In this document: positions 1 to 64,000 of the stretch, one piece after another | Layout of the letters: each line of letters opens with the position of its first letter | Numbering within the stretch: position 1 is the stretch's first letter | DNA from: an uncultured Chloroflexia bacterium | GTDB taxonomy: Bacteria; Chloroflexota; Limnocylindria; Limnocylindrales; CSP1-4 | Assembly: GCA_963704935.1 (NCBI GenBank) | Contig: CAVPIF010000003.1 | Coordinates: 1,128,004 to 1,192,003, forward strand | Length of the DNA: 64,000 bases | Reading direction: 5' to 3' | Position numbers and translations under genes: made by a program | The notes under the pieces: generated by a model | The model's database searches: none | What the model was told of the DNA's origin: nothing | The model's input: the letters and a program-made list of their open reading frames with translations, nothing else

Positions 1-2742
1 TCGGCCTCCGTCTCCACGCCCTCGGCGACGAGGCTGACCTTGCGCTTGACCGCGAAGTAGGTCATCCCGGCGATGAGCGCCTGCCGAGCGGGGTCGGTGT
101 CGATCCCGCGGACGAGTCCCATATCCAGCTTCACGAAGTCCGGGTTGAGTTCCAGGATGTGGCGCAGGCTGGCGTACCCAGCCCCCGCGTCGTCGACCGA
201 CAGGCGCAGGTCCGGTCCCAGGGCGTCCAGCTCCCGGCGAAGCGCCGCGTAGTCGTCCACCCCGACGTGCTCGGTGACCTCCAGCGCGATCGTCCGTTCG
301 GATCCGGCCAGGAGAGCTCGCAGCGCCCCCGACGCGATCAACTCCGGCGACACGTTCAGGCTGAGATGGGCCCCGGCCGGAAGCGCACTGGCCGCCGCCA
401 GCGCCGCCGTGAGCGTCGCCGTCTCGAGCTCGATGCCATACCCGGCGTGCGCGGCCGACGCGAACACGACGTCGGGTCCGGTCCCGTCCGCGAATTGGCT
501 GAGCGCCTCGAAGGCGATGACGGAACCGGTCCGCAGGTCGGCGATCGGCTGGAAGTACGGGGTGAACGCCCGGGTCTCGATGATCTGCTGGATCGTTTCC
601 CGCGCGTCGCCGGCCCGGGAACGGGCCTCCATCTTGGGTGCCACGAGCGCTCCCACGATGGAGCCGAACGTCGCCAGGGCGGGCAGGCGCTCCACGATCC
701 GATCCGCGTCGGCATCGTCATGCGCGCCGAAGCCGATCACTCCGACGACCCCGCGAGCGCCCTTCAGGGGGGCATAGACCGCCGTATGGAGACCGCTGGC
801 GGTGATCGCCTCCCCGTACGCGCCGTCCTCAGGCCGGGCCTGCCAGGTTTCCGACCAGGGTCCGCGTGCGGCCCGTTCCATGAGGTACCGCGCGCGGGTG
901 TCCGGGATGAGCTCGCCCACCCGGAAGACCTGTGCCAGGCGCCCGGCCTCCGCAAGGACTCGCCCCCGCTCGCCGACGAAGCCGACGGCCCAGGCCGAAA
1001 TCCACTCCCGTGAGGCGCAGGATCTGGCCACAGGCGGCGTCGACGATCACTTCGGGTTCCGCGTCGGGATCCATGAGCTCCAGGGCCGCCTGGATCGTCT
1101 CGCGCTCGCGCGCGTCGTGCGCGAGCGCTGTCTCCAGGGCTCGCTCGTGGGTGACGTCGCGGTCGGTCTGGACGAAGCTGACGATCTCGCCATCGCCATC
1201 GCGGATGGGCGAGACGACGGACTCCGTCTCCACGAGGGCGCCGTCCTTGCGGCGGTTCATGAATGATCCGGACCAGGTCCGGCCCGCCTGGATCGTCGCC
1301 CAGAGTCCAGCGAAGTGCTCCGCCTCGTGTCGGCCGCTCTTGAGGATCCGCGGATCCTGACCCAGGAGCTCGACCGCGCGGTAGCCGAACAGGCGCTCGA
1401 ACGAGGGATTCACATAGGTGATCCTGCCGTCGCGATCGGTGACCATCACCGCGTCGGCGGTCTGCCCCACGGCCGCCGCGAGGCGGGTCCGCTCCGCCTC
1501 CGCCGCGACGCGCTCGGTGATGTCCTGGATGATCGCCACGAAGACGGCGGGCGTCTCGGCGTCCAGGTAGTGGATGCGCACCCCGACCGGATAGCTGGTT
1601 CCGTCCTTGCGTCGGTGGACGGTGTCGAAGGCGACGTGATCGCGCGACCGGTCTCGGAGCGGGGCGACCAGCGCGTCAAATGTAGCCGACGTGTGGGCTG
1701 GTTTGAGATCCAGGGGTGTGATCTGGCGCAGCTCATCCATCGTGTAGCCGGTATTCCGCAGGGCGCCCGCGTTGACCTCCGCGAATCGCAAGGTGTCCGC
1801 GTCGAAGACGTAGATCTCGCTGGTCAGTTCGTCCAGCAGGCGGGCGAAGCGGGTCTGCTGCGATCCCGCGTTGACCCGGTCGGTGATGTCCTGGGTGGTC
1901 CCGATCAACCGGATCGGCGCTCCGTCCCGGTCGCGGATCACCTCCGATTCCTCGTGGAGGAAGCGCACGCTGCCGTCGGGCCGGATGATCCGGTAGTCGA
2001 CCGGGGCGGGGTCGCAAGCGGTGAGGTCTGCGGCGCTCTGAGCTGCCTTCGCCCGGTCTTCCGGATGCACCATCATCGTGAATGCCTGGATGGTCCCGGC
2101 GAACGTCCCCGGCGCCACGCCCATGATCCGATACGACTCATCCGACCAGCGCAACGCGCCGGACGCCACGTCCCGCTCCCAGCTGCCGAGCCCGCCGATG
2201 CGCTGTGCCTCGGCCAGATCCCGCTCGCGGTCGCGCAGCAGCTCCTCCGACTCCACGAGGTCTGTGATGTCCTGGGTCGTCCCGATCATGCGCATCGGCC
2301 GGCCATCCGCACCGCGCAGGGTCTCGCCTTCCTCATGGATGACCCGCGCCGCGCCGTCCGGGCGGATGATCCGGTAGCGCGATCGGTACGGGACTCCTTC
2401 CTCCAGCGCCTGGCGGATGGCCTCCTCCACCAGGGCTTGATCGAGGGGATGCACGAACGTCAGCAGGAGGTCGTTGGTGGTCTCGCTCGACCCCCGTTCC
2501 ACCCCGAAGATCCGGAAATACTCATCGGACGCGGCAACGATGTCGGTCCGGAGATCCCAATCCCAGTTCCCCACGTGGGCGAATTGCTGGACATCGGCCA
2601 GAACGGATTCCAGGGTGCGCGCCTCATGCCGGGACACCGTCCGCGGATCCGCGGGCGCGGTGGCACCAGCCGTCGCGGCGTCGCGCGTGTTGACCGCGGC
2701 GAGGGCGACAGCACGAGCCGACGATGCAGGCTTTCGGTGCAT
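1..2742 (-). pseudogene. Multi-PAS / GAF-like / EAL-domain c-di-GMP signalling protein; 3' end runs off the window; one internal frameshift as assembled
   Basis: ORF 829..2742 gives repeated PAS modules. Reverse translation of 1..1000 in another frame gives the rest of a GAF-like domain and an EAL domain (AFEALSQF, DDAGAGYASL, VKLDMGLVRGID). The frames join at ~990-1000 (TGVDF | AWAVGFVGERG) through a 1-nt indel. Confidence 0.8.
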
Positions 2743-2824
2743 GTCGTCACCGTACCGTCAGGACGCGTGGTCGGGCGCCTGCCAACCGTCCGCCGCAGGC
2801 ATCGCAGGAAGTACCGTGGGGTCC

Positions 2825-3271
2825 TCAGGAGTCTGCGCGACGGAAATACGCTTCCGCGGCACGGTCGGCCGGGAAGATCAGCTCGACGCGCAGCTCGTCC
2901 AGGGTCACTGCTCGTGTCGCCCCGAAGCGGGCGACCATCGTGACCGTCCCCACGACCTCGTCACCGAACCGGAGTTTCGGACAGATGACGAGGTCGCTCG
3001 CGTCGTCGGGCACCACGAGCGGCACATCGGCCAGGTGAGCCCGGGCCCGTGCCAGGATCGCCTGGAGTCGTTCGTCCGAGCCCTCCGCGACCGCGGCCTG
3101 CAATCGTCGGAGGTACATCGATGTCACCCCCGGGAAGTTGACGACGATCTCCCGAAGGCCGCCGGGCGCCAGGAACGCATCGATCGCGTTGACGGCCGCG
3201 TCGCCGGCCTCCGGGAACAGGCGGCGGGCCGTCGCATCGGCATCCACGACATGCCACCAGCGATCGAGCAC
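2825..3271 (-). pseudogene. MmyB-like (XRE-family) regulator, ligand-binding domain only; N-terminal HTH absent
   Basis: HEPYPAFVLDRWWHVVDAD and the following ~150 aa resemble the MmyB-type ligand-binding domain. The frame stays open upstream (..AAAGLAPRYLEVPLED..) but runs into the stop of the next gene at 3426, leaving no room for an HTH. Confidence 0.5.
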
Positions 3272-3425
3272 GAAGGCCGGATACGGTTCATGGGCTTCGA
3301 GCAGGCGACGGATCGCGGACCGGAACGGGGCGACGATGGCGTCCTCGAGTGGGACCTCCAGATAGCGCGGCGCGAGGCCGGCGGCGGCACGACGTCTCCG
3401 GCGGGCGCGACTGACGCGACCGGCG

Positions 3426-4259
3426 TCAAGCCTCGGGGTCGCCGACCCCCGCGAAGGCTCCGTCGATCTCCGCGAACGGGATCCCCCGGCTGAGCCCCGT
3501 GAACGTGCCCTGCTCGGCGATCTCCGTAGCGGCCTGCAGGAACGCGCCCCAGGCTACCCGGGCGAGTCCCCCACCCACGCTGATCCGCCGGACACCCAGG
3601 TCCGCCAGGGCCGCGACGGTCGTGAAGTCGCTGCCGACGAGGACGTTGACCGGCTTCGGAGCGACGGCCCGGACGACCGCCGCGATCTCCTCGAGGGTAC
3701 CGAGGCGCGGTGCGTACAGGCAGTCGGCGCCGGCCTCGGCATAGGCGCGCAGCCGGCGGATCGTGTCGGCGAGGTCGGGCCGACCGACCACGAACCCCTC
3801 CGATCGACCCGTGAGCAGCACCCGACCACCGTGCTCGTCGATCGCCGATCTCGCGGCGCGGATCCTGGCGACCGACAGGTCGAAGTCGAACAGCGGTTCC
3901 GTCGGATCGCCGCTCGAGTCCTCGATCGACAGCCCGGCGATGCCGGTCTCGACGGCGCGCGCGACGTTCGCCGCGACACCGTCGGGTTCCACCGCGAACC
4001 CACCCTCGAAATCGGCGTTGACCGGGATATCGACCGATCCGGCGACCGCCCGCAGGTGGGCGAGCGCCTCGTCGAGCGTCACTCCGTTGTCGGGCTTGCC
4101 CACCGTCCACGCGAAGCCGGAACTCGTGGTCGCCAGCGCGGTGAAGCCGAGACCCGCCAGCAAGCGCGCACTGCCGACGTCCCACGGGTTCGGGATGACG
4201 AAGCAGCCCGTTCGATGGAGGGCTTGGAATCTCTCGAAGCGGTCGGTGGTTCCTGGCAT
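3426..4259 (-). CDS. Isocitrate lyase / PEP mutase superfamily enzyme (2-methylisocitrate lyase-like)
   Basis: ATG at 4259 inside ORF 3426..4466. Family-typical motifs: FVIPNPWDVGSARLL, IPVNADFEGGF, GIAGLSIEDS, AGADCLYAP. Confidence 0.85.
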   Translation of the reverse strand: MPGTTDRFERFQALHRTGCFVIPNPWDVGSARLLAGLGFTALATTSSGFAWTVGKPDNGVTLDEALAHLRAVAGSVDIPVNADFEGGFAVEPDGVAANVARAVETGIAGLSIEDSSGDPTEPLFDFDLSVARIRAARSAIDEHGGRVLLTGRSEGFVVGRPDLADTIRRLRAYAEAGADCLYAPRLGTLEEIAAVVRAVAPKPVNVLVGSDFTTVAALADLGVRRISVGGGLARVAWGAFLQAATEIAEQGTFTGLSRGIPFAEIDGAFAGVGDPEA

Positions 4260-4281
4260 CAGAGGGAGAGTACCAGCGCGA

Positions 4282-4529
4282 CGTCTGGGTTTCGAACGGG
4301 TCGGTCCAGTTGCGGCGCGATAACGGCTGACCGCCGCCACCCGACGCAACTGGAGGACGAGCTTCGTCGATCCGCCGCCCGCCGGCGCAAACGATGACGG
4401 GCGACGGCCCGCATCCAGTTCCTGCCGCTGATTCGACCGCTGAGCGGTGCATCCGAGGACGCGCACGGCTCTCGCTGCGTCCCGTTCTCCAGTTGCGTCG
4501 CCGAGCGGCGGCCAGGAGCCGGGGCCAGC
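4282..4529. repeat. Copy A of a ~245-bp structured repeat (18-bp long-range inverted repeat at 4332..4349 / 4473..4490)
   Basis: 226 nt differ from 9252..9477 at only ~6 positions, then weaker similarity for ~20 nt. Arms CGACGCAACTGGAGGACG and CGTTCTCCAGTTGCGTCG are complementary at 17 of 18 positions. Confidence 0.85.
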
Positions 4530-4781
4530 GTCCAGCCGCCCCCGTGTGACGGACTGCTGTATGTCTTACGCGATCGTGCGTGGATCCTGAGCTACGAGGT
4601 CATCGCTGCCGTGGTCGTCTTGGTCGTCGCCTCCGTCGCGATCATCGTCCTGGTCTTCGAGCGGGCGGTGACGCTGGACGCCACGATCGTCAGCGGCGGC
4701 GATCTCGGTCGGGGTCTTCCTGCCGCTCCTACCCGCCGCGTCTCTTGCCTGGATCGAGCCCGACGCGCCGGCAGACGTCTG

Positions 4782-5084
4782 ATGGCGCGTCCATCAGAAC
4801 GCATCGAGCCGGCGCTTCACAGCCGCTTGGCGGTGCTTCGCGCCGAGCGAGGCCTGTCGCGCCAGGATCTCGCCGACGCGGTGGTCGTGAACTATCAGAC
4901 GATCGGCTATCTCGAGCGGAACGAGTACAACCCGAGCCTCGATCTCGCGCTCCGAGCAGCCGAATACTTCGGCCTCCCGGTCGAGGCGATCTTCAGCCGT
5001 CGACCGTTCACGCCCATGTCCGAACAGCTGTACCCGGGGGCGGCGAAGCCACCAGCGGGGGGACGCGAGGAAAGTGCGATCTGA
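4782..5084 (+). CDS. Small XRE-family helix-turn-helix regulator
   Basis: LRAERGLSRQDLADAVVVNYQTIGYLERNEYNPSLDLALRAAEYFGLPVEAIF is a typical HTH_3 small regulator. The ATG at 4782 was chosen; the same frame is open from 4611 (hydrophobic N-extension), so the start is uncertain. Confidence 0.7.
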   Translation: MARPSERIEPALHSRLAVLRAERGLSRQDLADAVVVNYQTIGYLERNEYNPSLDLALRAAEYFGLPVEAIFSRRPFTPMSEQLYPGAAKPPAGGREESAI

Positions 5085-5297
5085 TCGGGATCATCCGCGC
5101 CACGCTCGAGTCTTCCATACTGACGATCCAACGCGTTGTCGTCCGGCGCAGCATGCAGCGATGGGATTCCGGATGGCGGCTATGAAGGTTGAGGTGGAAG
5201 ACGTGAGGGTACCGCGACACCCGACCCGGTCTTCGGGATCGGCCTTCCGGCACGTTGCGCGCGCGGGACTGTCTCTGACCTCGACTGAGCGGACGCC

Positions 5298-8144
5298 GTG
5301 AGGCGGCCCGAGCACGAGACACCTTTTGAGACGCTCCTCGAGAGCATCCCCGGGGCCGTGTACCGCCGCGCGCCGGAGCAGCCCTGGCACTTCGCGTATG
5401 TCACCGACGGCGTCGACTCGATCGCGGGACGTCGGGCGGATGATCTGATCCGGCCCGGTGGCCTGGCCGCCCTGCTGCCGGCGTCCGACGACCTGCCGAC
5501 ATTCTCCTCGGCGATCGGAGACGCGGTGTCCACCGGGCAGCCCTTCGAGCTGGAGTACCGAATCCTTCACGCGGACGGGACGACCCGCTGGATCCACGAT
5601 CGCGGACGGCCCGCGCGCGACGGGACCGACAGGGTGACCTGGATCGACGGCGTGCTCTTCGACATCACCGAGCGCAAAGAAGCCGAGCGGGTGCTGGTCG
5701 AGCAGCAGGCCAAGCTGGTTGCGCTCATGGACACCGTTCCCGACCACGTCTACTTCAAAGATCCCGAGAGCCGGTTCACGATGATCAGCACTGCGTTGGC
5801 GCGGTCGTTCGGTCTGGATGATCCAGCCCAGGCAGTCGGCAAGGCGGACACCGACTACTTCGGGGCTGAGCATGCGCTGCGGGCCCTCGAAGATGAGCGG
5901 GAGATCATCAGATCCGGCAAGCCCGTCATCGGCAAGGAGGAGAAGGAGACCTGGCCCGACGGCCACGTGACCTGGGCGTCGACGACCAAGTTGCCGCGGC
6001 TCGATCCGGAAGGGACTGTCCTCGGCACATTCGGCATATCCAGGGATATCACGGCCCGCAAGCTGGCCGATGCGGCGTTGGCAGACACCCACCAGCGTCT
6101 TGAGGTGGCCATCGCAGAAGCGATCGAGAAGACCCAGCAGGCAGAGTTGGCGAACTCCGCCAAGAGCGAATTCCTGGCCAACATGAGCCACGAGATCCGG
6201 ACGCCGATGAATGGCGTCATCGGCATGATCGGCCTGCTGCTCGACACGAAGCTCGACGACGACCAGCGCCGCTACGCCGAGGCCGTGCGGTCAAGTGGCG
6301 AATCGCTGCTGGAGATCCTCAACGACATCCTCGACTTCTCGAAGATCGAGGCGGGCAGCGTCGAGTTGGAGATGGTGGATTTCGACCTGCGGGCCCTGCT
6401 CGATGACTTCGCAGCCTTGCCCGCCGTGCGTGCCCAAGCCAAGGGTCTGGAATTCATCTGCGCTGTCGCGCCCGACGTGCCGGCCCATCTCTGCGGCGAC
6501 CCGGGTCGCTTGCGCCAGGTGCTTCTCAACCTGGCCGGCAATGCCTTGAAGTTCACCCAGCAGGGCGAGATCTCCGTGCGAGCCGGCCTGGCAGCGGAGA
6601 CCGACACCGACGCCGTGGTCCGCTTTTCGGTCAAGGACACGGGCATCGGCATCGCGGCAGACAAGCACGAGCACCTGTTCGAGAAGTTCACCCAGGCCGA
6701 CGCCTCGACGACGCGACGATATGGGGGCACGGGTCTTGGTCTCGCGATCTCCAAGCGGTTGGTCGAGCTCATGGGCGGCGAGATCGCACTGGTGAGCGAA
6801 GAAGGTCGTGGCTCGGAGTTCTCGTTCACGGTGCAACTCGGCAAGCAGGCCGAACCCGAGCGCATCGTCGTGTCCAACGACGAGATCCAAGGGACCCACA
6901 TCCTGGTGGTGGACGACAACGCCACGAACCGGGAGGTCCTGTCGACCCAGCTCAGAGCATGGGGCGGGCGGCCCGAGGAGGCCACCGACGGGCCGTCCTC
7001 GCTCCTGGCCCTGCGGCGCGCCTCGGATGCGGGCGACCCCTTCGTGGCGGCCATCCTCGACATGCAGATGCCCGACATGGACGGGGCGGACGTTGCCCGG
7101 GCGATCAAGGCAGACGAGAGCCTCAAGCACACTCGCCTCGTGCTCATGACCTCCGTCGGGCAGCGGGGTGACGCGCGGGAGATGGAGGAGATCGGGTTCT
7201 CAGCCTATCTGGTCAAGCCGGCTCGACAGTCGGACCTCTTTGACAGCCTGTCTGCCGTGTTGGCCCGGTCGACGGTCAGCCACGCCAAACAGCGGATCGT
7301 CACGCGCCACGTGGTCCGCGAGATGCGTCGCGGCGCGGTCCGCATCCTCCTTGCCGAGGACAACATCACGAACCAGCAGGTCGCCATCGGGCTCCTGAAG
7401 AAGCTGGGGCTCCGCGCGGACGCCGTGGGCGACGGGGTTGAGGCCATCAGGTCGCTGGAGACGCTCCCATACGACCTCGTGCTCATGGACGTCCAGATGC
7501 CCGAGATGGACGGCCTCGAGGCGACTCGCCGGATCCGCGATCCCGAGTCCGCCGTCCTCAACCACCAAGTCCCCATCGTCGCGATGACCGCCCACGCCAT
7601 GCAGGGCGACAGGGAACGGTGCCTGGAAGCCGGGATGGACGACTACGTCACCAAGCCGATCTCCCCCATCGCTCTGGCCGAGGCCCTCGATCGTTGGCTC
7701 CCGCGGGACTACGCGGGACTGCCGGCGCGCGCGCCGGATGAGCCCGTGGCGGGCTCCCACCAGACCTCGACCGAAGCCCCAGTGTTCGACCGGGCCGGTC
7801 TGCTAGCTCGTCTGATCGGCGACGAGGTCCTGGCGCGCACGGTGGTGGATGGCTTCCTGGAGGACACCCCACGGCAGATCGAGGCGCTCAGGGACTGCCT
7901 GCGCACGGGCGACGCCGCTGGCGCCATCCGCCAGGCGCACATCATCAAGGGGGCGTCGGCCACCGTCGGCGGTGAGGCGCTGAGCGCAGTGGCCGGAGAA
8001 ATGGAGAAGGCGGCCACTTCCGGCGACCTTGACACTGGCCGTGGCCATCTGCCGGACCTTGAGTCCCAGTTCGGCCGACTTCGTGCGGCGATGAGCGAGT
8101 TTGCCGGCCAGACAGGACCCGAGTCGGGTAGCCAAGGTGACTGA
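5298..8144 (+). CDS. Hybrid sensor histidine kinase (PAS-PAS-HisKA-HATPase-REC-REC-HPt)
   Basis: 948-aa ORF with an H-box ([12 protein letters not shown]), G-box ([14 protein letters not shown]), two receiver domains ([21 protein letters not shown]; [21 protein letters not shown]) and a C-terminal HPt ([12 protein letters not shown]). Confidence 0.95.
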
Positions 8145-8189
8145 GCAGTTCGTCGTCGACGACGAACTGCTGAGTCGGATCGCAGGTGT

Positions 8190-9119
8190 GTGCCGATGAG
8201 GATCCTGATCGCCGACGACGACTCCACCTCACGCCTCGTCCTCACGGGCGTCTTGAAGAAGTTCGGTCACGACGTGGTGGCGACGGTGAACGGCGCCGAG
8301 GCCTGGGAAGCGATGCAGCGACCCGATGCCCCGACGCTCGCCATACTCGACTGGATGATGCCCGGCCTCTCGGGCGTGGACGTCGTCCGTCACGTTCGAG
8401 GCCTGGGGTCCGACGAACCCCCGTACCTCATCCTCCTGACATCGATGAGTACGAAGGCCGACATCGTCGCCGGATTGGAGGCCGGTGCCGACGATTACCT
8501 GGTCAAGCCGTTCGACCCCGGAGAACTCCGCGCGAGGGTCGATGTCGGCCGCCGCGTGACCGACCTCCAGGTGAGGCTGCGCGATGCGCACCGCGCGCTC
8601 GAGATCGAGGCGACGCATGATCCCTTGACCGGCGCGCTCAATCGCCGAGCGTTCGCCGACGTCCTGTCCCGCACCCTTTCCGAGGAGCATCGGCATCGCC
8701 TGGGGGTCGCCCTGGGGATCTGCGACATCGACGAGTTCAAGAAGATCAACGACCTTCATGGCCACCGGGTCGGGGACGAGGTGCTGTGCGGGCTTGTCCA
8801 GCAGCTGACGAGCAGTCTGCGTGCGGAGGATGTCCTGAGCCGCCACGGCGGAGATGAGTTCGTGGTGCTCGCCGCCCACACGGGGGACACCGACGTCCGC
8901 CTGCTCTTCGACCGCGCCCGGGCAGCGGTCGCAGATAACCCTATCCACACGCAGGCGGGAGACCTCTCGGTCACGATCAGCTTCGGCGTGAGCGCGCTGA
9001 GAGAGGGCGGTACCGCGGATGACCTGCTCGGGGCCGCCGACGCCGCGCTGTATCGGGCCAAGGACGCCGGCCGGAACCGGGTGGTCGTAGCCGAGGGATC
9101 GGCATCGACGTCAAGCTGA
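8190..9119 (+). CDS. Response regulator with GGDEF output domain (diguanylate cyclase)
   Basis: REC domain (ILIADDDSTSRLVL..DWMMPGLSG..KP) followed by GGDEF (RHGGDEFVVLA, AADAALYRAKDAGRNR). It sits 45 nt downstream of the kinase. Confidence 0.95.
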   Translation: MPMRILIADDDSTSRLVLTGVLKKFGHDVVATVNGAEAWEAMQRPDAPTLAILDWMMPGLSGVDVVRHVRGLGSDEPPYLILLTSMSTKADIVAGLEAGADDYLVKPFDPGELRARVDVGRRVTDLQVRLRDAHRALEIEATHDPLTGALNRRAFADVLSRTLSEEHRHRLGVALGICDIDEFKKINDLHGHRVGDEVLCGLVQQLTSSLRAEDVLSRHGGDEFVVLAAHTGDTDVRLLFDRARAAVADNPIHTQAGDLSVTISFGVSALREGGTADDLLGAADAALYRAKDAGRNRVVVAEGSASTSS

Positions 9120-9251
9120 CCGACGACCGGTCCTCCGTCCGTCAGACGGCAGGACTGTGCTCGACTCCGAAGCGTCGGGTCACCTCCTTGAAGCCCGTGA
9201 GCACGCGCGCGACATGCTCGCCGAGCTTCGACAGGGTGCGACCGACAGACC

Positions 9252-9497
9252 TCGAACGGGTCCGTCCGGTCGCGGCGCGACAGCGGCTGACCGCCGCCAC
9301 CCGACGCAACTGGAGGACGAGCTTCGACGATCCGCCGCCCGCCGGCGCAAACGATGACGGGCGACGGCCCGCATCCAGTTCCTGCCGCTGATTCGACCGC
9401 TGAGCGGTGCATCCGAGGACGCGCACGGCTCTCGCTGCGTCCCGTTCTCCAGTTGCGTCGCCGAGCGGCGGCCAGGAGGGGGCCATCGTCCGGCCGC
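9252..9497. repeat. Copy B of the ~245-bp structured repeat (inverted-repeat arms 9302..9319 / 9443..9460)
   Basis: Direct-orientation copy of 4282..4529 at an offset of 4970 nt. Starts 133 nt after the GGDEF gene stop. Confidence 0.85.
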
Positions 9498-9920
9498 ATG
9501 CCTGGGTGAGTCGTCACGTGTCCGACCTGCGGGCGCGGGATGACGAAGGTCGAGTCGACCAAGGGTACTGACGCCGAACGGGCCGAACCGCGTCCGCTCG
9601 CGCTCGCGCTCGCGCGTCCCGGTGTGGTCCCATCGCCATGGAGGATCCGAGTGCCCGCTGTGAAGACGATTCGGAGCGCCGCTGCTACACGAACGCGATC
9701 ACGGCCTTGGTCGTGGGGTCTCGGTTCCGGGGCCAGCGGCGGGAGTGCGGCCAGCGGTGGTCGCCTGCCGTAACGAACGGTGACGTCGCGCGTCGACGGA
9801 GCGGAGACGCCGAGCATGACGGGTGGCGGCGATGGCCCATCGCTTCAGTGGTCGTGCATGCCCCCTTGACGGGACCCAGCGTGAGCACCGATTCCAACGG
9901 GATCGAGAGGTCGCGCAGGC

Positions 9921-10442
9921 TCAAACGCCGGCGGCGGCCAGGATCGCGGTCAGATCGGCGAGGTGGTCCTCGTAGTGGTCCATCGTCTCGGAGCGGAAGA
10001 AGCGCTGGTGATCGCTGTGCTTGAGCCAGCGGCTCTCGGGTACGACCGTGAGTGAGCCGCGGAGCTGACCCGGGAGGGTGGCGAAGCGGTCGCGCAACTC
10101 GCCCATCGACAGCGCCGCCCAGGTCGCGTCGATCTCGGCGTTGACGACCTCGCCGCCACGCGCATCCCAGTCGGCGTCGGCGCGTTCCTTGGCCTGGCTC
10201 GTCTCGTGGACCGCAAGCTCGGTCGCGACCGCCAGCGCGATCTCATGCCCCGACAGCAGGTGTGCCATCAGCTGCCGACCGGTCCAGCCGTGGGCGCCAT
10301 CGATCGAGATGGTCAGCTGGTCGTCGGTCAGGTCAGCGAGGGCCTCGAACGGACGCCACGCGCCACGCTCCTGGTCGAGGAACTCGAGTGCGTCGAGGGA
10401 CATCTCGAGATGGTACGCGGCTGCGTCTTCGCCGCCTGGCAC
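9921..10442 (-). CDS. DinB-like / mycothiol-dependent maleylpyruvate isomerase N-terminal-domain family protein
   Basis: 173-aa ORF. GWTGRQLMAHLLSGHE and a C-terminal HYEDHLADL resemble four-helix DinB_2-type proteins. Confidence 0.65.
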   Translation of the reverse strand: MPGGEDAAAYHLEMSLDALEFLDQERGAWRPFEALADLTDDQLTISIDGAHGWTGRQLMAHLLSGHEIALAVATELAVHETSQAKERADADWDARGGEVVNAEIDATWAALSMGELRDRFATLPGQLRGSLTVVPESRWLKHSDHQRFFRSETMDHYEDHLADLTAILAAAGV

Positions 10443-10506
10443 TCACGGGAGACCGCGGTCGTCATCGTGTCGCCCGGACGCAGCGCCGGCTGGACGTACT
10501 CGCCGC

Positions 10507-11703
10507 CTACGGTTCGGGCAGGTAGGCGATCGGTCCCCCCGAGGCCGCCGGGGCCGCCGACAGGTGGCGGCTGGTGCTCCCCGGAACGTCCGGCTCCAGC
10601 GCACGGCCCGCGGCGCGCTCCGCGGCGTCGGCTGCGGCGAGCTCGATGAGCGTGGCGCTGTCGCGCACCACGGCGGTCCGGAACTGCCCCTCCATGGCCT
10701 GCAGGATGAGCCGATCCTTGAGCGAGCGCGGCCGGGCCACCCGGTAGACGAGGTCGGTCTGATCCGGGCCGCGGGCGATCAGCTCCGTCGTGATCACGAT
10801 CCGCGGAACGCCCTTGAAGGGGGTCTTGACCCGCTTCGTCTCGTACTCGGGCGGGAACCAGTCGAGGACCTCCTCGATGGACACGTTCTTGCCGTGCATG
10901 CAGTGGTTGACGGTACCGACCCCCCGCCGTCCGTTCACGAGGTCCTCGACCACGTCCGTCATGCCCGACGTCCAGCGGATCCGCCGGGCGGGCGATGTGG
11001 CCCATTCCCAGAGGATGCCGCGCGGGACGGCCGCCGGGATGGTGATCACGGCGAGCGCATCGTCGTCAGTGATCTTCGTCCGCTCGCGCCGCCGCTCCTC
11101 CTCCCAGGCCGCGCTCAGGTCGGTGACCCAGCCCACCACCTCACCCACCGACTCGAAGGATTCGCGATGCTCGTGCAGCCCGGCGGCGGGCGGATCGTCG
11201 AGCCCCATCGCCTGCACGAGCGCGTCCGTGTACAGCACGTAGGCCGACATGTCGAGGCTCTCAGCAACGCGGTTCTTCAGCAGGCGGTGGACGACGACCA
11301 CGTCGCTCCCGACCAGTTCCTCCCGCCCCGCCATCCGCTGCCGGGCGATGAGTCCGTGATGGGCGACGAACTTCAGGTCGAGGCCTGGCATGCGCATGCA
11401 GGCGTTGCACTCGCACGTCGAGGCCTGGCGGATGTCGCGGATCCGGCGCTGGAAGGCGAAGTAGCATCGCTCGATGACGTCGCGGAGACCGGGCCCATCG
11501 ACCGTCGCCGCCGGCACGTAGACGAATGCGGCGTCGCCCTCGAGCTTCGCGAGCTTGAAGGCCGGGCGCAGCGCGCCGACGATCACGTCGACGAGATCGG
11601 CGAGGATGTCCTGGGCGTGGTCGAGCTCCACGCCGGCCAGGTAGCCGCTGTACCCGGCGATGTCGGCGATGACGAGACAGGCCGGTTCGGTGCGGGCGAG
11701 CAT
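10507..11703 (-). CDS. DUF2652 (nucleotide-cyclase-like) protein with C-terminal SRPBCC-like domain
   Basis: 398-aa ORF. The N-terminus LVIADIAGYSGYL..LAKLEGDAAFVY..KFVAHHG is typical of DUF2652 proteins. Confidence 0.7.
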   Translation of the reverse strand: MLARTEPACLVIADIAGYSGYLAGVELDHAQDILADLVDVIVGALRPAFKLAKLEGDAAFVYVPAATVDGPGLRDVIERCYFAFQRRIRDIRQASTCECNACMRMPGLDLKFVAHHGLIARQRMAGREELVGSDVVVVHRLLKNRVAESLDMSAYVLYTDALVQAMGLDDPPAAGLHEHRESFESVGEVVGWVTDLSAAWEEERRRERTKITDDDALAVITIPAAVPRGILWEWATSPARRIRWTSGMTDVVEDLVNGRRGVGTVNHCMHGKNVSIEEVLDWFPPEYETKRVKTPFKGVPRIVITTELIARGPDQTDLVYRVARPRSLKDRLILQAMEGQFRTAVVRDSATLIELAAADAAERAAGRALEPDVPGSTSRHLSAAPAASGGPIAYLPEP

Positions 11704-11811
11704 CAGCCGGGCTCCGTCATCAGCTTACGGATCGGATCGACGATCTTGGCGGCGAAGGCGAGGCCCGTTGCTCCCGAGGGCGTCGCGACTGTCATCCGCC
11801 GATTGTCTCAG

Positions 11812-11887
11812 ACGAGGCGGCACAGCTCGTGTGGATCCTGGCCCCTCGCCTGCCTGAGCCGGAGGGGTGGACCAAACGGACGAGTAG
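11812..11887 (+). pseudogene. 3' fragment of the small LuxR/GerE gene family (fragment F0)
   Basis: Encodes ..AQLVWILAPRLPEPEGWTKRTS-stop. It matches only the last ~25 codons of the intact copies at 18472, 27173, 38464 and 39994. The next ~35 nt (to ~11925) resemble the start of the junction block (CACGACGGCGC.CAGGATCC). Confidence 0.7.
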
Positions 11888-11917
11888 CGGGACCGCTTGG
11901 CCGCCGCACGACGGCGC

Positions 11918-12448
11918 TCAGGATCCCTCCTCGACCTTCATCTGCGCGATCCACGCCTCGCGTGTCGGGACCAGCGGTAACTTGAAGGCGATGACGAGAT
12001 AGACGAGGAAGAACAGGCCGGCCGTGACGAGCGCAAGGGCATAGAAGACGGTCCGGATCCAGTCGACGTCGATCTCCGAGTAGGCCGCGAGACCGGTGCA
12101 GACGCCGGCGATCTGTTGACCCTCGCGGATCCGGTGGAGCCGGCGCCGGCGAGGTCGATCCGCGATGACCGCCGCCGGCTGACCATCATCGGCACCAACC
12201 GACCCGACCTCATCGAGGACGACCGAGATGTCCCCCACCGTGAGGATGCGATCGTCGGATCCGAGGCGATCCGTGAGCTTCGCCCCGATCGAGCGCTCGA
12301 GGTCGCTCATGACCTCAGCCTGGTCTGGGTCATCGGCGAGGCGCGATCGAGCATGGTCGAGGTACCTGTCGAGGGCGTCGTAGGCATCCTCGTGCAAGCG
12401 ATACGGATTCGCGGAGCCGACCAGATCGATGTTGATCACCTTGTGCAT
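11918..12448 (-). CDS. PspC-domain membrane protein
   Basis: IAGVCTGLAAYSEIDVDWIRTVFYALALVTAGLFFLVYLVIAF is a PspC domain. The gene is 5 nt downstream of a PadR gene. Confidence 0.85.
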   Translation of the reverse strand: MHKVINIDLVGSANPYRLHEDAYDALDRYLDHARSRLADDPDQAEVMSDLERSIGAKLTDRLGSDDRILTVGDISVVLDEVGSVGADDGQPAAVIADRPRRRRLHRIREGQQIAGVCTGLAAYSEIDVDWIRTVFYALALVTAGLFFLVYLVIAFKLPLVPTREAWIAQMKVEEGS

Positions 12449-12453
12449 GGCGT

Positions 12454-12780
12454 CTATCTCCCCAGTTCTTCGATGAGGGCGGTGAGGGAGGCCCAGTACT
12501 CGCGGAACTCCCGCAACTGCGCCTGACCGCGGTCAGTGAGTCGGTAGTACTTGCGCGGCGGACCCGCGGCCGACTCCTGCCACTCGTAGTCGAGCAGACC
12601 CTCTCGCCGCATCTTGCTCAGCAGGGGGTACAGGGTCCCCTCCTGGGTCGCGAAGTCGGTCGTGCTCAGGCGCCGGATGATGTCGGCCGCGTAGACCACG
12701 TCCGACGACACGACGCCGAGGATGAGGAACTCGAGCAAACCCTTGCGCAGGGCGACGAGCTTGGCGGGGTCGATCATCAT
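12454..12780 (-). CDS. PadR-family transcriptional regulator
   Basis: LLEFLILGVV..YAADIIRRL..GTLYPLLSKMRREGLLDYEWQES..RKYYRLTDRG. The ATG at 12780 is preceded by GAAAGG; the ORF track starts at TTG 12798. Confidence 0.9.
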   Translation of the reverse strand: MMIDPAKLVALRKGLLEFLILGVVSSDVVYAADIIRRLSTTDFATQEGTLYPLLSKMRREGLLDYEWQESAAGPPRKYYRLTDRGQAQLREFREYWASLTALIEELGR

Positions 12781-12804
12781 GCTACCTTTCTCTATCAAGG
12801 TAGC
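12781..12804. promoter_or_regulatory. 8-bp inverted repeat over the PadR ribosome-binding region (candidate operator or hairpin)
   Basis: GCTACCTT-tctctatc-AAGGTAGC lies directly upstream of the PadR ATG. Confidence 0.4.
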
Positions 12805-12899
12805 GTGACGGAACTACACTGTCAACTGGCGCAGCCAATGGTCGTGCAAACGCCACCAGGCTCGACCGGGGCACCATGGGGGCGTGATGGAGGGCGGCA

Positions 12900-13802
12900 A
12901 TGCGGGGTGACCTTCGCGTCGAGCTTCCGGACGGGACCACGGTCGGGTACACGGAGGCCGGTGACCCTGCCGGTCCCCCGGTGGCGTACCTGCACGGGAG
13001 TCCGAGCTCCCGCCTGGAGGTAGGGCTCCCGGGGTTCTGTGAGGCGGCCGAGGACCTCGGCTTCCGGGTCCTTGCCCCGGACCGCCCCGGCATCGGCCTC
13101 TCGACGGCCTCCCGCTACTCGGTCGCGGACTACCCCCGACACGTACGCGACTTCGCCGACGCCGTGGGACTCGGGCGGTTCGCCGTCATCGGCGTCTCCG
13201 GTGGGGGCAAGTACGCCTGCGCCTGTGCCTGGCGGTTGCCCGACCGGGTGACACGAGTCGCACTGGTCTCGTCGACCTGCTCGTTCGATCTGCCCGGTGC
13301 TCGGGCGACGTGGAACGCGGACGACCGGCGGCTGTACCGGCTCGCCGACTGGGCGCCATGGCTGGTCCGTCTCGTCTTCGCCAAGGTCGCTCGTGACGTC
13401 AGGCGTGACCGGGACGCGCTGTTCCCCGCCGTGGAGCGCACCGTGGGGGACGCCGACAAGGAAGTCCTGGCCTCCGAGGGGTTCCGTGAAGCGCTCGGCA
13501 GAGACGCCAGTGAGGCGTTTCGGCAGGGAGGACGCGGTCCAGCCCACGATCTGACCCTTGAGGCCCGGCCGTGGGGTGTGCCGCTCGAGCGGATCCAGGC
13601 GCCGATCGAGATCTGGCACGGCGATGAGGATCGCGTTGTGTCGCCCGAGCAGAGCCGCATCCTGGCCCGGGCGCTGCCGCTCGCCACGGAACACTTCGTG
13701 CCGGGAGAGGGCCACTTCTCGCTGGTCGCCCGCCATGCCCAAGCCATCCTGCAGTCCGTCGCTGGCGAAGCGGGTGAGAACCCGCGCACTGTCAGCGCCT
13801 AG
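12900..13802 (+). CDS. Alpha/beta-fold hydrolase
   Basis: 300-aa ORF with HGSPSSR, the nucleophile elbow GVSGGG, and C-terminal HGDEDRVV..GEGHFS. Confidence 0.9.
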   Translation: MRGDLRVELPDGTTVGYTEAGDPAGPPVAYLHGSPSSRLEVGLPGFCEAAEDLGFRVLAPDRPGIGLSTASRYSVADYPRHVRDFADAVGLGRFAVIGVSGGGKYACACAWRLPDRVTRVALVSSTCSFDLPGARATWNADDRRLYRLADWAPWLVRLVFAKVARDVRRDRDALFPAVERTVGDADKEVLASEGFREALGRDASEAFRQGGRGPAHDLTLEARPWGVPLERIQAPIEIWHGDEDRVVSPEQSRILARALPLATEHFVPGEGHFSLVARHAQAILQSVAGEAGENPRTVSA

Positions 13803-13839
13803 CGCCGGTTGGCGAAGGCGAGAGGCGGGTCTACTAGGG

Positions 13840-14049
13840 GCGATTGGGGTCACAGCGTCTGGCTGGTGGATGTCGACGATGTGCAGCCACGCCGCAAGCA
13901 GCGCCTCCTGGACCGCGTCGGCCGCATCGGCGTCTCTGCGGAGAATCAGCCAGGCGGTGCGATGGAGCCGAATCGACGGCGCCCGCGGCCAGGGTCGAGA
14001 AGGCGTCGTGATCAGCGCTCCTGGCGCGAATGACGAGGTCTCGCTGCAT
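13840..14049 (-). pseudogene. Remnant of an ECF sigma-70 factor (region 2 only, frameshifted, truncated)
   Basis: RARSADHDAFSTLAAGAVD in one frame continues as RLHRTAWLILRRDADAADAVQEALLAAW in another. There is no region 4, and the reading then enters the antisense of the hydrolase gene. Confidence 0.45.
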
Positions 14050-14314
14050 CGGTTACCTGCACTGGCCGCGGCCGGGTGGCCGTGCTCAACCATCATGAGT
14101 CCGCGGACGGATCTCGAACTCGTCGAGACCCGCACCTTCAGCTCAAGCGTCATCTACCTCCGCTATCGCGTGGCACGCGAGCCGGCTCGGCCGTCGTCGA
14201 AGCCGAAGCCGGCATGACCCGGCCTCCGCCGACTCGTGGGTCAGCCTCCTCAGGGGAGCCGTTGGGCGAGGCAGCTCGACTCCCCTCGGCGGTCGCCGTG
14301 GATGACCGGGGGCG

Positions 14315-15418
14315 TCAGCGAGGAGACGTCGCGAGCGGCAGGGCTTCTTTCGGGAACGCCCGGCGGCCGAGCCAGAACGCCACGTTGACGAGCGCGATCA
14401 TCACCGGCACCTCGACCAGGGGACCGATGACTGCCGCGAACGCGGCGCCGCTGGAGATCCCGAAGGTCGCCACGGCGACCGCGATGGCGAGCTCGAAGTT
14501 GTTCGATGCCGCTGTGAACGAGAGCGAGACCGTCTGGCCGTAGGTCGCCTTCGCCCGGACGCCCATCCAGAACGTGACGAGGAACATGACCACGAAGTAG
14601 ATGAGCAGCGGGACGGCGATCCGCACGACGTCGAGGGGCAGGGCCACAATGTCCTCGCCCGTGAGGGAGAACATCACGATGATCGTGAACAGCAGGGCCA
14701 CCAGCGTGATCGGGCTGATCCGCGGGATGAACACCGCCTCGTACCAGGCGCGGCCCTTGCGGCGGATGAGGACGACCCGCGTGAGGAATCCCGCGATGAA
14801 CGGGATGCCGAGGTAGACGAACACGCTCCCGGCGATCTGCGGCACCGTGATCTGGACGACGGTCCCCTGGAGCCCGAACCACGTCGGCAGCACCGTGATG
14901 AACACGTACGCGAAGACCGCGTAGAACAGGACCTGGAAGATCGAGTTGAAGGCCACCAGGCCGGCGGCGTACTCGGGGTCGCCGCGCGCGAGGTCGTTCC
15001 ACACGATGACCATCGCGATGCACCGGGCGAGGCCGATGAGGATGAGGCCCGCCATGTACTCGGGGTAGTCGCGAAGGAAGACCACGGCCAGGGCGAACAT
15101 CAGCAGCGGCCCCACGACCCAGTTCTGGACCAGCGAGAGTGCCAGGATCTTCACGTCGCGGAAGACGCGGCCGATCTCCTCGTAGCGGACCTTCGCGAGG
15201 GGTGGGTACATCATCAGGATCAGCCCGACGGCGATGGGGATCGAGGTCGTGCCGACGCTCAGCCGGTCGAGGAACGGGACGACCCCGGGCGCGAGGTAGC
15301 CGAGGGCGACGCCGAAGGCCATCGCCGCGAAGATCCAGACCGTGAGGTATCGGTCGAGCAGCTTGAGGCGCCGGGCAGGCGCGGCTGCGGCGAGCGCCGC
15401 CGGAGCGGGGACGGTCAT
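14315..15418 (-). CDS. acr3: ACR3-family arsenite efflux transporter
   Basis: 367-aa polytopic [41 protein letters not shown] and [15 protein letters not shown] are ACR3 hallmarks. Confidence 0.95.
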
Positions 15419-15555
15419 CGCGCGAGACTCGGTCGCGGCGTCCGGCCCGCCGCCGCCAGACCGATCCGGTTGAAGTCGGCGATGAGCTCGGCCGGCACCC
15501 CGAGGACCGCCTCGGCGATGAGCAGGTCGTCGGCGAGCGCGAGGTAGACGGTCAT
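15415..15555 (-). pseudogene. N-terminal stub (46 codons) of a Doc/Fic-type toxin
   Basis: [33 protein letters not shown] resembles the first third of Doc toxins and lacks the HxFxDGNKR motif. Its ATG overlaps the antitoxin stop (ATGA at 15552..15555). Its stop overlaps the acr3 ATG (ATGA at 15415..15418). Confidence 0.5.
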
Positions 15556-15764
15556 CTGGCCAGACGTTCGAGGATCTCGCGATTGCGCTCGATGCTGGCC
15601 TTCAGGCGCTGTCGGAAGTCGGGGTCGGACCGGCGAGCCTCGATGTGGGCGGCGATCGCCCGCTGGATCTCTTCGTTGACCGAGACTTCGTCGACGCCGG
15701 CGATCGCCTCGAGGGCTTCGGCCTGGTCGGCAGGTAGTCGCAGGGTGCGGGACTTGATCGTCAT
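15552..15764 (-). CDS. Ribbon-helix-helix (CopG/Arc-type) antitoxin
   Basis: [22 protein letters not shown].. has the RHH beta-strand and helix pattern, and the gene lies upstream of the Doc stub. The ATG at 15764 was preferred to the track start at 15797. Confidence 0.7.
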
Positions 15765-15925
15765 GGCGGCGTCCAGTTCGTGGAGCGGTGCTCCCATGAT
15801 ACCACGGTATCTCGGTGCGCCTGCCGTCGCGATCCACTCATCCCCTGGCTACACGGAGCTCGTTCGCCCTTCTGTGCTCCAGCCTACCCATGGTCAGGCC
15901 GCACGGACAGGAGTAGGCTGCGCCC

Positions 15926-17101
15926 GTGGTTGACCAGGGAGGGACGACCCAGCGGCTTGCGGCAGTGCTGGGCGGCGCGCTCCTCGTGTTCACGGTCAGC
16001 GGATGCGCCGGCGGGTCGCCATCGCCCTCCGCACTCGCCTCTCCGTCTGGGGAGCCCACGACGCCTTCACCATCTGCTTCAGCCTCCTCGGAGCCCAGCG
16101 ATCCCGCCGCAGGTACCTGGATCCCGGCGCCAGGCATGGTGGCCGCGCGCACCTATCACACGGCTACCCTCCTGAACGACGGCACCGTGCTGGTGGCCGG
16201 CGGGGAGGGCAGCGCCTCCCCCCCGCCCGCCTCCGCGGAGATCTATGACCCGATCGCCGGGACATGGACGGCCATCGCCGATATGCACCGCGGCAGGCGT
16301 GGCCACACTGCCACGCTGCTTCTGGACGGCAGGGCCCTCGTGGTAGCGGGCGACTGCGATGAGGTCAACCACGTCGGCTCGGCCGAGCTGTACGACCCCG
16401 AGACGCGGACCTGGACCATGACCGCGAGCCCGACCGGGGAGGCCTGCGGCGATCAGACAGCCACCCTGCTGCTCGACGGCACGGTCCTGCTGGCAGGCGG
16501 CGAGGGCATTGGCATCGATTCCTCGTTTGCCTTGGCCGAGCTGTATGACCCGGACACCGAAACCTGGACCGTTACCGGGAACATGATCGAGGACCATCAC
16601 GGGCATACGGCCACCCTGCTGCTCGACGGCACGGTGCTGGTGGTGGGCGGTGGCCGCAGCGACGGTTCACCAGTCGGGGCCGAGCTATACGACCCGCGCA
16701 CCAGGACCTGGACTGCTGCGGGAGCCGTTCTCGGAGGGCACCACAATCATGCGGCCACGCTGCTGCCCGATGGCAGGGTGCTGGTGTCGGGAACCGGCGG
16801 AGGCGGGGCGCAGGTGTCGGCCGAGCTATACGACCCTGACAGCGGGTCCTGGACAGCGGCCGCACCCATGCTCGAGGACCGCTCCGGTCACACCGCCGCA
16901 CTGCTACTGGATGGTCGCGTGCTCGTAGCTGGCGGCCAAAGACCCGCTGAGCTGTATGACCTCGAAACAGGGGCCTGGGCTGCCGCCGCTCCGGCTGGGG
17001 GCAGCGCCGCCGAGACCGCAACGCTGCTAAATGACGGTCGAGTGCTGGTCGTTGGCGGCGGAAGCGCCAGCCTGTTCGTCCCCGGAGATCAGCCAACGTA
17101 G
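15926..17101 (+). CDS. Kelch-repeat (beta-propeller) lipoprotein, copy 1
   Basis: Signal peptide plus lipobox (LLVFTVSGCAG), a Pro/Ser linker, then ~7 repeats of AELYDPxTxTWTxxxxMxxxRxxHTATLLxDGxVLVxGG. Paralogue at 42124..43299. Confidence 0.85.
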   Translation: MVDQGGTTQRLAAVLGGALLVFTVSGCAGGSPSPSALASPSGEPTTPSPSASASSEPSDPAAGTWIPAPGMVAARTYHTATLLNDGTVLVAGGEGSASPPPASAEIYDPIAGTWTAIADMHRGRRGHTATLLLDGRALVVAGDCDEVNHVGSAELYDPETRTWTMTASPTGEACGDQTATLLLDGTVLLAGGEGIGIDSSFALAELYDPDTETWTVTGNMIEDHHGHTATLLLDGTVLVVGGGRSDGSPVGAELYDPRTRTWTAAGAVLGGHHNHAATLLPDGRVLVSGTGGGGAQVSAELYDPDSGSWTAAAPMLEDRSGHTAALLLDGRVLVAGGQRPAELYDLETGAWAAAAPAGGSAAETATLLNDGRVLVVGGGSASLFVPGDQPT

Positions 17102-17476
17102 GCCCGGCCCGATGCCCAACCGACGGCGACCGCACGATCTGATGTCGCGGCCAGGCCAGCGCCGGTACGACTCTGCATCGGGCATCGAGGGCAGTCCGGC
17201 CACCCGTTGCAGGCTACGCCGTCGTCGCTTCGCCACAACTCCAGCTCGCCCACCCGATCGACGTCCTGGTTCCGGGCGCCCAGTGCGAGGACTTGCCTGC
17301 CCGAGACGCTCACCCTGCAGGGCCGCGCCCGCTCAAGCGTCGAGATCCAGCTCGAGCCGTTGGTCGATGTCGCGACGATGTCGACGGCTGAGGCGTTGCC
17401 GCATTCCGGCTGGCAGATCGTGCCGATGGCGCCGACTGACGCCCCGCGACCTCGCCCGCGGCGGCTCGTCTCGAGG

Positions 17477-17881
17477 TCAGGCGGTCACGACCGCGAGGCC
17501 AAGGGCGCGAGCCGCCTGCGCCTGGCGCAGGTCGAACGTCAGGAAGCTCACCCCGGGCTCGGAGACCCGCTGCGCGGCCGCCAGGTGGAGGGCGTCGAGC
17601 GTTCGCACGCCGGTCGCCTCCGCGATCGAGGCCGCCGACTCGCAGGTCGCCTCGTCGAGCTCGACGATGGAGATGGAGCGCAGATCGTCCGCGAAGGCGG
17701 CTCGCGCGGCGACGAGGTCACGTCCCGAGAGCAAGCGGGCGAGGATGCGGCGGACCTCGACGATCGTGTGTCGGGCCGTCAGGAGCCCGTGATCGGCCCG
17801 CAGCAGCGCGTCCGCGGCGGCCGAGTCGGCCTCCTCCACGTAGCGCTTGAGCAGGGCGCTCGAGTCGACGTAGGTGCTCAC
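17477..17881 (-). CDS. vapC: PIN-domain toxin VapC
   Basis: YVDSSALLKRYVEE..TLDALHLAAA pattern of PIN acidic residues. The start overlaps the vapB stop by 4 nt. Confidence 0.9.
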   Translation of the reverse strand: MSTYVDSSALLKRYVEEADSAAADALLRADHGLLTARHTIVEVRRILARLLSGRDLVAARAAFADDLRSISIVELDEATCESAASIAEATGVRTLDALHLAAAQRVSEPGVSFLTFDLRQAQAARALGLAVVTA

Positions 17882-18138
17882 TCGCCGCGGTCCTCAGCCA
17901 GCACATCGAGCACCCGCCTCGACGCCTTCGACCGGTGCGCCGGCCCGAGCGGCGAGCCCGTGCCCGGGGTGATCCAGCCGGCACGAATCCCGTCCTCGAT
18001 CCGAGCGCGGCCCGGCACCGGGCCGAGTACCGCCTTCGGCCGCCCGCGGTCGGTGACTCGCAGGACCTCTCCTCGCTCCGCCCGGTCCAGGTACTCGGAC
18101 AGGCGCTGCTTCAGTTCCCGGATCCCGACGTCAGCCAT
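17878..18138 (-). CDS. vapB: Phd/YefM-type antitoxin (VapB)
   Basis: MADVGIRELKQRLSEYLDRAERGEVLRVTDRGRPKAVL is a typical Phd/YefM N-terminus. It forms an operon with vapC. Confidence 0.85.
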   Translation of the reverse strand: MADVGIRELKQRLSEYLDRAERGEVLRVTDRGRPKAVLGPVPGRARIEDGIRAGWITPGTGSPLGPAHRSKASRRVLDVLAEDRGE

Positions 18139-18168
18139 GTGGACACGTTACTACAGAGATGTGTCCAC
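18139..18168. promoter_or_regulatory. Perfect 8-bp inverted repeat abutting the vapB start (candidate antitoxin operator)
   Basis: GTGGACAC-gttactacagagat-GTGTCCAC begins immediately 5' of the vapB ATG (18138). Confidence 0.5.
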
Positions 18169-18375
18169 ATCAACACAGGAACGAGGACGACGGCGCGGCC
18201 GAGACGGATGAGTGGTGATCTGGTCGACGAGGTTGTGGGGCCGCGAGCCAGACCGAGGGTACTGGCGCAACACACGGCGAGACCCCAGCCGATGACCGGG
18301 GTCCCAAGCGACAAGCTGATCACATGTCACGCATGACGCGACTCATGTGTCACCGATGTCGCGACTCAAGACAAT

Positions 18376-18391
18376 TGGCCGGGGCGAGAGG
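18376..18391 (+). repeat. att-like copy (15/16) of the 3'-terminal 16 nt of tRNA-Pro(CGG)
   Basis: TGGCCGGGGCGAGAGG versus TGGTCGGGGCGAGAGG at 43446..43461. The ~50 nt to its left resemble the Fic-side flank of the copies at 27077 and 38368. A LuxR ATG lies 81 nt to its right. Confidence 0.7.
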
Positions 18392-18471
18392 GATAGCCCC
18401 GCCACCAACGACCTTCCGATCGCGATGCGTCTCGCCGAGCCGCCGGAGCCCATCGAGCTGGTCCGCAGCGC

Positions 18472-18801
18472 ATGACGCGACGGTCGTCCCGCCGCCCCGC
18501 CGAGCGCGCGACCGACCGTGAGGTCGGCGTGGTCGCTGCCGTCCTGGTCGCCGGCTCGGAAAAGGCAGCCGCGCACCGGCTCGGCCTGGCGCACTCGACC
18601 GTGAAGCACCATCTGGCGAACGCCCGGTCCAAGGTCGGGGTGGCCACGACGGCGCAGCTCGTCTGGATCCTGGCGCCGCGCCTGCCAGAACCCGAGGAGG
18701 GAGCGGCAGAGGGACGGTCTGCGATCGCAGCCTCCGACGGTCGCCAGGCTGAGCGGAATGCAGCGGGCAGCGATGTCGATCGCCTTGACCGTGGTAGGTG
18801 A
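18472..18801 (+). CDS. Small LuxR/GerE-type HTH protein (copy L1, with a 30-codon C-terminal extension)
   Basis: MTRRSSRRPAERATDREVGVVAAVLVAGSEKAAAHRLGLAHSTVKHHLANARSKVGVATTAQLVWILAPRLPEPE, then extra residues instead of the usual stop. Its stop overlaps a GTG of the next ORF (GTGA at 18798). Confidence 0.8.
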   Translation: MTRRSSRRPAERATDREVGVVAAVLVAGSEKAAAHRLGLAHSTVKHHLANARSKVGVATTAQLVWILAPRLPEPEEGAAEGRSAIAASDGRQAERNAAGSDVDRLDRGR

Positions 18802-18860
18802 CGAGCCCATCGTGGACCGATCCATCCAGTGCCGTCGCGACCGAGGAGGAGTTGAGTTCG

Positions 18861-19538
18861 ATGGACCGTGACGACCCCGCCTACGCCGGCCAGCAGGAGT
18901 ACAGCCCCGTGTTCCTGCGGATCTACGACCCCTTGATCCTCGGTCTCTTCTTGCCGTTCGTGTGGCGCTGCCCGACGACGCACCTCGTGGAGCGATACCG
19001 AAAGCACGTGGGCCCGCGGCACCTCGACGTCGGTCCAGGTACGGGCTACTTCCTTGAACGGGCGGGCCTGCCCGACCGGAGTTCTGTCACCCTCCTCGAC
19101 CCCAACGTGAACGTCCTCGGTCACGCCTCGCGGCGGTTGCACCGGCTCGATGTCACGATCATCGAGGCCGATGTCCTCAAGCCACTCCCGGTCGAAGGAC
19201 CGTTCGACTCGGCCGCCCTCAACGGGGTGCTCCATTGCGTGCCGGGGCCACTCTCACGCAAGGCTGCTGCCATCGCCAACGTGGCCGCCGTGCTCGCCCC
19301 GACCGGCGTGCTCTTCGGTGCCTCGATCCTCGGGGACGCCGGGCGACACACCTGGCTGGCGCGGAGCATGCTCAAGGCCAACAACCGGCGGGGCATTTTC
19401 GACAACCTTTACGACACCGAGGACGGCATCCGCCAGATCCTCGAAGCATCGTTCGAGCGGGTGGAGATGGCGACCGTCGGTTCGATGGCTATCTTCGCGG
19501 CCACGAATCCACGAGTCTCATCCCTCGCCACCCTCTAG
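18861..19538 (+). CDS. Class I SAM-dependent methyltransferase
   Basis: HLDVGPGTGYFL (motif I), TLLDPN, FDSAALNGVLHCV. The ATG at 18861 was chosen; a GTG at 18798 coupled to L1 is an alternative start. Confidence 0.85.
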   Translation: MDRDDPAYAGQQEYSPVFLRIYDPLILGLFLPFVWRCPTTHLVERYRKHVGPRHLDVGPGTGYFLERAGLPDRSSVTLLDPNVNVLGHASRRLHRLDVTIIEADVLKPLPVEGPFDSAALNGVLHCVPGPLSRKAAAIANVAAVLAPTGVLFGASILGDAGRHTWLARSMLKANNRRGIFDNLYDTEDGIRQILEASFERVEMATVGSMAIFAATNPRVSSLATL

Positions 19539-19574
19539 CCGCTGTGCCGTAACTCGCGTCTCCCCGACCGCTGA

Positions 19575-19708
19575 CATGGCCCAAACGGCCAAGTAGAAAC
19601 CGCGGCGCCTCCCCGCCACCCTTGGAGGCATGACGGCGCGCTGGTCCGATCCAGGTCGACTCCCGGGCCCTCGGCCTGTTGCGACCCCGGGTACGCCCGC
19701 GCCGTCAG
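19575..19708 (+). repeat. Junction block copy P_b (LuxR 3' remnant plus LuxR-5'-like leader), not followed by a lysis cassette
   Basis: CATGGCCCAAACGGCCAAGTAGAAACCGCGGCGCCTCCCCGCCACCCTTGGAGGCATGACGGCGCGCTGGTCCGATCCA.. matches the blocks at 20512, 31710 and 41218. Similarity persists, with an insertion, to ..GGGTACGCCCGCGCCGTCA. Confidence 0.75.
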
Positions 19709-19796
19709 CGGTCGCCCTCCCAACGGACACGGGAGAAGCCAACCATGGGCAACCCGACAAGGACTGCAACCGCCGGCCGGGCCGGGCCGGACCCGG

Positions 19797-20186
19797 TCAG
19801 GCCGACGTGCGTAGGCGGGATCGCATCCCTGCCGGCCACGCGACGATTGCGAGAACCGCGACGGCGACGACGCCGACCTCCTCCGCAAGCCATGATCCGG
19901 GGATCAGCGCATAGCCGACCAGAATCGGGAGATTGACCGCGAGGAACAGACCCACCAGGGCACCGCCCACGGCCACGATGCGTAGCGGCACGGCACGCCC
20001 CGTCGTCGCCCTCCACGCCCAGAGTGCGACCGCGGTGGCCAGAAAAGCAGATCCTGCCAAGAACAGGAGGCCCACGACTCCGCCGGTCGTGTTGGTCCCA
20101 CCGTTCGCCCAGATGAGCAACGTCTTCACGATCCAGCACACGCCACCGATGGTGGCAAAGACACTGCTCATCGACGCCGGCCTCAT
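19797..20186 (-). CDS. Hypothetical four-TM membrane protein
   Basis: 129-aa ORF with four hydrophobic stretches and coding-like codon use. No family recognised. Confidence 0.5.
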   Translation of the reverse strand: MRPASMSSVFATIGGVCWIVKTLLIWANGGTNTTGGVVGLLFLAGSAFLATAVALWAWRATTGRAVPLRIVAVGGALVGLFLAVNLPILVGYALIPGSWLAEEVGVVAVAVLAIVAWPAGMRSRLRTSA

Positions 20187-20216
20187 GGCGCCACCGGCTC
20201 CCGTTCGTCGCCACCT

Positions 20217-20438
20217 ATGGAAGCCGCCATCGGTCGCCCCCCACCTACCGGGTGGTTGAGTGGTCGAGAACCTTGGATCACCGCAACGCTGGCCAACTAT
20301 ACGCTCCGGGTCGGCCCGGACGCCCTCGATTACCTAACGATCGTCATCGCCGCGTACGACGGGAAAGGTCACTCGCTCTTCGCGACCGCGGACCCGGGCG
20401 GCTGGTGGTGCGCGGAACCGGACGAAGTGATCTGCTGA
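20217..20438 (+). CDS. Hypothetical small protein
   Basis: 73-aa ATG-initiated ORF with non-repetitive composition (..YLTIVIAAYDGKGHSLFATADPGGWWCAEPDEVIC). No homolog recognised. Confidence 0.3.
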   Translation: MEAAIGRPPPTGWLSGREPWITATLANYTLRVGPDALDYLTIVIAAYDGKGHSLFATADPGGWWCAEPDEVIC

Positions 20439-20511
20439 GCCCCTGCCGCGGCCGCCGCCTGATGCGCCGGCACGTCTGACGACACGGTACCCACAGCCGG
20501 GAACCTGAGGC

Positions 20512-20649
20512 CATGGCCCAATCGGCCAAGTAGAAACCGCGGCGCCTCCCCGCCACCCTTGGAGGCATGACGGCGCGCTGGTCCGATCCACATCGACTCC
20601 TGGGTCCCCCCACCGGGTACGTCCGCGCCGTCAACCCCGCGGCGGCCCG
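20512..20649 (+). repeat. Junction block copy P_c preceding lysis cassette 1
   Basis: Same conserved block as 19575, 31710 and 41218. It contains a 28-codon ORF (ATG 20567, MTARWSDPHRLLGPPTGYVRAVNPAAAR) whose stop overlaps the next ATG. Confidence 0.75.
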
Positions 20650-20775
20650 ATGAGCGGGGTCGAGCTCGTCCTCGCCTTCCTCGCCGGGGTCGCCATGGGC
20701 ATCGCCCTCGACCGTTGGCTGCTCCCGTCCCTCGTTGATGCCTGGATCGACCGACTCCGCCGGCATGGGCAGTGA
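20650..20775 (+). CDS. Lysis cassette 1, gene 1: 41-aa single-TM peptide
   Basis: MSGVELVLAFLAGVAMGIALDRWLLPSLVDAWIDRLRRHGQ. Conserved at 31847 and 41355. It has one TM helix and a basic tail. Confidence 0.55.
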   Translation: MSGVELVLAFLAGVAMGIALDRWLLPSLVDAWIDRLRRHGQ

Positions 20776-20998
20776 CCGTGACGACGATGCGCCGGAGCAC
20801 CGCACCCGGGCCGACGACTACTCCTCGGCCCGGATCGGGGCCGCGGCTGCGCTCACGATCGTTCTCGTCCTGCTCCTCGTCCTCGACGTCGTCGTCCCCG
20901 GCTACGACGTTTCGCCCGGGACCCTCCTGCCTCTCCTGGGCGCGATCCTCGCGCTCCTGGGGCTCGAGGCCTCGGCCTTCTGGAGGGGCGTGAGATGA
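20765..20998 (+). CDS. Lysis cassette 1, gene 2: 77-aa two-TM holin-like protein
   Basis: Charged N-terminus, then two TM helices (IGAAAALTIVLVLLLVLDVVV; LLPLLGAILALLGLEA). Conserved in all three cassettes. Its stop overlaps the amidase start (ATGA). Confidence 0.6.
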   Translation: MGSDRDDDAPEHRTRADDYSSARIGAAAALTIVLVLLLVLDVVVPGYDVSPGTLLPLLGAILALLGLEASAFWRGVR

Positions 20999-21723
20999 CG
21001 ACGGTCACGGCCCTCCTGACCAACAAGGCCTACGGCTACCCGACGCGGGGGGCTCGGCGGCGCCGGAAGCCGTCGATCCTCGCCTGCCTCCACCAGACTG
21101 CCAACGCCAAGGCGACCGCGATGCAGGAGCGCGCCTACGCCAACCGGGCCGGCTCCGCTGGACCCTCGGCCACGGCGTACATCGACCGCGACGGCACGAT
21201 CGTCCGGGCGATCGACCCGGCCAAGTACGCGGCCTGGAGCCAGGGCGACGTCGCGCACCCCAACACGAAGATCCCGACGATCGCCGCCGCGGTCGCCTCG
21301 GGGGTGAACATGAACGAGTGGGTCCACGAGTCGATCGAGTGCTCGGGGGCAGGGTCAGAGCCCTACTCCGACGCCCAGTTCGAGAGCGTCGCCCGGCTCG
21401 TCGTCGCGGCGCACAAGGCCACGGGTCTGCCGATCAACCGCAGCACCGTGGTCACCCACGCCGACATCAACAGCGTGAGCCGCCGCAGCGACCCCTGGCC
21501 GCCGACCACCCGCGAGGCGAGGGTCAAGCGGGTCATCGCCAGAGCGAACGCGATCCTGCGACCGCCGATCGTGACCGTCACCGTCAAGGCGGGCGGCAGC
21601 CTCTCCGCGATCGCCGCGGCGCACGGGCTGACCCTGGCGGCCCTCCTCGCCTTCCCGGAGAACGCCAAGTACCGCGCCAAGCCTGGGCTCATCCACCCGG
21701 GCGACGTCGTCCGCGTGAAGTAG
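20995..21723 (+). CDS. Lysis cassette 1, gene 3: N-acetylmuramoyl-L-alanine amidase (Amidase_2/PGRP-type) with C-terminal LysM domain (endolysin)
   Basis: LACLHQTAN..ANRAGSAGPSATAYIDRDGTIVRAIDP..AAWSQGDV..VVTHADI is an amidase_2 pattern. The C-terminal VTVKAGGSLSAIAAAHGLTLAALLAFPENAKYRAKPGLIHPGDVVRV is a LysM domain. Confidence 0.9.
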   Translation: MTTVTALLTNKAYGYPTRGARRRRKPSILACLHQTANAKATAMQERAYANRAGSAGPSATAYIDRDGTIVRAIDPAKYAAWSQGDVAHPNTKIPTIAAAVASGVNMNEWVHESIECSGAGSEPYSDAQFESVARLVVAAHKATGLPINRSTVVTHADINSVSRRSDPWPPTTREARVKRVIARANAILRPPIVTVTVKAGGSLSAIAAAHGLTLAALLAFPENAKYRAKPGLIHPGDVVRVK

Positions 21724-21734
21724 CCGGAGGAGCC

Positions 21735-21935
21735 ATGGACACCCAGCCCGGCAAGATCTGGGGTCGTGAACCGGCGATGGTCCTCGCCCTCGTCCAGGCG
21801 GTCATCGCCCTCGTGGTCGCGTTCGGCCTCAACCTCGCACCCGACCAGATCGGCGCGATCCTCGCGGTCACGGCGGTCATCCTCGGCCTCATCACGCGCA
21901 GCAGGGTGAGCCCGGCGTCGGCCACCACCGAATGA
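21735..21935 (+). CDS. Lysis cassette 1, gene 4: 66-aa two-TM protein (second holin-like)
   Basis: GGAGGA lies 4 nt upstream of the ATG. MVLALVQAVIALVVAFGLNL and IGAILAVTAVILGLI form two TM helices. Conserved at 32965. Confidence 0.6.
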   Translation: MDTQPGKIWGREPAMVLALVQAVIALVVAFGLNLAPDQIGAILAVTAVILGLITRSRVSPASATTE

Positions 21936-22180
21936 GGGACGGGTACCTGCGCGGCTCGCTCCCGCGGACGCCGACCGCCCGCCAGGTCGACGTCCTCGCT
22001 GCGTTCGTCGCCGCCGGGGGTTCCGTGGCGGATGCGGCGGCGCGTGTCGGCGTCCGGCCAAGCACCGCGAAGCGACACCTCGCCGACCTGCGGGCGCGCT
22101 CGGGCCTCACGACGGAGCAGCTGATCTACGCGGGACGGGCTGGCGGCTGGCTGGTCGTCCCGAGCTTGGAGCCCAGCTGA
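21932..22180 (+). CDS. Lysis cassette 1, gene 5: 82-aa LuxR/GerE-type HTH protein (cassette-type paralogue)
   Basis: TARQVDVLAAFVAAGGSVADAAARVGVRPSTAKRHLADLRARSGLTTEQLIY has a GerE helix-turn-helix layout. The start overlaps the previous stop (ATGA). Confidence 0.8.
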   Translation: MRDGYLRGSLPRTPTARQVDVLAAFVAAGGSVADAAARVGVRPSTAKRHLADLRARSGLTTEQLIYAGRAGGWLVVPSLEPS

Positions 22181-22291
22181 GCGAGGCGCTCCGGTCCATT
22201 GTCCAGCCGCGTTTACTCTCATTACTTGACTTCCAGGCCAGGGTCCTCTCAATGAGCTCGACCTAGATCCCTCGGCCTCGGGAGAGTGGTG

Positions 22292-22720
22292 CTAGCGGGC
22301 GGAGCCGCGCGTCTGCCTCCAGCGGAACCAACCTGCTGCCAGAAGAAGGACCGCCATCCCGGCAAAGCCCGGGATCTCCCTCTCCGGAGCACCGCCGAGG
22401 TCACGGCCGACGATGTGCGACACGGCGTGGAGCGCCGCCCCGACCCCGACCCCGACGAGCGCGACAGTCAGCCCGTCCGCGCGAACGGACACGCCTGCTA
22501 GAAGGAGCACCAATCCGAGCCCGATCTGGAACGCACCGATGTCCTGCACGAAGTGCTGGTTGTACGGCTCGAACGTGGCAAGCGCCTCGAAGAAGGAACG
22601 CGGGTCGACCATCGCCCACAGGCCGAGCGCGATTAAGCCGACACCGCCGACGATCGCGACGGCGCGGGGCATCCGGGTTCCCAGGGTCGATGAGTCCCCG
22701 TCGATCTCGGGTGTTGCCAT
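22292..22720 (-). CDS. Hypothetical four-TM membrane protein, divergent from PadR
   Basis: 142-aa ORF with four hydrophobic helices. It shares an operator-containing intergenic region with the PadR gene at 22824. Confidence 0.6.
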   Translation of the reverse strand: MATPEIDGDSSTLGTRMPRAVAIVGGVGLIALGLWAMVDPRSFFEALATFEPYNQHFVQDIGAFQIGLGLVLLLAGVSVRADGLTVALVGVGVGAALHAVSHIVGRDLGGAPEREIPGFAGMAVLLLAAGWFRWRQTRGSAR

Positions 22721-22772
22721 TGGATCAGGTCCTCCTGCGCTGGTCCTGGAACTTGACAGGCGCTGCGCCAGC

Positions 22773-22801
22773 GACTATATATCGAACCACGATATATCGT
22801 C
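22773..22801. promoter_or_regulatory. AT-rich inverted repeat between divergent genes (candidate PadR operator)
   Basis: GACTATATATCG-aacca-CGATATATCGTC, complementary at 11 of 12 positions, lies 22 nt upstream of the PadR ATG in an otherwise GC-rich context. Confidence 0.5.
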
Positions 22802-22823
22802 CATCGTAAGAAGGTCTACGTCC

Positions 22824-23147
22824 ATGGTCACCAGGATCCCCGAGCTCGGCCGGTTTGCCGAGCCAGCGCTCCTCATCCTCGTCAGCCTTTCGGACGGGCC
22901 GAAGCACGGCTACGCGATCATGTCCGACGTAGAGGCCGGCACCGGCCGGCCGATGGGACCCGGAACCCTGTACGCAGCGCTCGCCCGTCTCGAGGAGCGC
23001 GGAATGATCGTGGCTCTCGCACCCGTCGACCGCCGCCGGCCCTACCGGCTGACCGCGCCGGGCGCCACGATCCTGGCCGAGCAGCTCCGCGAGCTCTCCG
23101 AGTTCGCGCAGCTTGGCCTCCGCCGGCTCGGCCGGACGCCCGACTGA
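22824..23147 (+). CDS. PadR-family transcriptional regulator
   Basis: ALLILVSLSDGPKHGYAIMSDVE..GPGTLYAALARLEERGMIV..RRPYRLTAPG. Confidence 0.9.
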   Translation: MVTRIPELGRFAEPALLILVSLSDGPKHGYAIMSDVEAGTGRPMGPGTLYAALARLEERGMIVALAPVDRRRPYRLTAPGATILAEQLRELSEFAQLGLRRLGRTPD

Positions 23148-23153
23148 CCGGGG

Positions 23154-23900
23154 TTGCGTCCCTTGATCGCCCTCCTCCTTCGCCTCTATCCATCGCGCTG
23201 GCGGGCCCGCTACGGCGACGAGTTCGAGCAGGTCCTCGCGGATCGTCCGCTCGGGCCGTTCGACGTGGCCGACGTCCTCCTGGGCGCGATCGATGCCCAT
23301 CTTCACCTCGGCGGCCTCGGAGCCGCGTCTGAACACCGAAAGGGGTTCGCGATGTCGCTTCGTATCGGGGGTATCGCCGCGCTCTTCGGGGCGCCGATCT
23401 GGGTCGGCGGATGGGTAGTCGCCAGTGGCGTTGTCGGCGACGTCGACACGAGAACGGCGGCCGCAATCTTGGTTGCCGGATCTCTTGCACTGCTCGTGGC
23501 GCTCGTCGGTCTCAGTGCCTTCCAGGCGCGGGTCCAACCGGTCCTGTCATGGCTGGCATTCGCCTTCCCGGCGGTCGGCACGGTCGGATTGCTGGTCGGC
23601 GCCCTCGGCGTCGCCCTTGGACGCGACGAGTTCATGGATGCCTTCTACTTCGGGCTCGGGACCTTCTTCCTCGGCTCCCTGCTGTTCGCGATCGCCACCT
23701 ACCTCGCAGCCGTCCTGTCACGTCCTGCGGCCGTGTTGCTGGGCGCGGCGCCGGTCCTCGCGATCGCCGGGGGAGGTGGACAGGGGTTCGCAGAGGTCAT
23801 CACCGTGGCAGCCTTGGTCTGCTTCACACTCGGCTGGTGCGCGCTGGGTGTCCAGGCGATCCGGCTGGACCGACCGGCGAACGCTCCTCGACCCGCCTGA
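23154..23900 (+). CDS. PadR-associated polytopic membrane protein
   Basis: The N-terminus LLLRLYPSRWRARYGDEFEQVL is typical of membrane proteins encoded after PadR genes, followed by ~6 TM helices. Confidence 0.75.
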   Translation: MRPLIALLLRLYPSRWRARYGDEFEQVLADRPLGPFDVADVLLGAIDAHLHLGGLGAASEHRKGFAMSLRIGGIAALFGAPIWVGGWVVASGVVGDVDTRTAAAILVAGSLALLVALVGLSAFQARVQPVLSWLAFAFPAVGTVGLLVGALGVALGRDEFMDAFYFGLGTFFLGSLLFAIATYLAAVLSRPAAVLLGAAPVLAIAGGGGQGFAEVITVAALVCFTLGWCALGVQAIRLDRPANAPRPA

Positions 23901-24122
23901 AGAGCCTAGATCGGTGCGATCGTGGTCGGGCTCGCGGGCGGCGGCCTCGCCTTACTCGGGCGCTCGTCGCGCCTGCTGGTTCGCTCCTGGCGATAGGTTC
24001 CTTCCGTCATCCGCGGTCTGCTTGTCTGGGCTCGACTTCTCGATCGTGTTGATCCCCCTGAGCTTGATCTGGCTCGTCGTCGGGCGCCTGATGTTGCGCG
24101 GCGCACCCCGTCGCAGGCCGGC

Positions 24123-24668
24123 ATGATCGCGGCGGCGCGCATCGTCTGGCTTCTGACCGGTGGCGTCTGGGCGACGCACGCGCTCGTTGGATTCGCCGAG
24201 CCCGAGTACTGGAACCCGGTCACCACCCTCGACTTTGCCGCAGTCTGGCTGTATAGCGCCGGTTTCCTGACCCTGGCGCTCACGGTAACCTTGCTCGGGC
24301 GTCTCGTTCCAACCCGCTCGGTGCGACGGGCGGCGATCGTGATGGCAATCGCGGCGTTGGTGACCGGGGTCGCGAACGGCATCGAGGACGGGCTCGGCGT
24401 GAAGTCGGTGGGGACCGTGTATGTCATCGGCGCGCTGGCGCTCCTGGTCGGCACGCTCGCACTTGTCGTTGCGCTGGCGCGAGCCGGTCCTGCGCGGCTC
24501 GCGTGGATGGCGGGTGGCCTCGCCATCGGGCTCCTACTCGTCAGCATCGGGGGCGGCCTGGTCATCCTCGGCACGCTGGGCGCCCTCGCGTTGAGGCCGG
24601 CCTGGTTCCTGGTCGCCGATCCGGAGCCACCCACCCCGACAGCCCCCGCGCGAAGGAGCGTCGAGTGA
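24123..24668 (+). CDS. Hypothetical polytopic membrane protein
   Basis: 181-aa ORF with 5-6 hydrophobic helices. The ATG is preceded in frame by a stop at 23994. Confidence 0.6.
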   Translation: MIAAARIVWLLTGGVWATHALVGFAEPEYWNPVTTLDFAAVWLYSAGFLTLALTVTLLGRLVPTRSVRRAAIVMAIAALVTGVANGIEDGLGVKSVGTVYVIGALALLVGTLALVVALARAGPARLAWMAGGLAIGLLLVSIGGGLVILGTLGALALRPAWFLVADPEPPTPTAPARRSVE

Positions 24669-24929
24669 GGAGCGGAGAGCAGCGGCGCGACGGGAGGCCG
24701 TGCGTGGTGGGCTCCTTGACTCCCACCGGGCCGGCCACGGGTACCTACGCGGCGCCCTCGCCGCAGGCGGCACGCGCGCAGCTCGCCTCGAGCTGCCCTG
24801 CCGAGATCGACCACCTATCCACCCCCCGGGGCCCGTGCGGGTTCGGACCCGTGGCCCGCAGGCGTAGCACCGCAGGCGTAGCACCGCAGGCGAATAGACC
24901 GCGCCAACCACGCCCTCAACGATTTGCGG

Positions 24930-25373
24930 GTGAAGCTCTGCACGGTCTGCGGCGTCGTCACCAGCCGCCCTCGTAGCCGCTGTACCGAGCACGCCCGGCA
25001 GTCCAACCGCAGCCGACATAACGCGCTGTACTGCACGCGGGCCTGGCAGCGTCTCAGCGCCCGCGTGCTGCTGGCGTGGCGTGGTGAGCACGGCAATTGG
25101 TGCCCGGGCTATCAGCGTCCAGCCCACCGCGCTGCCGACCTCACCGTCGATCACGTCGTGCCGCTGGCCGCGGGCGGCGCGCCGTTCGACATCGGCAACA
25201 CCGCGGTGCTATGCCGCTCCTGCAACTCGACGAAGGGTGCGTCAGTCGACGCGGACCTGGGTGGGGTAGCCCACATGGCGACGCGGCTCAACGCTGACCG
25301 CGCCGCGCGACTGTGTGCACGCGGCCGGGTTTCGCGTTTTGTGGGGGGTTTTCGCCAGTGGGGTACTGCATGA
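24930..25373 (+). CDS. HNH endonuclease (phage-type), copy 1
   Basis: KLCTVCG..RCTEH..DLTVDHVVPLAAGGAPFDIGNTAVLCRSCNSTKG gives CxxC..H..DH..N..CxxCN. The GTG at 24930 aligns with the start of copy 2 at 36225. Confidence 0.85.
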   Translation: MKLCTVCGVVTSRPRSRCTEHARQSNRSRHNALYCTRAWQRLSARVLLAWRGEHGNWCPGYQRPAHRAADLTVDHVVPLAAGGAPFDIGNTAVLCRSCNSTKGASVDADLGGVAHMATRLNADRAARLCARGRVSRFVGGFRQWGTA

Positions 25374-25777
25374 GCGCTGACGCCGCCGAGGCATTGGCCG
25401 CCTCCGCGACGATGGCCCTCCGCGCGATCCTCGCACCGCTGCGCCATTGCCCGGCCTGCGGCGCCGAGCTCCCATATCTCGGCGGGCGGGGCAGACCGCG
25501 CCGGTGGTGCGACGCCCACCATCCGCGTCCCTGCGCGGCTTCGCCCGCGGGCGTCCCAGGGCTCCGGCGTGCCCGCGGCCACGCTCGCGAGGGCGTGCGC
25601 GCGGAGATCCCGCCCCGCGATCTCGCTGACTGTCCGCCCGTGGGCGCCCACGTCGGCCGACGTGGCGCAATGAACTCGAGGGTGGCATGGACGCGACCCG
25701 ACCCAGATAGTGGCCCGGGGCTGCCCTATGGCATGGGCCGCGCACTCCGTGCCGGGCCGACGATCCCCTCCTCGTAG
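25370..25777 (+). CDS. Possible small zinc-ribbon protein, copy 1 (doubtful)
   Basis: The ATG overlaps the HNH stop (ATGA). It contains HCPACGAELPYLGGRGRPRRWC. The downstream reading frame differs from copy 2 because of a 1-nt indel, and it overlaps the Fic 3' end. Confidence 0.3.
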   Translation: MSADAAEALAASATMALRAILAPLRHCPACGAELPYLGGRGRPRRWCDAHHPRPCAASPAGVPGLRRARGHAREGVRAEIPPRDLADCPPVGAHVGRRGAMNSRVAWTRPDPDSGPGLPYGMGRALRAGPTIPSS

Positions 25778-26937
25778 GCCCTGAGAAGGTCGAACAGCTC
25801 GGTCGCTGCGTACTGGCGGTCGTACGTGCCCTCGCTCAGCTGGCGGATGACCCCAGCCTCGGCCAGCGCCTTGAGCGCGGCGAGCGTCTGCTGCTGGCTG
25901 ACGCCGATCGCCGCGCGGGCGGTCGGCGCGGACAGCGCCGGCAGCGCGGGGAGCAGCGCGATGAGCTTGCTCGCCGCTGATCCAGCCCTTGGGCGGCCGG
26001 CGCGCTCACGCCACTCGCTCTGGAGCGCCGCCACCTGGTCCGCGAGCTCGATCGACGCGGCCGCCGCTCGCCCGGCTGCCTCGGAGAAGGAGCCGATCCA
26101 CGCGGCAACGCGCCCTTCGCGGAACGCCGTGAGCCCCTCGACGTAGGCGGTGGGCCGGGCCGCCAGGACGATGCTGACCGGCGGGACAAACCGGGCGGCG
26201 ACACCGCGGCGCCGCAGCACCACGTGGATGAGGGCCCGGCCGACGCGGCCGTTGCCGTCGATGAAGGGGTGGATGGTTTCGAACTGCGCGTGGGCGATGG
26301 CCGCCTGCGCCACCGCGGGCAGGTCGTCCCGGGCGACGAAGGCAGCGAGGTCCTCAAGCAGCGGCATGACGATGTCCTCGGGCGGCGGCACGAAGACCGC
26401 ATCGGACGGGTTCCCGAGCCGGCCACCGATCCAGTTCTGCTCCTCGCGCACTCGGCCGGGTCGCGCCCGCTCGTCGCCCGCCATGAGCACCGCGTGGATC
26501 GCCAGCAGGTCGGCGACGGTCACCGGCTCCGTGCGGTCCCCGATCGTGATCGCCTCCTCCATCGCGGACACGTTCGCCGCGACGATCCTGGCGCTGCCCC
26601 GTGCCGCCCGAGGGTCGATCAGCGCCCGGGCGAGGTTGAGCGAGGAGACGTCGTAGCCCTCGATCCGGGACGACGCCACGGCCTCCGATCGCAGGAGCAG
26701 CGGGCCGATCGCTTCGAGGCCGCCCACCGAGGCGCGCTCGTTGAGCGCCCGGATCGCCGCCTCCGCATCCGCCGACAGGTCGGCGACTTCGAACGGGACG
26801 ACGGGGCTGAGCGCGGCGATCTCGTCAGGGACGAATGCCTGGTACCGGAACGAGGCACGCGCCCGGCGTCCACCCACCGCGCCAGGGTCTCCTTCCCAAG
26901 TCCGCTCGACGGTCCTCGGCACACGGCCTCCTGTCAC
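25726..26937 (-). CDS. Fic-family protein (Fic_N, Fic core, C-terminal winged helix), copy 1
   Basis: 403-aa ORF with the canonical Fic motif HPFIDGNGRVGRAL and upstream SSRIEGY. The predicted protein is identical to copy 2 at 37017..38228. Confidence 0.95.
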   Translation of the reverse strand: MTGGRVPRTVERTWEGDPGAVGGRRARASFRYQAFVPDEIAALSPVVPFEVADLSADAEAAIRALNERASVGGLEAIGPLLLRSEAVASSRIEGYDVSSLNLARALIDPRAARGSARIVAANVSAMEEAITIGDRTEPVTVADLLAIHAVLMAGDERARPGRVREEQNWIGGRLGNPSDAVFVPPPEDIVMPLLEDLAAFVARDDLPAVAQAAIAHAQFETIHPFIDGNGRVGRALIHVVLRRRGVAARFVPPVSIVLAARPTAYVEGLTAFREGRVAAWIGSFSEAAGRAAAASIELADQVAALQSEWRERAGRPRAGSAASKLIALLPALPALSAPTARAAIGVSQQQTLAALKALAEAGVIRQLSEGTYDRQYAATELFDLLRAYEEGIVGPARSARPMP

Positions 26938-27076
26938 AACCCTTCAGTCTCTTTGCATAAATGAAGGAATAAGACGAGGCTGCACCCATAACCCTTCAAT
27001 GTCAACTGGAAATCCAAGGGAAGCGAGGGGCGCCAATGTCGCGACGCAGGTGTCGCCGATCTCGCAACTCAAGAAT

Positions 27077-27092
27077 TGGTCGGGGCGAGAGG
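27077..27092 (+). repeat. att-like exact copy of the 3'-terminal 16 nt of tRNA-Pro(CGG)
   Basis: TGGTCGGGGCGAGAGG, followed by GATAGCCCCGCCACCAACGACCTTCCGATCACGATGCGCC with patchy similarity to the adjoining tRNA sequence (CGACCT, CGATGCGC). The LuxR ATG is 81 nt downstream. Confidence 0.75.
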
Positions 27093-27172
27093 GATAGCCC
27101 CGCCACCAACGACCTTCCGATCACGATGCGCCTCTCCGAGCCGCCCGAGCCGTACGACTGGCTGCGGAGCGC

Positions 27173-27418
27173 ATGACACGCCGGTTGTCGCGCCCCGCCG
27201 GACGTGCCACCGACCGTGAGGTCGGCGTGGTCGCCGCGGTCCTGGCGGCCGGGTCGGAGAAGGCGGCCGCCCACCGCCTGGGGCTGTCGCACTCGACCGT
27301 GAAGCACCATCTGGCGAACGCGCGGTCCAAGGTGGGAGCGACGACGACCGCGCAACTGGTGTGGATCCTCGCATCGCGGCTGCTGGATGCGGAGGGAGGT
27401 AGTCAGGCCGACGAATAG
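27173..27418 (+). CDS. Small LuxR/GerE-type HTH protein (copy L2)
   Basis: MTRRLSRPAGRATDREVGVVAAVLAAGSEKAAAHRLGLSHSTVKHHLANARSKVGATTTAQLVWILASRLLDAEGG. Confidence 0.85.
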   Translation: MTRRLSRPAGRATDREVGVVAAVLAAGSEKAAAHRLGLSHSTVKHHLANARSKVGATTTAQLVWILASRLLDAEGGSQADE

Positions 27419-27499
27419 TGCCTGTTGTGGGTCGGGGCGGCGATCGACACTCAGATAATCCGCCGGGACCGCCATCAGAACGCAGTGCATCCAGAGGGC

Positions 27500-27805
27500 T
27501 CAGCCCATTTCCCGCAGGATCGACGCCATATTGCGGCGGTACGTGTCGAGGGCAGCGCGTCCCTCGGGTGTGAGGCGGTACACCGTATGCGGCAGTCTCG
27601 CGACGAACGACTTGTCGACGGCGACATAGCCGGCCTCCTCGAGCCGAGCGGCATGTGATCCGAGGTTGCCTCGAGTCAGGCCAGTCTGCCGCAGGAGGAA
27701 CATGAAGTCGGCCTCATCGATCGCGCTCAGTACGGCCAGGATCGCGAGGCGGCTTGGCTCGTGAACGAGGCGATCGATGGCCCCGGGAGACGGACGTTCA
27801 TCCAC
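27500..27805 (-). CDS. Winged-helix (MarR/ArsR-like) transcriptional regulator
   Basis: VHEPSRLAILAVLSAIDEADFMFLLRQTGLTRGNLGSHAARLEEAGYVAVDKSF. It overlaps the upstream membrane-protein gene by 8 nt. Confidence 0.8.
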   Translation of the reverse strand: MDERPSPGAIDRLVHEPSRLAILAVLSAIDEADFMFLLRQTGLTRGNLGSHAARLEEAGYVAVDKSFVARLPHTVYRLTPEGRAALDTYRRNMASILREMG

Positions 27806-28439
27806 GATCGGCGTCGCCCGGAACCGGGTGGCGCCGCACGAAGCTCACGAGCGCGGCGACACCGATGACCATCGACAGGCCGCCCAGAGTTGCCAGCTGC
27901 CAGGTCATCGGCATGAAGTCGACACCGGAGCCGATCGCGGTGAACAGGACCCCAGTACCGATGGAGGCCATCGCCAGCAGGCGGTGGCGAAGTAGTCCGG
28001 ACCGCTGGCTCGCGGCCCAGAATCCCAGCCCGATCAGCACCCCGGACAGAAGCGGCAAGACCCGCCTCCAGTCGGTCGTGCTGCCGGGGTCACCGAGCAT
28101 GGCGACGACGACCACGATGAACGCGATCGCCAGGACGAGGACGGTGACGACGCCCCGCGCGCCCAGGGTCGACGCCTTCGACGTATCGGTCGAGTAGCCG
28201 ATCCGCGGATAGGTCAGCCGCTCCTTGATGCGCAGGGCGAACCTCCCGCCAAAGATCCCGAACAGGCCCCCGATGACGCCCACGAAAACGGGGCTGACAG
28301 CCCACACGACGGCGAGCACGATCAAGATCGCCCCTGCCAGCAGCTCGAGCAGGCCATCAAGGTAGGTCGCGGCGCGGCTCCGCCGCTCGATCGCTGCGAG
28401 ATCCGCCGCGCTCGGTGCCCGCTGGTCCATCACTCCCAC
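27798..28439 (-). CDS. Hypothetical polytopic membrane protein (operon with the winged-helix regulator)
   Basis: 213-aa ORF with ~6 TM helices. Confidence 0.7.
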   Translation of the reverse strand: MGVMDQRAPSAADLAAIERRSRAATYLDGLLELLAGAILIVLAVVWAVSPVFVGVIGGLFGIFGGRFALRIKERLTYPRIGYSTDTSKASTLGARGVVTVLVLAIAFIVVVVAMLGDPGSTTDWRRVLPLLSGVLIGLGFWAASQRSGLLRHRLLAMASIGTGVLFTAIGSGVDFMPMTWQLATLGGLSMVIGVAALVSFVRRHPVPGDADRG

Positions 28440-28460
28440 CTCCCGCGACCTCGTCTCCAG

Positions 28461-28487
28461 CTAGTCTGCACTATAGACTAGTCTGCA
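28461..28487. promoter_or_regulatory. Low-GC direct and inverted repeat upstream of the membrane/winged-helix operon (candidate operator)
   Basis: CTAGTCTGCA occurs twice (28461, 28478). An embedded palindrome TAGTCT-gcactat-AGACTA lies ~20 nt upstream of the operon start. Confidence 0.4.
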
Positions 28488-28728
28488 TCACACTCGCGCG
28501 AGCGTCAAGGAGGCTCCCGTCCAGTTGAGCTGTGGGGCTGCCTGGACGTGGCACGGCTGCCAAACAGCGCCAGGAGCCTTCCAACTCGCGCCCCTGGCCT
28601 TGTTCCCCGCGCGGGTCTGGTATTCCTCGGGAAGCACCTTCGAAAGCGCGCGGATGATGGCAGCCGTTGTCAGTGGGCTGACACCTGCGTAGCATAGGGC
28701 CCGACCTACCCTCGGAGACCTGCCCGCC

Positions 28729-29289
28729 ATGCCCGATCCCGCCGCCGCCGCCGAGACCCAGCTTCGCAACATCGAGGCTACGACGGGGATGAGCATCGCC
28801 GCGTTCGCGGCGATGGTCGCCGAGCGTGGCATCGACGGCCACGGGAAGATCCTCGCGTTCCTCAAGGCGGAATACGGCTTGACCCACGGGAATGCCAACC
28901 TGGTCGCCTTCAAGGTCCGCGAACTCGCCGCCGGCGGTCCCGCCCCGTCCGACGCTCTCCTCGACGCCCAGTACTCGGGTGCGAAGGCGGCGCTCCGGCC
29001 AGTCTTCGAGCGGCTTTCCGACATCGCAGCAGCCCTGGGGCCGGACGTGGAGGTCGTGGTCCAGAAGACCGCTGTAGCGTTCCGGCGGCAGCGGAACTTC
29101 GCGGTCGTCCAGGCCGCCTCCGCCAAGCGCGTCCAGCTGGGGCTCAATCTCGACGCGGCGCCCGACGACCCGCGGGTGATGGCGACGCCGGGGGCGATGT
29201 GCGCGTTCCGGGTGGACCTGACCGACACGGACAGCGTCGACTCGGATGTGACGCGATGGTTGCGTGAGGGGTACGAGCGGGCGGGCTGA
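28729..29289 (+). CDS. DUF4287 / DUF5655-type protein
   Basis: ATTGMSIAAFAAMVAERGIDGHGKILAFLKAEYGLTHGNANLVA is the DUF4287 pattern. The C-terminal half (VVQKTAVAFRRQRNFAVV) is DUF5655-like. Confidence 0.75.
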   Translation: MPDPAAAAETQLRNIEATTGMSIAAFAAMVAERGIDGHGKILAFLKAEYGLTHGNANLVAFKVRELAAGGPAPSDALLDAQYSGAKAALRPVFERLSDIAAALGPDVEVVVQKTAVAFRRQRNFAVVQAASAKRVQLGLNLDAAPDDPRVMATPGAMCAFRVDLTDTDSVDSDVTRWLREGYERAG

Positions 29290-29313
29290 GGCCCCAGCGG
29301 CAGCGTGCACCGG

Positions 29314-29382
29314 TGGGGGCATACGACGACGGCGCAGCTCTTGTGGATCCTGGCTCGGCGGCTGCCGGAGCCTGAGGGCGGA
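29314..29382 (+). pseudogene. 3' fragment of the small LuxR gene (F1)
   Basis: ..WGHTTTAQLLWILARRLPEPEGG matches only the last ~23 codons of the family. Confidence 0.65.
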
Positions 29383-29543
29383 ATGCAGGCATTCCTCGTG
29401 ACCGAGTGCGACCCGGCCGGACGCGAGCACGAGCGACGGCCGTACGCCCAGCGACACGCAGTCCTTGGGCGCCCGCGGGACGACATTGCGCCCGCGTGCC
29501 GACAGGGCGCCCGCGTGCCGCGATGACCACCGGGGTGGCTCGG

Positions 29544-30182
29544 TCAACGCACACGAGAGAAGAGGTAGGCGTACGCGGACCTCGTGTACGCGATGCCACG
29601 CCCCGTGCGTTCGACCAGCTCGGCGATGTCCTCGACAGGGATCTTCGGGACCAGGTAGGTCTGGAGGTCCTCGCTCGCGCAGCGGTAGCCGTTCTCTCGG
29701 GAGTGGATGACGCCGGCGAGCTCGTACCGCGGATCGCTCGACGCCAGGGCCACGTCGCCGTGGCTCGGGTTCGCCAGTAGCACCCCGCCGACGCGCAGGT
29801 ACCCCGTGCAGTGGCGCGACACCGGACCGGCGAAGAGCGACACGAGCAAGTCGAAGCTCTCGGCTTGGAGCGGCAGGGGGTCGGTGTAGTCGGCATGGAG
29901 GAAACGGAGGTCGGGATCGATCGCCGAGTCACCCTGCGCGGCGACGATCTCCCGCACCCCATCGGTATCGTCGAAGAACCGGGCCGCTCGCCGATCAGCG
30001 TCGACGTACGTTACCGCGGGCCACACGAACGACGCTGCGACATCGCACCATGACCCCGGGTACAGGACCGTGTCGGCATCGACCGCATCGGCCACCGTCC
30101 GGAACAACCGGTGTCGATCGCCAGGATGTCGGTCCTGTTCCGCCCACAGCGCCGCCGTCGCCTTGCGCACGGCATCGAGCAT
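29544..30182 (-). CDS. Hypothetical protein, possibly methyltransferase-fold
   Basis: ATG at 30182 (MLDAVRKATAALW). VLYPGSWCDVAASF and FDLLVSLFAG are loosely like SAM-methyltransferase motifs I and post-I. The assignment is weak. Confidence 0.5.
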   Translation of the reverse strand: MLDAVRKATAALWAEQDRHPGDRHRLFRTVADAVDADTVLYPGSWCDVAASFVWPAVTYVDADRRAARFFDDTDGVREIVAAQGDSAIDPDLRFLHADYTDPLPLQAESFDLLVSLFAGPVSRHCTGYLRVGGVLLANPSHGDVALASSDPRYELAGVIHSRENGYRCASEDLQTYLVPKIPVEDIAELVERTGRGIAYTRSAYAYLFSRVR

Positions 30183-30223
30183 ACCGACCAGAGCACCGCC
30201 TCGGACGAGCTTCCCGGGCGGCC

Positions 30224-30338
30224 GCCGCACTCGACGGTGCAGCACCATCTGGCTAGCGCGCGCTCGAAGGTCGGCGCGGAGACGACGGCGCAGTTGGTGT
30301 GGATCCTGGCGCCGCGGCTGCCCGAGCCTGAGGGCGGT
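30224..30338 (+). pseudogene. 3' half of the small LuxR gene (F2)
   Basis: HSTVQHHLASARSKVGAETTAQLVWILAPRLPEPEGG. The N-terminal ~35 codons are absent. Confidence 0.7.
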
Positions 30339-30386
30339 GTCGATGCGGCGGAATCGTCGATGTATGCAACGACCCGACGGGCATTG

Positions 30387-30788
30387 TCAGCGCGAAGGCC
30401 CGCTTGGATGCCCTGCCCGTGCGCGGGACTCGTAGGTCGCCCGGATGGTCGGGTCGAGGAGATCCGGTGTGAGCCGGTCCAGCTGCGAGTCCCGGAATCG
30501 GAGACAGTTCTTGCCGCGGTCGAGCCCTGCCACCAGTTCGCCGAGATCATCCCGCGCGTCGAGTAGTCCGTCGAGGCCCACGACATAGAGACTCAGGTGG
30601 TGGCGCTGGCTGGCGACGGCGATGTAAGGCTCGCCGGCGAGGGTATAGAAGGGCATCCCGTGCTGGAACGACGGCTCCGCACCCGGGGAGAGCGCCAGGG
30701 TCCGGGCGTCGACGAGCTTGAGGGCCGGTCGACGGGCCTCTGGCGCCGCATCCCGGTATTCGGAAATGCTGTTGGCTTCGAGCTTCAT
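30387..30788 (-). CDS. DUF1801 (YdhG-like) domain protein
   Basis: ISEYRDAAPEARRPALKLV..GMPFYTLAGEPYIAVASQRHHLSLYV. The ATG at 30788 overlaps the MerR gene stop (ATGA). Confidence 0.75.
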   Translation of the reverse strand: MKLEANSISEYRDAAPEARRPALKLVDARTLALSPGAEPSFQHGMPFYTLAGEPYIAVASQRHHLSLYVVGLDGLLDARDDLGELVAGLDRGKNCLRFRDSQLDRLTPDLLDPTIRATYESRARAGHPSGPSR

Positions 30789-31618
30789 GCGTGGCTCCTC
30801 GTGCGGCGGACCGGCCACAGGACGTCAACTTCGAGGCCCGACGGGCCGGCCGCCGTCGGGTCGTTGCGGAAGATCTCCCGGGGCGGCCCGGCTGGCTGCA
30901 ATCCGTGGGCGGCCGACCAGGCTCCGAGGACGTGGTACGCCGCGGCGATCTCCCCGATGGGTCCGCGGTGACGTGTCTGAATGACATGGACGCCCGGTAG
31001 GGTCCTGCCTCGAATCTCGACAAGGTCCAAGTCGGGCCCACGAACGGGAATGGCGACCTCCAGATCGCCATCGGTCGCCTCGTCGATCACCGCGTGCAGC
31101 ACGAGCATGGGGTCGGCGGCCGGGGTCACGTCGGCATCCGCAAGCAGCGCCGCGAGGGATCCAAAGGCCTCTGCCACATCGGAGTCGACGGACCGGTGCG
31201 AGGTCCGGAAGCGGATCGCGGCGACGGGCTGGGGTGAGAGCCGCTGCTCGATCACCAGCTGCGCGGGGAAGGGATCGTCCTGCGTCACGAGCGTCTGGAG
31301 GCGCCGGACTCGCTCCCGTTGGACCTGCATGTCCGCCTCGAGCCTGGCTAGGTGGGTCTCGAGCCGGGCCAGAACTGCCTCTCGATCGGCCCGGTCGCCA
31401 AGGATCTCGCCGACCACCGCGAGTGGGACGCCGAGCTCACGCAGGAGCCGGATCGTCTCGGCGTCCCGGACTTGCTCAAGCGTGTAGCGCCGGTAGCCAG
31501 TAGCCGGATCGACATAGGTCGGGCGCAGCAGCCCGAGCGCGTCATACCTCCGCAGCGAACGTACCGAAAGCCGGACGAGTCGCGAGAAGCGCCCGATTGT
31601 GAACAGCGCAGTCATCAC
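30785..31618 (-). CDS. MerR-family regulator with GyrI-like effector-binding domain
   Basis: FTIGRFSRLVRLSVRSLRRYDALGLLRPTYVDPATGYRRY (MerR HTH), a coiled linker, and a C-terminal GyrI-like domain (IRFRTSH..PREIF). Confidence 0.9.
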   Translation of the reverse strand: MMTALFTIGRFSRLVRLSVRSLRRYDALGLLRPTYVDPATGYRRYTLEQVRDAETIRLLRELGVPLAVVGEILGDRADREAVLARLETHLARLEADMQVQRERVRRLQTLVTQDDPFPAQLVIEQRLSPQPVAAIRFRTSHRSVDSDVAEAFGSLAALLADADVTPAADPMLVLHAVIDEATDGDLEVAIPVRGPDLDLVEIRGRTLPGVHVIQTRHRGPIGEIAAAYHVLGAWSAAHGLQPAGPPREIFRNDPTAAGPSGLEVDVLWPVRRTRSHA

Positions 31619-31709
31619 CCACCCATGGTGCAGTCTCCCCCGGAGGGAGAGTCAAGCTCTGCGATCGCGGAAGCGATTCCGCGGGGCCGCACTACCTGCC
31701 ACGCACGGC

Positions 31710-31846
31710 CATGGCCCAATCGGCCAGCTAGAAACCGCAGCCCGCCGCCCGCACCCTTGGGGCATGACGGCGCGCCGGTCTGATCCACATCGACTCCCGG
31801 TTTCCCCCACCGTGTACGTCCGCGCCGTCAACACCGTGGAGGCCCG
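31710..31846 (+). repeat. Junction block copy P_d preceding lysis cassette 2
   Basis: CATGGCCCAATCGGCCAGCTAGAAACCGCAG..CCCTTGGGGCATGACGGCGCGCCGGTCTGATCCACATCGACTCC... Carries the 28-codon leader ORF from 31764. Confidence 0.75.
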
Positions 31847-31972
31847 ATGAGCGGGGCCGAGCTCGTCGCGGCGTTCCTCGCCGGCGTCGGCATGGGCGTC
31901 GCCCTCGACCGCTGGCTCCTGCCGTCCCTCGTCGATGCCTGGATCGACCGACTGCGCCGGCATGGGCAATGA
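31847..31972 (+). CDS. Lysis cassette 2, gene 1: 41-aa single-TM peptide
   Basis: MSGAELVAAFLAGVGMGVALDRWLLPSLVDAWIDRLRRHGQ, paralogue of 20650..20775. Confidence 0.55.
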   Translation: MSGAELVAAFLAGVGMGVALDRWLLPSLVDAWIDRLRRHGQ

Positions 31973-32192
31973 GCCTCTCGACGACGCACCCGAGCGCGTC
32001 CGGGCCGATGCCTACAGCTCAGCCCGGATCGGGGCCGCGGCCGCATTCACGCTCGTCCTGGTCGTGCTGCTCGTCCTCGATGTCGTCGTCCCGGGGTATG
32101 ACGTCAGCCCTGGGACCCTCCTCCCCCTTCTCGGCGCGATCCTCGCGCTCCTGGGGCTCGAGGCCGGTTCGCTCTGGAGGGGCGTGAGGTGA
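31962..32192 (+). CDS. Lysis cassette 2, gene 2: two-TM holin-like protein
   Basis: MGNEPLDDAPER..IGAAAAFTLVLVVLLVLDVVVPGYDVSPGTLLPLLGAILALLGLEAGSLWRGVR. Confidence 0.6.
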   Translation: MGNEPLDDAPERVRADAYSSARIGAAAAFTLVLVVLLVLDVVVPGYDVSPGTLLPLLGAILALLGLEAGSLWRGVR

Positions 32193-32953
32193 CCACCGTC
32201 ACAGCGCTCCTGACCAACAAGGCCTACGGCTACCCGACCCGTGGGGCCGGGCGGCGGGTCACGGCACCGATCCTCGCCTGCATCCACATCACCGGCAACC
32301 GCCGGACGGCCGCGAACCCCGACCGGCACCAGGCGGCGCGCGACGAGCGCAACTACGCGAACCGTGCGGGCTCGAACGGCCCGTCCGCCCACTACTACGT
32401 CGCCCGCGACGGCTGGGCGATCGAGGCCATCGACCCGGCCAAGCACGCGGCCTGGTCGAACGGCGACGTCGCGAGCCCGAACACGGCGAACGCCGGGGTG
32501 GCGAAGGTGCTCGCACTGCGCTCAGGGGGCTACAACGCCAACGAGGCGTACTGGCTCGAGTTCGAGTGCGTCGGCTATGGCTCGACGTACCCGATCACGA
32601 AGGCACAGCAGCAGTTCTGCGCCACCCGGATCGCCGTGATGGCGAAGGCGACGGGGCTGCCGGTGAACCGCGACACGGTCCATGGCCACAGCGACATAAA
32701 CAGCGTCAACCGGGCGTCCTGCCCCTGCCCCAAGGCGGGCCGCGAGGCGTTCCTCGGCGCTGTCATCGCCCGCGCCAACGCGATCCTTCGGCCACCGATC
32801 ACCACGGTCACCGTGAAGTCGGGCGACAGCCTGTCCGCGATCGCCGCCGCGCACGGCCTGACGCTCAAGGCCCTCCTGGCCTTCCCGGAGAACGCCAAGT
32901 ACCGGGCCAAGCCCGGACTCATCCACCCGGGCGACATCGTGCGCGTGAAGTGA
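32189..32953 (+). CDS. Lysis cassette 2, gene 3: Amidase_2 + LysM endolysin
   Basis: The GTG start overlaps the previous stop. ILACIHITGN..GPSAHYYVARDGWAIEAIDP..AAWSNGDV..VHGHSDI. The C-terminal LysM domain is nearly identical to copy 1, while the catalytic middle is strongly diverged. Confidence 0.9.
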   Translation: MTTVTALLTNKAYGYPTRGAGRRVTAPILACIHITGNRRTAANPDRHQAARDERNYANRAGSNGPSAHYYVARDGWAIEAIDPAKHAAWSNGDVASPNTANAGVAKVLALRSGGYNANEAYWLEFECVGYGSTYPITKAQQQFCATRIAVMAKATGLPVNRDTVHGHSDINSVNRASCPCPKAGREAFLGAVIARANAILRPPITTVTVKSGDSLSAIAAAHGLTLKALLAFPENAKYRAKPGLIHPGDIVRVK

Positions 32954-32964
32954 CAGGAGAAGCC

Positions 32965-33150
32965 ATGGACACCGAGCCCGGCACGATCTGGGGCCGGGAG
33001 CCGACGATGCTGCTCGCCCTCGTCCAGGCGGTCATCGCGCTGGTCGTCGCGTTCGGCCTCAACCTCGCGCCCGACCAGATCGGCGCGATCCTCGCGGTCA
33101 CCGCGGTGATCCTCGGGCTCGTCACCCGCAGCCGGGTGAGCCCCGCGTGA
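32965..33150 (+). CDS. Lysis cassette 2, gene 4: 61-aa two-TM protein
   Basis: MDTEPGTIWGREPTMLLALVQAVIALVVAFGLNLAPDQIGAILAVTAVILGLVTRSRVSPA. AGGAGA lies upstream of the ATG. Confidence 0.6.
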   Translation: MDTEPGTIWGREPTMLLALVQAVIALVVAFGLNLAPDQIGAILAVTAVILGLVTRSRVSPA

Positions 33151-33395
33151 GGGACGGTCACCTGCGCGGGACGCTCCCGCGGACGCCGACCGCTCGCCAG
33201 GTCGATGTCCTCGCCGCCTTCGTCGCTGCCGGCGGGTCGGTTGCCGGCGCGGCGGCTCGTGTCGGCGTCCGGCCGAGCACGGCGAAGCGCCACCTCGCGG
33301 ACCTGCGGGCGCGGTCCGGCCTCACCACCGAGCAACTGATCTACCGCGGGAGGGCGGAGGGTTGGCTTGTGGTGGCGGGGCTGGAGCCGGGCTGA
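33147..33395 (+). CDS. Lysis cassette 2, gene 5: LuxR/GerE-type HTH protein (cassette-type)
   Basis: ..TARQVDVLAAFVAAGGSVAGAAARVGVRPSTAKRHLADLRARSGLTTEQLIY. The GTG overlaps the previous stop. Confidence 0.8.
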   Translation: MRDGHLRGTLPRTPTARQVDVLAAFVAAGGSVAGAAARVGVRPSTAKRHLADLRARSGLTTEQLIYRGRAEGWLVVAGLEPG

Positions 33396-33402
33396 GCCGC
33401 TC

Positions 33403-33873
33403 CTAGGCTTGGGCGCGCTCGGCGGGCCTGAAGAAGCGCCCGAGGTCGATGAGCAGCGCGAGGGCGGCAATCGCGGCAACGACGGGACCTGAGATCATCG
33501 GCGGCGGGAGGGGCTGACCGGGCGCCAAGCCATAGGCGAGGCCCAGCACGAGCGAGCTGAGCGCCCATACCGGCAGGCCCCACATCGCGATCCACGCCCA
33601 GCGGCGACCGCCCCGGTAGGGAATGACCACGATGACGCTGAACAGGACGCCGAGCAGCGCCAGCGTCGGGCCCCCGGCGCGCGCGCCGTAGTCGATCATC
33701 CGGTAGGCCGCGGGGCTGGCGGCTTCGAGCTCGGCGGTCGTCAGTCCGGTGACCCCGAGCGGGATCGTGGGATCGAAGGCGACGCCAATCAGCGTGTCGC
33801 CGATGCCGAACAGCGCGACGACCACCCCGAGTGCCAGGAGGACCCACCAGGCCCGCCGCCGCACAGCGTTCAC
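33403..33873 (-). CDS. Hypothetical four-TM membrane protein
   Basis: 156-aa ORF, RRRAWWVLLALGVVVALFG.., with four hydrophobic helices. Confidence 0.6.
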   Translation of the reverse strand: MNAVRRRAWWVLLALGVVVALFGIGDTLIGVAFDPTIPLGVTGLTTAELEAASPAAYRMIDYGARAGGPTLALLGVLFSVIVVIPYRGGRRWAWIAMWGLPVWALSSLVLGLAYGLAPGQPLPPPMISGPVVAAIAALALLIDLGRFFRPAERAQA

Positions 33874-33928
33874 GGGGCGACCGGCAGGCGGAGGCGAACA
33901 GGGGCAGCAAGGGCACGAACCTGGGTGG

Positions 33929-34747
33929 TCACTGGGTGGTCACCGCTAGCGTCCCCTCCATGCCCGGCCGATGCCCAGGGATCGCGCACCAGTACGTGTA
34001 GGATCCGGCGGCCGCAAGGTTCAGCACAACCGCGACCGTTGAGTTGCCCGGCACGGGCCACGACAGGTGCTGGCCACCGAGCTCGATGTCGAAGGTGTGG
34101 GCCCCGGCTCCGGGATTGACGACGTAGATCGTCCCCGGACCGGTCACCAGCCGTAGGCTCTTCTGCGTGAACGTCGCCGCGGTGGCGTCCAGCTCCACGG
34201 GAGCCTGGCCAGGGGCGCTGAGCACGCCATTGACAACGCCGAGACCGGGGGATCCCTGCAGGGCATCGAAGCCGCGCAGCGAGACGTAGCTCGTGCCGAT
34301 CAGCATGCCCAGGGCGAGGATCGCCAGCGCTTCCCCAATGGGAGCTCGCAGCGCTCGGACGATGGGCTCGCCGCGTCGCAGCTCCAGGAATGCGGCGAAC
34401 CCGGCGATCGCACCGGCGACGCCAACGACGATGGCGATGATGTCGGTCCAGGCGTGGCTCGTGGATACGGGATCGACCAGCGCGTCCGTGACGAACGGGA
34501 GGTTCATGGCCACGAAGGCAAGCAGCAGGATGCCGCCCGCCAGGAACACGCGCCGACCAGGGCGGGCAAGTCCCAGCGCCGCAACGACGGCGAGGATCAC
34601 CCCGAACACAACGAGCGCCGGCTCGATCCCGATGCTGCTCACGACCGCGACCAGAACCAGGGTCTCGATCGCGGCGGCGAACGGCATCAGCCACATCGCG
34701 GTGCTTCTCGTGCCACGCGCGGCGGCCAGGTTCCGTGGTGAGGTCAT
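33929..34747 (-). CDS. Membrane-anchored cupredoxin (type-1 copper) domain protein
   Basis: ~5 N-terminal TM helices, then a C-terminal domain ending YTYWCAIPGHRPGMEGTLAV (the Cys-x2-Pro-Gly-His-x3-Gly-Met copper site). Confidence 0.8.
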   Translation of the reverse strand: MTSPRNLAAARGTRSTAMWLMPFAAAIETLVLVAVVSSIGIEPALVVFGVILAVVAALGLARPGRRVFLAGGILLLAFVAMNLPFVTDALVDPVSTSHAWTDIIAIVVGVAGAIAGFAAFLELRRGEPIVRALRAPIGEALAILALGMLIGTSYVSLRGFDALQGSPGLGVVNGVLSAPGQAPVELDATAATFTQKSLRLVTGPGTIYVVNPGAGAHTFDIELGGQHLSWPVPGNSTVAVVLNLAAAGSYTYWCAIPGHRPGMEGTLAVTTQ

Positions 34748-34770
34748 CGGGGGACGCAGCCTCGCTAGAT

Positions 34771-34797
34771 GTCACACTAGTCTTGTCACTAGTGAGT
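34771..34797. promoter_or_regulatory. Twin ACTAGT palindromes in the cupredoxin/TetR divergent intergenic region (candidate TetR operator)
   Basis: GTCACACTAGTCTTGTCACTAGTGAGT, with TCACTAGTGA a perfect 10-bp palindrome. It lies 25 nt upstream of the TetR ATG. Confidence 0.45.
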
Positions 34798-34821
34798 GAG
34801 ATAGGTAGAGTGAACCGCGTC

Positions 34822-35466
34822 ATGTCCGCTGTCAAGCCCTCCCGCGCGCCCAAGCCCACCCGACGCGAACGCGCTCAGGCGACCAGGATCCGGATCACCA
34901 AGGTCGCCTACAGGCTGTTCAGCGAGCGCGGATACGCCGAGACAACGATGGCCGAGATCGCCGAGGCGGCCGGCGTCGCCGTCCAGACCGTCTACTTCAC
35001 GTTCCACACCAAGGGCGAGTTGCTCAGCCGTGCCTTCGACTTCGCCGTCCTGGGCGAGGATGGACCGCTTCCGCCGGAAGAGCAGGATTGGTACGCGCGG
35101 ATGACCGCCGAGCCCGACCTTGTCGTGGCGCTCCGCCACCTGGTCACCGGCGTTGGCACGATCAACGTTCGGGCGACGCCGCTCGACACCGTTGTTCGGG
35201 CGAGCGCCGAGAGTGATCCCGACACGGCGCGGGTCTGGGCATTCCACGAGCGGCTACGCGCTGACGCGCACCGGGCCATCCTCGAGATCCTCGTTGCAAA
35301 GGCGCCGCTCCGTGACGGCATGACACCGGAGCGCGCAACGCACCTGCTCCTGTTCTACCTCGGCTCCGATGCCTACCGGCCGCTCGTCCGTGACTTCGGC
35401 TGGACGCACGAGGAGTGGGTCGACTGGACCATCGCGACCATCGCCGACCAACTCTTCGCCAGCTGA
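34822..35466 (+). CDS. TetR-family transcriptional regulator
   Basis: TRIRITKVAYRLFSERGYAETTMAEIAEAAGVAVQTVYFTFHTKGELL. Confidence 0.9.
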   Translation: MSAVKPSRAPKPTRRERAQATRIRITKVAYRLFSERGYAETTMAEIAEAAGVAVQTVYFTFHTKGELLSRAFDFAVLGEDGPLPPEEQDWYARMTAEPDLVVALRHLVTGVGTINVRATPLDTVVRASAESDPDTARVWAFHERLRADAHRAILEILVAKAPLRDGMTPERATHLLLFYLGSDAYRPLVRDFGWTHEEWVDWTIATIADQLFAS

Positions 35467-35474
35467 ACGGGCCG

Positions 35475-36158
35475 ATGACCCTGACAGCGGTTCAGGCGCC
35501 GCCTCGACCGACACGCCCGAAGCTCGTCGTCCCGGGCGCCGTGGCTGGGGCAGTGGCGCCGCTCACGTTCGCCGCCGCCCACGCCCTCCTGATCAGCGAC
35601 ATCTGGTATTCGGCGGTGGGGATGATGATCGCCGGGGCAGCGTGTGGCGCCACGATCGGATGGTCCTACGGACGCCTGTTCGATCCATCGATCCGAACCT
35701 GGCTGGGCTACAACGCCAGCTACGTCATCGCGCTCGCGGTGCTCGCGTTGGCGTCGGTGGCAGCATTCGAGCCCAGGATGACCATGGCAGAGTTGCTCAC
35801 CACGGACGGCCCGCCGAGCGATCTCATTGGCGCTGCCTTGCCCATGACCATCCTGTTTACGCTCGGCGCCGCGGCGACCCTGAGCGTCCTGTTCGATCGG
35901 ACGCTGGCGGGGTTCGGCGCGATCTTCGTCACCTGCTCGGTGCTGGTCGCGCTCCTTGGGCTGAACGTCTCGGTCATCGGCCTGATCCAGATCCCGACGA
36001 ACTCGCTCTACCTGGTGGCCGAGCTGTTCGGCCTGATCGTCGTCCTAGCCGGGTCGTTCGCGGCGGTCGTCATCGCGCTCGCGTGGAAGCAGTTCGGCGC
36101 TCGCTCCGACGTGCCTGAGCGGCGCATGGACGATTGGTCGGAGGCCGGCCACTCGTAG
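35475..36158 (+). CDS. Hypothetical six-TM membrane protein (downstream of TetR)
   Basis: ATG at 35475 (MTLTAVQAPP..), followed by six hydrophobic helices. Confidence 0.7.
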   Translation: MTLTAVQAPPRPTRPKLVVPGAVAGAVAPLTFAAAHALLISDIWYSAVGMMIAGAACGATIGWSYGRLFDPSIRTWLGYNASYVIALAVLALASVAAFEPRMTMAELLTTDGPPSDLIGAALPMTILFTLGAAATLSVLFDRTLAGFGAIFVTCSVLVALLGLNVSVIGLIQIPTNSLYLVAELFGLIVVLAGSFAAVVIALAWKQFGARSDVPERRMDDWSEAGHS

Positions 36159-36224
36159 CTGGTCCCGCAGGCGTAGCACCGCAAGCGAATAGACCGCGCC
36201 CGCCTTCCAGCCGACGATTCGCGG

Positions 36225-36668
36225 GTGAAGCTGTGCACGGTCTGCGGTGTCGCCACCAGCCGCACTGGTAGCCGCTGCGCCGAGCACGCACGGCAGTCCA
36301 ACCGCAGCAGGCACAACGCCCTGTACAGCACGCGGGCATGGCAGCGTCTCAGCGCCCGCGTGCTGCTGGCGTGGCGTGGTGAGCACGGCAATTGGTGCCC
36401 GGGCTATCAGCGTCCAGCCCACCGCGCTGCCGACCTCACCGTCGACCACGTCGTGTCGCTCGCCGCTGGCGGTGCGCCGTTCGACATCGCCAACACCGCG
36501 GTGCTATGCCGCTCCTGCAACTCGACGAAGGGTGCGTCAGTCGACGCGGACCGGGGTGGGGTAACCCATATGGGGCCACGGCTGAACGCTGACCGCGCCG
36601 CGCGACCGTGTGCACGCGGCCGGGTTTCGCCCGTTATGGGGGGTTTTCGCCAGTGGGGTGGTGCATGA
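36225..36668 (+). CDS. HNH endonuclease (phage-type), copy 2
   Basis: Paralogue of 24930..25373 with the same CxxC/DH/N/CxxCN layout. By eye ~90 percent nucleotide identity. Confidence 0.85.
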   Translation: MKLCTVCGVATSRTGSRCAEHARQSNRSRHNALYSTRAWQRLSARVLLAWRGEHGNWCPGYQRPAHRAADLTVDHVVSLAAGGAPFDIANTAVLCRSCNSTKGASVDADRGGVTHMGPRLNADRAARPCARGRVSPVMGGFRQWGGA

Positions 36669-36964
36669 GCGCTGACGCCGAGGCTGTCGCTGCGTCGGCG
36701 ACGATCGCCCTCCGCGCGAGCCTCGCGCCGCCGCGCCACTGCCCGGCCTGCGGCGCCAAGCTCCCGTATCTCGGTGGGCGGGGCAGGCCGCGCCGGTGGT
36801 GCGACGCCCATCATCCGCGTCCCTCGCGGCTTCGACCGCGGGCGTCCCAGGGCTCCGGCGTGCCCGCGGCCACGCTCGCGAGGGCGTGCGCGCGGAGATC
36901 CCGCCCCGCGATCTCGCTGACTGTCCGCCCGTGGGCGCCCACGTCGGCCGACGTGGCGCAATGA
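36665..36964 (+). CDS. Possible small zinc-ribbon protein, copy 2 (doubtful)
   Basis: MSADAEAVAASATIALRASLAPPRHCPACGAKLPYLGGRGRPRRWC... The C-terminal frame differs from copy 1. Confidence 0.3.
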   Translation: MSADAEAVAASATIALRASLAPPRHCPACGAKLPYLGGRGRPRRWCDAHHPRPSRLRPRASQGSGVPAATLARACARRSRPAISLTVRPWAPTSADVAQ

Positions 36965-37016
36965 ACTCGAGGGTGGCATGGACGCGACCCGACCCAGATA
37001 GTGGCCCGGGGCTGCC

Positions 37017-38228
37017 CTATGGCATGGGCCGCGCACTCCGTGCCGGGCCGACGATCCCCTCCTCGTAGGCCCTGAGAAGGTCGAACAGCTCGGTCGCTGC
37101 GTACTGGCGGTCGTACGTGCCCTCGCTCAGCTGGCGGATGACCCCAGCCTCGGCCAGCGCCTTGAGCGCGGCGAGCGTCTGCTGCTGGCTGACGCCGATC
37201 GCCGCGCGGGCGGTCGGCGCGGACAGCGCCGGCAGCGCGGGGAGCAGCGCGATGAGCTTGCTCGCCGCTGATCCAGCCCTTGGGCGGCCGGCGCGCTCAC
37301 GCCACTCGCTCTGGAGCGCCGCCACCTGGTCCGCGAGCTCGATCGACGCGGCCGCCGCTCGCCCGGCTGCCTCGGAGAAGGAGCCGATCCACGCGGCAAC
37401 GCGCCCTTCGCGGAACGCCGTGAGCCCCTCGACGTAGGCGGTGGGCCGGGCCGCCAGGACGATGCTGACCGGCGGGACAAACCGGGCGGCGACACCGCGG
37501 CGCCGCAGCACCACGTGGATGAGGGCCCGGCCGACGCGGCCGTTGCCGTCGATGAAGGGGTGGATGGTTTCGAACTGCGCGTGGGCGATGGCCGCCTGCG
37601 CCACCGCGGGCAGGTCGTCCCGGGCGACGAAGGCAGCGAGGTCCTCAAGCAGCGGCATGACGATGTCCTCGGGCGGCGGCACGAAGACCGCATCGGACGG
37701 GTTCCCGAGCCGGCCACCGATCCAGTTCTGCTCCTCGCGCACTCGGCCGGGTCGCGCCCGCTCGTCGCCCGCCATGAGCACCGCGTGGATCGCCAGCAGG
37801 TCGGCGACGGTCACCGGCTCCGTGCGGTCCCCGATCGTGATCGCCTCCTCCATCGCGGACACGTTCGCCGCGACGATCCTGGCGCTGCCCCGTGCCGCCC
37901 GAGGGTCGATCAGCGCCCGGGCGAGGTTGAGCGAGGAGACGTCGTAGCCCTCGATCCGGGACGACGCCACGGCCTCCGATCGCAGGAGCAGCGGGCCGAT
38001 CGCTTCGAGGCCGCCCACCGAGGCGCGCTCGTTGAGCGCCCGGATCGCCGCCTCCGCATCCGCCGACAGGTCGGCGACTTCGAACGGGACGACGGGGCTG
38101 AGCGCGGCGATCTCGTCAGGGACGAATGCCTGGTACCGGAACGAGGCACGCGCCCGGCGTCCACCCACCGCGCCAGGGTCTCCTTCCCAAGTCCGCTCGA
38201 CGGTCCTCGGCACACGGCCTCCTGTCAC
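37017..38228 (-). CDS. Fic-family protein, copy 2 (identical to copy 1)
   Basis: The 403-aa translation is identical to 25726..26937, at an offset of 11291 nt. Confidence 0.95.
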   Translation of the reverse strand: MTGGRVPRTVERTWEGDPGAVGGRRARASFRYQAFVPDEIAALSPVVPFEVADLSADAEAAIRALNERASVGGLEAIGPLLLRSEAVASSRIEGYDVSSLNLARALIDPRAARGSARIVAANVSAMEEAITIGDRTEPVTVADLLAIHAVLMAGDERARPGRVREEQNWIGGRLGNPSDAVFVPPPEDIVMPLLEDLAAFVARDDLPAVAQAAIAHAQFETIHPFIDGNGRVGRALIHVVLRRRGVAARFVPPVSIVLAARPTAYVEGLTAFREGRVAAWIGSFSEAAGRAAAASIELADQVAALQSEWRERAGRPRAGSAASKLIALLPALPALSAPTARAAIGVSQQQTLAALKALAEAGVIRQLSEGTYDRQYAATELFDLLRAYEEGIVGPARSARPMP

Positions 38229-38367
38229 AACCCTTCAGTCTCTTTGCATAAATGAAGGAATAAGACGAGGCTGCACCCATAACCCTTCAATGTCAACTGG
38301 AAATCCAAGGGAAGCGAGGGGCGCCAATGTCGCGACGCAGGTGTCGCCGATCTCGCAACTCAAGAAT

Positions 38368-38383
38368 TGGTCGGGGCGAGAGG
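38368..38383 (+). repeat. att-like exact copy of the 3'-terminal 16 nt of tRNA-Pro(CGG)
   Basis: TGGTCGGGGCGAGAGG in the same context as 27077. Confidence 0.75.
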
Positions 38384-38463
38384 GATAGCCCCGCCACCAA
38401 CGACCTTCCCATCACGATGCGGCTCGCTGAGCCGTCAGAGCCGCTCGAGCTGGTCCGCAGCGC

Positions 38464-38712
38464 ATGACGCGACGGTCATCCCGCCACGCCGCCGAACTTG
38501 CCACCGACCGTGAGGTCGGGGTGGTCGCCGCCGTCATCGCGGCTGGCTCCGAGAAGGCGGCTGCTCACCGCCTGGGCCTGTCGCACTCGACCGTGAAGCA
38601 CCATCTGGCGAATGCGCGGTGCAAGGTGGGGGCGGAGACGACGGCGCAGTTGGTATGGATCCTCGGTCCGCGGCTGCCGCAGCCGGACGGCGCGGCACAA
38701 GCGGACGACTGA
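38464..38712 (+). CDS. Small LuxR/GerE-type HTH protein (copy L3)
   Basis: MTRRSSRHAAELATDREVGVVAAVIAAGSEKAAAHRLGLSHSTVKHHLANARCKVGAETTAQLVWILGPRLPQPDG. Confidence 0.85.
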   Translation: MTRRSSRHAAELATDREVGVVAAVIAAGSEKAAAHRLGLSHSTVKHHLANARCKVGAETTAQLVWILGPRLPQPDGAAQADD

Positions 38713-38793
38713 GACCGGCAGGACACGTGGACAGCTCTTGACCGAGCGGGCCGCACGGCACAGGATGATGGTCTGATCACATGGCAGGGGACA

Positions 38794-39006
38794 GTGCCGA
38801 TGACCGGGAACATCGCGGTAGCCGCCGTTTACATCGCCTTCGCAGTCGCGTGGGTCATCGGGGCTTGGCTGGTCGGCGTGACCGCCGGCAGGCGGGGATA
38901 CAGCCCGGTGGTGTGGGGCGTCTTCTCGCTCGTCGTGTCGCCCGTCGTCGGGGTGGTGCTGCTCGCCCTCGTCACGCCCAGGCGCGGGCCTCGGGCGGGA
39001 TCGTAA
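38794..39006 (+). CDS. Hypothetical small two-TM membrane protein
   Basis: 70-aa ORF ending in TAA, with IAVAAVYIAFAVAWVIGAWLVGV and VVWGVFSLVVSPVVGVVLLALV. Confidence 0.5.
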   Translation: MPMTGNIAVAAVYIAFAVAWVIGAWLVGVTAGRRGYSPVVWGVFSLVVSPVVGVVLLALVTPRRGPRAGS

Positions 39007-39060
39007 GGCGATCGGGCAGCCGACTGACCATCAGACGTCCCGTCGCCCCACACTTGGGGC

Positions 39061-39330
39061 ATGACGGCGAGCTGGTCCGATCCACACCATGCGTAGGCTC
39101 CCGGATCCCCCACCTGGTCAGAAAAGGCGGCGGCCCATCGGCTCGGCCTGTCGCAATCGACGGTCAAACACCATCTGGCGAATGCGCGATCGAAGGTCGG
39201 AGCGGTGACGACGGCGCAGCTGGTCTGGATCCTCGGCCCGCGGCTGCCTGAGCCCGAGGGTCTGGCCCAAACGGACGAGCAGCGGCTTGTGAGGCATACC
39301 CGGCGGGAATCTCGACACGGAACGCCTTGA
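39061..39330 (+). pseudogene. Degenerate small LuxR gene (F3) with junction-block-type 5' end and premature stop
   Basis: ATGACGGCGAGCTGGTCCGATCCACACCATGCGTAG (MTASWSDPHHA-stop), then in frame ..SEKAAAHRLGLSQSTVKHHLANARSKVGAVTTAQLVWILGPRLPEPEGLAQTDE.. with the normal stop replaced by CAG. Confidence 0.6.
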
Positions 39331-39340
39331 CGGGGACGCT

Positions 39341-39364
39341 GTCTCCGCACGACGATGCGGAGAC
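39341..39364 (+). terminator. Perfect 8-bp stem hairpin after the degenerate LuxR copy (possible intrinsic terminator, no U-tract)
   Basis: GTCTCCGC-acgacgat-GCGGAGAC. Confidence 0.35.
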
Positions 39365-39413
39365 GGGCCGTGGGGCAGCCGACCGCCGATGACCGAGAGA
39401 GGGGGGGACTTCG

Positions 39414-39953
39414 ATGAGCACCGACGGGATTGACACCCTGACCGACGGAGTGATCACGCTTCGACCGTGGCGGCACGATAACTGGCGGGCGGTCTTTCAT
39501 GCCTGCCAGGACGACCTGATTGCGCGCTTCACGCCGATTCCACTTCCCTACACGGAGGACTCGGCGCACGGCTTCATCTCGATGTGCGAGGACGCTTGGA
39601 CGACGGGCCGCGAGCATCCGTTCGCCATCGCCGACGCCGCCACCGACGCCGTGCTCGGCTCGATCACCCGGCACGCCCCGTGGGGCCACTCCGTCCAGTT
39701 CGGCTACTGGGTCGCGGCGGAGGCGCGGGGCCGGGGCGTCGCCACCCGCGCGCTCCGGCTGATCGCCGACTGGACGCTCGCCACCACGGACCTGGTCCGG
39801 CTCGACCTCTACACGCACCCGGAGAACCACGTCTCCGGCCGCGTGGCGCTGGGGGCCGGCTTCGCCCTCGAGGGCGTGCGGCGGGCGTGGGAACTCGACC
39901 GGGACGGCAACCCCGAGGACGCGATCTTCTACGTACTCGTCCGGGGCGCGTAG
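39414..39953 (+). CDS. GNAT-family N-acetyltransferase (RimJ/RimL-like)
   Basis: ITLRPWRHDNW..FGYWVAAEARGRGVATRALRLIADW..NHVSGRVALGAGFALEG. Confidence 0.9.
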   Translation: MSTDGIDTLTDGVITLRPWRHDNWRAVFHACQDDLIARFTPIPLPYTEDSAHGFISMCEDAWTTGREHPFAIADAATDAVLGSITRHAPWGHSVQFGYWVAAEARGRGVATRALRLIADWTLATTDLVRLDLYTHPENHVSGRVALGAGFALEGVRRAWELDRDGNPEDAIFYVLVRGA

Positions 39954-39993
39954 CGTGCGGCTCCTGCACGCGCACGCTGCGCGCGCTGAGCGC

Positions 39994-40239
39994 ATGACAC
40001 GACGGCCGTCCCGCCCCGCCGGATGCGCCACCGACCGCGAGCTCGCGGTGGTCGCCGCGGTCCTCGCCGCCGGATCCGAGAAGGCGGCCGCCCACCGCCT
40101 TGGCTTGGCGCACTCGACCGTCAGGCACCACTTGGCGAACGCCCGGTCGAAGGTGGGAGCGACGACCACGGCCCAGCTGGTCTGGATCCTGGCGCGGCGG
40201 CTGCCTGAGCCCGAGGCCGCGGTCCAAACGGAGGAGTAG
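39994..40239 (+). CDS. Small LuxR/GerE-type HTH protein (copy L4)
   Basis: MTRRPSRPAGCATDRELAVVAAVLAAGSEKAAAHRLGLAHSTVRHHLANARSKVGATTTAQLVWILARRLPEPEAAVQTEE. Confidence 0.85.
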   Translation: MTRRPSRPAGCATDRELAVVAAVLAAGSEKAAAHRLGLAHSTVRHHLANARSKVGATTTAQLVWILARRLPEPEAAVQTEE

Positions 40240-40268
40240 CGCCTACCCGCCGATGACGTTGCGAGCCC

Positions 40269-41108
40269 TCAGCCGCCCGCTGGCTTGATGGCCGTGGCGA
40301 TCGCAAGTAGCTGGTCGAGGGTCATGTCCGCCTCGTTGCCGACCAGCGCGACGCCATCCGGGCCGACCATCCACTGCAGCAGCAGCTCGCCCGACTCGGG
40401 CTCGCGCAGGAGCACGCCCGGGCTGCCGCCGATCTGGACGGTGCTCCGCTCCGGGCCGCCGCCGATCTGGGTCGCCGCGCCGAACGCCTGGTAGAGGTCG
40501 AGCTGGCCCCGGCCGCGGTTGCTACCAGTCACGTGCGAGCCGGCCGGGGCGTAGACGCGCACCCAAAGCGGGGGCTCGGCCGCCGGCTCGTCGCCCGACC
40601 ATTGCAGCTGCCACCCCGACGGCAGGACCTGCGGCTCCGCGAGGCCGGAAGGCGGCCTGACCCACAGGGTCCCGCCGGCGACGTCGTGGACCGTGGAGCC
40701 GGTGAACGGGGCCGGCAGAAGCAGGTGGAAGGTGTACCCGTGGCCGACGGCGGCGCAGGCCACGTTCGGCGGCGCCGTCGCCTGGTCGGGGTGCGGGACG
40801 AGCACCACCGCAACCTGGAGGTCGGGGCCTGCGGTTGCCACCCACGGCGCGTAGTCGGTCGAGCAGAAGTCCCCCGGCGTGTACGCGAGGCCGCCGGTGA
40901 AGCTGAGCGTCAGCGTCCGGCCGTCGGCGCTGATCGTCGCGTCGTCGACGCGGGTCTGCTGGTCGGCCGGTGGCTCCGGCGGGTAGTCGGGGCCGAAGGT
41001 CTGCTCGTAGGGCTTCGGCGACGACGGCGGCGCTCCAGGTCCCGCCGAGCATGCCGCGGCGACAACCGCCAGCACCACAACCGCCATCCACCGCGACAAC
41101 TCGGACAC
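40269..41108 (-). CDS. Hypothetical lipoprotein
   Basis: Signal peptide plus lipobox (VVLAVVAAACSAG). 279 aa. No family recognised. Confidence 0.7.
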   Translation of the reverse strand: MSELSRWMAVVVLAVVAAACSAGPGAPPSSPKPYEQTFGPDYPPEPPADQQTRVDDATISADGRTLTLSFTGGLAYTPGDFCSTDYAPWVATAGPDLQVAVVLVPHPDQATAPPNVACAAVGHGYTFHLLLPAPFTGSTVHDVAGGTLWVRPPSGLAEPQVLPSGWQLQWSGDEPAAEPPLWVRVYAPAGSHVTGSNRGRGQLDLYQAFGAATQIGGGPERSTVQIGGSPGVLLREPESGELLLQWMVGPDGVALVGNEADMTLDQLLAIATAIKPAGG

Positions 41109-41217
41109 CCCAATGCAGCGGGCCTCCCGCAGGCCTCCTCACAGGATGTCGGACGCGGACGGGAACGCGCAAGTTCCGTTTGACTCCATGGCTTCCGATC
41201 GAGCCCGGTCTGGAACC

Positions 41218-41354
41218 CATGGCCCAAACGGCCAACTAGAAACCGCGGCCCGGCGCCGCCACCCTTCCGTCATGACGGCGCGCTGGTCTGATCCACACCG
41301 ACTCCCGGGTCCCCCCGCCGGGTACGTCCGCGCCGTCAACGCCGCAGGTGCCCG
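41218..41354 (+). repeat. Junction block copy P_e preceding lysis cassette 3
   Basis: CATGGCCCAAACGGCCAACTAGAAACCGCGG..CATGACGGCGCGCTGGTCTGATCCACACCGACTCCCGGG... It is preceded by GAGCCCGGTCTGG, which resembles the LuxR 3' end. Confidence 0.75.
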
Positions 41355-41480
41355 GTGAGCGGGATCGAGCTGATCCTCGCCTTCCTCGCCGGCGTCGCCA
41401 TGGGGATCGCCCTCGACCGCTGGCTGCTGCCAACCCTCGTCGATGCCTGGATCGACCGACTGCGCCGGCATGGGCAATGA
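41355..41480 (+). CDS. Lysis cassette 3, gene 1: 41-aa single-TM peptide (GTG start)
   Basis: (M/V)SGIELILAFLAGVAMGIALDRWLLPTLVDAWIDRLRRHGQ. Confidence 0.5.
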   Translation: MSGIELILAFLAGVAMGIALDRWLLPTLVDAWIDRLRRHGQ

Positions 41481-41703
41481 GCATCGTGACCATGCAGCGG
41501 ACCACCGCACCCGGGCCGACGACTACTCCTCGGCCCGGATCGGGGCCGCGGCCGCACTCACGATCGTCCTGGTCGTGCTCCTCATCCTCGATGTCGTCGT
41601 CCCCGGCTACGACGTGTCGCCTGGGACCCTCCTCCCCCTTCTCGGCGCGATCCTCGCGCTCCTGGGGCTCGAGGCCTCGGCCTTCTGGCGGGGCGTGAGA
41701 TGA
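41470..41703 (+). CDS. Lysis cassette 3, gene 2: two-TM holin-like protein
   Basis: MGNEHRDHAADHRTRADDYSSARIGAAAALTIVLVVLLILDVVVPGYDVSPGTLLPLLGAILALLGLEASAFWRGVR. Confidence 0.55.
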   Translation: MGNEHRDHAADHRTRADDYSSARIGAAAALTIVLVVLLILDVVVPGYDVSPGTLLPLLGAILALLGLEASAFWRGVR

Positions 41704-41936
41704 CGACGGTCACGGCCCTCCTCACCAACAAGGCCTACGGCTACCCGACCCGGGGAGCCCGGCGGCGCCGGAAGCCGACGATCCTGGCTTGCCTGCACCA
41801 GACCGCCAACGCCAAGGCGACGGCCATCCAGGAGCGCGCCTACGCCAATCGGGCAGGCTCGCGTGGCCCCTCCTCTCGACATTGGCCATCGGCATTGGCG
41901 CCGGGCTCGGCCTTGTCCGTGGTCCGTCGGCAGTGA
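41700..41936 (+). pseudogene. Lysis cassette 3, gene 3: truncated amidase (first ~53 codons only)
   Basis: MTTVTALLTNKAYGYPTRGARRRRKPTILACLHQTANAKATAIQERAYANRAGS matches copy 1. Similarity is lost at ~41860 and a stop follows at 41936. Confidence 0.75.
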
Positions 41937-42123
41937 CCTCGGAGCGCCCCGTCTGGTTCGCGCTTGCGACCGCGGTCCGCGCCGTGGTGATCGGCCTGAC
42001 CCTGAGCCTCGGCGGCTTGCTCCTCGGTATCCCTGTGGCGATGCCTCCGGTGGAGGACGGCGAGCGGCCGGCGGCCCCGGCCGACCCATAGTCAGGCCGC
42101 ACGGACAGGAGTAGGCTGCGTCC

Positions 42124-43299
42124 GTGGTTGACCAGGGAGGGACGACCCAGCGGCTCGCGGCAGTGCTGGGCGGCGCGCTCCTGGTGTTCACGGTCAGCGG
42201 ATGCGCCGGCGGGTCGCCATCGCCCTCCGCATTCGCCTCCCCGTCTGGGGAGCCTACGACGCCTTCACCATCTGCTTCAGCCTCCTCGGAGCCCAGCGTT
42301 CCCGCCGCAGGGACCTGGATCCCGACGCCAGGCATGGTGGCCGAGCGCTCCGATCACACGGCTACCCTCCTGAACGATGGCACCGTGCTGGTGGCCGGCG
42401 GGGAGGGCAACGCCTCCCCCCCGCCCGCATCCGCGGAGATCTATGACCCGATCGCCGGGACATGGACGGCCATCGCCGATATGCACCGCGGCAGGCGCGG
42501 CCACACTGCCACGCTGCTGCTGGACGGCAGGGTCCTCGTGGTAGCAGGCGACTGCGACGAGGTCAACCACGTCGGCTCGGCCGAGCTGTACGACCCCGAG
42601 ACGCGGACCTGGACCATGACCGCGAGCCCGACCGGGGAGGCCTGCGGCAATCAGACAGCCACCCTGCTGAGCGACGGAACGGTCCTGCTGGCGGGCGGCG
42701 AGGGCATTGCCATCGATTCCTCGTTTGCCTGGGCCGAGCTGTATGACCCGGACACCGAAACCTGGACCGTAACCGGGAACATGATCGAGGACCATCACGG
42801 GCATACGGCCACGCTGCTGCTCGACGGCACGGTGCTGGTGGTGGGCGGTGGCCGCAGCGACGGTTCCCCGGTCGGGGCCGAGCTGTACGACCCGCGCACC
42901 AGGACCTGGACCGCTGCGGGAGCCGTTCTTGGAGGGCACCACAATCATGCGGCCACGCTGCTGCCCGATGGCAGGGTGCTGGTGTCGGGAACCGGCGGAG
43001 GCGGGGCGCAGGTGTCGGCCGAGCTATACGACCCTGACAGCCGGTCCTGGACAGCGGCCGCACCCATGCTCGAGGACCGCTCCGGTCACACCGCCGCACT
43101 GCTACTGGATGGTCGCGTGCTCGTAGCTGGCGGCCAAGGATCCGCTGAGCTGTATGACCCCGAAACAGGGTCCTGGGCTGCCGCCGCTCCGGCTGGGGGA
43201 AGCGCCGCCGAGACCGCAACGCTTCTGGATGATGGTCGAGTGCTGGTCGTTGGCGGCGTAAGCGCCAGCCTGTTCGACCCCGGCGATCAGCCAACGTAG
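42124..43299 (+). CDS. Kelch-repeat lipoprotein, copy 2
   Basis: 391 aa, the same length as copy 1, with ~20 amino-acid differences. The duplicated segment is 42091..~43313, matching 15893..~17115 at an offset of 26198. Confidence 0.85.
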   Translation: MVDQGGTTQRLAAVLGGALLVFTVSGCAGGSPSPSAFASPSGEPTTPSPSASASSEPSVPAAGTWIPTPGMVAERSDHTATLLNDGTVLVAGGEGNASPPPASAEIYDPIAGTWTAIADMHRGRRGHTATLLLDGRVLVVAGDCDEVNHVGSAELYDPETRTWTMTASPTGEACGNQTATLLSDGTVLLAGGEGIAIDSSFAWAELYDPDTETWTVTGNMIEDHHGHTATLLLDGTVLVVGGGRSDGSPVGAELYDPRTRTWTAAGAVLGGHHNHAATLLPDGRVLVSGTGGGGAQVSAELYDPDSRSWTAAAPMLEDRSGHTAALLLDGRVLVAGGQGSAELYDPETGSWAAAAPAGGSAAETATLLDDGRVLVVGGVSASLFDPGDQPT

Positions 43300-43445
43300 G
43301 CCTGGCCCGATCGAGTGAGGCCCGAGCCGCCCTCGGACGTCCTGGGGGTGACCGACTGCACGTTCACGCTGACCGCTCATGCGAATGCGCGAGGCTGGGA
43401 CGCGGCCTTCGGGGGCGGCGTCGTCCGCGTGAAAGAAGGTGAGTC

Positions 43446-43522
<77 letters not shown>

Positions 43523-43611
43523 ACCGAGGGTGCTCGTTTGACAGAGCCTGCGGATGATACCAAAGGCCCGCCCGAACGCGCCGACGGGGAGCCTCGCCGC
43601 CCGGATAGCCT

Positions 43612-44870
43612 GTGGCGATGCCACCAGTCGAGAGCCTGGGACCAGTCGAGACGGATGATCGGATCGGGCTCCCGTCCGCCCGGCGGATCGTCGTCTTCTC
43701 GTCGATCGCGGGGGCGATGACCGTGTTCGGGCAGACGGCCGGCGTGTCCGTGTTCATCGATCACCTGATCCGGGACCTGGCGATCCCGCGGCCGGTCATC
43801 TCGACGATCTACTCGGCGGCGTCCCTGACCGCTGCCCTCGCGATGCCTTGGGTCGGGCGGCGCATCGATCGCGCCGGGATCCGCCGCTCGACCCTCGTGG
43901 TCAGCGCGGTCTTCGGCGGCGTCGGTGCTGGCCATGGCCGGGGTGTGGGAGCCGGTCGGACTGGCCGTCGCCTTCTTCGCGATCCGGCTGCTCGGCCAGG
44001 GCGCCCTCAGCCTGCTCTCCAAGATCGTCGTCGCGCTGCGCTTCCGACAGGGGCTCGGCCGGGCGGTCGGCATCAGCGGGGCCGCCGGGGCGCTCGGCTT
44101 CTCGATCCTGCCGATCCCGATCAGCGCCCTGATCGAGCAGGTCGGCTGGCGCGCCCGCGCTGGCCATCGGCGGAGTCTCGATCTGGCTGGTGATGCTGCC
44201 GCTCACGCTCTGGGCGCTGAACCGCCAGCAGGATCGCTCGCTGTCCGGCTTCGACCGCCCGGCCGGCGCACCCGCGGTCCGGGGTGCGACGCGGTCCGAG
44301 GCGATCCGGACCGGGATGTTCTGGGTGATCAGCCTGACCGTGGCCACGGTCTCCCTGGTGATCACCGCCCTGACCTTCCACCAGATCTCGATCCTCGGCG
44401 AGGCCGGTCTGTCGCCGACCCAGGCGGCGGCGGTGTTCTTCCCGCAGACCGTCGCGTCGACCGGGGCCCTCCTCGCGGTCGGCTTCCTGGCCGACCGGAT
44501 CCCCGGTCGGCTGATGCTGGCGGGCTCGATGACGCTCCTCGCGGTGGCGGTCGGCCTGATCCAGGTGATGGATGCCGGGCTGATCCCGTTCGTGTACGCG
44601 GTCACGCTCGGGCTGGCGATGGGGACCGCGTTCGCGGCCGAGGGCGTCCTCTACCCGCGCTACTTCGGCGTCCGCGAGATCGGCGCGATCCGCGGCCTGG
44701 CCTTCACGGTCGGCGTCGCCGCCGCGGCCCTCGGGCCGATCATCGTCGGAGTCGCGCGGGGCGCGACCGACGACTACTCGCTGGCCGGATTCGCGCTCGT
44801 GTGGATGCCGATCGCCGTCGGTGCCGCGGCGGTCATCGTGCGGGCACCGACGAGCGCCGCTCGGCGTTGA
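43612..44870 (+). pseudogene. MFS transporter, two +1 frameshifts as assembled
   Basis: Three consecutive ORFs (43612.., 43925.., 44190..44870) each carry MFS-like TM segments. The joins are at ~43918 (FGGV|LAMAGVW) and ~44155 (VGWR|PALAIGGVSIWLVML). Confidence 0.7.
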
Positions 44871-46053
44871 TCGGCAGCGTGGCCAGCGCGGCTGCGACGA
44901 ACGCCACCGCCATCAGGCCGAATACGACCGGCACCCCGGCGGTCTCGCCAAGCAGGTCGATGACGACGCCGTAGCCGGCGGTCCACAGCGACCCGACCCC
45001 GAACGCCAGGGTGAAGTACAGGGCATACGACGCGTCGCGCGTCGCCGGCGGGGCGATGTCGGCGAGGAGGGCCTGGAGCTGGGGCGACTCGGCGAACGAG
45101 AACAGGCCCATGATCACGATCCCGACCCACAGGCCCACCAGCGACGACCCGGCCAGCAGGAACACGACGAAACCGACCGCTCCGCCAAGGTAGGCGCCGA
45201 TGATCATCGGCTTGCGACCCAACCGGTCCGACAGCCACCCGGCCAGCAGCGGCATGGGCACGCTGAAGACGATGAGGGCCCCGTACATCAGCCCGCTGGT
45301 CGCCTCCCCCACCCCGATGACCCGGGTCAGGTGGATCAGCACGAACAGGTTGACCGTCCCGAGTCCGCGACCGCCGCCGCCCAGCACGGAAGTCAGGAAG
45401 AGCCAGCGCAGGTCCCGGTCGCCGATGACCCGACGAAGGGCATCCCGCGACGAGCCGCCGGCCCTGGCCGCAACCCGATCCGTACCGTGTTCGCGGACGA
45501 GGGCGAGGACCAGCAGCGCGATGCCGATCGCGGCCACGCCGAACACGATCGACGCCCCGCGCCACCCGATGAGTGCCAGCAGCGGGACGCCGATCACCGC
45601 GATGAGCACGGTCCCGACATTGCCGCCGGCGATGTGGGCGCTGATCGCAAAGCCATGCCGCTTGGGTGGGAACTGCTCGGCCAGGAGCCCGTTGCCGACC
45701 GGGTGCTGCGGCGACCCGCCGATCCGGGCCACGATGTTGGCCAGGGCGAAGGTCCCGAACCCGGTCGCCAGCGCCTGGGCCGCGAAGCCGCCCCCGAACA
45801 GCAGCCCGCCGAATCCCAGCAGCCGACGTCGAGACACCCGCCGGGTCAGCTCCGCGTAGGACAACTGCACGAGGCCGGATGCGAACGCCCCGGCCGCGGC
45901 CAGGAAGGCGACCGCCTCCACGCCGACCCCGTATTCATCGATGATCGCGAGGAAGATCAGCGGCAGCAGGACCGCGAAGGCGTGGTTGACCGCATGCGCC
46001 ACGGACAGCAGCGCGAGCGATCGATGGGGGTGGATCTCCGAGTCTTCGGGCAC
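44833..46053 (-). CDS. MFS transporter
   Basis: 406-aa ORF with 12 predicted TM helices. LLAGWLSDRLGRKP is an MFS loop motif. Confidence 0.9.
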   Translation of the reverse strand: MPEDSEIHPHRSLALLSVAHAVNHAFAVLLPLIFLAIIDEYGVGVEAVAFLAAAGAFASGLVQLSYAELTRRVSRRRLLGFGGLLFGGGFAAQALATGFGTFALANIVARIGGSPQHPVGNGLLAEQFPPKRHGFAISAHIAGGNVGTVLIAVIGVPLLALIGWRGASIVFGVAAIGIALLVLALVREHGTDRVAARAGGSSRDALRRVIGDRDLRWLFLTSVLGGGGRGLGTVNLFVLIHLTRVIGVGEATSGLMYGALIVFSVPMPLLAGWLSDRLGRKPMIIGAYLGGAVGFVVFLLAGSSLVGLWVGIVIMGLFSFAESPQLQALLADIAPPATRDASYALYFTLAFGVGSLWTAGYGVVIDLLGETAGVPVVFGLMAVAFVAAALATLPINAERRSSVPAR

Positions 46054-46081
46054 GCCGCCGATGATGCGGTATCGGCGGCGC

Positions 46082-46849
46082 TCAGGCGCAGCGCAGCCGG
46101 AGCCGCGTCGGGATGAGGCGCATCGCCCGGTGGTCCATCCAGACGAAGCCCAGGAGGTCCGGCATCGTCGAGGCTTCGAAGCGGAGCGTGCCCAGCCAGT
46201 GCGAACCGGACTCCGGGAAGGTGACGTCCACGACGGCCCGGCACTCCGTCAGTCGCCGGCGATTGGCCATCGTCCGTCGGACGACGAGCAGGCCACCCAC
46301 TCGCCAGCCGATCGGCGCCACGACCCACGCGGCGTCGACGGCGTCCCGCAGGCTGGCAATGAGGCCCTGCGCGTCCGTCACGACATCCGCGACGCACACG
46401 ACCAACAGCTCCCCGGAAGCCATCACAGCGTGCTGGTTGAAACGCCGAAGTCGCGGGCCCCGCTGCAGCTGGACGAAGGATCCCCATCCGCTCGTCGACG
46501 CTTCGGTTGCGTCGGTTCGTGCTCCGAACAACGACCAGCCGCCTTCGCCGGCAAGGCCAAGGATCGCCGCGATCCCAAACGGCTCGCTGTTGGGTGTCGT
46601 GGTCCCAAGGCCCAACCCGACCGATTCGGCGGCGGCAACCCACGTGGCCAGCGGCGCGCCTGCCCCATGACCGAGCTCCAGTCGGCTGATCTGCGGTTGC
46701 GAGAGCCCGATGCTCGCGCCCAGCTCCGACTGCGTCAGCCCGACCCGGAAACGCATCCGCCGGACCTCGCGGCCCCATTCGAGAGCGACCTCATGCGCCC
46801 TGCCTGTACCGGTCTTCGCCTCAGCAGCCGGCCGCCGTCGCTCGCCCAT
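46082..46849 (-). CDS. XRE-family HTH domain protein with uncharacterised C-terminal domain
   Basis: VRRMRFRVGLTQSELGASIGLSQPQISRLELG. The ATG at 46849 was chosen inside a longer ORF, so the start is uncertain. Confidence 0.6.
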   Translation of the reverse strand: MGERRRPAAEAKTGTGRAHEVALEWGREVRRMRFRVGLTQSELGASIGLSQPQISRLELGHGAGAPLATWVAAAESVGLGLGTTTPNSEPFGIAAILGLAGEGGWSLFGARTDATEASTSGWGSFVQLQRGPRLRRFNQHAVMASGELLVVCVADVVTDAQGLIASLRDAVDAAWVVAPIGWRVGGLLVVRRTMANRRRLTECRAVVDVTFPESGSHWLGTLRFEASTMPDLLGFVWMDHRAMRLIPTRLRLRCA

Positions 46850-47133
46850 GCCCGTGATGTTGGCGTCGCACGCATATCCGTCGCTTACCCGCCTGGCTCG
46901 ATGGACCGCCACCCTGGAGCTCCCCCCGCCCCCGGCGGGACCTTCGCACGTCATGCGTCCGACGAATGAAGCAGGCGTGGCGAGGGCCACGATTGGGGCT
47001 GCGACAGCGCCCTCGACGCTCACGTCATGCGTGGCGTGCATGACGTGCGATGGCAACGGGCGCGGGGGCGCGGGGCGGGGTGCGCGGGCCGCGGGCGCGA
47101 TGGCAACGGAGTGCGCGGGCCGCGCGCCGGAGA

Positions 47134-49278
47134 TCAGTACTGGAAGAGCAGCTCCCGGTACTTCGGCAGGGGCCACAGGTCGTCGGCGACAAGGGTCTCG
47201 AGCTCGTCCGCGACGGCCCGCAGGGCGTTCTGGGCCGGGATCACCTCGGCCACGAACACCTGTGCCTCCGGATGGACGGATCCCGCAGCGTGGGCGGCGT
47301 GCTGCGCGTGCTCCAGGGCCGCGATGGCGTCGACCAGGCCGTCAGCCAGACCGGCGACCCGCTCGGCGACAGCGGCGATCCCCCTCGACGAGCCGGCAGC
47401 GGCCAACCGACCCAGATACTGCGCCGCGGCGGGCAGGATCATCGTCCGGGCGATATCCAGGGCGCAGCTGGCCTCGATGTCCTGGACCTTGACGTAACGC
47501 TCCCAGTTGATCTCGACCCGTGAGGCCAGCTCGCGTTCCGAGAGCACGCCGAACTTGGAGAAGACCGTCTTGGCCTTCTGGGTCGTCAGTGCCGGGAGGG
47601 CGTCAACCGTGGTCTTGTTGTTCGGCAGCCCGCGGCGCTCGGCCTCGGCGTGCCATGCCTCGGAGTACCCGTTCCCTTCGAACAGGACCTGCTTGTTGGC
47701 CTTGACGATGCGGGACAGGATGACGCCGAGCCCGTCGAAATCGCCGTGCTCCAGCTGCTCCAGCTCGTCGGCCAGGTCGCTGAGCGAATCGGCCACGGCC
47801 GTGTTGAGGACGGTCTGCGGCCAGTAGATCGGGGCCGATGAGCCGACCGCCCGGAACTCGAACTTGTTGCCCGTGAACGCGAACGGTGAGGTCCGGTTGC
47901 GGTCGGTCGCGTCCCGCGAGAGGACCGGCAACGACGTGGCGCCGAGTTCCAGGTTGCCGCCCTTCTTCGAACCCGCGGCGGGGCCCCGTTCCAGCTGATC
48001 GATGACGTCCTCGAGCTGCGCGCCCAGGAAGATCGACATGATCGCCGGCGGGGCCTCGTTGGCCCCGAGTCGGTGGTCGTTGCCCGCGTCGGCGATGCTC
48101 GCGCGGAGCAGGTCGGCGTGGACGTTGACGCCGCGGATGACGGCCAGCAGGAAGGCCAGGAACTGCGCGTTGGCCTCCGGGTCATGGCCCGGGTCGAGCA
48201 GGTTCTCGCCCTGGTCCGTGGCCATCGACCAGTTGTTGTGCTTGCCGGAGCCGTTGATGCCGGCGAACGGCTTCTCGTGGATCAGCAGCATCAACCCATG
48301 CTGCGGGGCAAGCCGCCGCATGAGGCTCATGACGACCATGTTGTGGTCGGAGCCGACCGAGGTCGCCTCGTAGACGGGCGCCATCTCGAACTGACCCGGG
48401 GCGACCTCGTTGTGCCGGGTCTTGGCCGGGATGCCCAGTCGCCACAGTTCGCGATCGAGATCCATCATGAACGCGAGGATCCGCTCGCGGATGGGGCCGA
48501 AGTACTGGTCCTCCAGCTCCTGGCCCTTGGGCGACGGCGCGCCGAACAGCGTTCGGCCGGTAAGGAGGAGGTCCGGGCGCCCTTCGGCGAGCCGGCGGTC
48601 GACCAGGAAGTACTCCTGCTCCGGACCGATGTTCGTGAACACCCGCCTGGCCGTCGTGTTGTCGAACCAGCGCAGGATCCGGAGCGCCTGCCGGCCGAGG
48701 GCCTCCTGCGACCGCAGCAGCGGGATCTTGTAGTCGAGCGCCTCTCCGGTGAACGACACGTACGCCGTCGGGATCGTCAGGGTGACCCCGTTCGGCTCCA
48801 CCTGGAGGAAGATCGGGCTCGTGACGTCCCACCCGGTATAGCCACGCGCCTCGAACGTCGCGCGCAGGCCGCCGGACGGGAACGAGCTCGCGTCCGGCTC
48901 GCCCTGGAGCAGGTTCTTCCCGGAGAACTCGGCGACCGTCTGGCCGTCGCCCGTGGGGTTCAGGAACGAGTCGTGCTTCTCCGCGGTGGAGCCGGTCATC
49001 GGCACGAACCAGTGCGTGAAGTGGGTCGCCCCGTGGGCCATCGCCCACTCCTTCACGCCGTGCGCGACGGCGTCGACGATGTCCGGATCGAACGGCTCGT
49101 GGCCGTCGATGGTCTGGCGCAGCTTCAGGAAGATCGGCTTGGCCAGGTACTGGCGCTGGGCGCCCTCGTGGAACACGTACTGGCCGTAGATGTCGGCGCC
49201 CGCGTGCTCGAGGTAGTTCTGGGTCTTGGCGACACGGTGGTTGGCGATGGCCGCGATGGCCGTGTTTCGAGCGGTCAT
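47134..49278 (-). CDS. glnN: Type III glutamine synthetase
   Basis: 714-aa ORF. GATHFTHWFVPMTGSTAEKHDSF, NGSGKHNNWS and the overall length are characteristic of GSIII. Confidence 0.9.
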   Translation of the reverse strand: MTARNTAIAAIANHRVAKTQNYLEHAGADIYGQYVFHEGAQRQYLAKPIFLKLRQTIDGHEPFDPDIVDAVAHGVKEWAMAHGATHFTHWFVPMTGSTAEKHDSFLNPTGDGQTVAEFSGKNLLQGEPDASSFPSGGLRATFEARGYTGWDVTSPIFLQVEPNGVTLTIPTAYVSFTGEALDYKIPLLRSQEALGRQALRILRWFDNTTARRVFTNIGPEQEYFLVDRRLAEGRPDLLLTGRTLFGAPSPKGQELEDQYFGPIRERILAFMMDLDRELWRLGIPAKTRHNEVAPGQFEMAPVYEATSVGSDHNMVVMSLMRRLAPQHGLMLLIHEKPFAGINGSGKHNNWSMATDQGENLLDPGHDPEANAQFLAFLLAVIRGVNVHADLLRASIADAGNDHRLGANEAPPAIMSIFLGAQLEDVIDQLERGPAAGSKKGGNLELGATSLPVLSRDATDRNRTSPFAFTGNKFEFRAVGSSAPIYWPQTVLNTAVADSLSDLADELEQLEHGDFDGLGVILSRIVKANKQVLFEGNGYSEAWHAEAERRGLPNNKTTVDALPALTTQKAKTVFSKFGVLSERELASRVEINWERYVKVQDIEASCALDIARTMILPAAAQYLGRLAAAGSSRGIAAVAERVAGLADGLVDAIAALEHAQHAAHAAGSVHPEAQVFVAEVIPAQNALRAVADELETLVADDLWPLPKYRELLFQY

Positions 49279-49370
49279 GTGACTCCTTGCGATGTCCGCA
49301 CGATATCAGGAGGTCGGGTTGCGGTTCAGTACCCGAGCCGCCCGAACGTGGTATGCGATTGCCGCAACCT

Positions 49371-50828
49371 TCAGGCTGGATCCGGAGCCCGACCACGGCC
49401 CGGGCCTCGGGCCGCCACGAGGTCGTCCAGCAGGCGACCGAACTCACGCTCGACGTCGACGTAGCGGTCCGATCGCCAGACCAGTCCGAGCTGGCCGTCC
49501 TGCGAGCGTCGTGCCCAGACACGACGGCGCGGGAGGTAGAACGTGATCGTGATCCCGGCGATCAGGGACAGGAACGCGACCCAGACCAGCCCCTGGCCGG
49601 GGTCCGCCTTGGCGATGAGCAGCGTGTACTCACCGAAGGCCTTGAGGCTGATCGAGATCCCCAGGTCGTCCGAGACCTTCGTATCGCCGCGCACGAGCGT
49701 GACCGGGTCGTAGTTCTGGGGGATCGGGTTGCCGTCCTCGTCCGTCCCGACGATGCGGTACGGCAGGACCAGCACGACGCCGGTGCCGTCCGCGGCGCGG
49801 CTGAGCAGGAGCTGCAGGCCCAGATCACGACCCGGCACGGCGAGGATCCCGTAGGGCGAGCCGAGGGCCTCGTCGGTCAGCGGGACCTGGGCGTCCCACA
49901 GCGGCTTTCCCTCCGCGTCGCGCACGACCAGGTGCGGGGCGGCGCCGAACCCGTTCTGGTGGAAGGTGTATCCACCGATGGAGAGCGGGTCGTTGACGCG
50001 GATCGTCTTGCGCGCGATCTCCCGGCCGTCCTGGAAGACCGCCAGGTCGGTCGTGAAGTCGGTCGGCATGCCCGTCTCGAATCCTGGTGCCTCGAACGCC
50101 AGGTTCTTGACCAGCAGCAGGCCGGGCGTGCCGATCGGCTGGACCGTGAGCGATTCGCCTTCCGGGACGACGAGTCCCTGCTCATCGCCGAAGCGGGCCG
50201 TGACCGCAGCCGCGGCGAGGAACAGGATGAGCCCGAGGTGGGTGAGGAGCGTCGCCATCTTGGTGTACTGGTGGCGGTCGCCGTAGACGTGGACCGTGCC
50301 GTCGGCCGTCGACCGCCTCGCGCACCCGGAACCCGTGGCGCCGGACGACCTCGGCGACGGCCGTCGCGGTCACCCCGTCCAGCGCGGCCCGGTCCGGGAG
50401 CCGGGGGTCGTAGTACGGGTCCGGCTGCACGATGCGGATGTCCGAGACGCCGCGCCACAGCCGCGGCGTCCGATCCAGCGTGCAGATGACGATCGAGATC
50501 GTGAGCACCAGCAGGCCGAGGCTGAACCACGGGGAGCGGAAGACCGAGAACGCCCCGAGCCGCTCCAGGATCTCGACGACCGACGGCCCGAGGACGAGGT
50601 CGTAGCGCGCGCGGATCGTGTCCATCGCGGCCGCGTGGTCGCCGGCGGACCGGAAGGCCGAATCCGGGAGCTGCTGGAGGGTCATCCCGACGACCGCGAG
50701 CAGCGCCAGCGCGATGATCTGGACGACGGCGAAGTCGACCGACGTGAAGAGGCCCCACAGGCGCCTCCCGGCCCGGGCGAGGACGGGGGCGGCGGGACGG
50801 TCCGGGTCGATGGCGCCCCGAGGGTCAC
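49371..50828 (-). pseudogene. resB: Cytochrome c biogenesis protein ResB/Ccs1, frameshifted as assembled
   Basis: The N-terminal part (RRLWGLFTSVDFAVVQIIALALLAVVGMTLQQLP..) and the C-terminal ORF 49371..50258 join at ~50290 (REAVDG|DGTVHVYGDRHQYTKMATLL). The 5' end needs another shift near a C-run at ~50790, so the start is uncertain. Confidence 0.75.
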
Positions 50829-52104
50829 CGGCGTCGCGATGACCGGCCCCCTATCGGCGCCGACGGGCGAGGCCGCGCTCCGGCGGGCCGCGGCGAGGGC
50901 CGCCGAGAAGTCGGCCTGGAGGTCGTCCAGGTCCTCCAGGCCGATCGACACGCGCAGCAGGCCCGCCGTGATGCCCGCCGCATCGAGCTGGGCGTCCGTC
51001 ATCTGTCGCTGGGACGTGGACGGCGGGTGCACGACGATCGTGTGGACGCTGCCGAGCGAGGCGGTCAGCTCGGTCAGGGTGAGGGCGTCGATGAACGCCC
51101 GGCCGGCCGCCCGGCCGCCGGCCAGTTCGACGGCCAGCATCCCGCCGGCGACCCCGGGGCGGAACTGGCGCGCGGCCACGTCATGCTGGGGATGGCTCGG
51201 AAGGCCCGGGTAGAGGACGCGCTCCACGCCGTCCTGACGCTCCAGCCAGGCGGCCAGTGCCGCCGCCGTGGCGGCGTGGCGATCCACCCGGACCGCGAGC
51301 GTGAGGATGCCGCGCAGCACGAGGAACGCGTCGAACGGACCGATCGTGGCGCCGGTGTCCACCTGGACCTTCTCCACCAGTCGGATCCGATCCGCCGTCC
51401 CGGCGACCACGCCGGCGATCACGTCGCTGTGACCGGACAGGAACTTCGTGGCCGACTCCACGACCAGGTCCGCCCCGAGTTCCAGCGGGCGACAGACGTA
51501 CGGCGAGGCGAACGTGTTGTCGACGATGTAGGTCGCGCCGTGGTCGTGGGCCAGTCGCGAGATCGCGGCGTGATCGGTCACGACGGTCGTCGGGTTGGCG
51601 ATCGTCTCCGCGTAGACGACCCGGGTCGGGGCGGCGGCGATGGCGGCGGCCGCGGCCGCCGGGTCGGTCAGGTCGACGAAGTCGACCGTGACGCCGAAGT
51701 TCGCGAACGTGTCGACCAGCTGGGTCCGGGTGGAGCCGTAGATCGCCAACGGTGCGACGACCCGGTCTCCCGCGGACAGCTGCGAGGCGAGCGCGGCGTG
51801 GATGGCCGCCATCCCGGACGCGAGGGCGACCCCGGCCTCGCCGCCGGCGATCTCCGCATAGGCCGCCCCGAGCGCGGAGGTGGTCGGGTTGGACAGCCGC
51901 GAGTAGGCGTAGCCGGCCCGCGCGTCCGACGTGACCGTCGCCGAGCTCCTCGGCACCGCCCGAGGTGAAGGTCGCGGTCTGGTAGATCGGCACGCTGGTG
52001 GGTCGCTGGTCGACCCGCGGGATCCTCGACGCGGCCCGGATGGCGCGCGTCGAGAAGCCCGGCGCCGGACGCGGCTGGTCGCGGGCTCCGTCGTCATCGC
52101 GCAC
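50682..52104 (-). pseudogene. PLP-dependent Cys/Met-metabolism enzyme (cystathionine gamma-synthase / methionine gamma-lyase family), frameshifted as assembled
   Basis: The N-terminus GFSTRAIRAA..PIYQTATF is in the frame of 52104. YSRLSNPT..SGMAAI..SATKFLSGHSDV..VSIGLEDLDDL is in the frame of 52097. The join is at ~51935. The ORF stays open to 50682, which is probably read-through. Confidence 0.75.
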
Positions 52105-52128
52105 GGGCGGATGCTACACCGACCCCCT

Positions 52129-53390
52129 TCAGCGCGGAGCCGGGACCCCGGGTGCGGACGTCGGGCGGTCCGCGGGCATCGGGACGCCGGTGACGCGGTT
52201 CTTGCCGGCCCGCTTGGACATGTACATCGCCCGGTCGGCGGTGATCATCAGTTCGTCCGCCGTGGACCCGTCGTCCGGATAGCTGACCACCCCGATGGAC
52301 AGCGACGGCCGGGGCGCCTGCTCCGGCAGCTCCACCCCCATCTCGTGGACACCGATCCGGATCTTCTCGGCCAGGACGTAGGCGCCGGTCGGGTCCGTCT
52401 CGGGCAGCAGGACGACGAACTCGTCGCCGCCGTAGCGGGCGGCCGTGTCGATCCGTCGGACCCCGGCGGTGACGACCTCGCCGACCGACCGCAGGACCCG
52501 GTCGCCGTGGAAGTGCCCAGCCGGTCGTTGATCGCCTTGAGCTCGTCGAGGTCCATCATCAGCAGGCAGAACCCGCGCCCGGACCGGGCACTCCGGGCGA
52601 TCTCGCGTTCCAGCGCCGCGAAGAAGAAGCCGCGGTTGAACAGGCCGGTCAGCGGGTCGATGGTCGACAGGCGGATGGCGGCATCGCGGGATCGGCGCTG
52701 TTCGCGGGCGATGACCATCGCGACGTAGGCGAGCAGGATCATCGCGGTCAGGTTCACGCCGACCACGGCGATCGTCGTGGGGCTCACGGCATCCCGGGCC
52801 GATCCGAGGATGACGGCCGACAGGTACCCGAGCGCCGCGATCGTCGTCAGGGTGATCGTGATCGGCGGCATCACGACCAGCGCCGCACCGCCGACGATGA
52901 GCGGGAAGGTGAAGAAGAACGGGCTCTCGACACCGCCGGTCAGCGCGACGAGCATGGTCGCCACGGTGATCGCGACCGATCCCTCCAGCGCGAACTTGCG
53001 CCGCGCCCAGCGCGCCGGCGGGCAGCAGGTCGTGGACGACCAGCACGAACGGCCCCGGCCACGACCAGGAGGACGAGGATCGCCGGCTGGTTCTGGGGCC
53101 ACAGATCCGCTCGCCGCGACGACGGTCATCGCGGCCAGCAGGAAGACCCAGCTGACGACCCGCACGACGCGGTCGTACGTGTGGGTGTCCTCACCGGGCG
53201 CGTCCGACTCATCGTCCAGGCCGCCGGTGACGGCGGCCGCGGCCATCGCCCGCTCGGAGCCGGGACCGATCCGCTCGCCGGCCGGCGTCCGTGATCGGCG
53301 GATGATGGGCGACGCCACGAGGACGGCCATCACCACGAGGTTGGCGATGACTGCGATCACGATCAGGGCGAGGATCAGATCGACCGGCAC
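52129..53390 (-). pseudogene. Membrane-bound GGDEF-domain protein, several frameshifts as assembled
   Basis: N-terminal TM region (53390 frame). It is interrupted three times around 53010-53090 and once at ~52505 (AINDRLG|HFHGDRVL). The C-terminal part is RYGGDEFVVLLPETD..ADRAMYMSKRAGKNR. Confidence 0.75.
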
Positions 53391-53420
53391 CGAGCCAGTG
53401 TAGTCGGTCGTCAGAGCCGC

Positions 53421-53865
53421 CTAGCGAGTGCCCCACTGGTAGGTCTGCTTGACCATCCGCAGGTAGACGTACGTCTCCGTCTCACGCACGCCCTCGATCG
53501 CGCGGAGCTTGTCGGTGAGGAAGCGCAGCAGCGCCTCGTTGTCCTCGCAGACCGTCTCGATGAGCAGGTCGTACGTGCCGGCCGTGATGACCACGTAGTC
53601 GACCTCCGGCATCTCGGCGATCTGCTCCGCGACCGTGATGAGCTGGGCGCTCTCGCAGCGGACCCCGATCATCGCCATCTGGTGGAACCCGAGCTTGAGC
53701 GGGTCGGTCACGCCCGACGATCTGGAGGATGCCGCGCTCGATCAGCCGGTTGGTCCGGGCGCGGACGGCGGCCTCGGAGACGCCGAGCTCGGCGGCGATC
53801 TGGGTGAACGGACGACGGCCGTCCGCCTGCAGGTGCTCGATGATCCGCTTGTCGAGGTCGGACAC
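53421..53865 (-). pseudogene. Lrp/AsnC-family regulator, one frameshift as assembled
   Basis: The HTH part MSDLDKRIIEHLQADGRRPFTQIAAELGVSEAAVRARTNRLIERGILQIVG joins VTDPLKLGFHQMAMIGVRCE.. (ORF 53421..53711) at ~53712. Confidence 0.8.
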
Positions 53866-53984
53866 CTCCTCGCTGGGTCGGGCCGGGTGTTCGGCCGCGG
53901 TCGCGAGCGTCCGTCCAGCGTCATCGTGGCCTCCGCCTCGGGTCCGGCGCGTGTGCGCAGGGGTTGACCGCGAAGCCTACGGCC

Positions 53985-54620
53985 TCAGGGCGTCGGCGTC
54001 GCCTCGTCTCCGCCGGATGTCGCGTCGGGTGAGGCCGTGGGCGTCGGCGTCGGGTCGAGCACCACCCCGGGCGCCGACACCGGCACGACGGTCCGGGCCC
54101 GGAGCGGGGAGACGAGGCGGTCCAGCGCGATGACGAGTGCGATGAGGGCTTCCGTCTGGCGCGCATCGGGCTCGGCGGGGCGCTCGCCGGTTCTGCGGGC
54201 CCCAGGTCACCAGGATGTTGGCGCCCGTGATCGCGATCGGGTGCCTCGCCCTGGCCCGGCGGCTCGCCGGCCGGTCCAGTCGGTGGCATCGGCCAGCGCG
54301 AGCGATGTCCGGTACTCGCTGACGGCGAGCGGCCACCCCAGGTAGGTCGCGTTGATGCGCTTCACGAGATCGCCGTCGTCGCCGGCGCTCGCGTTGTTGG
54401 CCGTGATCCGCAGGCCGGCCCGCCCGAGCCCGAGGTAGACATCGTCGGCGGTCGTCGGGTCGCCCAGGTGCGGATCAGGGGTGACCACGGGCGTCGGGCG
54501 CACGGTCGGCGCGACGCTCGGCGGCGGCTCGCCGCAGGCCGCGAGGACGGTGGCCAGGCTCACCAGGAGCGGGAGGGCGATCACCCGCGCCCCGAGGTTC
54601 CGCGTGGATGGACGGTGCAT
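53985..54620 (-). pseudogene. Hypothetical lipoprotein, probably two frameshifts as assembled
   Basis: Lipobox LATVLAACG at the N-terminus (ORF 54207..54620). Plausible continuation in two other frames (HPIAITGANILVTWGP; ..ALIALVIALDRLVSPL.. to a stop at 53985). Confidence 0.45.
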
Positions 54621-54689
54621 CGCCCGCGAAGGCTACCACCGGACCCCGCGGTCGCGGCCGATCCGGAAGTACTGGCCGCGGAGGGGTCG

Positions 54690-55603
54690 TCAGGCGAGGC
54701 GGGCGAGGACCGGGGCGAACGCCTCGATACTGGACCGGGTGATCGGATCGAGCACGACCTGGACGTGCGTGATCCCCTCGTCCGCGTAGGCGCGCAAGCA
54801 TCTCCGCCATCGCGTCCGGGCTGCCCTCCAGCGGCGCCCACGCCGGCACGGTGTCGTCGCCCTGGATCCGACCCCGGCCACCCGGCAAGCGGACCTGGAC
54901 CGCGACCGACCGCTGCACCGTCGGCCGGGTCGCGACCGACGTCGCGGCAGGCGGCGTCCACCAGCTCGCGCAGCGGCGGGACGCCGGTCGGCAGATTGCC
55001 CGTGTCGGAGAACCACGAGTTCCAGGCGTCCGCGTGCGGCATCGTCAGCCGCAGCATCCGCGGGCCGTTGGAGCCGATCAGCAGCGGCGGACCCTCGGCG
55101 CGCGGACCGCGCGGCAGCAGTTCGCAGTCGCGGGCCTGGTAGAAGTGCCCGTCGAAGTCGATGGCGCCCTCGCGCAGCAGCGTGCGGATGATCGTGAACG
55201 CTTCCTCGAACCGGTCGATCCGGTGGTCGAACGGGAAGCCGAAGGCCCGGAACTCGGTCTCGTTCCAGCCGGCGCCGAGGCCCAGGATGAACCGGCCACC
55301 GCTGATCTCGTCGATGGTCGCCGCCTGCTTCGCCAGCAGCGCCGGGTTGTGGAAGCCGGTGCACGCGACGAGCGGCCCGAACTCGACCCGCGACGTGACG
55401 GCGGCGATGGCGGCCATGAGCGTCCAGGCCTCCCACGGGCCGCGCGGGCCGCGATCCGGCCAGCGATACAGGAGGTGCTCCCCGACCCAGATGGAGTCGT
55501 AGCCGAGGTCCTCGATGGCGCGGACCATGTCGAGGAGCTCCGGCCAGCGGACGTCGCGCTCGACCTCGGGGAGCTGGACCCCGACCTTGATCCGACGACC
55601 CAC
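54690..55603 (-). pseudogene. LLM-class (luciferase-like, F420-type) oxidoreductase, two frameshifts as assembled
   Basis: GTG at 55603. IKVGVQLPEVERDVRWPELLDMV..GLGAGWNETEF.. then joins at ~54915 and ~54800 to reach ..YADEGITHVQVVLDPITRSSIEAFAPVLARLA-stop at 54690. Confidence 0.75.
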
Positions 55604-55608
55604 CCGGG

Positions 55609-56670
55609 TCAGCCGGCGGCGGCCGGGATGAGCGCTGCCGCCATGGCCCGGAGGTGGTCCGGCGTGCTCCCGCAGCAGCCCCCGATGATCCGTGCCCCGG
55701 CGTCGCGCATCTCCAGCGCGGTGCCCGCCATCAGCTCCGGGCTGGCGCGGTAGACGGCCTGCATGTCCACGAGCTCGGGCATCCCGGCGTTCGACTTGGC
55801 GACGAGGACGACGTCCGGCGCGGCCGCGTGCATCTTGGCCACGACCGGGGTCAGTTCGTCCGGACCGTTGCCGCAGTTGCCCCCGATGGCGTCCGCGCCC
55901 CAGGCGGCGAGGCTCGCGACGGCGTCCTCCGGCGAGACACCCATCATCGTGTGGCCGCGGGTGTCGAACGTCATCGTCGCCACGAGCGCGATGCCGGGCG
56001 CCGCCAGCCGCACGCCCTGGATGGCGGCCTTGATCTCGCTGAGGTCGGACATCGTCTCGATCCAGATGAGGTCGACCCCGCCGGCCACGAGCGATGCGGC
56101 CTGCTCGCGGAAGACGTCGACCGCCTCGTCGTACTCCAGCGTGCCGAGCGGGGCGACGATCTCGCCGCTCGGACCGATGTCGCCGGCAACGAGGGCCGTG
56201 CCCCCGGCGGCGTTCACCTCGGCGCGGAGCAGGATGGCGGCGGTGCGGTTCAGCTCGTCGACGCGGTCCTGGTTGCCGTGCATGCCCAGGCGCAGCCGGT
56301 TGCCACCGAACGTGTTGGTCATGAGGATGCGGGAGCCGGCGTCGAGGTAGCCGCGATGGATCCGGCGCACGACGTCGGGATGGGCCAGGTTCCACAGCTC
56401 GGGCGGGTCGCCGAACTGGAGGCCGGCCGAGAACAGCATCGTGCCCATCGCGCCGTCGGCGAGGATCGGGCCGCCCTCGTCGAGGAGCTCGCGGAAGCGG
56501 GCGCTGGCCCGGCCGCCGTCGATGGCCAGGCGCGTGGCACGATCCGGGAAGAGCTCGGCGTCGGCATGACGGGATCCGGTCGGGCCCAGGGCCGACGGGC
56601 ACGCCGGTGCGCCTCGCGGGTCGGAGGCGTCGCCGTGGCGACGAGCGGCGCGACGCCGGGGTCGGTCCAT
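55609..56670 (-). CDS. Homocysteine S-methyltransferase domain protein
   Basis: ILADGAMGTMLF..LMTNTFGGN..IETMSD..IGGNCG..GGCCGSTPDH. The start (ATG 56670) is uncertain and may be further downstream. Confidence 0.8.
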   Translation of the reverse strand: MDRPRRRAARRHGDASDPRGAPACPSALGPTGSRHADAELFPDRATRLAIDGGRASARFRELLDEGGPILADGAMGTMLFSAGLQFGDPPELWNLAHPDVVRRIHRGYLDAGSRILMTNTFGGNRLRLGMHGNQDRVDELNRTAAILLRAEVNAAGGTALVAGDIGPSGEIVAPLGTLEYDEAVDVFREQAASLVAGGVDLIWIETMSDLSEIKAAIQGVRLAAPGIALVATMTFDTRGHTMMGVSPEDAVASLAAWGADAIGGNCGNGPDELTPVVAKMHAAAPDVVLVAKSNAGMPELVDMQAVYRASPELMAGTALEMRDAGARIIGGCCGSTPDHLRAMAAALIPAAAG

Positions 56671-56765
56671 GCGGGCATGATACGCATCGCGGCGAATGTG
56701 CCGGCCTCGGGGCGGGCTGGGCCGCGTCGCTTGGCGTGGCGCGCGGCGCCGGCGGGGCGCGCCGC

Positions 56766-56841
56766 GGGCCGCGTCGCTGCGACGCACTTCCACAACAGCT
56801 GCGCGTGGACCCGGCGGGCCGCGTCGCTGCGACGCACTTCC
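56766..56841. repeat. Two 26-nt identical direct repeats (period 50 nt), each containing the palindrome GCGTCGC-t-GCGACGC
   Basis: GGGCCGCGTCGCTGCGACGCACTTCC occurs at 56766 and 56816, with a partial third copy at ~56717. The repeats lie between the divergent methyltransferase and LysE genes. Confidence 0.8.
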
Positions 56842-57083
56842 GGCAACAGCGTGCGCGGACTCGTGCCCAGGACGCACGGGATGCGCTCTGGTCGACGATC
56901 CACGAGGGGTTCATCGCAGATGCGCGTCCTAGCGACGCGCGGAGCCCCAGCCGGGCCGCCCGCGGAGCTCGGCGGGCGCGTCGCTGCCGGAGGCGCCCGG
57001 GGGGCCGCCCGCGGAGCGGCTCGACCACCTGCGTGGGCGACGGGTGGCAGGCGGACGACGCGACATGCGAGGATTCGCCGACC

Positions 57084-57743
57084 ATGGATCCAGCCCTCTT
57101 CCTTCGCGGACTCGTCCTGGGCTTCACCATCGCGGCAGCCGTCGGCCCGATCAGTCTGCTCTGCATCCGCCGAACGCTGGCGGAAGGTCGGACGATCGGC
57201 TTCGCGTCCGGCCTGGGCGTCGCCACGGCCGATGCCACGTACGGTGCGGTCGCGGCCTTCGGCTTGACCGCCGTCACGGACATCCTGGTCGACTGGCGGA
57301 GGGCCCTCGGGCTGGTCGGCGGGGCGTTCCTGCTGTGGGTCGCCTGGCGAACGTTCGGCGCCGTGCCCGGGGTCGCGGCCACCGGGCCCGGCATCGCGGC
57401 CGATGCGGCCGAAGGGGCTGGAGCGAGCGGCCGGCCTCGGCGTGGTCTGGCCGGCGCCTTCCTCTCCACCCTGGGCCTGACCCTCACCAACCCGATGACG
57501 ATCCTGTCGTTCGCCGCGCTGTTCGTCGGGCTGGGCGTGACGGCCGGGGACGCGGCCGGGGCCACCGTCCTCACCCTGGGCGTGTTCGCGGGGTCCGGGG
57601 CGTGGTGGGTCGTGCTCGTCGGCGCGGTGGGTGCCCTCAGATCGCGGATCACGCCGGCCTGGCTTCGCCGCGTGAACCTCGCGTCGGGCCTGCTCATCGG
57701 GGCGTTCGCCGTCGTCGCCATCTGGTCGTCGCTGCCGGGCTGA
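57084..57743 (+). CDS. LysE/RhtB-family amino-acid exporter
   Basis: FLRGLVLGFTIAAAVGPISLLCIRRTL..NPMTILSFAALF. 219 aa. Confidence 0.9.
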   Translation: MDPALFLRGLVLGFTIAAAVGPISLLCIRRTLAEGRTIGFASGLGVATADATYGAVAAFGLTAVTDILVDWRRALGLVGGAFLLWVAWRTFGAVPGVAATGPGIAADAAEGAGASGRPRRGLAGAFLSTLGLTLTNPMTILSFAALFVGLGVTAGDAAGATVLTLGVFAGSGAWWVVLVGAVGALRSRITPAWLRRVNLASGLLIGAFAVVAIWSSLPG

Positions 57744-57796
57744 CGCAGTCGCCGCCAGGCTGACGAAACAGCGCCCGCGCCGGCGGCACGACAGGA

Positions 57797-57873
57797 TGGT
57801 CGGGGAGGCGGGATTCGAACCCGCGATCTCGTGCTCCCAAAGCACGTGCGTTGCCAGGCTACGCTACTCCCCG
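57797..57873 (-). tRNA. tRNA-Pro (anticodon TGG)
   Basis: 77 nt: acceptor CGGGGAG/CTCCCCG, anticodon arm CGTGC-TTTGGGA-GCACG, T arm GCGGG-TTCGAAT-CCCGC, and an encoded CCA. Confidence 0.9.
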
Positions 57874-57943
57874 GGCGACGCTCATTGTGCCTCACCGGAA
57901 CGCCCGGGGGCTGTCGCGATGCCTCGACGACGAGGGTCCGAAG

Positions 57944-57986
57944 GCCGCGCGAGCGCCGCGCGAGCGCCGCGCGAGCGCCGCGCGAC
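57944..57986. repeat. 11-nt tandem repeat (GCCGCGCGAGC, ~3.9 copies)
   Basis: Read directly from the sequence. It lies ~70 nt on the 5' side of tRNA-Pro(TGG). Confidence 0.8.
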
Positions 57987-58199
57987 GGTCGCGACCAGGC
58001 GGCCAGACCAGCCGCGACCAGGCCCGATCTCGCGGCCCGAAGATGCCCCCGGAGACATGACCAAACTCCTACGGGCCGGTTTCCGCGATCGCGGGTACCA
58101 TGGCGACGGCTTCGCTCACCGAGGCCCTGCCCCACCCACCGGGGCCCAGCCCTGCTCACCGGGGCGCGGACCCAGTCGCGAGGGTCCGGGGAGGTTCAG

Positions 58200-59676
58200 A
58201 TGCACCGCCACCTGGCGATCCGTACGATCGCCGTTGCCGCCGTCCTGTTGACGGCCAGCCTTGGATCCGCTCGGCCGACGTCCGCGGCATCCTTCACCGA
58301 CATCGGCTCATCGCCGTACAAGGCCGACATCCTGTGGCTCGTCGCCAACGGCGTTACGAGTGGCTGCAGCCCGACCAAGTTCTGCCCCAAGGACGCGGTG
58401 ACCCGCGAGCAGATGGCCTCGTTCCTGGTCCGCCTGTTCGACATCCCGCCGACCAGCACCAACTACTTCACGGACGACTCGTCGTCCAGCCACCACGCGA
58501 ACATCAACGCGATCGCCAAGGCCGGCATCACGACCGGCTGCGCGACGAAGAAGTTCTGCCCCAAGAGCAAGGTCACCCGCGAGCAGATGGCCACGTTCAT
58601 CGCGCGCGCGGCGGACCTCTCCACGGGTGCGGGACGGAACTACTTCCACGACGACAACTCGAGCAGCCACGAGGACAACATCGACCGGATCGCCGCCGCC
58701 GGCATCGCCAACGGCTGCGCCACGTGGACCTACTGCCCGAAGTCGATGGTCACTCGCGGCCAGATGGCGGCCTTCCTGCATCGGACCGAAGACCCGATCT
58801 CGCCGCCTCCGTACCCGGCGGGCTATGACGCGGTGTACAGCGGCAACGCGAGCGGCAACAGCGACGTGACCTCGTCACTCCGGTCGTTCCTCGAGGGCCA
58901 CGACGGCGACCACGTCGCCCTCGCCGTGAACGGGGTCTACCTGGTCGACCAGCTGATCCTCACCGACCTGCGGAACATCACGATCGACTTCCGCGGCTCA
59001 CGGCTCCAGCAGGACGACGACGAGCCCGATCACGAGGTCCTGCGCATCCGCGAAGGCAAGAACGTGACGCTCAACGATCCGCGGGTCTCCGGCGCCGGGT
59101 ATGGCTGGAACTCGTCCTGGCAGAACGGACACGGCATCTTCATCGAGAGCGGCGACGGCATCACCCTCAACCACCCGATCACCCGCGACACGCGCGGGGA
59201 CGGCATCTACATCAGCTACCGGAACGGGATCAACAGCCCGGCGAAGGACGTCCTGATCACGGCGCCGAGCGTGCAGCGCGCCTCCCGCAGCGGGATCGCC
59301 CCGGTCGCCGGCCAGGTCACCATCCGGGGTGGAAGCGTCGACCAGGTCGGCCTGCATGGCATCAACTTCGAGGTCAACGACTCGACCGGCGCGAACAGCG
59401 TCGTCGGCGTCGTCGACGATGTGCACGTCCGCCGGCGTGGGCGACATCACCGCGATCGACGGCACGTCGTACGCCGTCGCGGCCGGTGGCTACACGAGCT
59501 CGAAGAAGAAGTCGATCCTGGTCCAGAACGTGACCGGCGACCGGCTCATCATGACGATCCGAAATACCACCAGCGTGACCGTCCGCAACAACGTCTCGGA
59601 CAAGAGCACGACCGCGGATTTCCCCGGGTCGAGTTCGGTCACGTTCACCAACAACGTGAGGATCACCAAGAAGTAG
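58200..59676 (+). pseudogene. Secreted protein with three SLH-like repeats and a right-handed beta-helix-like domain, one frameshift as assembled
   Basis: Signal peptide (MHRHLAIRTIAVAAVLLTASLGSARPTSA). Three repeats of F.D..SS.H...I..IA.AGIT.GC....FCPK..VTREQMA.F. The join is at ~59428 (VVDDVHV|SAGVGDITAIDG..) and the protein ends ..NNVRITKK. Confidence 0.75.
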
Positions 59677-59872
59677 CGCAGGCGCCGCGGGCGCCGCGGT
59701 CGACCGTCACGGTCCCAGACGGCAGGCGCGTCAGACGAACCAGACGCCGGGCGATCACTGGCAGGCTGATCGATCGCCCGGCGTCCCCATGTCCGGTTCC
59801 GCGCTAGACTCCGGCCGGACGGGCGCCGCCGCCCTCCACCATCGGAACCAGCCGTGAGGACCACCGCCCGTC

Positions 59873-61249
59873 GTGCACGCCCGTCGGATCCGGCCCGACA
59901 CCGGACGTCTCGACCGTCGCCGCCTCGTCGCGGCGAGCTTCTCCGCCGTGCTCCCCGGGCTGGGCCAGGCGCTCAATCGTCGTCGACAGCTGGCGCTCAC
60001 GTTCCTCGCCCCGTCGGCGGTGCTGCTGGGCGTCATCGCCATCCTGGTCGCCACCCAGTCCCCGGCCCGGCTCGCCGCCTGGATCGCGAACCCGACGGTC
60101 CTCGGCCTGGTCCTGACCCTCAACCTGCTGCTGCTCGTGTGGCGGCTGCTGGCCGTCGGTCAGGCCTTCCTCGACACGCGCTGGCACGGGCCGACCGGTC
60201 GGGCCGGGGTCATGGGGATCGCCCTCATCGCGATCCTGGTCATCCTCCCGCACGGCCTGGCCTACCGCTACGGCACGGCTCTCGGCGACACGTTCGCGCG
60301 GGTCTTCTCCGGCGGGACGCTGGGGGTCACCGGCACGCCGATCGACGACCGCGGTGCGGCCGGTCCGGCCGGGGACGCGCGGGTCAACGTCCTGCTGGTC
60401 GGGGTCGACAAGCTGCCGTGGCGGACGGCCACCCTGACCGACGGGATGATGGTCGTGTCGATGGATCCGGTGGGCAGGACCGTGTCCATCCTGTCGCTCC
60501 CGCGTGACCTCATCGGCGTCCCGCTCGGCAATGGCGACGTCTACGGCCCGAAGCTGAACTCGCTGATGTCCTACGCCGACCGGAACGAGGACGAGTTCCC
60601 GGACGGGGGCCTGGCGGCGCTCCAGGACGCGGTGGGCGCGCTGCTCGGGATCGACATCCACTACTACGCGCGGATCGACTTCTACGGGTTCGTCGACATC
60701 GTCGACGCGGTCGGCGGCGTGGAGGTCAAGGTCGCCCAGGGGTTCTCCGATCCGGAGTACACGAGCTTCGGCCACCCCGATCCGGGCTGGAGCATCAGCG
60801 AGGGCACGCACCGACTCGGCGGCATCGACGCCCTCGCGTACGCGCGAGCTCGCAAGGGCACCGGCGAGAGCGACTTCACCCGGGCGGGACGGCAGCAGCA
60901 GATCCTCATCGCCCTGCGCGACGCGGTGACCCGCGACGGGTCGCTGCTGTGGAAGCTCCCGGAATTGCTGGACCTGGCCGGCAACGTCGTCACGACGAAC
61001 GTCCCCGTGGAGCGCCTGCCCGCACTGGCGGCGGTCGTGGACGAGATCGACGACGACGCCATCGTCCGGGCCGTCATCCGGCATCCGCTGGTGAAGTCGA
61101 AGTCGACCCAGTACGGCTCGTCGCTCATCCCGGACGTCGAGGCGATCCAGGCCGTCGCACGGGATCTGTTCCCACCGCCCGGCGGCGTGCCGCGGCCGTG
61201 GCCCACGCCGAAGGCATCGGGCACCGCCGCGCCGTCGGCGACGCCCTAG
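59873..61249 (+). CDS. LytR-CpsA-Psr (LCP) family cell-envelope phosphotransferase
   Basis: N-terminal TM helices. VLLVGVDK..TDGMMVVSMDP..VSILSLPRDL..ALAYARAR. Confidence 0.9.
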   Translation: MHARRIRPDTGRLDRRRLVAASFSAVLPGLGQALNRRRQLALTFLAPSAVLLGVIAILVATQSPARLAAWIANPTVLGLVLTLNLLLLVWRLLAVGQAFLDTRWHGPTGRAGVMGIALIAILVILPHGLAYRYGTALGDTFARVFSGGTLGVTGTPIDDRGAAGPAGDARVNVLLVGVDKLPWRTATLTDGMMVVSMDPVGRTVSILSLPRDLIGVPLGNGDVYGPKLNSLMSYADRNEDEFPDGGLAALQDAVGALLGIDIHYYARIDFYGFVDIVDAVGGVEVKVAQGFSDPEYTSFGHPDPGWSISEGTHRLGGIDALAYARARKGTGESDFTRAGRQQQILIALRDAVTRDGSLLWKLPELLDLAGNVVTTNVPVERLPALAAVVDEIDDDAIVRAVIRHPLVKSKSTQYGSSLIPDVEAIQAVARDLFPPPGGVPRPWPTPKASGTAAPSATP

Positions 61250-61289
61250 CCGGCCGACCGACCGCCCGGCACCGCGTCGGTCAGGTCGG

Positions 61290-61880
61290 TCAGGGCAGCT
61301 CCGTCTCCCAGCGGCCGGCCACCGGCGACCATCGGGCGAACGCGTCCAGCAGGCGCTCCAGGTCCGGGGCATCCAGCAGCAGGGCGCGATGGACCGGGGC
61401 GACGAACCCGGCCGCGACGGCACGGTCCAGCCAGTGGAGCAGCGCGCCCCAGTAGTCGCCGAGCCCGAGCAGCCCGATCGGCTTCGCGTGGAGTTGCAGC
61501 TGGGCCCAGGAAGTCACCTCGGCCAGCTCCTCCAGGGTGCCGAGGCCACCCGGCAGGGCGATGAATGCGTCGGCGAGTTCGGCCATCACGGCCTTGCGCT
61601 CATGCAGGGAGCCGACGACCCGGAGCTCGGTCAGGCCCGGATGTGCCAGCTCGCGGTCCACGAGGCCCTGCGGGATGACGCCGATCACCTGGCCCCCGGC
61701 CGCGAGGGCCGCGTCCGCGAGCGCGCCCATCAATCCGACCTGCCCGCCACCGTAGACGATGCCGATCCCCCGCCCGGCGAGGCCGCGCCCGACCGACCGC
61801 GCGAGGAGGCGGTACGCCGGATCCGCGCCCGGGCTGGCGCCGCAGAAGACGGCGATGCGGCGGATCGCGACCGGTGACAC
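61290..61880 (-). CDS. LOG-family (TIGR00730) nucleotide phosphoribohydrolase
   Basis: GTG at 61880. IAVFCGAS..VYGGGQVGLMGA..PGGLGTLEEL. Confidence 0.85.
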   Translation of the reverse strand: MSPVAIRRIAVFCGASPGADPAYRLLARSVGRGLAGRGIGIVYGGGQVGLMGALADAALAAGGQVIGVIPQGLVDRELAHPGLTELRVVGSLHERKAVMAELADAFIALPGGLGTLEELAEVTSWAQLQLHAKPIGLLGLGDYWGALLHWLDRAVAAGFVAPVHRALLLDAPDLERLLDAFARWSPVAGRWETELP

Positions 61881-61894
61881 GGCGAGGTCCCCGC

Positions 61895-62551
61895 TCAGAA
61901 GCCGAGCTCGGCGAGGCGCGGCGCCATCCGCCGCGCCGCCCGTGCCCGGTGCGAGATGGCGTGCTTCTCGGCCGGGCTCCACAGCCCCAGGGTCCGGCCT
62001 CCCGGTGGCTCCGACGCCGGCTCGAAGATCGGGTCGTAGCCGAAGCCGCCGGTGCCGCGCGGTCCGGTCGCGATCCGGCCGCGGCACGTCCCGCGGACGC
62101 TGGTCAGCGGCAGCCCGCCCCGGGGACCGGCCTCGCCCGGCATGGCCAGCGCGAGGACGCAGACGTAGCGGGCTCCGCGCCGCTCGGGCGGCAGCCCGGC
62201 GAGGTCCCGGAGGAGCTTCGCGTTGTTGTCCGCGTCCGTCGCCGACTCCCCGGCGAAACGGCGCGTCCGGACGCCCGGGCCGCCGTCCAGGGCGTCCACC
62301 TCCAGGCCGGAATCGTCGGCCAGCGACGGCAGTCCGGTACGTCGTGCGGCGAAGCGGGCCTTGATCGCGGCGTTGGTGGCGAACGTCGTCCCATCCTCCA
62401 CCGGATCGTCGGCGATCCCGAGTTCCTCGAGCGAGACGAGCTCGCCGTGCCGGAGGTCGAGCAACTCCCGCAGCTCGCGCAGCTTGTGCGCGGAATGGGA
62501 CGCCACGACGAGGCGCGGCCGAGGCGTCCGAGGATCGAAGACGGGCGTCAC
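61895..62551 (-). CDS. rdgB: Non-canonical purine NTP pyrophosphatase (RdgB/HAM1)
   Basis: LVVASHSAHKLREL..SLADDSGLEVDAL.GGPGV..GFGYDPIF..KHAISHRARA. The GTG at 62551 lies just after the rph stop. Confidence 0.9.
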   Translation of the reverse strand: MTPVFDPRTPRPRLVVASHSAHKLRELRELLDLRHGELVSLEELGIADDPVEDGTTFATNAAIKARFAARRTGLPSLADDSGLEVDALDGGPGVRTRRFAGESATDADNNAKLLRDLAGLPPERRGARYVCVLALAMPGEAGPRGGLPLTSVRGTCRGRIATGPRGTGGFGYDPIFEPASEPPGGRTLGLWSPAEKHAISHRARAARRMAPRLAELGF

Positions 62552-62553
62552 GG

Positions 62554-63291
62554 TCAGCGACGGACCGTGGCCAGGACCTCGGCCTGGGCAGCGAACAGCC
62601 GGGTCAGGCCCTCGTCGGCGAGGTCGAGCATCGCATCGGCGCCGGCGCGATCGAACGGTCGCCCCTCGGCGGTCCCCTGGAGCTCGACGTACGTCCCCGC
62701 ATCCGTGCCGACGACGTTGAAGTCGACCTCCGCCCGGGAATCCTCGCTGTAGTCCAGGTCGAGGATCGTCAGGCCGTCGACGACGCCGACGGAGACGGCC
62801 GCGACATGGCCGGTCAGGTGGCGCTCCATCCCGAACGTGATGAGCGCCGCGGCCAGGGCGACGTAGCCGCCGGTGATCGAGGCCGTGCGCGTGCCTCCGT
62901 CCGCCTGGAGCACGTCGCAATCGACCGTGATCGTCCGCTCGCCGATCCGGGTGAGATCCACGATCCCGCGCAGCGACCGGCCGATGAGTCGCTGGATCTC
63001 GTGGGTCCGCCCGCCGATCCGGCCCTTGGCCGATTCGCGGTCGGTCCGCTCCGCGGTGGCCCGCGGCAGCATCGAGTACTCGGCGGTCACCCAGCCGGTG
63101 CCTTTGCCGCGCAGGTGGGGCGGGACCCGGTCGACGATCGTCGCCGCGCACAGGACCTGGGTGTCACCGAACCGGACCATGCACGAGCCCTCTGCCCATT
63201 TCTGGACGCCGAGCTGGAAGCTGATGGGCCGCAGGTCGCGGGGACCCCGTCCGTCCGCCCGGACGGTGGGGGGTCGATTGCCGATGGTCAT
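62554..63291 (-). CDS. rph: Ribonuclease PH
   Basis: [48 protein letters not shown]. The ATG overlaps the mazG stop (ATGA). Confidence 0.95.
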
Positions 63292-64000
63292 GAGGTCATC
63301 CTCTCTTCCGCCTTGGCGGTGTCCCACAGCGCGTCGAGCGCATCGAGATCGAGATCCCGCAGGGCGACGCCGCGCTCGGCGGCCTGCCGTTCGACGCTGC
63401 CGAATCGTCGGCGGAACTTGCCGTTCGCGGACCGGACGGCCGCCTCGGCGTCCACGCCCTGCTTGCGGGCCACGTTGACGAGCACGAACAGCAGGTCGCC
63501 GAACTCCTCTGCCCAGGCCGCGGGGTCACCGCGGGTCGCCGCCTCGCGCAATTCGTCCGTCTCCTCCACGACCTTGTCCAGCACGCCGTCCAGGCTGGGC
63601 CAGTCGTAGCCCAGGTGAGCAGCTCGCTCCTGCATCTCCTGGCTGGCGGCGAGCGCCGGCAGCGACCGGGAGATGCCGTCGAGGGCTCCGGCCTCGTCCG
63701 CCGCATCGGTCCGCTCGTCCGCCTTGATCCGTTCCCACTGGCGGTTCACGTCGGACGCGGTCCGTGCCTCCGCCTCACCGAACACGTGCGGGTGGCGGCG
63801 GACGATCTTCGTGGCGATGGCGGCCTGCACGTCGGCGAGGTCGAATACGCCGGCCTCCGCGGCCAGCTGCGCATGGAGCACGACCTGGAGGAGCAGGTCC
63901 CCGAGCTCGCCAGCCAGGCCCGGGGTCGCTCCGGCCTCCAGCGCGTCGTAGACCTCGTAGGCCTCTTCCAGGAGGTGGCTGCGCAGCGACGCGTGGGTCT
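63288..64000 (-). CDS. mazG: MazG-family nucleoside triphosphate pyrophosphohydrolase (5' end beyond the window)
   Basis: [57 protein letters not shown]. The frame is open to the window edge. Confidence 0.9.

Follow-up and report, generated by a model that had tools for sequence, protein, structure and literature searches.

Correia/NEMIS elements in Neisseria and ERIC/IRU sequences in enterobacteria are bacterial MITEs, while REP and REPIN units are palindromes of 20-40 bp that carry a GTAG tag, form inverted doublets and occur in tens to hundreds of copies. The survey by Di Nocera, De Gregorio and Rocco (2013, PMC3733652) describes CGTC-tagged REPs, which were found in five phyla. These have a terminal CGTC, an 8-9-bp stem with A-T first pairs, a 4-5-nt loop and a CCA tail; they occur mostly as head-to-head dimers, some of them nested in longer palindromes, and are described without a dedicated transposase. 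Here we report a repeat family, termed E, from the genome of an uncultured Chloroflexia bacterium. The class to which it belongs, that of small palindromic intergenic repeats, is already known.

Two copies of E, A and B, lie in the window, the 64,000-nt stretch of DNA that was analysed, where they bracket a 4.7-kb XRE / hybrid-kinase / GGDEF signalling module. The features of the region are as follows (window coordinates).

3426..4259, minus strand: PEP_mutase / isocitrate-lyase-family gene (Pfam PF13714, 8e-74), ATG at 4259; 32 nt separate this start from copy A
4292..4539, plus strand: copy A, whole duplicated unit (core plus flanks found only in A and B), in the divergent spacer between the PEP-mutase-family and XRE genes
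4304..4314, plus strand: 3' arm core (GTCCAGTTGCG) reiterated in the left flank of copy A, resembling end-motif reiterations at other copies
4327..4517, plus strand: copy A core, the 191-nt element E (model positions 1-191; covariance model R1, 157.4 bits on the plus and 75.4 bits on the minus strand; nhmmer)
4327..4359, plus strand: copy A 5' terminal inverted arm (inverted-repeat search; conserved block in the family alignment)
4374..4386, plus strand: inner hairpin 1 of copy A (GCCG-N5-CGGC), with a CGTC tag ahead of it at 4365-4368
4434..4449, plus strand: inner hairpin 2 of copy A (CGACCGC-TGA-GCGGTG), paired with hairpin 1 in inverted orientation
4483..4515, plus strand: copy A 3' terminal inverted arm (inverted-repeat search; family alignment)
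4530..4539, plus strand: right-flank partial reiteration (GTCCAGCCGC) in copy A
4782..5084, plus strand: XRE-type HTH gene, the first of the module (Pfam HTH_3, 1.5e-10); start uncertain, the frame being open from 4580 with MARPSE at 4782
5298..8144, plus strand: hybrid histidine kinase, PAS-PAS-HisKA-HATPase_c-REC-REC-Hpt (Pfam)
8190..9119, plus strand: REC-GGDEF response regulator / diguanylate cyclase (Pfam)
9142..9251, minus strand: coding-like 36-codon tail (reading …LSKLGEHVARVLTGFKEVTRRFGVEHSPAV to its stop) abutting copy B, with no credible start outside the repeat
9252..9497, plus strand: copy B, whole duplicated unit, with the 3' end of the REC-GGDEF gene on one side
9287..9477, plus strand: copy B core, the 191-nt element E (covariance model R1, 156.3 bits)
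9287..9319, plus strand: copy B 5' arm (inverted-repeat search)
9443..9475, plus strand: copy B 3' arm (inverted-repeat search)

On its other side, copy B is followed by a 430-nt gene-free stretch and then by a convergent MDMPI_N-family gene.

A repeat search of the window returned A and B as a single ungapped direct repeat of 227 nt (4292-4518 and 9252-9478; 97% identity), which a gapped alignment stretches to 4292-4539 and 9252-9497 at an offset of 4960, with 8 substituted positions and one 2-nt indel. Both searches confirm the original prediction that two direct repeat copies bracket the module, and Pfam bears out its description of the enclosed genes as XRE, hybrid kinase and REC-GGDEF. 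Its start for copy A, 4282, was out of register and 10 nt too far left, the correct start being 4292. The predicted number of about six differences holds for the first 227 nt; five of the six lie at the left end, so that the placing of all at one end was nearly right. These five, in the left flank, are at 4303, 4308, 4311, 4321 and 4323; the core differs at 4367 alone (T in A, A in B at 9327), within the CGTC tag, and in the right flank a 2-nt indel at 4519-4520 is followed by differences at 4528 and 4534. The core thus carries 1 difference in 191 nt, versus 7 in 57 nt of flank (Fisher p = 1.6e-4). The private flanks common to A and B (35 nt and 22 nt) are approximately 86% identical and unique in the genome. 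Joining the A flanks gave no intact "target" anywhere in the genome, so that independent insertion of the two copies into a repeated target is not supported.

The arms of A and B are 33 nt long, 82% complementary and 123 nt apart; the predicted 18-nt inverted repeat, complementary at 17 of 18 positions around a 123-nt loop, is real and forms part of them. A third arm-like segment, TCCAGTTGCG, is also present in copy A, at 4305-4314 and not at 4297-4306 as proposed, and it recurs in the 3' arm at 4488-4497. The short repeats seen at the ends of both copies exist as well (copy A has GTCCAG at 4304 and 4530, copy B has GTCCGG at 9264 and 9488), but they lie 12-23 nt outside the arms and are not the target-site duplication that they had been likened to: the GTCCRG..GC repeats are extra copies of the 3' arm core TCCAGTTGCG, in keeping with the way in which end motifs are reiterated in the family. 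No convincing GAGA-tetraloop mini-hairpin was found where one had been described, and the stretch in question is not conserved in the family. The wording "highly structured" was an overstatement, the RNA fold z-scores against dinucleotide shuffles being just -1.4 on the plus strand and -2.0 on the minus strand.

The original prediction named a family of only these two copies as a refuting case, and this does not hold. Searching with copy A alone, nhmmer returned approximately 9 weak matches, all over query positions 46-238, i.e., the part bounded by the inverted arms. Iterated nhmmer converged on 15 full copies of the 191-nt core in the 3.08-Mb genome plus one end fragment, located beside a full copy, and covariance model R1 recovered the same 15, each on both strands, as the element is quasi-palindromic. 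The copies are spread over two contigs of the 3-contig assembly. For a REP-type family, 15 copies is a low number. Copy length is 190 or 191 nt in 11 of the 15 and 180-200 nt overall. The terminal inverted arms, 28-33 nt long, are conserved in all copies (consensus CCACCGCCACGCGACGCAACTGACGAAG ... CTTCGTCAGTTGCGTCGCgtAGCGGYGG). Between them are two REP-like hairpins (CCGC-N4-5-GCGG), mutually inverted and often with CGTC or GACG beside them, the exact CGTC tag being present in 7/15 copies; solitary hairpins of this inner type are rare outside E. The ends are 74.6% identical and the interior 44.6%, compared to a random expectation of approximately 30%; ascertainment inflates the apparent conservation of the arms, since decayed copies would escape detection. 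The interiors are almost saturated, and the invariant alignment positions are the CCG/CGG cores. At several loci the end motifs are reiterated as short tandem arrays.

All 15 copies are intergenic, in 2 divergent, 4 convergent and 9 tandem spacers, a spread over spacer types similar to that of random intergenic placement; in the tandem spacers, five run along the gene direction and four against it. Most copies (counted as 13) are solitary and lie between functionally unrelated housekeeping genes, and 13 of the 15 are downstream of the 3' end of at least one gene. No reading frame is conserved across the copies. One minus-strand frame is open through both A and B, and in A it is in frame with the PEP mutase, but its product is R/A/G-rich junk; on the plus strand, a peptide RRNWR..FVDPPP is common to one other copy, with a stop in the remaining ones. 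We therefore rejected the repeat as protein-coding on either strand.

How does E compare with the described systems? By description only, it resembles the CGTC-REPs in its small GC-rich stem-loops with 4-5-nt loops (PMC3733652). Both form inverted, head-to-head dimers with a 20-100-bp spacer and the CGTC / GACG tags outside, and both are intergenic repeats without a transposase; related species differ sharply in whether they have such a family and how large it is. Unlike the CGTC-REPs, E has the exact tag in fewer than half of its copies, stems mostly of 4-7 bp versus 8-9 bp, neither the A-T first pairs nor the CCA tail, outer arms as its best-conserved portion, and only 15 units. With Correia/NEMIS and ERIC/IRU elements (PMC3733652), E shares the format of a 100-200-bp non-coding imperfect palindrome with terminal inverted repeats of approximately 26-30 bp, dispersed in spacers in both orientations, forming long hairpins if transcribed and showing insertion polymorphism. 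Correia elements, in contrast to E, duplicate a TA target, contain an IHF site and occur as hundreds of similar copies; what sets E apart from Correia and ERIC are its 15 copies, the missing target duplication, an interior that is saturated at strict length and the two inner REP-like hairpins.

The REPIN-RAYT system (Bertels & Rainey 2011, PMC3116915) is similar in placing two inverted REP-like hairpins in one larger hairpin, and in its long lineage persistence and patchy distribution. The inner hairpins of E do form inverted doublets, but its tags are CGTC-like and not GTAG, its copies are far fewer, and the genome has no gene for a RAYT/Y1 transposase: the Y1 HUH profile PF01797 has no match in it, while control genomes match. 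BIMEs and pneumococcal BOX elements are, like E, lineage-specific sets of modular palindromic units with end modules tandemly reiterated in spacers; E differs from BOX in having a fixed 190-nt core with nested symmetry instead of a variable boxA-(boxB)n-boxC. Integron attC sites share imperfect palindromes with variable interiors and conserved ends, and two pairs of E bracket cargo genes. Unlike attC, E is longer and mostly solitary, forms no array and has a core motif that varies between subfamilies, and no integron integrase was found in the genome.

The distribution of E in relatives is patchy. BLAST in 60 relatives returned noise only, the family being visible only by profile searches. Among 33 congeners, strong covariance-model matches are confined to two genomes, G021 (at least 4) and G034 (1), in which the GTTGCGT arm motif is replaced by GATAGCA; none were obtained in 8 genomes of the same order or in 24 genomes of 16 other genera. 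The G021 copies are at loci non-orthologous to those of this genome, except for the mreC-rmlA spacer. A signature pattern gave one match each in all GTDB representatives and in JGI metagenomes, both at chance level by the model, which is no proof that the wider family is absent there since the pattern is subfamily-specific and misses the G021/G034 type. A plasmid collection contained no match to the repeat. In five relatives, no E was found at orthologous loci. Two loci have conserved neighbours, mreC-rmlA and pth-ybeY. The mreC-rmlA spacer is approximately 16-110 bp long in 13 congeners versus 1.63 kb here, with two E copies, and the pth-ybeY spacer measures 34 bp in G028 and 65 bp in G035 versus 580 bp here; as the species compared are distant (12-30% diverged in MreC), the exact empty-site junctions are unreadable at both loci.

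Of the three identities originally offered, a MITE-like element comes closest. E is a short, non-coding, dispersed multi-copy repeat with terminal inverted repeats that is absent from relatives at the two comparable orthologous sites. The analogy fails for two defining features, the target-site duplication and the autonomous partner: no direct repeat of common length occurs in the flanks of the 15 copies, a genome search found no solo arm pairs 1-3 kb apart that could mark an autonomous partner, and no IS-like repeats with E arms are present in the genome, which at 88.6% completeness leaves the absence of an autonomous element unproven. The only two tyrosine recombinases in the genome (C3:122.8k and C3:165.4k) are both far from any E. 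With no target-site duplication, autonomous partner or transposase found, mobility is inferred only from presence and absence among species. There is no sign of recent transposition either, since no pair of copies except A/B exceeds 71% identity.

We favour, at a probability of roughly 0.66, the reading that E elements are nested-palindrome intergenic repeats of the REP-dimer / BIME / ERIC / Correia / MITE kind, limited to a few species of the genus, and that gene conversion has homogenised A and B after a local duplication. Across the identity matrix of the 15 copies, the A and B cores are 99.5% identical and every other pair 50-71%; A/B is the youngest pair in the family, and E is an ordinary small repeat and not a dedicated regulator. 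The family would have spread by insertion, and most copies would now be old. With no enzyme identified, such spread would imply a transposase that acted in trans or has been lost, or else template switching driven by the hairpins. Selection on the hairpin, as DNA or RNA, or on a motif bound by a protein may have kept arms, hairpins and overall length. The 248-bp unit was probably duplicated locally, during rearrangement of an eroded accessory region around the module, and its core may have been homogenised afterwards. Gene conversion is read solely from the distribution of the A/B differences, and consensus polishing could homogenise the core likewise.

The two close pairs of E would also fit a role as recombination sites at the borders of gene cassettes, like integron attC or pdif sites, where a circle of one or more genes plus E integrates at a resident E to give E-cargo-E. 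The XRE/kinase/GGDEF module between A and B would then be one such cassette and the XRE246 gene another, a 246-aa HTH_3 gene flanked by the copies at C3:1213148 and C3:1214228, whose insert is missing from the mreC-rmlA spacer of 13 congeners; at that locus, G021 has a homologous gene (58% identity) and one E, in inverted orientation. Two pairs within 5 kb compare to approximately 0.3 expected (a rough estimate for 15 random points in 3.08 Mb), and the arm motifs ACGCAAC and GTTGCGT agree at 6 of 7 positions with the attC R''/R' consensus, RYYYAAC / GTTRRRY. However, the solitary position of most copies between housekeeping genes does not suit cassettes, and the mreC-rmlA insert runs approximately 170-190 nt past both E copies, so that its borders are not at the E ends. 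The GTTGCGT motif is not kept in the G021/G034 subfamily, E (190 nt) exceeds attC (57-141 bp), the two tyrosine recombinases are distant, and the XRE246 paralogues, three of which exist and were also considered as mobilising genes, have no E nearby. We regard attC-like cassettes as unlikely. Even more doubtful is a broader version, in which E would be the recombination or protein-recognition module of an undescribed cassette-exchange system, with "cargo plus E" units, often XRE-led, entering intergenic hot spots. If true, it would explain the two E-cargo-E arrangements, the occurrence in another species of the same XRE246 and E unit in opposite orientation at mreC-rmlA, and the strict conservation of length and ends despite saturated interiors. 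Alternatively, E could serve a host DNA-binding protein, nucleoid-associated or an XRE-type dimeric regulator, as a cluster of binding sites, its four CCGC-N3-5-GCGG palindromes and tandem CCGCCGCC end motifs serving as operator-like sites whose conservation reflects protein recognition. The arms are indeed conserved as sequence and not by compensatory change (80.5% paired cells versus 79.6% in column shuffles), the CCG/CGG cores are invariant, the end motifs recur in tandem, length and spacing stay constant, and XRE-family genes adjoin 3/15 copies as well as the G021 copy at mreC-rmlA. That adjacency, though, is not significant (2/29 neighbouring genes versus approximately 0.4 expected, a rough estimate), the neighbours are housekeeping genes unrelated in function, no candidate protein was identified, and the absence of E from the closest relatives shows that it is not an essential chromosomal site, all of which leaves a binding site rather improbable.

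A role as transcript, i.e., as a structured non-coding or cis-regulatory RNA such as an mRNA-stabilising or RNase III-processed hairpin or a terminator lacking a U-tract, would have copy A acting on the PEP-mutase or XRE transcripts. A long GC-rich hairpin can fold in either orientation, the frequent position of E downstream of gene ends suits such a role, and REP, ERIC and Correia elements are known to work at the RNA level (PMC3733652). Yet Rfam gave no match at the gathering threshold (best otherwise E = 0.42), the fold z-scores are only -1.4 and -2.0, and covariation is not above shuffle controls, 61 of 500 column shuffles reaching or exceeding the observed value. Copies sit in every orientation and spacer type, without orientation bias and much as random intergenic placement would have it, and a search in and around A and B gave no promoter-like or terminator-like signals. 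The match to both strands, together with the Rfam and covariation results, disfavours a leader or riboswitch, and the structured RNA or leader of the original prediction is unsupported; we consider an RNA function very unlikely. A hammerhead-like CUGACGA motif was rejected, as it sits within a perfect helix and has no Rfam match. Least probable is that assembly or polishing of a mixed-strain metagenome bin produced, as an artefact, the near-identity of the two cores or even the A-module-B arrangement. The bin does contain contig-end overlaps at 95-96% identity (C1 versus C3 and C2 versus C3), and multi-mapping reads can homogenise repeat cores in polishing. But A and B lie on a single contig of a 3-contig assembly, each with distinct unique flanks, their private flanks differ enough (approximately 86% identity) to mark two truly different loci, and with E truly multi-copy, two copies 5 kb apart require no artefact.

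Taking E as a nested-palindrome repeat removes a tempting wrong reading of A and B as a dedicated leader, riboswitch or transposon border for the c-di-GMP module, and nothing indicates that E regulates this module specifically. The 15 copy coordinates, the consensus and the covariance model can be used to mask and annotate repeats in a poorly known lineage. For repeat biology, E offers a small and clear case of a nested palindrome in which arms, inner hairpins and length persist, the interior saturates and the ends spawn minisatellites. Its occurrence without RAYT or another visible mobilising enzyme poses the same problem to which Di Nocera et al. drew attention for CGTC-type REPs (PMC3733652). 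As to genome dynamics, A and B mark the 4.7-kb module as a candidate for loss or amplification by homologous recombination: 227 bp of direct repeat at 97% identity may mediate its RecA-dependent loss or tandem amplification, a fair reading of the sequence that had been proposed before, although this would be a by-product and not the purpose of the repeat.

For the first 20 kb of the window, no synteny was found even in the closest relatives, G015 and G028. The PEP-mutase gene occurs in 14 of 40 congeners, without shared neighbours, and a look-up by protein returned no contigs on record that encode the PEP mutase or the GGDEF protein. No homolog of the coding-like tail that abuts copy B was found in this genome or among 40 congeners. 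A hand count gives G or C at the third position of 28 of its 35 sense codons, and the tail may be the stump of a truncated gene.

A repeat search of the window recovered a 227-nt direct repeat at 97% identity (4292-4518 versus 9252-9478), bearing out the repeat of the original prediction, and once gaps are allowed in the alignment the homology reaches 4292-4539 (copy A) and 9252-9497 (copy B). The left border had been placed at 4282, 10 nt too far to the left. Within the left 35 nt, the copies are distinguished by substitutions at five positions (4303, 4308, 4311, 4321 and 4323); one more lies in the middle (4367), and the right side has a 2-nt indel (4519-4520) and substitutions at 4528 and 4534. 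Their description as highly structured is overstated, since the RNA fold z-scores of -1.4 (plus strand) and -2.0 (minus strand) are unexceptional for DNA of 70% G+C. The gene identities proposed for the surroundings were upheld by Pfam, and both copies contain long inverted arms:

3426-4259, minus strand, PEP_mutase/ICL-family gene
4327-4359 with 4483-4515, 33-nt inverted repeat of copy A, 82% complementary, 123 nt between arms
putative start at 4782, 3' end at 5084, plus strand, HTH_3 (XRE) gene
5298-8144, plus strand, PAS-PAS-HisKA-HATPase-REC-REC-Hpt gene
8190-9119, plus strand, REC-GGDEF gene
9287-9319 with 9443-9475, 33-nt inverted repeat of copy B, 82% complementary, 123 nt between arms

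Copy B is followed on its right by 430 nt devoid of genes, which contain a short hexanucleotide tandem, CGCTCG, of approximately 4 units (9588-9612).

BLAST against G000, the genome that contains the window (3.08 Mb in 3 contigs, C1 to C3, 71% G+C, 88.6% complete), returned A and B and weak fragments only. With copy A as query, nhmmer added approximately 9 weak matches, all of them covering query positions 46-238, precisely the stretch framed by the inverted arms. A profile search, converging after two rounds of iteration, yielded 15 full copies and one end fragment of this element, which we call E; the count disposes of the possibility, raised in the original prediction, that only two copies exist. 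A covariance model built from the profile-found copies retrieves the identical set of 15 and matches each on both strands, so that E is a quasi-palindrome. The alignment shows conserved ends, CCACCGCCACGCGACGCAACTGACGAAG ... CTTCGTCAGTTGCGTCGCnnAGCGGYGG, and an inner part with two small hairpins on CCGC-N4-5-GCGG in mirror-image placement, the remaining sequence being variable. We take E to be a nested-palindrome intergenic repeat. Its length is 190 or 191 nt in 11 of the 15 copies, 180 nt in two and 200 nt in one, while the last has 190 nt with compensating indels. A and B are 99.5% identical, and all other pairs share 50% to 71% (mean 56.6%). Broken down by region, pairwise identity is 74.6% for the ends and 44.6% for the interior, composition alone predicting approximately 30%. 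Most copies would be old by now, and the arms, the hairpins and the length are probably under selection.

All 15 copies are intergenic, in divergent (2), convergent (4) and tandem (9) spacers; in the tandem spacers, 5 are co-oriented with the genes and 4 are opposite. Most neighbours are housekeeping genes unrelated to one another, such as rpsO, htpX, aroF, trpE, pth, ybeY, argC, alr, rpiB, pgi and mreC. This placement, together with the mixed orientation and the unrelated neighbours, rules out a leader or riboswitch. The broader suggestion of a structured non-coding RNA is not supported: at gathering thresholds, no Rfam family matched in the window, and at permissive thresholds the best E-value for copy A was 0.42. 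In the E helices 80.5% of cells are paired, hardly more than the 79.6% that shuffling of columns gives, and 61 of 500 shuffles equalled or beat the covariation score; the helices are kept as sequence and not via compensatory change. A protein-coding reading was rejected, as reading frames are not conserved among copies, and no promoter-like or terminator-like consensus was found within or beside A or B. By eye, the copies at C1:164437 and C1:536472 adjoin tRNA-like clusters (C1:163500-164400 and C1:536150-536450).

Two loci show what spacers look like with and without E. In 13 congeners, the genes mreB, mreC and rmlA and the gene that follows adjoin one another, and approximately 16 to 110 bp lie between mreC and rmlA; in G015, 16 nt separate the mreC stop from the conserved rmlA leader CCCTGCTACGCTTCC. 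The corresponding spacer in G000 measures 1.63 kb and consists of:

approximately 190 nt of G+C-rich repetitive DNA
C3:1214228-1214417, E
C3:1213491-1214231, 246-aa HTH_3 gene
C3:1213148-1213337, second E
approximately 170 nt more

The HTH_3 gene of this segment (C3:1212935-1214608, outside the window) has an uncharacterised C-terminal domain and E on both sides. Its three paralogues (29% to 42% identical) lie elsewhere, on C1, none with E. The congener G021 has a 58%-identical homolog and one E in its mreC-rmlA spacer (locus L086, 2464-3358), in an arrangement inverted relative to G000. Similarly, the pth-ybeY spacer is 34 bp in G028, 65 bp in G035 and 580 bp in G000, where E lies between an 18-nt tandem array on the left and a 16-nt array on the right, both repeating motifs of its own arms. 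At the orthologous loci of five relatives, E is absent. Comparable reiterations stand beside several further copies. Arrays of 15-22-nt units that directly abut E copies and repeat the terminal motifs CCGCCGCC / GCGTCGCGTG are located as follows:

C1:906241-906440, C1:905860-906049 and C1:552940-553019, E-abutting tandem arrays
C3:983495-983640 and C3:953093-953140, E-abutting tandem arrays

Among 33 congeners, strong matches to the E model occur only in G021 (at least 4 copies, a 170-nt subfamily) and G034 (one copy), and three of the G021 copies sit at loci unrelated to those in G000. By MreC identity, G015 (88%) is the nearest relative and has no match; G028 (85%) comes second and has weak hairpin matches only. 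Eight genomes of the same order gave no match, nor did 24 that represent 16 further genera of the class. The two-locus comparison and this distribution show that the family is patchy, that species do not share its positions by descent and that the spacers it occupies are hot spots of variation. E would have spread by insertion within a few species of the genus. The weak matches in G024, G035 and G028 rest on another hairpin, GGTCACC-CGG-TGACC. Relatives without E carry a different repeat, 2-3 copies of the hairpin TTCGGTCACC-CGG-TGACCGAAC followed by CGACGAA at a spacing of approximately 60-80 nt, which may be a diverged sister family:

L092 1501-1671 (G024), hairpin repeat
L093 1501-1671 (G035), hairpin repeat
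L091 1500-1612 (G028), hairpin repeat

Of the MITE-like candidate, the dispersed family, the inverted arms and the absence at compared sites stood, but neither a target duplication nor a partner IS was found. No direct repeat is common to the borders of the 15 copies, and the supposed target-site-like sequences, GTCCAG..GC in A and GTCCGG..GC in B, are partial repeats of the 3' arm core TCCAGTTGCG, located 12-23 nt beyond the arms; these GTCCRG repeats are the same end-reiteration habit as in other copies. Neither a Y1/RAYT transposase gene nor an IS with ends resembling the arms was found in G000, and its only two tyrosine recombinases are distant from all copies. An rve-type (IS481/IS3-like) transposase region with an 844-bp, 100% identical tandem duplication (C1:167054-169218) lies 2.4 kb from the copy at C1:164437.

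E belongs to a known kind of small bacterial repeat and as a whole works similarly to ERIC, Correia-type MITEs and REPINs, although it departs from MITEs in the two respects named, from REPINs in having no RAYT gene and from attC in every feature tested. The best published description is that of the CGTC-tagged REPs, which Di Nocera et al. (PMC3733652) present as small stem-loops with 4-5-nt loops, mainly head-to-head dimers 20-100 bp apart, some within longer palindromes, and without a dedicated transposase. The layout of the two inner hairpins of E is alike, and a CGTC tag precedes hairpin 1 in 7 of the 15 copies, the sole A/B core difference (4367) falling within the tag. However, E differs from that description in stem length, A-T first pairs and CCA tail; because of this misfit, and since the comparison was with the class description, we claim resemblance and not membership. 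E is modestly notable for its strict length despite a saturated interior, its minisatellite-spawning ends, the lack of a visible mobilising enzyme and two cargo-bracketing pairs.

A and B alone share sequence beyond the core (35 nt on the left, approximately 22 nt on the right), and these flanks occur nowhere else in G000, joined or separate, so the whole 248-bp unit was probably duplicated and not merely the element. There is one difference in the 191-nt core versus 7 in the 57-nt flank (Fisher p = 1.6e-4). Judged from this concentration in the flank, the simplest account would be that a local duplication came first and that gene conversion evened out its core afterwards. A polishing artefact is an unlikely alternative source of the near-identical cores, in whose favour count contig-end overlaps in the bin, which suggest mixed strains. 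These overlaps span 7-17 kb:

C1:6401-23493 versus C3:16102-33251, 95-96% identity
C2:2445-11016 versus C3:1284524-1293067, 95-96% identity
C3:1379673-1386527 versus C1:1673796-1680659, 95-96% identity

The bin probably mixes two strains or contains uncollapsed haplotypes, which bears on every claim built on near-identical repeats.

Even the closest relatives lack synteny with the 20 kb around A and B, the G+C content of the c-di-GMP module between the copies is 2-7 points below the genome mean, and a protein-like 36-codon frame tail adjoins copy B (9142-9251, minus strand), for which neither a start codon beyond the repeat nor a homolog in G000 or 40 congeners was found. This tail may be what remains of a gene cut short in the rearrangement that gave rise to copy B, and together these features are consistent with erosion and rearrangement of an accessory region. 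We consider it unlikely that exchangeable gene cassettes have E as their borders. As direct repeats of 227 bp with 97% identity, 4.96 kb from each other, A and B should suffice for RecA-dependent recombination that deletes or amplifies the module, a consequence of the repeat and not its purpose. The window holds further direct repeats of approximately 96% identity, of 2.5 kb (24870-27383 versus 36165-38677; C3:1152873/1164168) and 1.2 kb (15876-17113 versus 42074-43311; C3:1143879/1170077). Two 1.2-kb tuf (EF-Tu) copies, 100% identical and 16.5 kb apart (C1:489067-490278 and C1:505618-506829), are the classic gene-conversion pair.

Follow-up and report, generated by a model that had tools for sequence, protein, structure and literature searches.

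Lambdoid and Stx phages carry cargo in the interval that separates the late regulator Q from their lysis genes. Composite SCCmec islands are built at rlmH by Ccr serine recombinases, and ICE/CIME arrays are found at tRNA or fda genes. Temperate phages have further been described as recombining with defective prophages in a relaxed or illegitimate manner (PMC3945230). The serine integrases described to date display cores of 2-8 bp and usually insert in, and disrupt, open reading frames (PMC8092301). In the integration-dependent immunity of mycobacteriophages, attP lies inside the repressor gene, and C-terminal tags are found on the viral Rep and Int proteins (PMC8092301).

The window analysed here (the whole 64-kb stretch of DNA) contains a region, from about 11.8 to 43.5 kb, that probably represents a tandem pile-up of decayed temperate phages that would have used a large serine recombinase (LSR) at the 3' end of a tRNA-Pro(CGG) gene. 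The host is a soil Chloroflexota bacterium, and the small LuxR genes and gene fragments found throughout the region are likely the leading ends and recombination scars of serially inserted phages, at least three or four of which would lie decayed and in tandem within the window. On this reading, nothing beyond common phage biology is at work, apart from an integrase arrangement that is unusual, and the locus would not be a new gene-capture system.

A search of the 64-kb window with a DNA profile of the LuxR/GerE gene (nhmmer) identified eight co-oriented copies or fragments, all on the + strand, with E-values from 1e-8 to 4e-74. Four are intact: copy 1 at 18472-18801 (109 aa; match 18472-18712, gene nt 1-241, E 3e-68), copy 2 at 27173-27418 (81 aa; 27173-27417, nt 1-248, E 5e-72), copy 3 at 38464-38712 (82 aa; 38464-38711, nt 1-248, E 4e-74) and copy 4 at 39994-40239 (81 aa; 39994-40238, nt 1-248, E 3e-68). 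The C-terminus of copy 1 has been swapped from approximately nt 212, beyond which it shares 98.9% identity with locus L063. Three 3' fragments, also recovered by self-blastn, are located at 30194-30354 (gene nt ~103-247, E 9e-27, with clear homology from ~30219), 29312-29389 (nt 162-238, E 6e-11) and 11811-11890 (match 11818-11886, nt 179-248, E 1e-8); left-flank synteny with locus L015 stops at 11814, at the start of the last of these. The remaining match, at 39039-39287, is a chimera in which the start of the J open reading frame (MTASWSDPH...) from the left part of the J/lysis leader (J) is joined to LuxR nt 80-247 (39113-39280, E 2e-39). The initial annotation had taken it (at 39061) for a nearly full, stop-containing copy; the in-frame stop is indeed present, but the sequence is LuxR from nt 80 onward only.

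The intact copies were assigned to GerE/LuxR above the Pfam gathering score (GerE, PF00196: scores of 25.7 and 30.6 bits, where 23.5 is the cut-off). The encoded protein of ~81 aa is a stand-alone HTH from which an N-terminal receiver or autoinducer-binding domain is absent; it weakly matches the C-terminal domain of FixJ (1x3u), and its best PHROG match is a sigma-factor region-4-like family. The lysis module ends, in each case, with a diverged HTH paralogue, encoded by the open reading frames at 21932 and 33147 (tblastn 42-49% identity, E ~1e-9), and the first ~20 nt of four junction blocks (19575, 20512, 31710 and 41218) correspond to the LuxR 3' end including its stop codon. All of the copies and fragments that had been listed as one small + strand family, and the LuxR remnants said to open the junction blocks, thus exist.

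The right end of the LuxR array is the tRNA-Pro(CGG) gene itself (43446-43522, - strand; ARAGORN, Rfam), the attachment target on the attR side, whose 3' end faces the array; locus L003 carries the same tRNA, and shares with the window a right flank containing glutamine synthetase III. Three of the four full LuxR copies have, 96 nt before their start, a 16-nt copy of the tRNA 3' end, in attL-type scars at 18376-18471, 27077-27172 and 38368-38463 (all + strand). The first scar matches the antisense tRNA 3' end over 16 nt with one mismatch and continues into a phage-side arm beginning GATAGCCCCGCCACC; the other two consist of an exact 16-mer followed by the phage-side arm. In the attP form, that arm also codes for the last ~33 integrase codons. 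Conservation of the LuxR unit begins abruptly at -96; the initial 16 nt are those of the antisense tRNA-Pro 3' end, with divergence at the T-loop. Copy 4 is without a scar, and its upstream homology stops 5-25 nt before the ATG. Among the 16-mers found across loci, 55 are followed by this arm and by LuxR 96 nt downstream, ~10 lie in real tRNAs and ~40 have other arms. Abutting the tRNA, at 43366-43445 (+ strand), is the last remnant of the integrase C-terminal coding tail, of the recurrent class ending in GWDAAFGAGVVRVKEGQS. The window retains only such C-terminal tails, and neither an intact integrase nor a structural phage gene was found in it. While the initial annotation was correct that four intact LuxR copies are present, three of these are right-hand remnants of a larger integrase-LuxR unit.

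In relatives, the LSR gene reads through the attachment site and its stop overlaps the LuxR start, and the contiguous order of integrase, 16-mer, arm and LuxR is present in both viral and tandem forms. The predicted attP comprises the integrase tail, the 16-mer and the GATAGCCCC arm; attL consists of the 16-mer and phage arm upstream of LuxR, attR of the integrase tail, the 16-mer and the rest of the tRNA, and the shared core is 16 bp at the tRNA 3' end. With attP within the integrase 3' end, integration changes the last ~15-26 residues of the enzyme and uncouples integrase from LuxR. The LSR proteins of relatives (514-544 aa) display Pfam Resolvase and Recombinase domains, a PHROG 'integrase' assignment and a cluster of 3-4 cysteines; Resolvase (PF00239) was matched in L054, L055 and L076, Recombinase (PF07508) exceeded threshold in L074 only, and the R-E-S-T-x-G-Q motif, seen in relatives only, lies at residues 26-28. 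A relative with a solved structure was not detectable by sequence. A sister family at tRNA-Arg(CCG) has the same layout. Across 75 loci, the sole recurrent recombinase is this serine recombinase, at a tRNA-derived site upstream of LuxR. The sequences directly show the tRNA and its scars, the tails of the integrase and, in relatives, phage genes; the integration was presumably catalysed by this LSR, though given a 16-bp core in a tRNA, another, unseen integrase may conceivably have acted in its place. If the LSR is responsible, the unusual part would be that a serine integrase uses tRNA genes as targets and has attP within the 3' end of its own gene. The proposal of an unknown site-specific system was partly right: a site-specific recombinase is involved, but it would act on tRNA-Pro, its scar lying 96 nt upstream of the LuxR start.

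The phage origin of the window is argued from homology to modules in other contigs. Two viral contigs, L076 and L077, together encode integrase, LuxR, J, an endolysin-like peptidase, HNH, TerS (PF05119) and TerL (PF03354, PF20441); the phage-type genes surviving in the window are endolysin (PHROG lysis families), holin-like genes and HNH only. J block 1 (19575-19710, + strand) consists of a LuxR tail and the left ~100 nt of the leader (J profile positions 1-101), and is right-truncated. J block 2 leads a lysis module (block A, 20509-22182, + strand) encoding a small membrane protein (20765-20998), an Amidase_2/LysM endolysin (20995-21723), a holin-like membrane protein (21735-21935) and the HTH paralogue (21932-22180). 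A second copy of the module follows J block 3 (31707-33397, + strand; 77% identity to the first, with its final HTH paralogue at 33147-33395), and a third, partial and right-truncated, follows J block 4 (41217-41872, + strand). Block B (24870-27129) carries an HNH endonuclease (24924-25373) and a Fic protein (25726-26937, - strand), and recurs with both genes at 36165-38420. The tract 25674-27131 is 99.9% identical to 36965-38422, and the whole block (24870-27396) 95.5%; the near-identity breaks off abruptly, 43 nt short of the LuxR ATG. The initial annotation had overlooked the tRNA gene and the scars derived from it, as well as the remnants of the integrase and the fact that these modules are of phage type.

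The remaining intervals are occupied by cargo, identified from Pfam matches and gene calls. The oldest remnant (11918-18138) holds an alpha/beta hydrolase (12900-13802), an SBF transporter (14315-15418, -), a Kelch-repeat protein (15926-17101), a PIN toxin (17477-17881, -) and a small upstream partner ORF (17878-18138, -). It is followed by a class I methyltransferase (18852-19538, +); by variable cargo (22292-24668) including a PadR-family regulator (22413/22824-23147); and by a segment (27500-29289) with a winged-helix regulator (27500-27805, -), a membrane protein (27798-28439, -) and a DUF4287/DUF5655 protein (28729-29289). Cargo without a Pfam match (29544-30182, -) lies in a module (29511-30229) that shares 91% identity with L020 5716-6432, a place without any LuxR fragment close by. 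Further along are a DUF1801 protein and a MerR/GyrI-like regulator (30387-31618, -), four genes of variable cargo known from gene calls (33403-36158), a GNAT acetyltransferase (39414-39953, +), a secreted or lipoprotein-like protein without a Pfam match (40269-41108, -) and a second Kelch-repeat gene (42124-43299, +; 95.8% identity to the first). Cargo is found on both strands and, in other loci, recurs inverted or without LuxR close by. Segments between LuxR units have a cassette-like median size of ~1.1 kb; the earlier description of one self-contained module per interval does not hold throughout, since some intervals contain a whole prophage remnant.

The same LuxR arrays, with differing cargo, were found at ~75 loci from other genomes, of Candidatus Limnocylindria (Chloroflexota); the pattern is thus not peculiar to the window. 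Across these loci, 37 deep truncations remove the 5' end and keep the 3' end, as had been claimed for the window, versus 3 that do the reverse. The left junctions of LuxR fragments are spread over nt 46-183 and the DNA upstream of them is unrelated; the right boundary is a zone, from approximately nt 221 to +40, rather than one nucleotide. Many LuxR stop codons are followed by a semi-conserved extension of ~35 nt, and third-codon positions at the 3' end show no special conservation. Breakpoints cluster modestly near LuxR nt 78, where CCGGGT microhomology with J explains only part of the pattern, and in recent events each fragment was co-inherited with the DNA to its right. The J leader displays the mirror-image pattern: of its 65 matches, 19 are full length, 34 retain the left end only and 3 the right end only. 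In other genomes the J block is preceded by a LuxR tail of 68-97 nt or by a full-length LuxR gene, and six to seven J-left fragments adjoin a LuxR 3' fragment. Both a LuxR fragment and a duplicated J are already found together on one viral contig of 42 kb, L076. Excision or integration junctions were not seen directly, and among the genomes compared no strain-level pair differed by the clean gain or loss of one module.

In the attP form, such a phage would carry, in order, the integrase, attP (in its last ~33 codons), a LuxR-type regulator whose start overlaps the integrase stop, variable cargo ('morons'), the J leader, lysis genes, the HTH paralogue, more cargo, HNH, and terminase and structural genes. 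Integration would set LuxR at the left end, right after an attL scar of 16 nt of tRNA 3' end and phage arm, and the integrase at the right end, adjoining a reconstituted tRNA gene that could then receive another phage at the same place. The LuxR 3' fragments and left-end J fragments would be scars left when two collinear genomes underwent deletion or unequal exchange, for the most part illegitimate, the two being either tandem prophages or a phage and a prophage, with each event joining 'LuxR, cargo A, (J left part)' to the other genome's '(LuxR right part), cargo B, J, lysis ...'. Cargo would accumulate and one complete essential-gene set would be retained, and homologous crossovers in the conserved LuxR unit of ~350 nt would also swap flanks. 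These exchange, deletion and flank-swap steps are suggested by junction anatomy: scattered LuxR breakpoints, divergent neighbours and the mirror J pattern fit exchange and deletion, as thought for phage 'morons', and come close to the illegitimate recombination anchored on LuxR homology that had been envisaged earlier. Right-hand breakpoints are, however, denser within LuxR than within the much longer integrase gene, which requires something further to be assumed, for instance that packaging sets a limit or that junk DNA is selected against.

The probability that GC-rich, low-complexity sequence produced the fragments as chance matches is negligible. While the literal nucleotide core of the initial annotation was not matched anywhere with up to 3 mismatches (copies resemble one another at the family level, by about 80-85%), the profile E-values, the translation of the fragments as TTAQLVWILAPRLPEPEG and the conservation of the pattern across genomes refute that reading. 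Local duplication of a single ancestral LuxR gene, followed by deletions and unrelated insertions with no horizontal acquisition, would accommodate the large internal duplicates (block B, the Kelch genes) and one adjacent pair in L006 that is a recent duplicate, but is refuted, and highly improbable, since adjacent copies are no more alike than random ones (0.806 versus 0.811, p = 0.72) and differ as much as copies taken from other genomes, dozens of genomes have the same architecture with different cargo, and full copies bear attL scars individually. The same divergence and recurrence uphold the earlier claim of serial, independent acquisition of DNA. A site-specific enzyme that inserted circular cargo singly at the LuxR 3' end, as in an integron, would account for the 3' end being kept by nearly all fragments, for the cassette-sized segments and for the extension past many stop codons, and the kinds of cargo (toxin-antitoxins, GNAT, methyltransferases, DUFs) are similar to those in the cassettes of chromosomal integrons. 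Capture of that kind, which the initial annotation had read from the LuxR 3' ends, is nevertheless disfavoured and very unlikely: left junctions are scattered, the right boundary is a zone, cargo lies on either strand and recurs inverted or without LuxR, the 3' end lacks special third-codon conservation, the sole recurrent recombinase acts upstream of LuxR, and the mirror-image J pattern is not predicted.

An unlikely but more serious alternative is that integrase-less mini-elements, bounded by phage arms and in some cases led by LuxR, were mobilised in trans and inserted singly at the tRNA by a complete phage's integrase, the locus then being a serine-recombinase analogue of SCC or CIME accretion from which later deletions removed scars. 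Most of the stretches that separate tRNA-end 16-mers measure 0.8-5 kb, far below phage size; an 838-nt HepT/MNT element bounded exactly by 16-mers occurs with 96.7% identity in two genomes at different array positions; and in at least 20 LuxR units homology runs out between -99 and -123, and the DNA upstream lacks any remnant of an integrase. Just one recurrent mini-element was found, however, LuxR fragments stand without scars, L076 alone already has both fragment and duplicated J, and deletion of prophage interiors would explain short intervals equally well. There is also a small chance that the Limnocylindria tRNA-Pro and tRNA-Arg loci form a serine-recombinase analogue of the integron/SCC platform with an integration-dependent switch. 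In that event, phage integrases would insert complete phages and, in trans, mini-elements (the 0.8-kb HepT/MNT element, short LuxR-led modules), cassette by cassette; and with attP in the integrase, integration would swap the C-terminal tail and break translational coupling to LuxR, so that recombinase activity or the control of late genes would be switched by integration.

Read as a pile-up of decayed prophages, the locus resembles moron accretion and mosaicism in temperate phages, in which a hypervariable cargo zone also separates a small late-region regulator from the lysis cassette and stands immediately before the packaging genes, cargo is self-contained and on either strand, junctions carry partial copies of conserved flanking genes, and the exchange partners are related phages or prophage remnants. 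It differs in the unusual number and order of its scars (as many as seven LuxR pieces in 20 kb); in place of a Q-type antiterminator there is a bare 81-aa HTH protein of GerE/LuxR type, and the hosts are uncultured Chloroflexota. Integrons likewise display an ordered array of small, diverse accessory modules, with recurring sequence between them, beside a site-specific recombination site. The initial description 'without integron features' was nonetheless correct: judged by their anatomy, boundaries are 5'-truncated pieces of a coding gene, whose left ends are scattered and whose right edge varies, rather than attC hairpins; there is no common cassette orientation (27500-28439, 29544-30182, 30387-31618 and 40269-41108 are on the minus strand); and an IntI-type tyrosine recombinase was neither found among the window ORFs scanned nor recurrent in the 75 loci. 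The likeness to SCCmec and CIME tandem accretion would lie in a target 3' end regenerated upon each insertion, leading to stacking in one orientation, in direct repeats of that end separating elements, and in many elements without a recombinase; here, in contrast, the elements are phages rather than SCC or ICEs, and the repeat is a tRNA 3' end.

With the phage LSRs of the phiC31, Bxb1 and A118 type, the enzyme of relatives shares an N-terminal resolvase catalytic domain with the Ser motif, an integrase gene adjoining attP, and hybrid attL and attR sites after integration; a large C-terminal region with a Cys cluster and a Recombinase domain, the latter above threshold in one relative, may be a further likeness. 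Unlike the described serine integrases, with cores of 5-8 bp and insertion within ORFs (PMC8092301), it would target a tRNA 3' end through a 16-bp shared core, the tRNA being restored by the phage, and its attP lies inside the integrase's own 3' end. As in mycobacteriophage integration-dependent immunity, an attP within coding sequence gives integrated and excised forms that differ in their C-termini, but the gene split here is a serine integrase rather than a repressor, and the enzyme a serine rather than a tyrosine recombinase.

The initial annotation had described a small LuxR-type gene (approximately 80 codons) that occurs in this DNA (approximately 70% G+C) both as intact copies and as 3' fragments, and that observation was confirmed. 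Translation and tblastn searches upheld four intact reading frames (at 18472, 27173, 38464 and 39994), a stop-bearing copy near 39061 and three 3' fragments (30224, 29314 and 11812). The intact copies were assigned to the GerE/LuxR family by Pfam, above threshold, and a DNA profile search of the window placed all eight pieces on the plus strand, with E values between 1e-8 and 4e-74. In a multiple alignment, the 3' end through the stop codon was common to every piece, and the extent of 5' loss varied from piece to piece. A literal 45-nucleotide consensus core proposed for these genes produced zero matches within three mismatches, which indicates that their similarity is of a family-level kind (approximately 80 to 85%) and does not reflect a fixed site; profiles replaced that core in subsequent LuxR searches. 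The labels given to the intervening cargo (methyltransferase, winged-helix regulator, DUF4287, DUF1801, MerR and GNAT) were borne out by Pfam.

Homologues of the 81-residue LuxR protein were found in at least 2,992 metagenomic protein clusters (E <= 0.001), the best 120 of which are 78 to 90% identical to it and mostly approximately 81 residues in length. When one genome per species was scanned, 74 loci were obtained, and nearly all of them belong to MAGs of Candidatus Limnocylindria/Limnocylindrales and other Chloroflexota. The LuxR proteins encoded at 27173 and 38464 were not on record in an exact-sequence look-up, and megablast searches with 25 kb of the window gave no match in a phage collection or in a plasmid collection. 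LuxR pieces flank other cargo elsewhere, a check that the initial annotation had proposed, and the array layout recurs across loci: at one of them (L001), an intact LuxR gene is followed by cargo, a fragment that starts at nucleotide 123, cargo, a fragment that starts at nucleotide 76, further cargo, and finally a block termed J (the leader of a lysis module) with its associated lysis genes. Of the 158 LuxR matches across all loci, which share one orientation within each locus (with a single exception), 63 are full-length, and 72 have lost the 5' end and kept the 3' end. Deep 5' truncations (starting at or beyond nucleotide 46) number 37, versus 3 deep 3' truncations in which the 5' end is retained, a count that leaves out a tRNA-Arg-linked subfamily and one duplicated locus. 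Matches that start at nucleotides 17-35 were considered as truncations and rejected, being mostly members of that subfamily with a different N-terminus. Among five close pairs in the genome collection (one genome per species), no clean insertion or deletion of a single module was found. The arrays are frequently found at the ends of contigs, long-read MAGs included (for example L003, L020, L030, L044, L055 and L064), which suggests that their repeats break assemblies; the arrays are probably the reason for the breaks in many assemblies at these loci.

Conservation of the LuxR unit begins abruptly, 96 nucleotides before the ATG. The first 16 nucleotides of the unit, TGGTCGGGGCGAGAGG, match the antisense 3' end of tRNA-Pro exactly, and the two sequences part at the T-loop; every full unit is thus an attL-type junction, consisting of a tRNA 3' end, a phage-side arm and LuxR. 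A tRNA-Pro(CGG) gene (43446-43522, minus strand) coincides exactly with the array's right end, and an Rfam search at E <= 0.1 between 11 and 44 kb returned no structured RNA besides it. Scars composed of the 16-mer and arm precede LuxR at 18376-18471, 27077-27172 and 38368-38463, and a last integrase-tail remnant (43366-43445) directly precedes the real tRNA. A second tRNA-Pro gene (anticodon TGG; 57797-57873, minus strand) has no detected LuxR unit or 16-mer scar alongside it. The loci together contain approximately 108 copies of the 16-mer, almost all on the same strand as LuxR: 55 carry the phage arm with LuxR 96 nucleotides downstream, approximately 10 are real tRNA-Pro genes, and approximately 40, with up to six in 20 kb, run into other arms. 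One relative (L003) shares both the tRNA and the glutamine synthetase III right flank of the window.

Clustering of all open reading frames from the loci identified a large serine recombinase, with Pfam Resolvase and Recombinase domains, as the second commonest family after LuxR. Its gene lies on the same strand immediately 5' of LuxR, with its stop codon overlapping the LuxR start; the protein matches the PHROG 'integrase' family and contains the catalytic motif R-E-S-T-x-G-Q, and a sequence search of solved structures gave no match. In the window, three LuxR copies are preceded by the last approximately 40 codons of this gene, the only part of it retained there, and Pfam identified no recombinase among the flanking genes, which are housekeeping and signalling genes only. 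The predicted attP of the tRNA-Pro type reads, in order, integrase tail, TGGTCGGGGCGAGAGG, the GATAGCCCC arm and LuxR, and attP lies inside the 3' end of the integrase gene itself (L076:1850-2010, on a viral contig, and L054:681-745, at a related locus). The phage form of the integrase ends in ARPTG-VGRGITTYEIPIEGRDEWLVAAGLGA and a stop codon (26 residues after ARPTG), whereas the integrated form reads ARPTG-FEPATFGSGGRRSIR and a stop codon into the antisense tRNA (15 residues); translational coupling to LuxR is found only in the phage or tandem form, and this exchange of tails could act as an integration-dependent switch. A sister family targets tRNA-Arg(CCG): the antisense 3' end of that tRNA and a conserved arm, which ends in RRLA and a stop codon overlapping the LuxR start, precede 21 of the 38 copies in which LuxR homology starts at nucleotides 10-36. 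Such copies constitute a subfamily and not truncations.

Two predicted viral contigs (L076 and L077) carry the LuxR gene. In L076, on a contig of 42 kb, an intact 518-residue integrase spans a tRNA-Arg-type site; LuxR follows, and then cargo, a first J, more cargo, a LuxR fragment (111-248), further cargo and another J (one viral contig thereby already holding both a fragment and a duplicated J), and the remainder comprises an endolysin-like peptidase, a membrane protein, an HTH paralogue, a toxin-antitoxin pair and an HNH gene. L077 continues beyond an HNH-like region into a ParB/DNA-methyltransferase gene and genes for small (PF05119) and large (PF03354, PF20441) terminase subunits. The prophage order deduced from these comparisons is attL, LuxR, cargo, J, lysis genes, HTH paralogue, cargo, HNH and terminase, extending eventually to the integrase and attR at the tRNA. 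The window contains at least three scar-bounded remnants (18376-27076, 27077-38367 and 38368-43445), together with older material from approximately 11.8 kb, and structural genes and intact integrases are absent from all of them. A third viral contig (L078, from IMG/VR) has a tRNA-Pro-type junction and stops before LuxR; upstream of that junction (1826-6302) it encodes a primase/polymerase, an exonuclease and a Holliday junction resolvase, and a phage-encoded recombination system of this kind could drive the relaxed recombination proposed below.

Self-comparison of the window revealed two further copies of block A (J and the lysis genes; 20509-22182), at 31707 (77% identity) and 41217 (84-89%). 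Small membrane proteins are encoded first in this block, then an Amidase_2/LysM protein with matches to phage endolysin families, a further small membrane protein and finally the divergent HTH paralogue that had been noted previously. Block B (24870-27396), which carries genes for an HNH endonuclease and a Fic protein, recurs at 36165 (95.5%); its duplicates are 99.9% identical until 43 nucleotides before the LuxR ATG and approximately 83% identical thereafter, which argues that homologous crossovers inside the conserved LuxR unit also happen. The near-identical tract (1.46 kb; 25674-27131 versus 36965-38422), which extends from the Fic gene through the scar into the initial approximately 38 nucleotides of the phage arm, looks like a recent gene conversion or duplication; the lysis modules of the two remnants that carry it are only 77% identical. 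A gene with internal Kelch repeats of approximately 50 residues, at 15926, is repeated at 42124 (15876-17113 versus 42074-43311, 95.8%); one copy lies approximately 1.3 kb upstream of the first scar and the other adjoins the tRNA, positions that put each copy at the right-hand end of its own element.

The LuxR fragments themselves have left junctions spread almost continuously across nucleotides 46-183, with a modest cluster near nucleotide 78 and unrelated DNA upstream, a scatter that points to illegitimate joining. Their right boundary is a zone: an extension of approximately 35 nucleotides after the stop codon is common to many copies, and others diverge at or before the stop. A DNA-level constraint at the LuxR 3' end was considered and rejected, third-codon positions there displaying no special conservation. 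In recent events a fragment and the DNA to its right have been inherited together and the left side differs, and a single crossover site was rejected from their breakpoints (-109, -96, -42, +123, +158, +212 and +245). Breakpoints are denser within LuxR than in the far longer integrase gene, an excess that we assume to reflect limits on packaging or selection against junk DNA. The 65 segments between units have a median length of approximately 1.1 kb, and the same cargo is found in other genomes inverted or distant from any LuxR. Adjacent copies are as divergent (median identity 0.806) as copies from different genomes (0.811; p = 0.72), which argues that each piece was imported independently and not by local duplication; serial acquisition is thereby upheld, and a single ancestral duplication, which the initial annotation had named as contrary to its reading, is refuted.

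At one locus (L016), J directly follows a full LuxR gene, indicating that J is the native neighbor of LuxR and that cargo sits between the two. If the fragments stem from unequal exchange or deletion between two collinear genomes, a module downstream of cargo should exhibit the opposite truncation asymmetry, and this mirror prediction is borne out by J: its 65 matches are all co-oriented, with 19 at full length, 34 having kept the left end and lost the right, only 3 having kept the right end alone, and 9 cut at both ends, each of which starts no more than 31 nucleotides from the left edge. Approximately 11 of the 34 are complete J reading frames with a different module downstream; leaving them out does not abolish the asymmetry. 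Six to seven left-end J fragments directly abut a 5'-truncated LuxR, as in the window at 39039-39118 and 39113-39280. The combined pattern fits classical moron accretion and phage mosaicism.

We therefore favor a process in which serine-integrase phages would integrate serially at one tRNA gene, followed by unequal recombination (exchange or deletion) between two collinear genomes, either tandem prophages or a phage and a prophage; integration and excision are predicted from sequence comparison of scars, modules and relatives. The earlier interpretation is partly supported, its serial acquisition and illegitimate recombination standing and its capture site at the LuxR 3' end being disfavored by the variable right boundary and scattered left junctions, as well as by the J pattern, which such a model does not predict. 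It is also possible that integrase-less mini-elements were mobilized in trans into the tRNA site. Intervals between tRNA scars are often very short (0.8-3 kb), and an 838-nucleotide HepT-like/MNT toxin-antitoxin element, bounded exactly by the tRNA-Pro 3'-end 16-mers and shared at 96.7% identity by two genomes in which its place in the array differs (L001:17220-18041 and L019:904-1725), may be one such insertion.

At the left of the island, a DUF2652 gene (10477-11814) resembles chromosomal flank; in one relative (L015:3704-3765) a LuxR tail is found on the far side of that gene, which may itself be cargo, and the left limit would then perhaps lie at approximately 10477 and not at 11814. Farther left, a 248-nucleotide direct repeat (4292-4539 versus 9252-9497; 96% identical, approximately 5 kb apart) flanks hybrid histidine kinase and GGDEF response regulator genes. 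To the right, three tandem copies of a motif (58342-58784; period approximately 174 nucleotides, 62-76% identical), within a reading frame at 58200-59807, resemble a cell-surface anchoring repeat.

Phage integration at a tRNA gene, followed by unequal recombination, would replace the suggested unknown gene-capture mechanism with a concrete and testable one, and would point to a large, previously uncharacterized temperate phage family in abundant uncultured soil Chloroflexota, in which nested LuxR and J scars provide an unusually legible natural record of the build-up of phage cargo. The predicted attB and attP of serine integrases that target tRNA genes, a choice of target unusual for this enzyme class, may also serve the integrase toolbox.

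A literature search found no description of this system, and its closest parallels are partial. The array is no integron: no tyrosine integrase was found among the reading frames scanned, the module boundaries are variable gene fragments and not attC sites, and the cassettes have no common orientation. Tandem accretion of integrative elements likewise regenerates its target, and would here be combined with the accretion of phage morons. In phage lambda, a late regulator is followed by morons, lysis genes, cos and terminase, an arrangement that the deduced prophage order appears to resemble. A survey of M. abscessus described serine integrases with cores of 5-8 bp within open reading frames, and tRNA targets with long cores as a property of tyrosine integrases (PMC8092301); the present enzyme, a large serine recombinase by its domains, differs in its 16-bp shared core, its tRNA target, and an attP within its own 3' end. 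Prophage accretion at tRNA genes, moron accretion and serine integrases are each of a known kind, and the present case is a variant of them.

Follow-up and report, generated by a model that had tools for sequence, protein, structure and literature searches.

What is the function of the block of about 125 bases that is repeated in the window, i.e. in the 64,000 nucleotides of DNA analysed here? The original prediction regarded it as a junction fusing a LuxR 3' remnant to a leader derived from a LuxR 5' end, the lysis cassette being inserted into, or driven from, a split LuxR gene. The motif CATGGCCCAAWCGGCCA has exactly four matches in the window (19575, 20512, 31710, and 41218), all on the plus strand, the expected number being 0.04. 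The block copies predicted at these positions are present; these four full copies are alignable over about 123-135 nt and are accompanied by one degenerate hybrid. Two more copies are located in the source genome outside the window.

Copy A (20512..20635, plus strand) served as the reference. Its LuxR tail contains the palindrome TGGCC-N5-GGCCA (20514-20528); the LuxR stop codon TAG is part of a -35-like box TAGAAA (20531-20536), which is followed by a variable spacer of 17 nt, a -10-like box CACCCT (20554-20559), and a conserved core starting at ATG 20567. Copy B (31710..31832, plus strand) lies upstream of cassette B and copy C (41218..41340, plus strand) upstream of the truncated cassette C. 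The copy at 19575..19709 (plus strand) has, as predicted, no cassette; a minus-strand ORF comes next. Its first 78 nt are almost the same as in copy A; the 3' half is of a variant type in which 11 nt are inserted in a loop, and the relative G099 has the same junction between the block and the methyltransferase gene upstream of it. In the degenerate hybrid (39010..39143, plus strand), a tail-like stretch, the spacer, and the 5' half of the core (ATG 39061) are joined to a LuxR body (39118-39290). The ATG opens the peptide MTASWSDPHHA*, and the LuxR body comes after it from about residue 28. This copy had been predicted and is real, but its leader opening does not sit directly on the LuxR body, as the two are separated by an internal stop and a change of frame.

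The first 21 nt of the block are the true end of a GerE/LuxR gene, namely the last seven codons of a small LuxR-type gene. In the relatives L041, L017, L100, L079, and L089, an intact LuxR ORF (..LVWILAPRLPEPDD-MAQTAK*) continues straight into the block, which confirms the LuxR 3' remnant proposed for the block start. LuxR ends of the type ..GGCCCAAACGGACGAG are found in the window at 39266-39290, 11866-11886, and 40219-40239. The window also contains an intact small GerE/LuxR gene of 81 aa (27173..27418, plus strand), paralogues at 18472-18801 (tail replaced), 38464-38712, and 39955-40239, and further LuxR remnants at 29312-29380 and 30219-30338. A stub of the block had been assumed after position 11887: The stretch 11811..11890 (plus strand) is a genuine LuxR 3' remnant with 82% identity to other LuxR ends; the core-like stretch behind it was not significant with the block profile. 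The LuxR proteins of the window matched Pfam GerE with E-values of 2.5e-7 to 8.5e-6, above the cut-off. In Pfam and PHROG, only GerE, HTH_1, a weak Sigma70_r4_2, and the 'sigma factor' phrog_3282 were matched, and no membership in the late-activator families RinA, LtrC, or ArpU was found. In about 20 loci, a LuxR gene on the same strand is located 0.44-1.4 kb upstream of the block, a gap corresponding to approximately one cargo gene.

From its ATG, the core reads as the predicted leader, a 28-codon ORF (MTARWSDPHRLLGPPTGYVRAVNPAAAR; 20567..20653, plus strand), which has equivalents at 31764-31850 and 41272-41358. These ORFs start with ATG at 20567, 31764, and 41272, and their TGA shares bases with the start codon of the gene that opens the cassette (ATGA at 20650 and 31847, GTGA at 41355). 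The overlap had been noticed before; we found the stop on the start codon of p41 in 32 of 38 non-identical copies, the ORF length being 28, 29, or 32 codons, and in phage contigs also on the start of two other downstream genes, gene X (ATGA) and an HNH-like ORF (GTGA). Length and frame of the leader are kept; the last peptide codons vary freely. The first cassette gene, p41 (20650..20775, plus strand; further copies at 31847-31972 and 41355-41480), encodes a 41-aa peptide with a single transmembrane segment. It is followed by p87, a two-TM holin-like protein (20735..20998, plus strand; 31935-32192 and 41443-41703), and by an Amidase_2 (+LysM-like) endolysin (20995..21723, plus strand; 32189-32953, truncated copy at 41700-41936). 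An HNH endonuclease gene (24924..25373, plus strand) lies downstream of cassette A. In Pfam and PHROG, p41 and p87 gave no holin match; it is their TM topology and their position beside the endolysin which suggest this role.

If the leader had arisen by divergence from the 5' end of a second LuxR gene, the cassette would indeed have been inserted into a split LuxR gene. The leader and LuxR both begin with GCATGACG, and a semi-global peptide alignment of the leader with LuxR N-termini (MT.R.S ... G.V.AV..AG) scored 33, compared to 18.4 +/- 4.8 for shuffled sequences (p about 0.01); only 0.65% of the N-termini of the genome reached the same or a better score. Moreover, the core is joined roughly colinearly to a LuxR body in six copies, two of them in frame (L068, L042). 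However, this weak peptide likeness is opposed by the DNA and profile comparisons: nhmmer with the block profile matched no LuxR 5' end at E<=10 in the 3.08-Mb genome, Smith-Waterman alignments of the core with LuxR 5' ends gave z-scores between -0.9 and +1.35, and the best hhalign match to the leader was the LuxR C-terminus with a probability of 0.7%. The hybrids of core and LuxR body lack LuxR helix 1; they look like deletion products, because their junctions differ, show microhomology, and are mostly out of frame. In diverged lineages, an unrelated ORF of 24-27 codons already sits between the promoter (or LuxR) and p41. Descent of the leader from a LuxR 5' end is in our opinion highly improbable. 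As judged from these alignments, the core most likely contains no detectable LuxR 5' end, and the block most likely is not a split LuxR gene. What stands of this part of the prediction is that the cassette may be driven from a LuxR-linked region, as the diverged lineage L147 retains the order LuxR stop - 39 nt - 27-codon ORF - p41 - p87.

For 42 copies, the entropy was 1.77 bits in the flank, 0.26 in the tail, 1.0 in the spacer, 0.27/0.12 in the core, and 0.99 in the linker. The same measure gave 0.35/0.40/0.67 bits for the codon positions of p41, i.e. the core is more conserved than p41. In a set of 17 copies, the three codon positions of the leader ORF had values of 0.31/0.27/0.27 and those of p41 0.24/0.29/0.61; in these copies, the leader shows no third-position excess and no coding signature. 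This equal conservation of all codon positions and the comparison of the core with p41 argue for a cis-acting DNA or RNA element and not for a conserved peptide. The conserved boxes TAGAAA and CACCCT have an invariant distance of 17 nt, and the latter ends 6-7 nt before the ATG. The distances of TAGAAA-17-CACCCT-6/7-ATG recur in a sister leader family, which possesses the near-consensus arrangement TTGACG-17-TAGACC-6-GTG. A sigma-70 consensus scan of the block found no promoter, since both boxes are far from consensus.

Such a core could also be a self-contained structured RNA, i.e. an attenuator, an antiterminator target, or a riboswitch-like leader, in which a long-range stem (GACGGCGCG/CGCGCCGTC) and an inner hairpin would control read-through or the translation of p41 without a dedicated protein. 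The inverted repeats of the core are conserved, variable sites and insertions of 11-12 nt are located in predicted loops, and the sister leader family has, at the equivalent place, a GC stem of 13 bp whose bulge varies and whose loop measures 7-14 nt. Against this, an Rfam search with the block gave no match at the gathering cut-off or E<=5, folding z-scores ranged from +0.7 to -2.2, and two divergent copies, G016a and G016b, do not have the long-range stem intact. Covariation in the predicted stems was the same as in shuffled controls (RNAalifold term +0.38; pair counts on 74 distinct copies equal to shuffles; compensatory cells 1/1293), and no U-tract comes after the stems. We regard an RNA acting on its own as improbable.

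The genomic contexts point to phages. About 80 block copies were found, in 39 of 131 genomes of the genus, in 26 of 49 sampled genera of the family, and, as exact core matches, in three IMG/VR phage contigs (L155, L156, L157). All p87 loci fetched across the family (29/29) have the block directly upstream, and p41 starts 15 nt downstream of about 35 of the 45 full-length copies of the genus. The phage contigs show three different gene sets headed by the block: In L156, it is followed by p41, p87, an Amidase_2 protein, HTH82, a ParB-methylase, and TerS; in L155 by an alternative lysis cassette, consisting of the 114-aa gene X, peptidase+SH3, and HTH82; and in L157 by an HNH-like ORF, a ParB-methyltransferase, TerS (E 5e-31), and TerL (E 3e-84). 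In each of them, lysis and/or terminase genes follow the block in the same orientation.

With a probability of about 60%, we interpret the block as the cis-acting control region which heads the late (lysis and/or packaging) operon of a temperate phage family and of its degraded or satellite-like remnants. The hosts most likely are uncultured Chloroflexota of the Limnocylindria type, and the block most likely is a variant of a known phage layout that begins with the last seven LuxR codons. Based on the observed anatomy, conservation pattern, genomic contexts, and phage association, we infer promoter activity, a binding partner, translation, and coupling. In the ancestral layout, a small GerE/LuxR-type gene would terminate inside the block, its last seven codons holding the palindrome TGGCC-N5-GGCCA and its TAG lying within the -35-like box. 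The fixed 17-nt spacer, the -10-like box (nAnnnT), and, after six to seven nt, the ATG would follow; the latter is probably at or near the 5' end of the transcript. The roughly 70-nt, almost invariant core with its GC-rich inverted repeats would read as the 28-codon ORF, with its stop on the start codon of the gene that opens the late operon. Late in the lytic cycle, this weak candidate promoter or leader would be turned on by the LuxR-type protein or by a different regulator of the phage, and ribosomes translating the short ORF would be handed on to the first gene, which is holin-like. The LuxR body presumably was removed in most copies, or a cargo gene was inserted between LuxR and the block; this is why the block looks like a 'junction'.

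In the window, the block copies sit in tandem, integrase-less prophage remnants at a tRNA-Pro(CGG) gene (43446..43522, minus strand). The 3'-terminal 16 nt of this gene are repeated at 27077-27092 and 38368-38383, in both cases a short distance before a LuxR gene, and delimit tandem island units, each with a block; no integrase was found between 9 and 45 kb of the window. Stacked, decaying phage-derived units explain why these islands repeatedly contain LuxR fragments, lysis cassettes, and single cargo genes. The 16-nt borders and the lack of an integrase resemble CIME-like tandem accretion at tRNA genes; however, this likeness concerns the islands carrying the blocks, the block itself is not an att repeat, and the related phage contig L155 does carry a serine integrase.

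The block might nevertheless be mainly a recombination joint, i.e. an att-like or 'portable homology' site at which cargo genes and alternative cassettes are exchanged, its conservation reflecting exchange and not gene control. Homology begins sharply at (C)ATGG beside more than 25 unrelated flanks, a left edge that a purely regulatory role does not fully explain. Partial copies break off at many different points (model positions 53 to 107), where they are fused to other DNA, pairs of a 5'-partial and a full block enclose 0.85-2.2 kb of cargo (19575/20512 in the window, L079, L081, L125), the same methyltransferase/block junction precedes one cassette in G000 and another in G099, and the about 20 loci mentioned above have a single cargo gene separating LuxR from the block. 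Yet an att site or an integron attC is not what the copies look like: right-side breakpoints are scattered and define no single crossover point, the att core of the islands is a different sequence, namely the tRNA-Pro 16-mer at 27077 and 38368, the window shows no recombinase linked to the block, and nowhere else in it is there an inverted partner of the block palindrome. Furthermore, orientation and distance to the first downstream gene are constant, as expected of a control region, and phage mosaicism combined with selection for intact modules also produces similar sharp joints. We consider a role mainly in recombination unlikely.

Control and exchange could be combined in a previously undescribed late-gene switch of Chloroflexota phages, which is also a preferred swap joint; this complete version is tentative and rather unlikely. 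Here, a sigma-region-4-like GerE protein, encoded right up to a weak promoter, would act on that promoter, and the (possibly leaderless) 28-codon ORF would have to be translated in order to open the long-range stem and to pass ribosomes to the holin-like gene. This 125-nt module would also be the joint preferred by phages, satellites, and prophage remnants for exchanging their lysis cassettes and for capturing single cargo genes between regulator and promoter.

The control region proposed above can be compared with known systems. The late control region of phage lambda has the order Q gene - pR' - qut - tR' - S R Rz - cos/terminase. In both cases, the end of a regulator gene lies immediately before a compact promoter/leader of high conservation, which heads the late operon with lysis genes first and packaging genes later, and the mosaic module has sharp borders around which cargo ('moron') genes gather. 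In contrast to lambda, the putative regulator is an 81-aa GerE/LuxR HTH protein and not Q, there is no sign of pausing, antitermination, or a terminator at the block (no U-tract), the leader is an ORF that may be coupled to the first late gene, and the host belongs to the Chloroflexota. Translational coupling of an upstream ORF or leader peptide via ATGA overlaps is a general bacterial mechanism. The short ORF resembles such cases in that it stops on the start codon of the next gene and keeps length and frame; it differs in that its nucleotides are equally conserved at all codon positions and that it is embedded in a DNA/RNA element. RinA, LtrC, and ArpU are late activators of Gram-positive phages, which bind a promoter upstream of terS (PMC3152322, PMC3753634). 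By analogy, the proposed late switching would resemble that of lambda Q at pR'-qut-tR' or of RinA/LtrC/ArpU at the terS promoter: A small phage-encoded activator would use a single promoter before a packaging-plus-lysis late operon, and the use of the same switch by satellites is a further likeness to the RinA/LtrC/ArpU systems. The LuxR-type protein differs from these activators in its Pfam matches (GerE, HTH_1, weakly Sigma70_r4_2), and the gene order of L156, with lysis before packaging, differs from that of staphylococcal phages.

Almost nothing is known about gene control in Chloroflexota phages, and the Limnocylindria hosts are an uncultured lineage of soil and freshwater. The block is a compact element with a range of at least 26 genera. 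It marks where late genes begin and shows stronger conservation than the proteins behind it; due to this breadth and conservation, it offers a sequence handle for finding prophages, satellites, and remnants in these genomes. The small GerE protein and the block are a concrete candidate pair of regulator and target, which is testable in vitro. It speaks against the proposed control region that LuxR is, in the three phage contigs, not adjacent to the block but 2-6 kb away. In L155, a large serine integrase adjoins LuxR, a position that could equally fit a role in lysogeny or excision.

The repeated block that had been predicted in the window is real. The motif CATGGCCCAAWCGGCCA occurs four times, at 19575, 20512, 31710 and 41218 and always on the forward strand, where 0.04 occurrences are expected, and the alignment of the four full copies spans 123-135 nt; TGGCC-N5-GGCCA is matched by these four copies only. 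The block ends in a conserved core of about 70 nt, which opens at an ATG. In three of the four copies this ATG (20567, 31764 and 41272) starts a 28-codon ORF, whose TGA overlaps the start of the 41-codon gene p41; the overlap reads ATGA at 20650 and 31847 and GTGA at 41355. The copy at 19575 indeed lacks a cassette. Two further elements held up in part. In a fifth, degenerate copy (39010-39143, ATG at 39061) the 5' half of the core is joined to a LuxR body, but the hybrid is interrupted by a stop codon and changes frame. Of the stub after 11887, the LuxR 3' remnant is genuine, but its core-like continuation is not significant by the block profile.

The host genome (3.08 Mb, 70% G+C) contains two more full copies besides those of the window. 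With a sequence-only covariance model, 39 of the 131 genomes of the genus yielded 78 matches; for the family, 41 of 151 genomes and 26 of 49 sampled genera were matched. Because the copies share ancestry, these genome counts should not be read as independent. The two additional host copies, both with cassette (C1:1673763; C3:1386412-1386550), are each located 4-7 kb or less from a contig end, from which it is probable that the assembly breaks at these repeated phage-derived units.

The original prediction, which took the left end of the block for a LuxR 3' end, is borne out by relatives. In the loci L041, L017, L100, L079 and L089 a small GerE/LuxR ORF, intact or nearly so, is continuous with the block. 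In relatives the LuxR ORF ends at the block with ..LVWILAPRLPEPDD-MAQTAK-stop; nucleotides 1-21 of the block are the last seven LuxR codons, and the TAG is the LuxR stop. It had further been proposed that the leader is a diverged LuxR 5' end and that the cassette resides within a split LuxR gene. Here, the profile, DNA and profile-profile tests were negative. Searching the whole genome with a block profile HMM (nhmmer) returned block copies and no LuxR 5' end; local DNA alignment (Smith-Waterman) of the core with four LuxR 5' regions gave z-values of -0.9 to +1.35, no better than shuffles; and a profile-profile comparison with LuxR by hhalign reached a probability of 0.7%, and that to the LuxR C-terminus. 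The semi-global alignment of the leader peptide with LuxR N-termini (p about 0.01) is weakly suggestive of homology, an equal score being attained by 0.65% of the N-termini in the genome. In six copies the core is joined to a LuxR body, with differing junctions, microhomology, removal of LuxR helix 1 and mostly out of frame; these hybrids look like deletions between the block and the next LuxR gene. We therefore consider the split gene a weak explanation.

What is conserved in the core is the nucleic acid. In 42 non-identical cassette-linked copies, the entropy was 1.77 bits in the upstream flank, 0.26 bits in the tail palindrome, about 1.0 bits in the spacer, 0.27 and 0.12 bits in the 5' and 3' halves of the core, and 0.99 bits in the 14-nt linker before p41; codon positions 1, 2 and 3 of p41 gave 0.35, 0.40 and 0.67 bits. 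Among 17 copies, variation was equal across the codon positions of the 28-codon ORF (0.31/0.27/0.27), whereas p41 showed the usual third-position excess (0.24/0.29/0.61). This difference indicates that the core is conserved as nucleic acid, and more strongly so than the adjoining p41 protein. Of 38 copies, 32 retain the frame of the ORF and its stop/start overlap, the ORF having 28, 29 or 32 codons; since many of the genomes are MAGs, in which indel errors are likely, the few frameshifted copies may be artefacts.

Conceivably, the core is instead a structured RNA that acts without a protein. Stems can be predicted (GACGGCGCG/CGCGCCGTC, CCCGG/CCGGG and the tail hairpin), and the variable sites as well as two insertion variants fall into predicted loops. 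However, the stems are broken in two divergent copies, and neither RNAalifold nor explicit pair counts, applied to 16 and then to 76 copies, detected covariation beyond shuffles. Single-sequence folding of both strands was not distinctive (z from +0.7 to -2.2), and Rfam contained no match to the block at gathering or at E<=5.

Upstream of the ATG, two boxes are conserved: TAGAAA, which includes the LuxR stop, and CACCCT, of which nAnnnT is kept in all variants. The spacer between them varies in sequence and has a constant length of 17 nt; CACCCT ends 6-7 nt upstream of the ATG. A consensus promoter scan of the block found no match; all that emerged was a weak terminator-like hairpin on the minus strand of the spacer in two copies. 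The block was not detected at the diverged p41/p87 loci of another genus, g24 (L134-L149, e.g. L148:1230-1370), because a second, unrelated leader family is located there. It consists of a near-consensus TTGACG-17-TAGACC, followed after 6 nt by a GTG, which opens a 26-codon ORF overlapping the ATGA of p41, and carries the motif GGACGTCC and a GC hairpin of 13 bp, whose bulge varies and whose loop has 7-14 nt. The geometry of the promoter-like boxes is common to both families. At the still more diverged locus L147, the order is LuxR stop, 39 nt, a 27-codon ORF, overlap, p41 and p87. Judged by these layouts, the arrangement of regulator, short ORF and holin-like genes is old, with an ORF sequence that is not conserved between lineages.

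The genes behind the block are p41, a single-TM peptide of 41 aa, then p87, a two-TM protein of 87 aa, and an Amidase_2 protein that has a LysM-like tail and hits in phage endolysin families. The exact core was also found in three IMG/VR viral contigs. In L156, the block is followed by p41, p87, the Amidase_2 protein, HTH82, more genes, a ParB-methyltransferase and TerS. In L157, a 65-codon ORF starts from the block ATG and ends in a GTGA overlap with an HNH-like ORF; beyond it are a ParB-methyltransferase, TerS (E 5e-31) and TerL (E 3e-84). In L155, where a 518-aa serine integrase adjoins LuxR, one block heads, by ATGA overlap, a different cassette consisting of gene X, a papain-like peptidase with SH3, and HTH82. 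Gene X (114 aa, MSGDEPGVIAITQRELLLEMREDIR..; L155:5031-5375, minus strand) takes the place of p41/p87 directly after the block, likewise in L070 and L058, and it comes after the block in several MAGs too; this set looks like an alternative lysis cassette under a common control block. Each of the 29 p87 loci retrieved from the family is immediately preceded by the block. Taken together, these gene orders place it at the head of the late operon (lysis and/or packaging), whichever gene comes first.

Between LuxR and the block, L157 carries two ECF-type sigma factor genes in opposite orientation (4436-5056 and 5979-6551, plus strand), adjoining a partial second block. In L078 (G067:C278) and L074, the block and the first 7 codons of p41 are joined to a GerE-like HTH protein of another kind (..TSRQVDVLAAFVATGGSVAEAA..), which constitutes another mosaic joint at the block. 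Two head-to-head blocks sharing the tail palindrome in L060 and L109 (G095:C156, contig end) may reflect an assembly error rather than a true inversion.

We assign a probability of roughly 0.6 to the reading of the block as the region from which this phage family controls its late operon. In the native layout it would abut the small LuxR-type gene, whose product is the obvious candidate regulator, and would combine an operator-like palindrome, a weak predicted promoter and a conserved leader with a short ORF, putatively translated and coupled to the first late gene. One of the two closest known systems is the late control region of phage lambda, where Q-pR'-qut-tR' precedes S R Rz. The other comprises the activators RinA, LtrC and ArpU, which act at a promoter upstream of terS (PMC3152322, PMC3753634); the small LuxR protein, however, is outside these families.

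Alternatively, the block could be a recombination joint, a reading with real support. Its homology starts sharply at (C)ATGG beside unrelated flanks, both in the copies of the window and in over 25 further ones, truncation points are scattered, tandem pairs of a partial and a full block surround cargo, and a methyltransferase|block junction is common to the host genome and G099, with different cassettes after it. On the other hand, a single crossover point is lacking, and so is a recombinase: in the window at 9-45 kb, Pfam identified no recombinase or transposase, and an HNH endonuclease only. A role as a joint may be secondary for a conserved module in mosaic phage genomes. Transposon or MITE ends were rejected, as the palindrome has no inverted partner.

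The 3'-terminal 16 nt of tRNA-Pro(CGG) (43446-43522, minus strand) are repeated at 27077-27092 and 38368-38383, in both cases shortly before a LuxR gene, which identifies the region 18-43 kb as a tandem array of units at tRNA-Pro. The units have the order att, LuxR, cargo, block, lysis cassette, HTH/PadR, HNH and Fic; integrase and structural genes are absent from them, and we class them as prophage remnants or satellite-like elements. The whole array is flanked by two Kelch-repeat genes that are 96% identical (15876-17113 and 42074-43311). The block as the att site of the island was rejected, the 16-mer repeats being located elsewhere. In every unit of the window, exactly one cargo gene (18709-19574, 30339-31709 and 40240-41217) separates the block from a LuxR end 0.9-1.4 kb before it; about 20 loci in relatives have LuxR on the same strand at a distance of 0.44-1.4 kb upstream. 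Such a single gene (a methyltransferase, a MerR/GyrI-like gene, one for an unknown 279-aa protein, and others) recurs at this place in the window and in the relatives, which suggests that morons preferentially insert between regulator and late promoter. In L067 and L077 (genomes G083 and G082), a distance of 60-110 nt separates block and cassette from a tRNA gene, measured from its 3' end, and in L067 a 55-nt LuxR remnant lies between the tRNA gene and the block.
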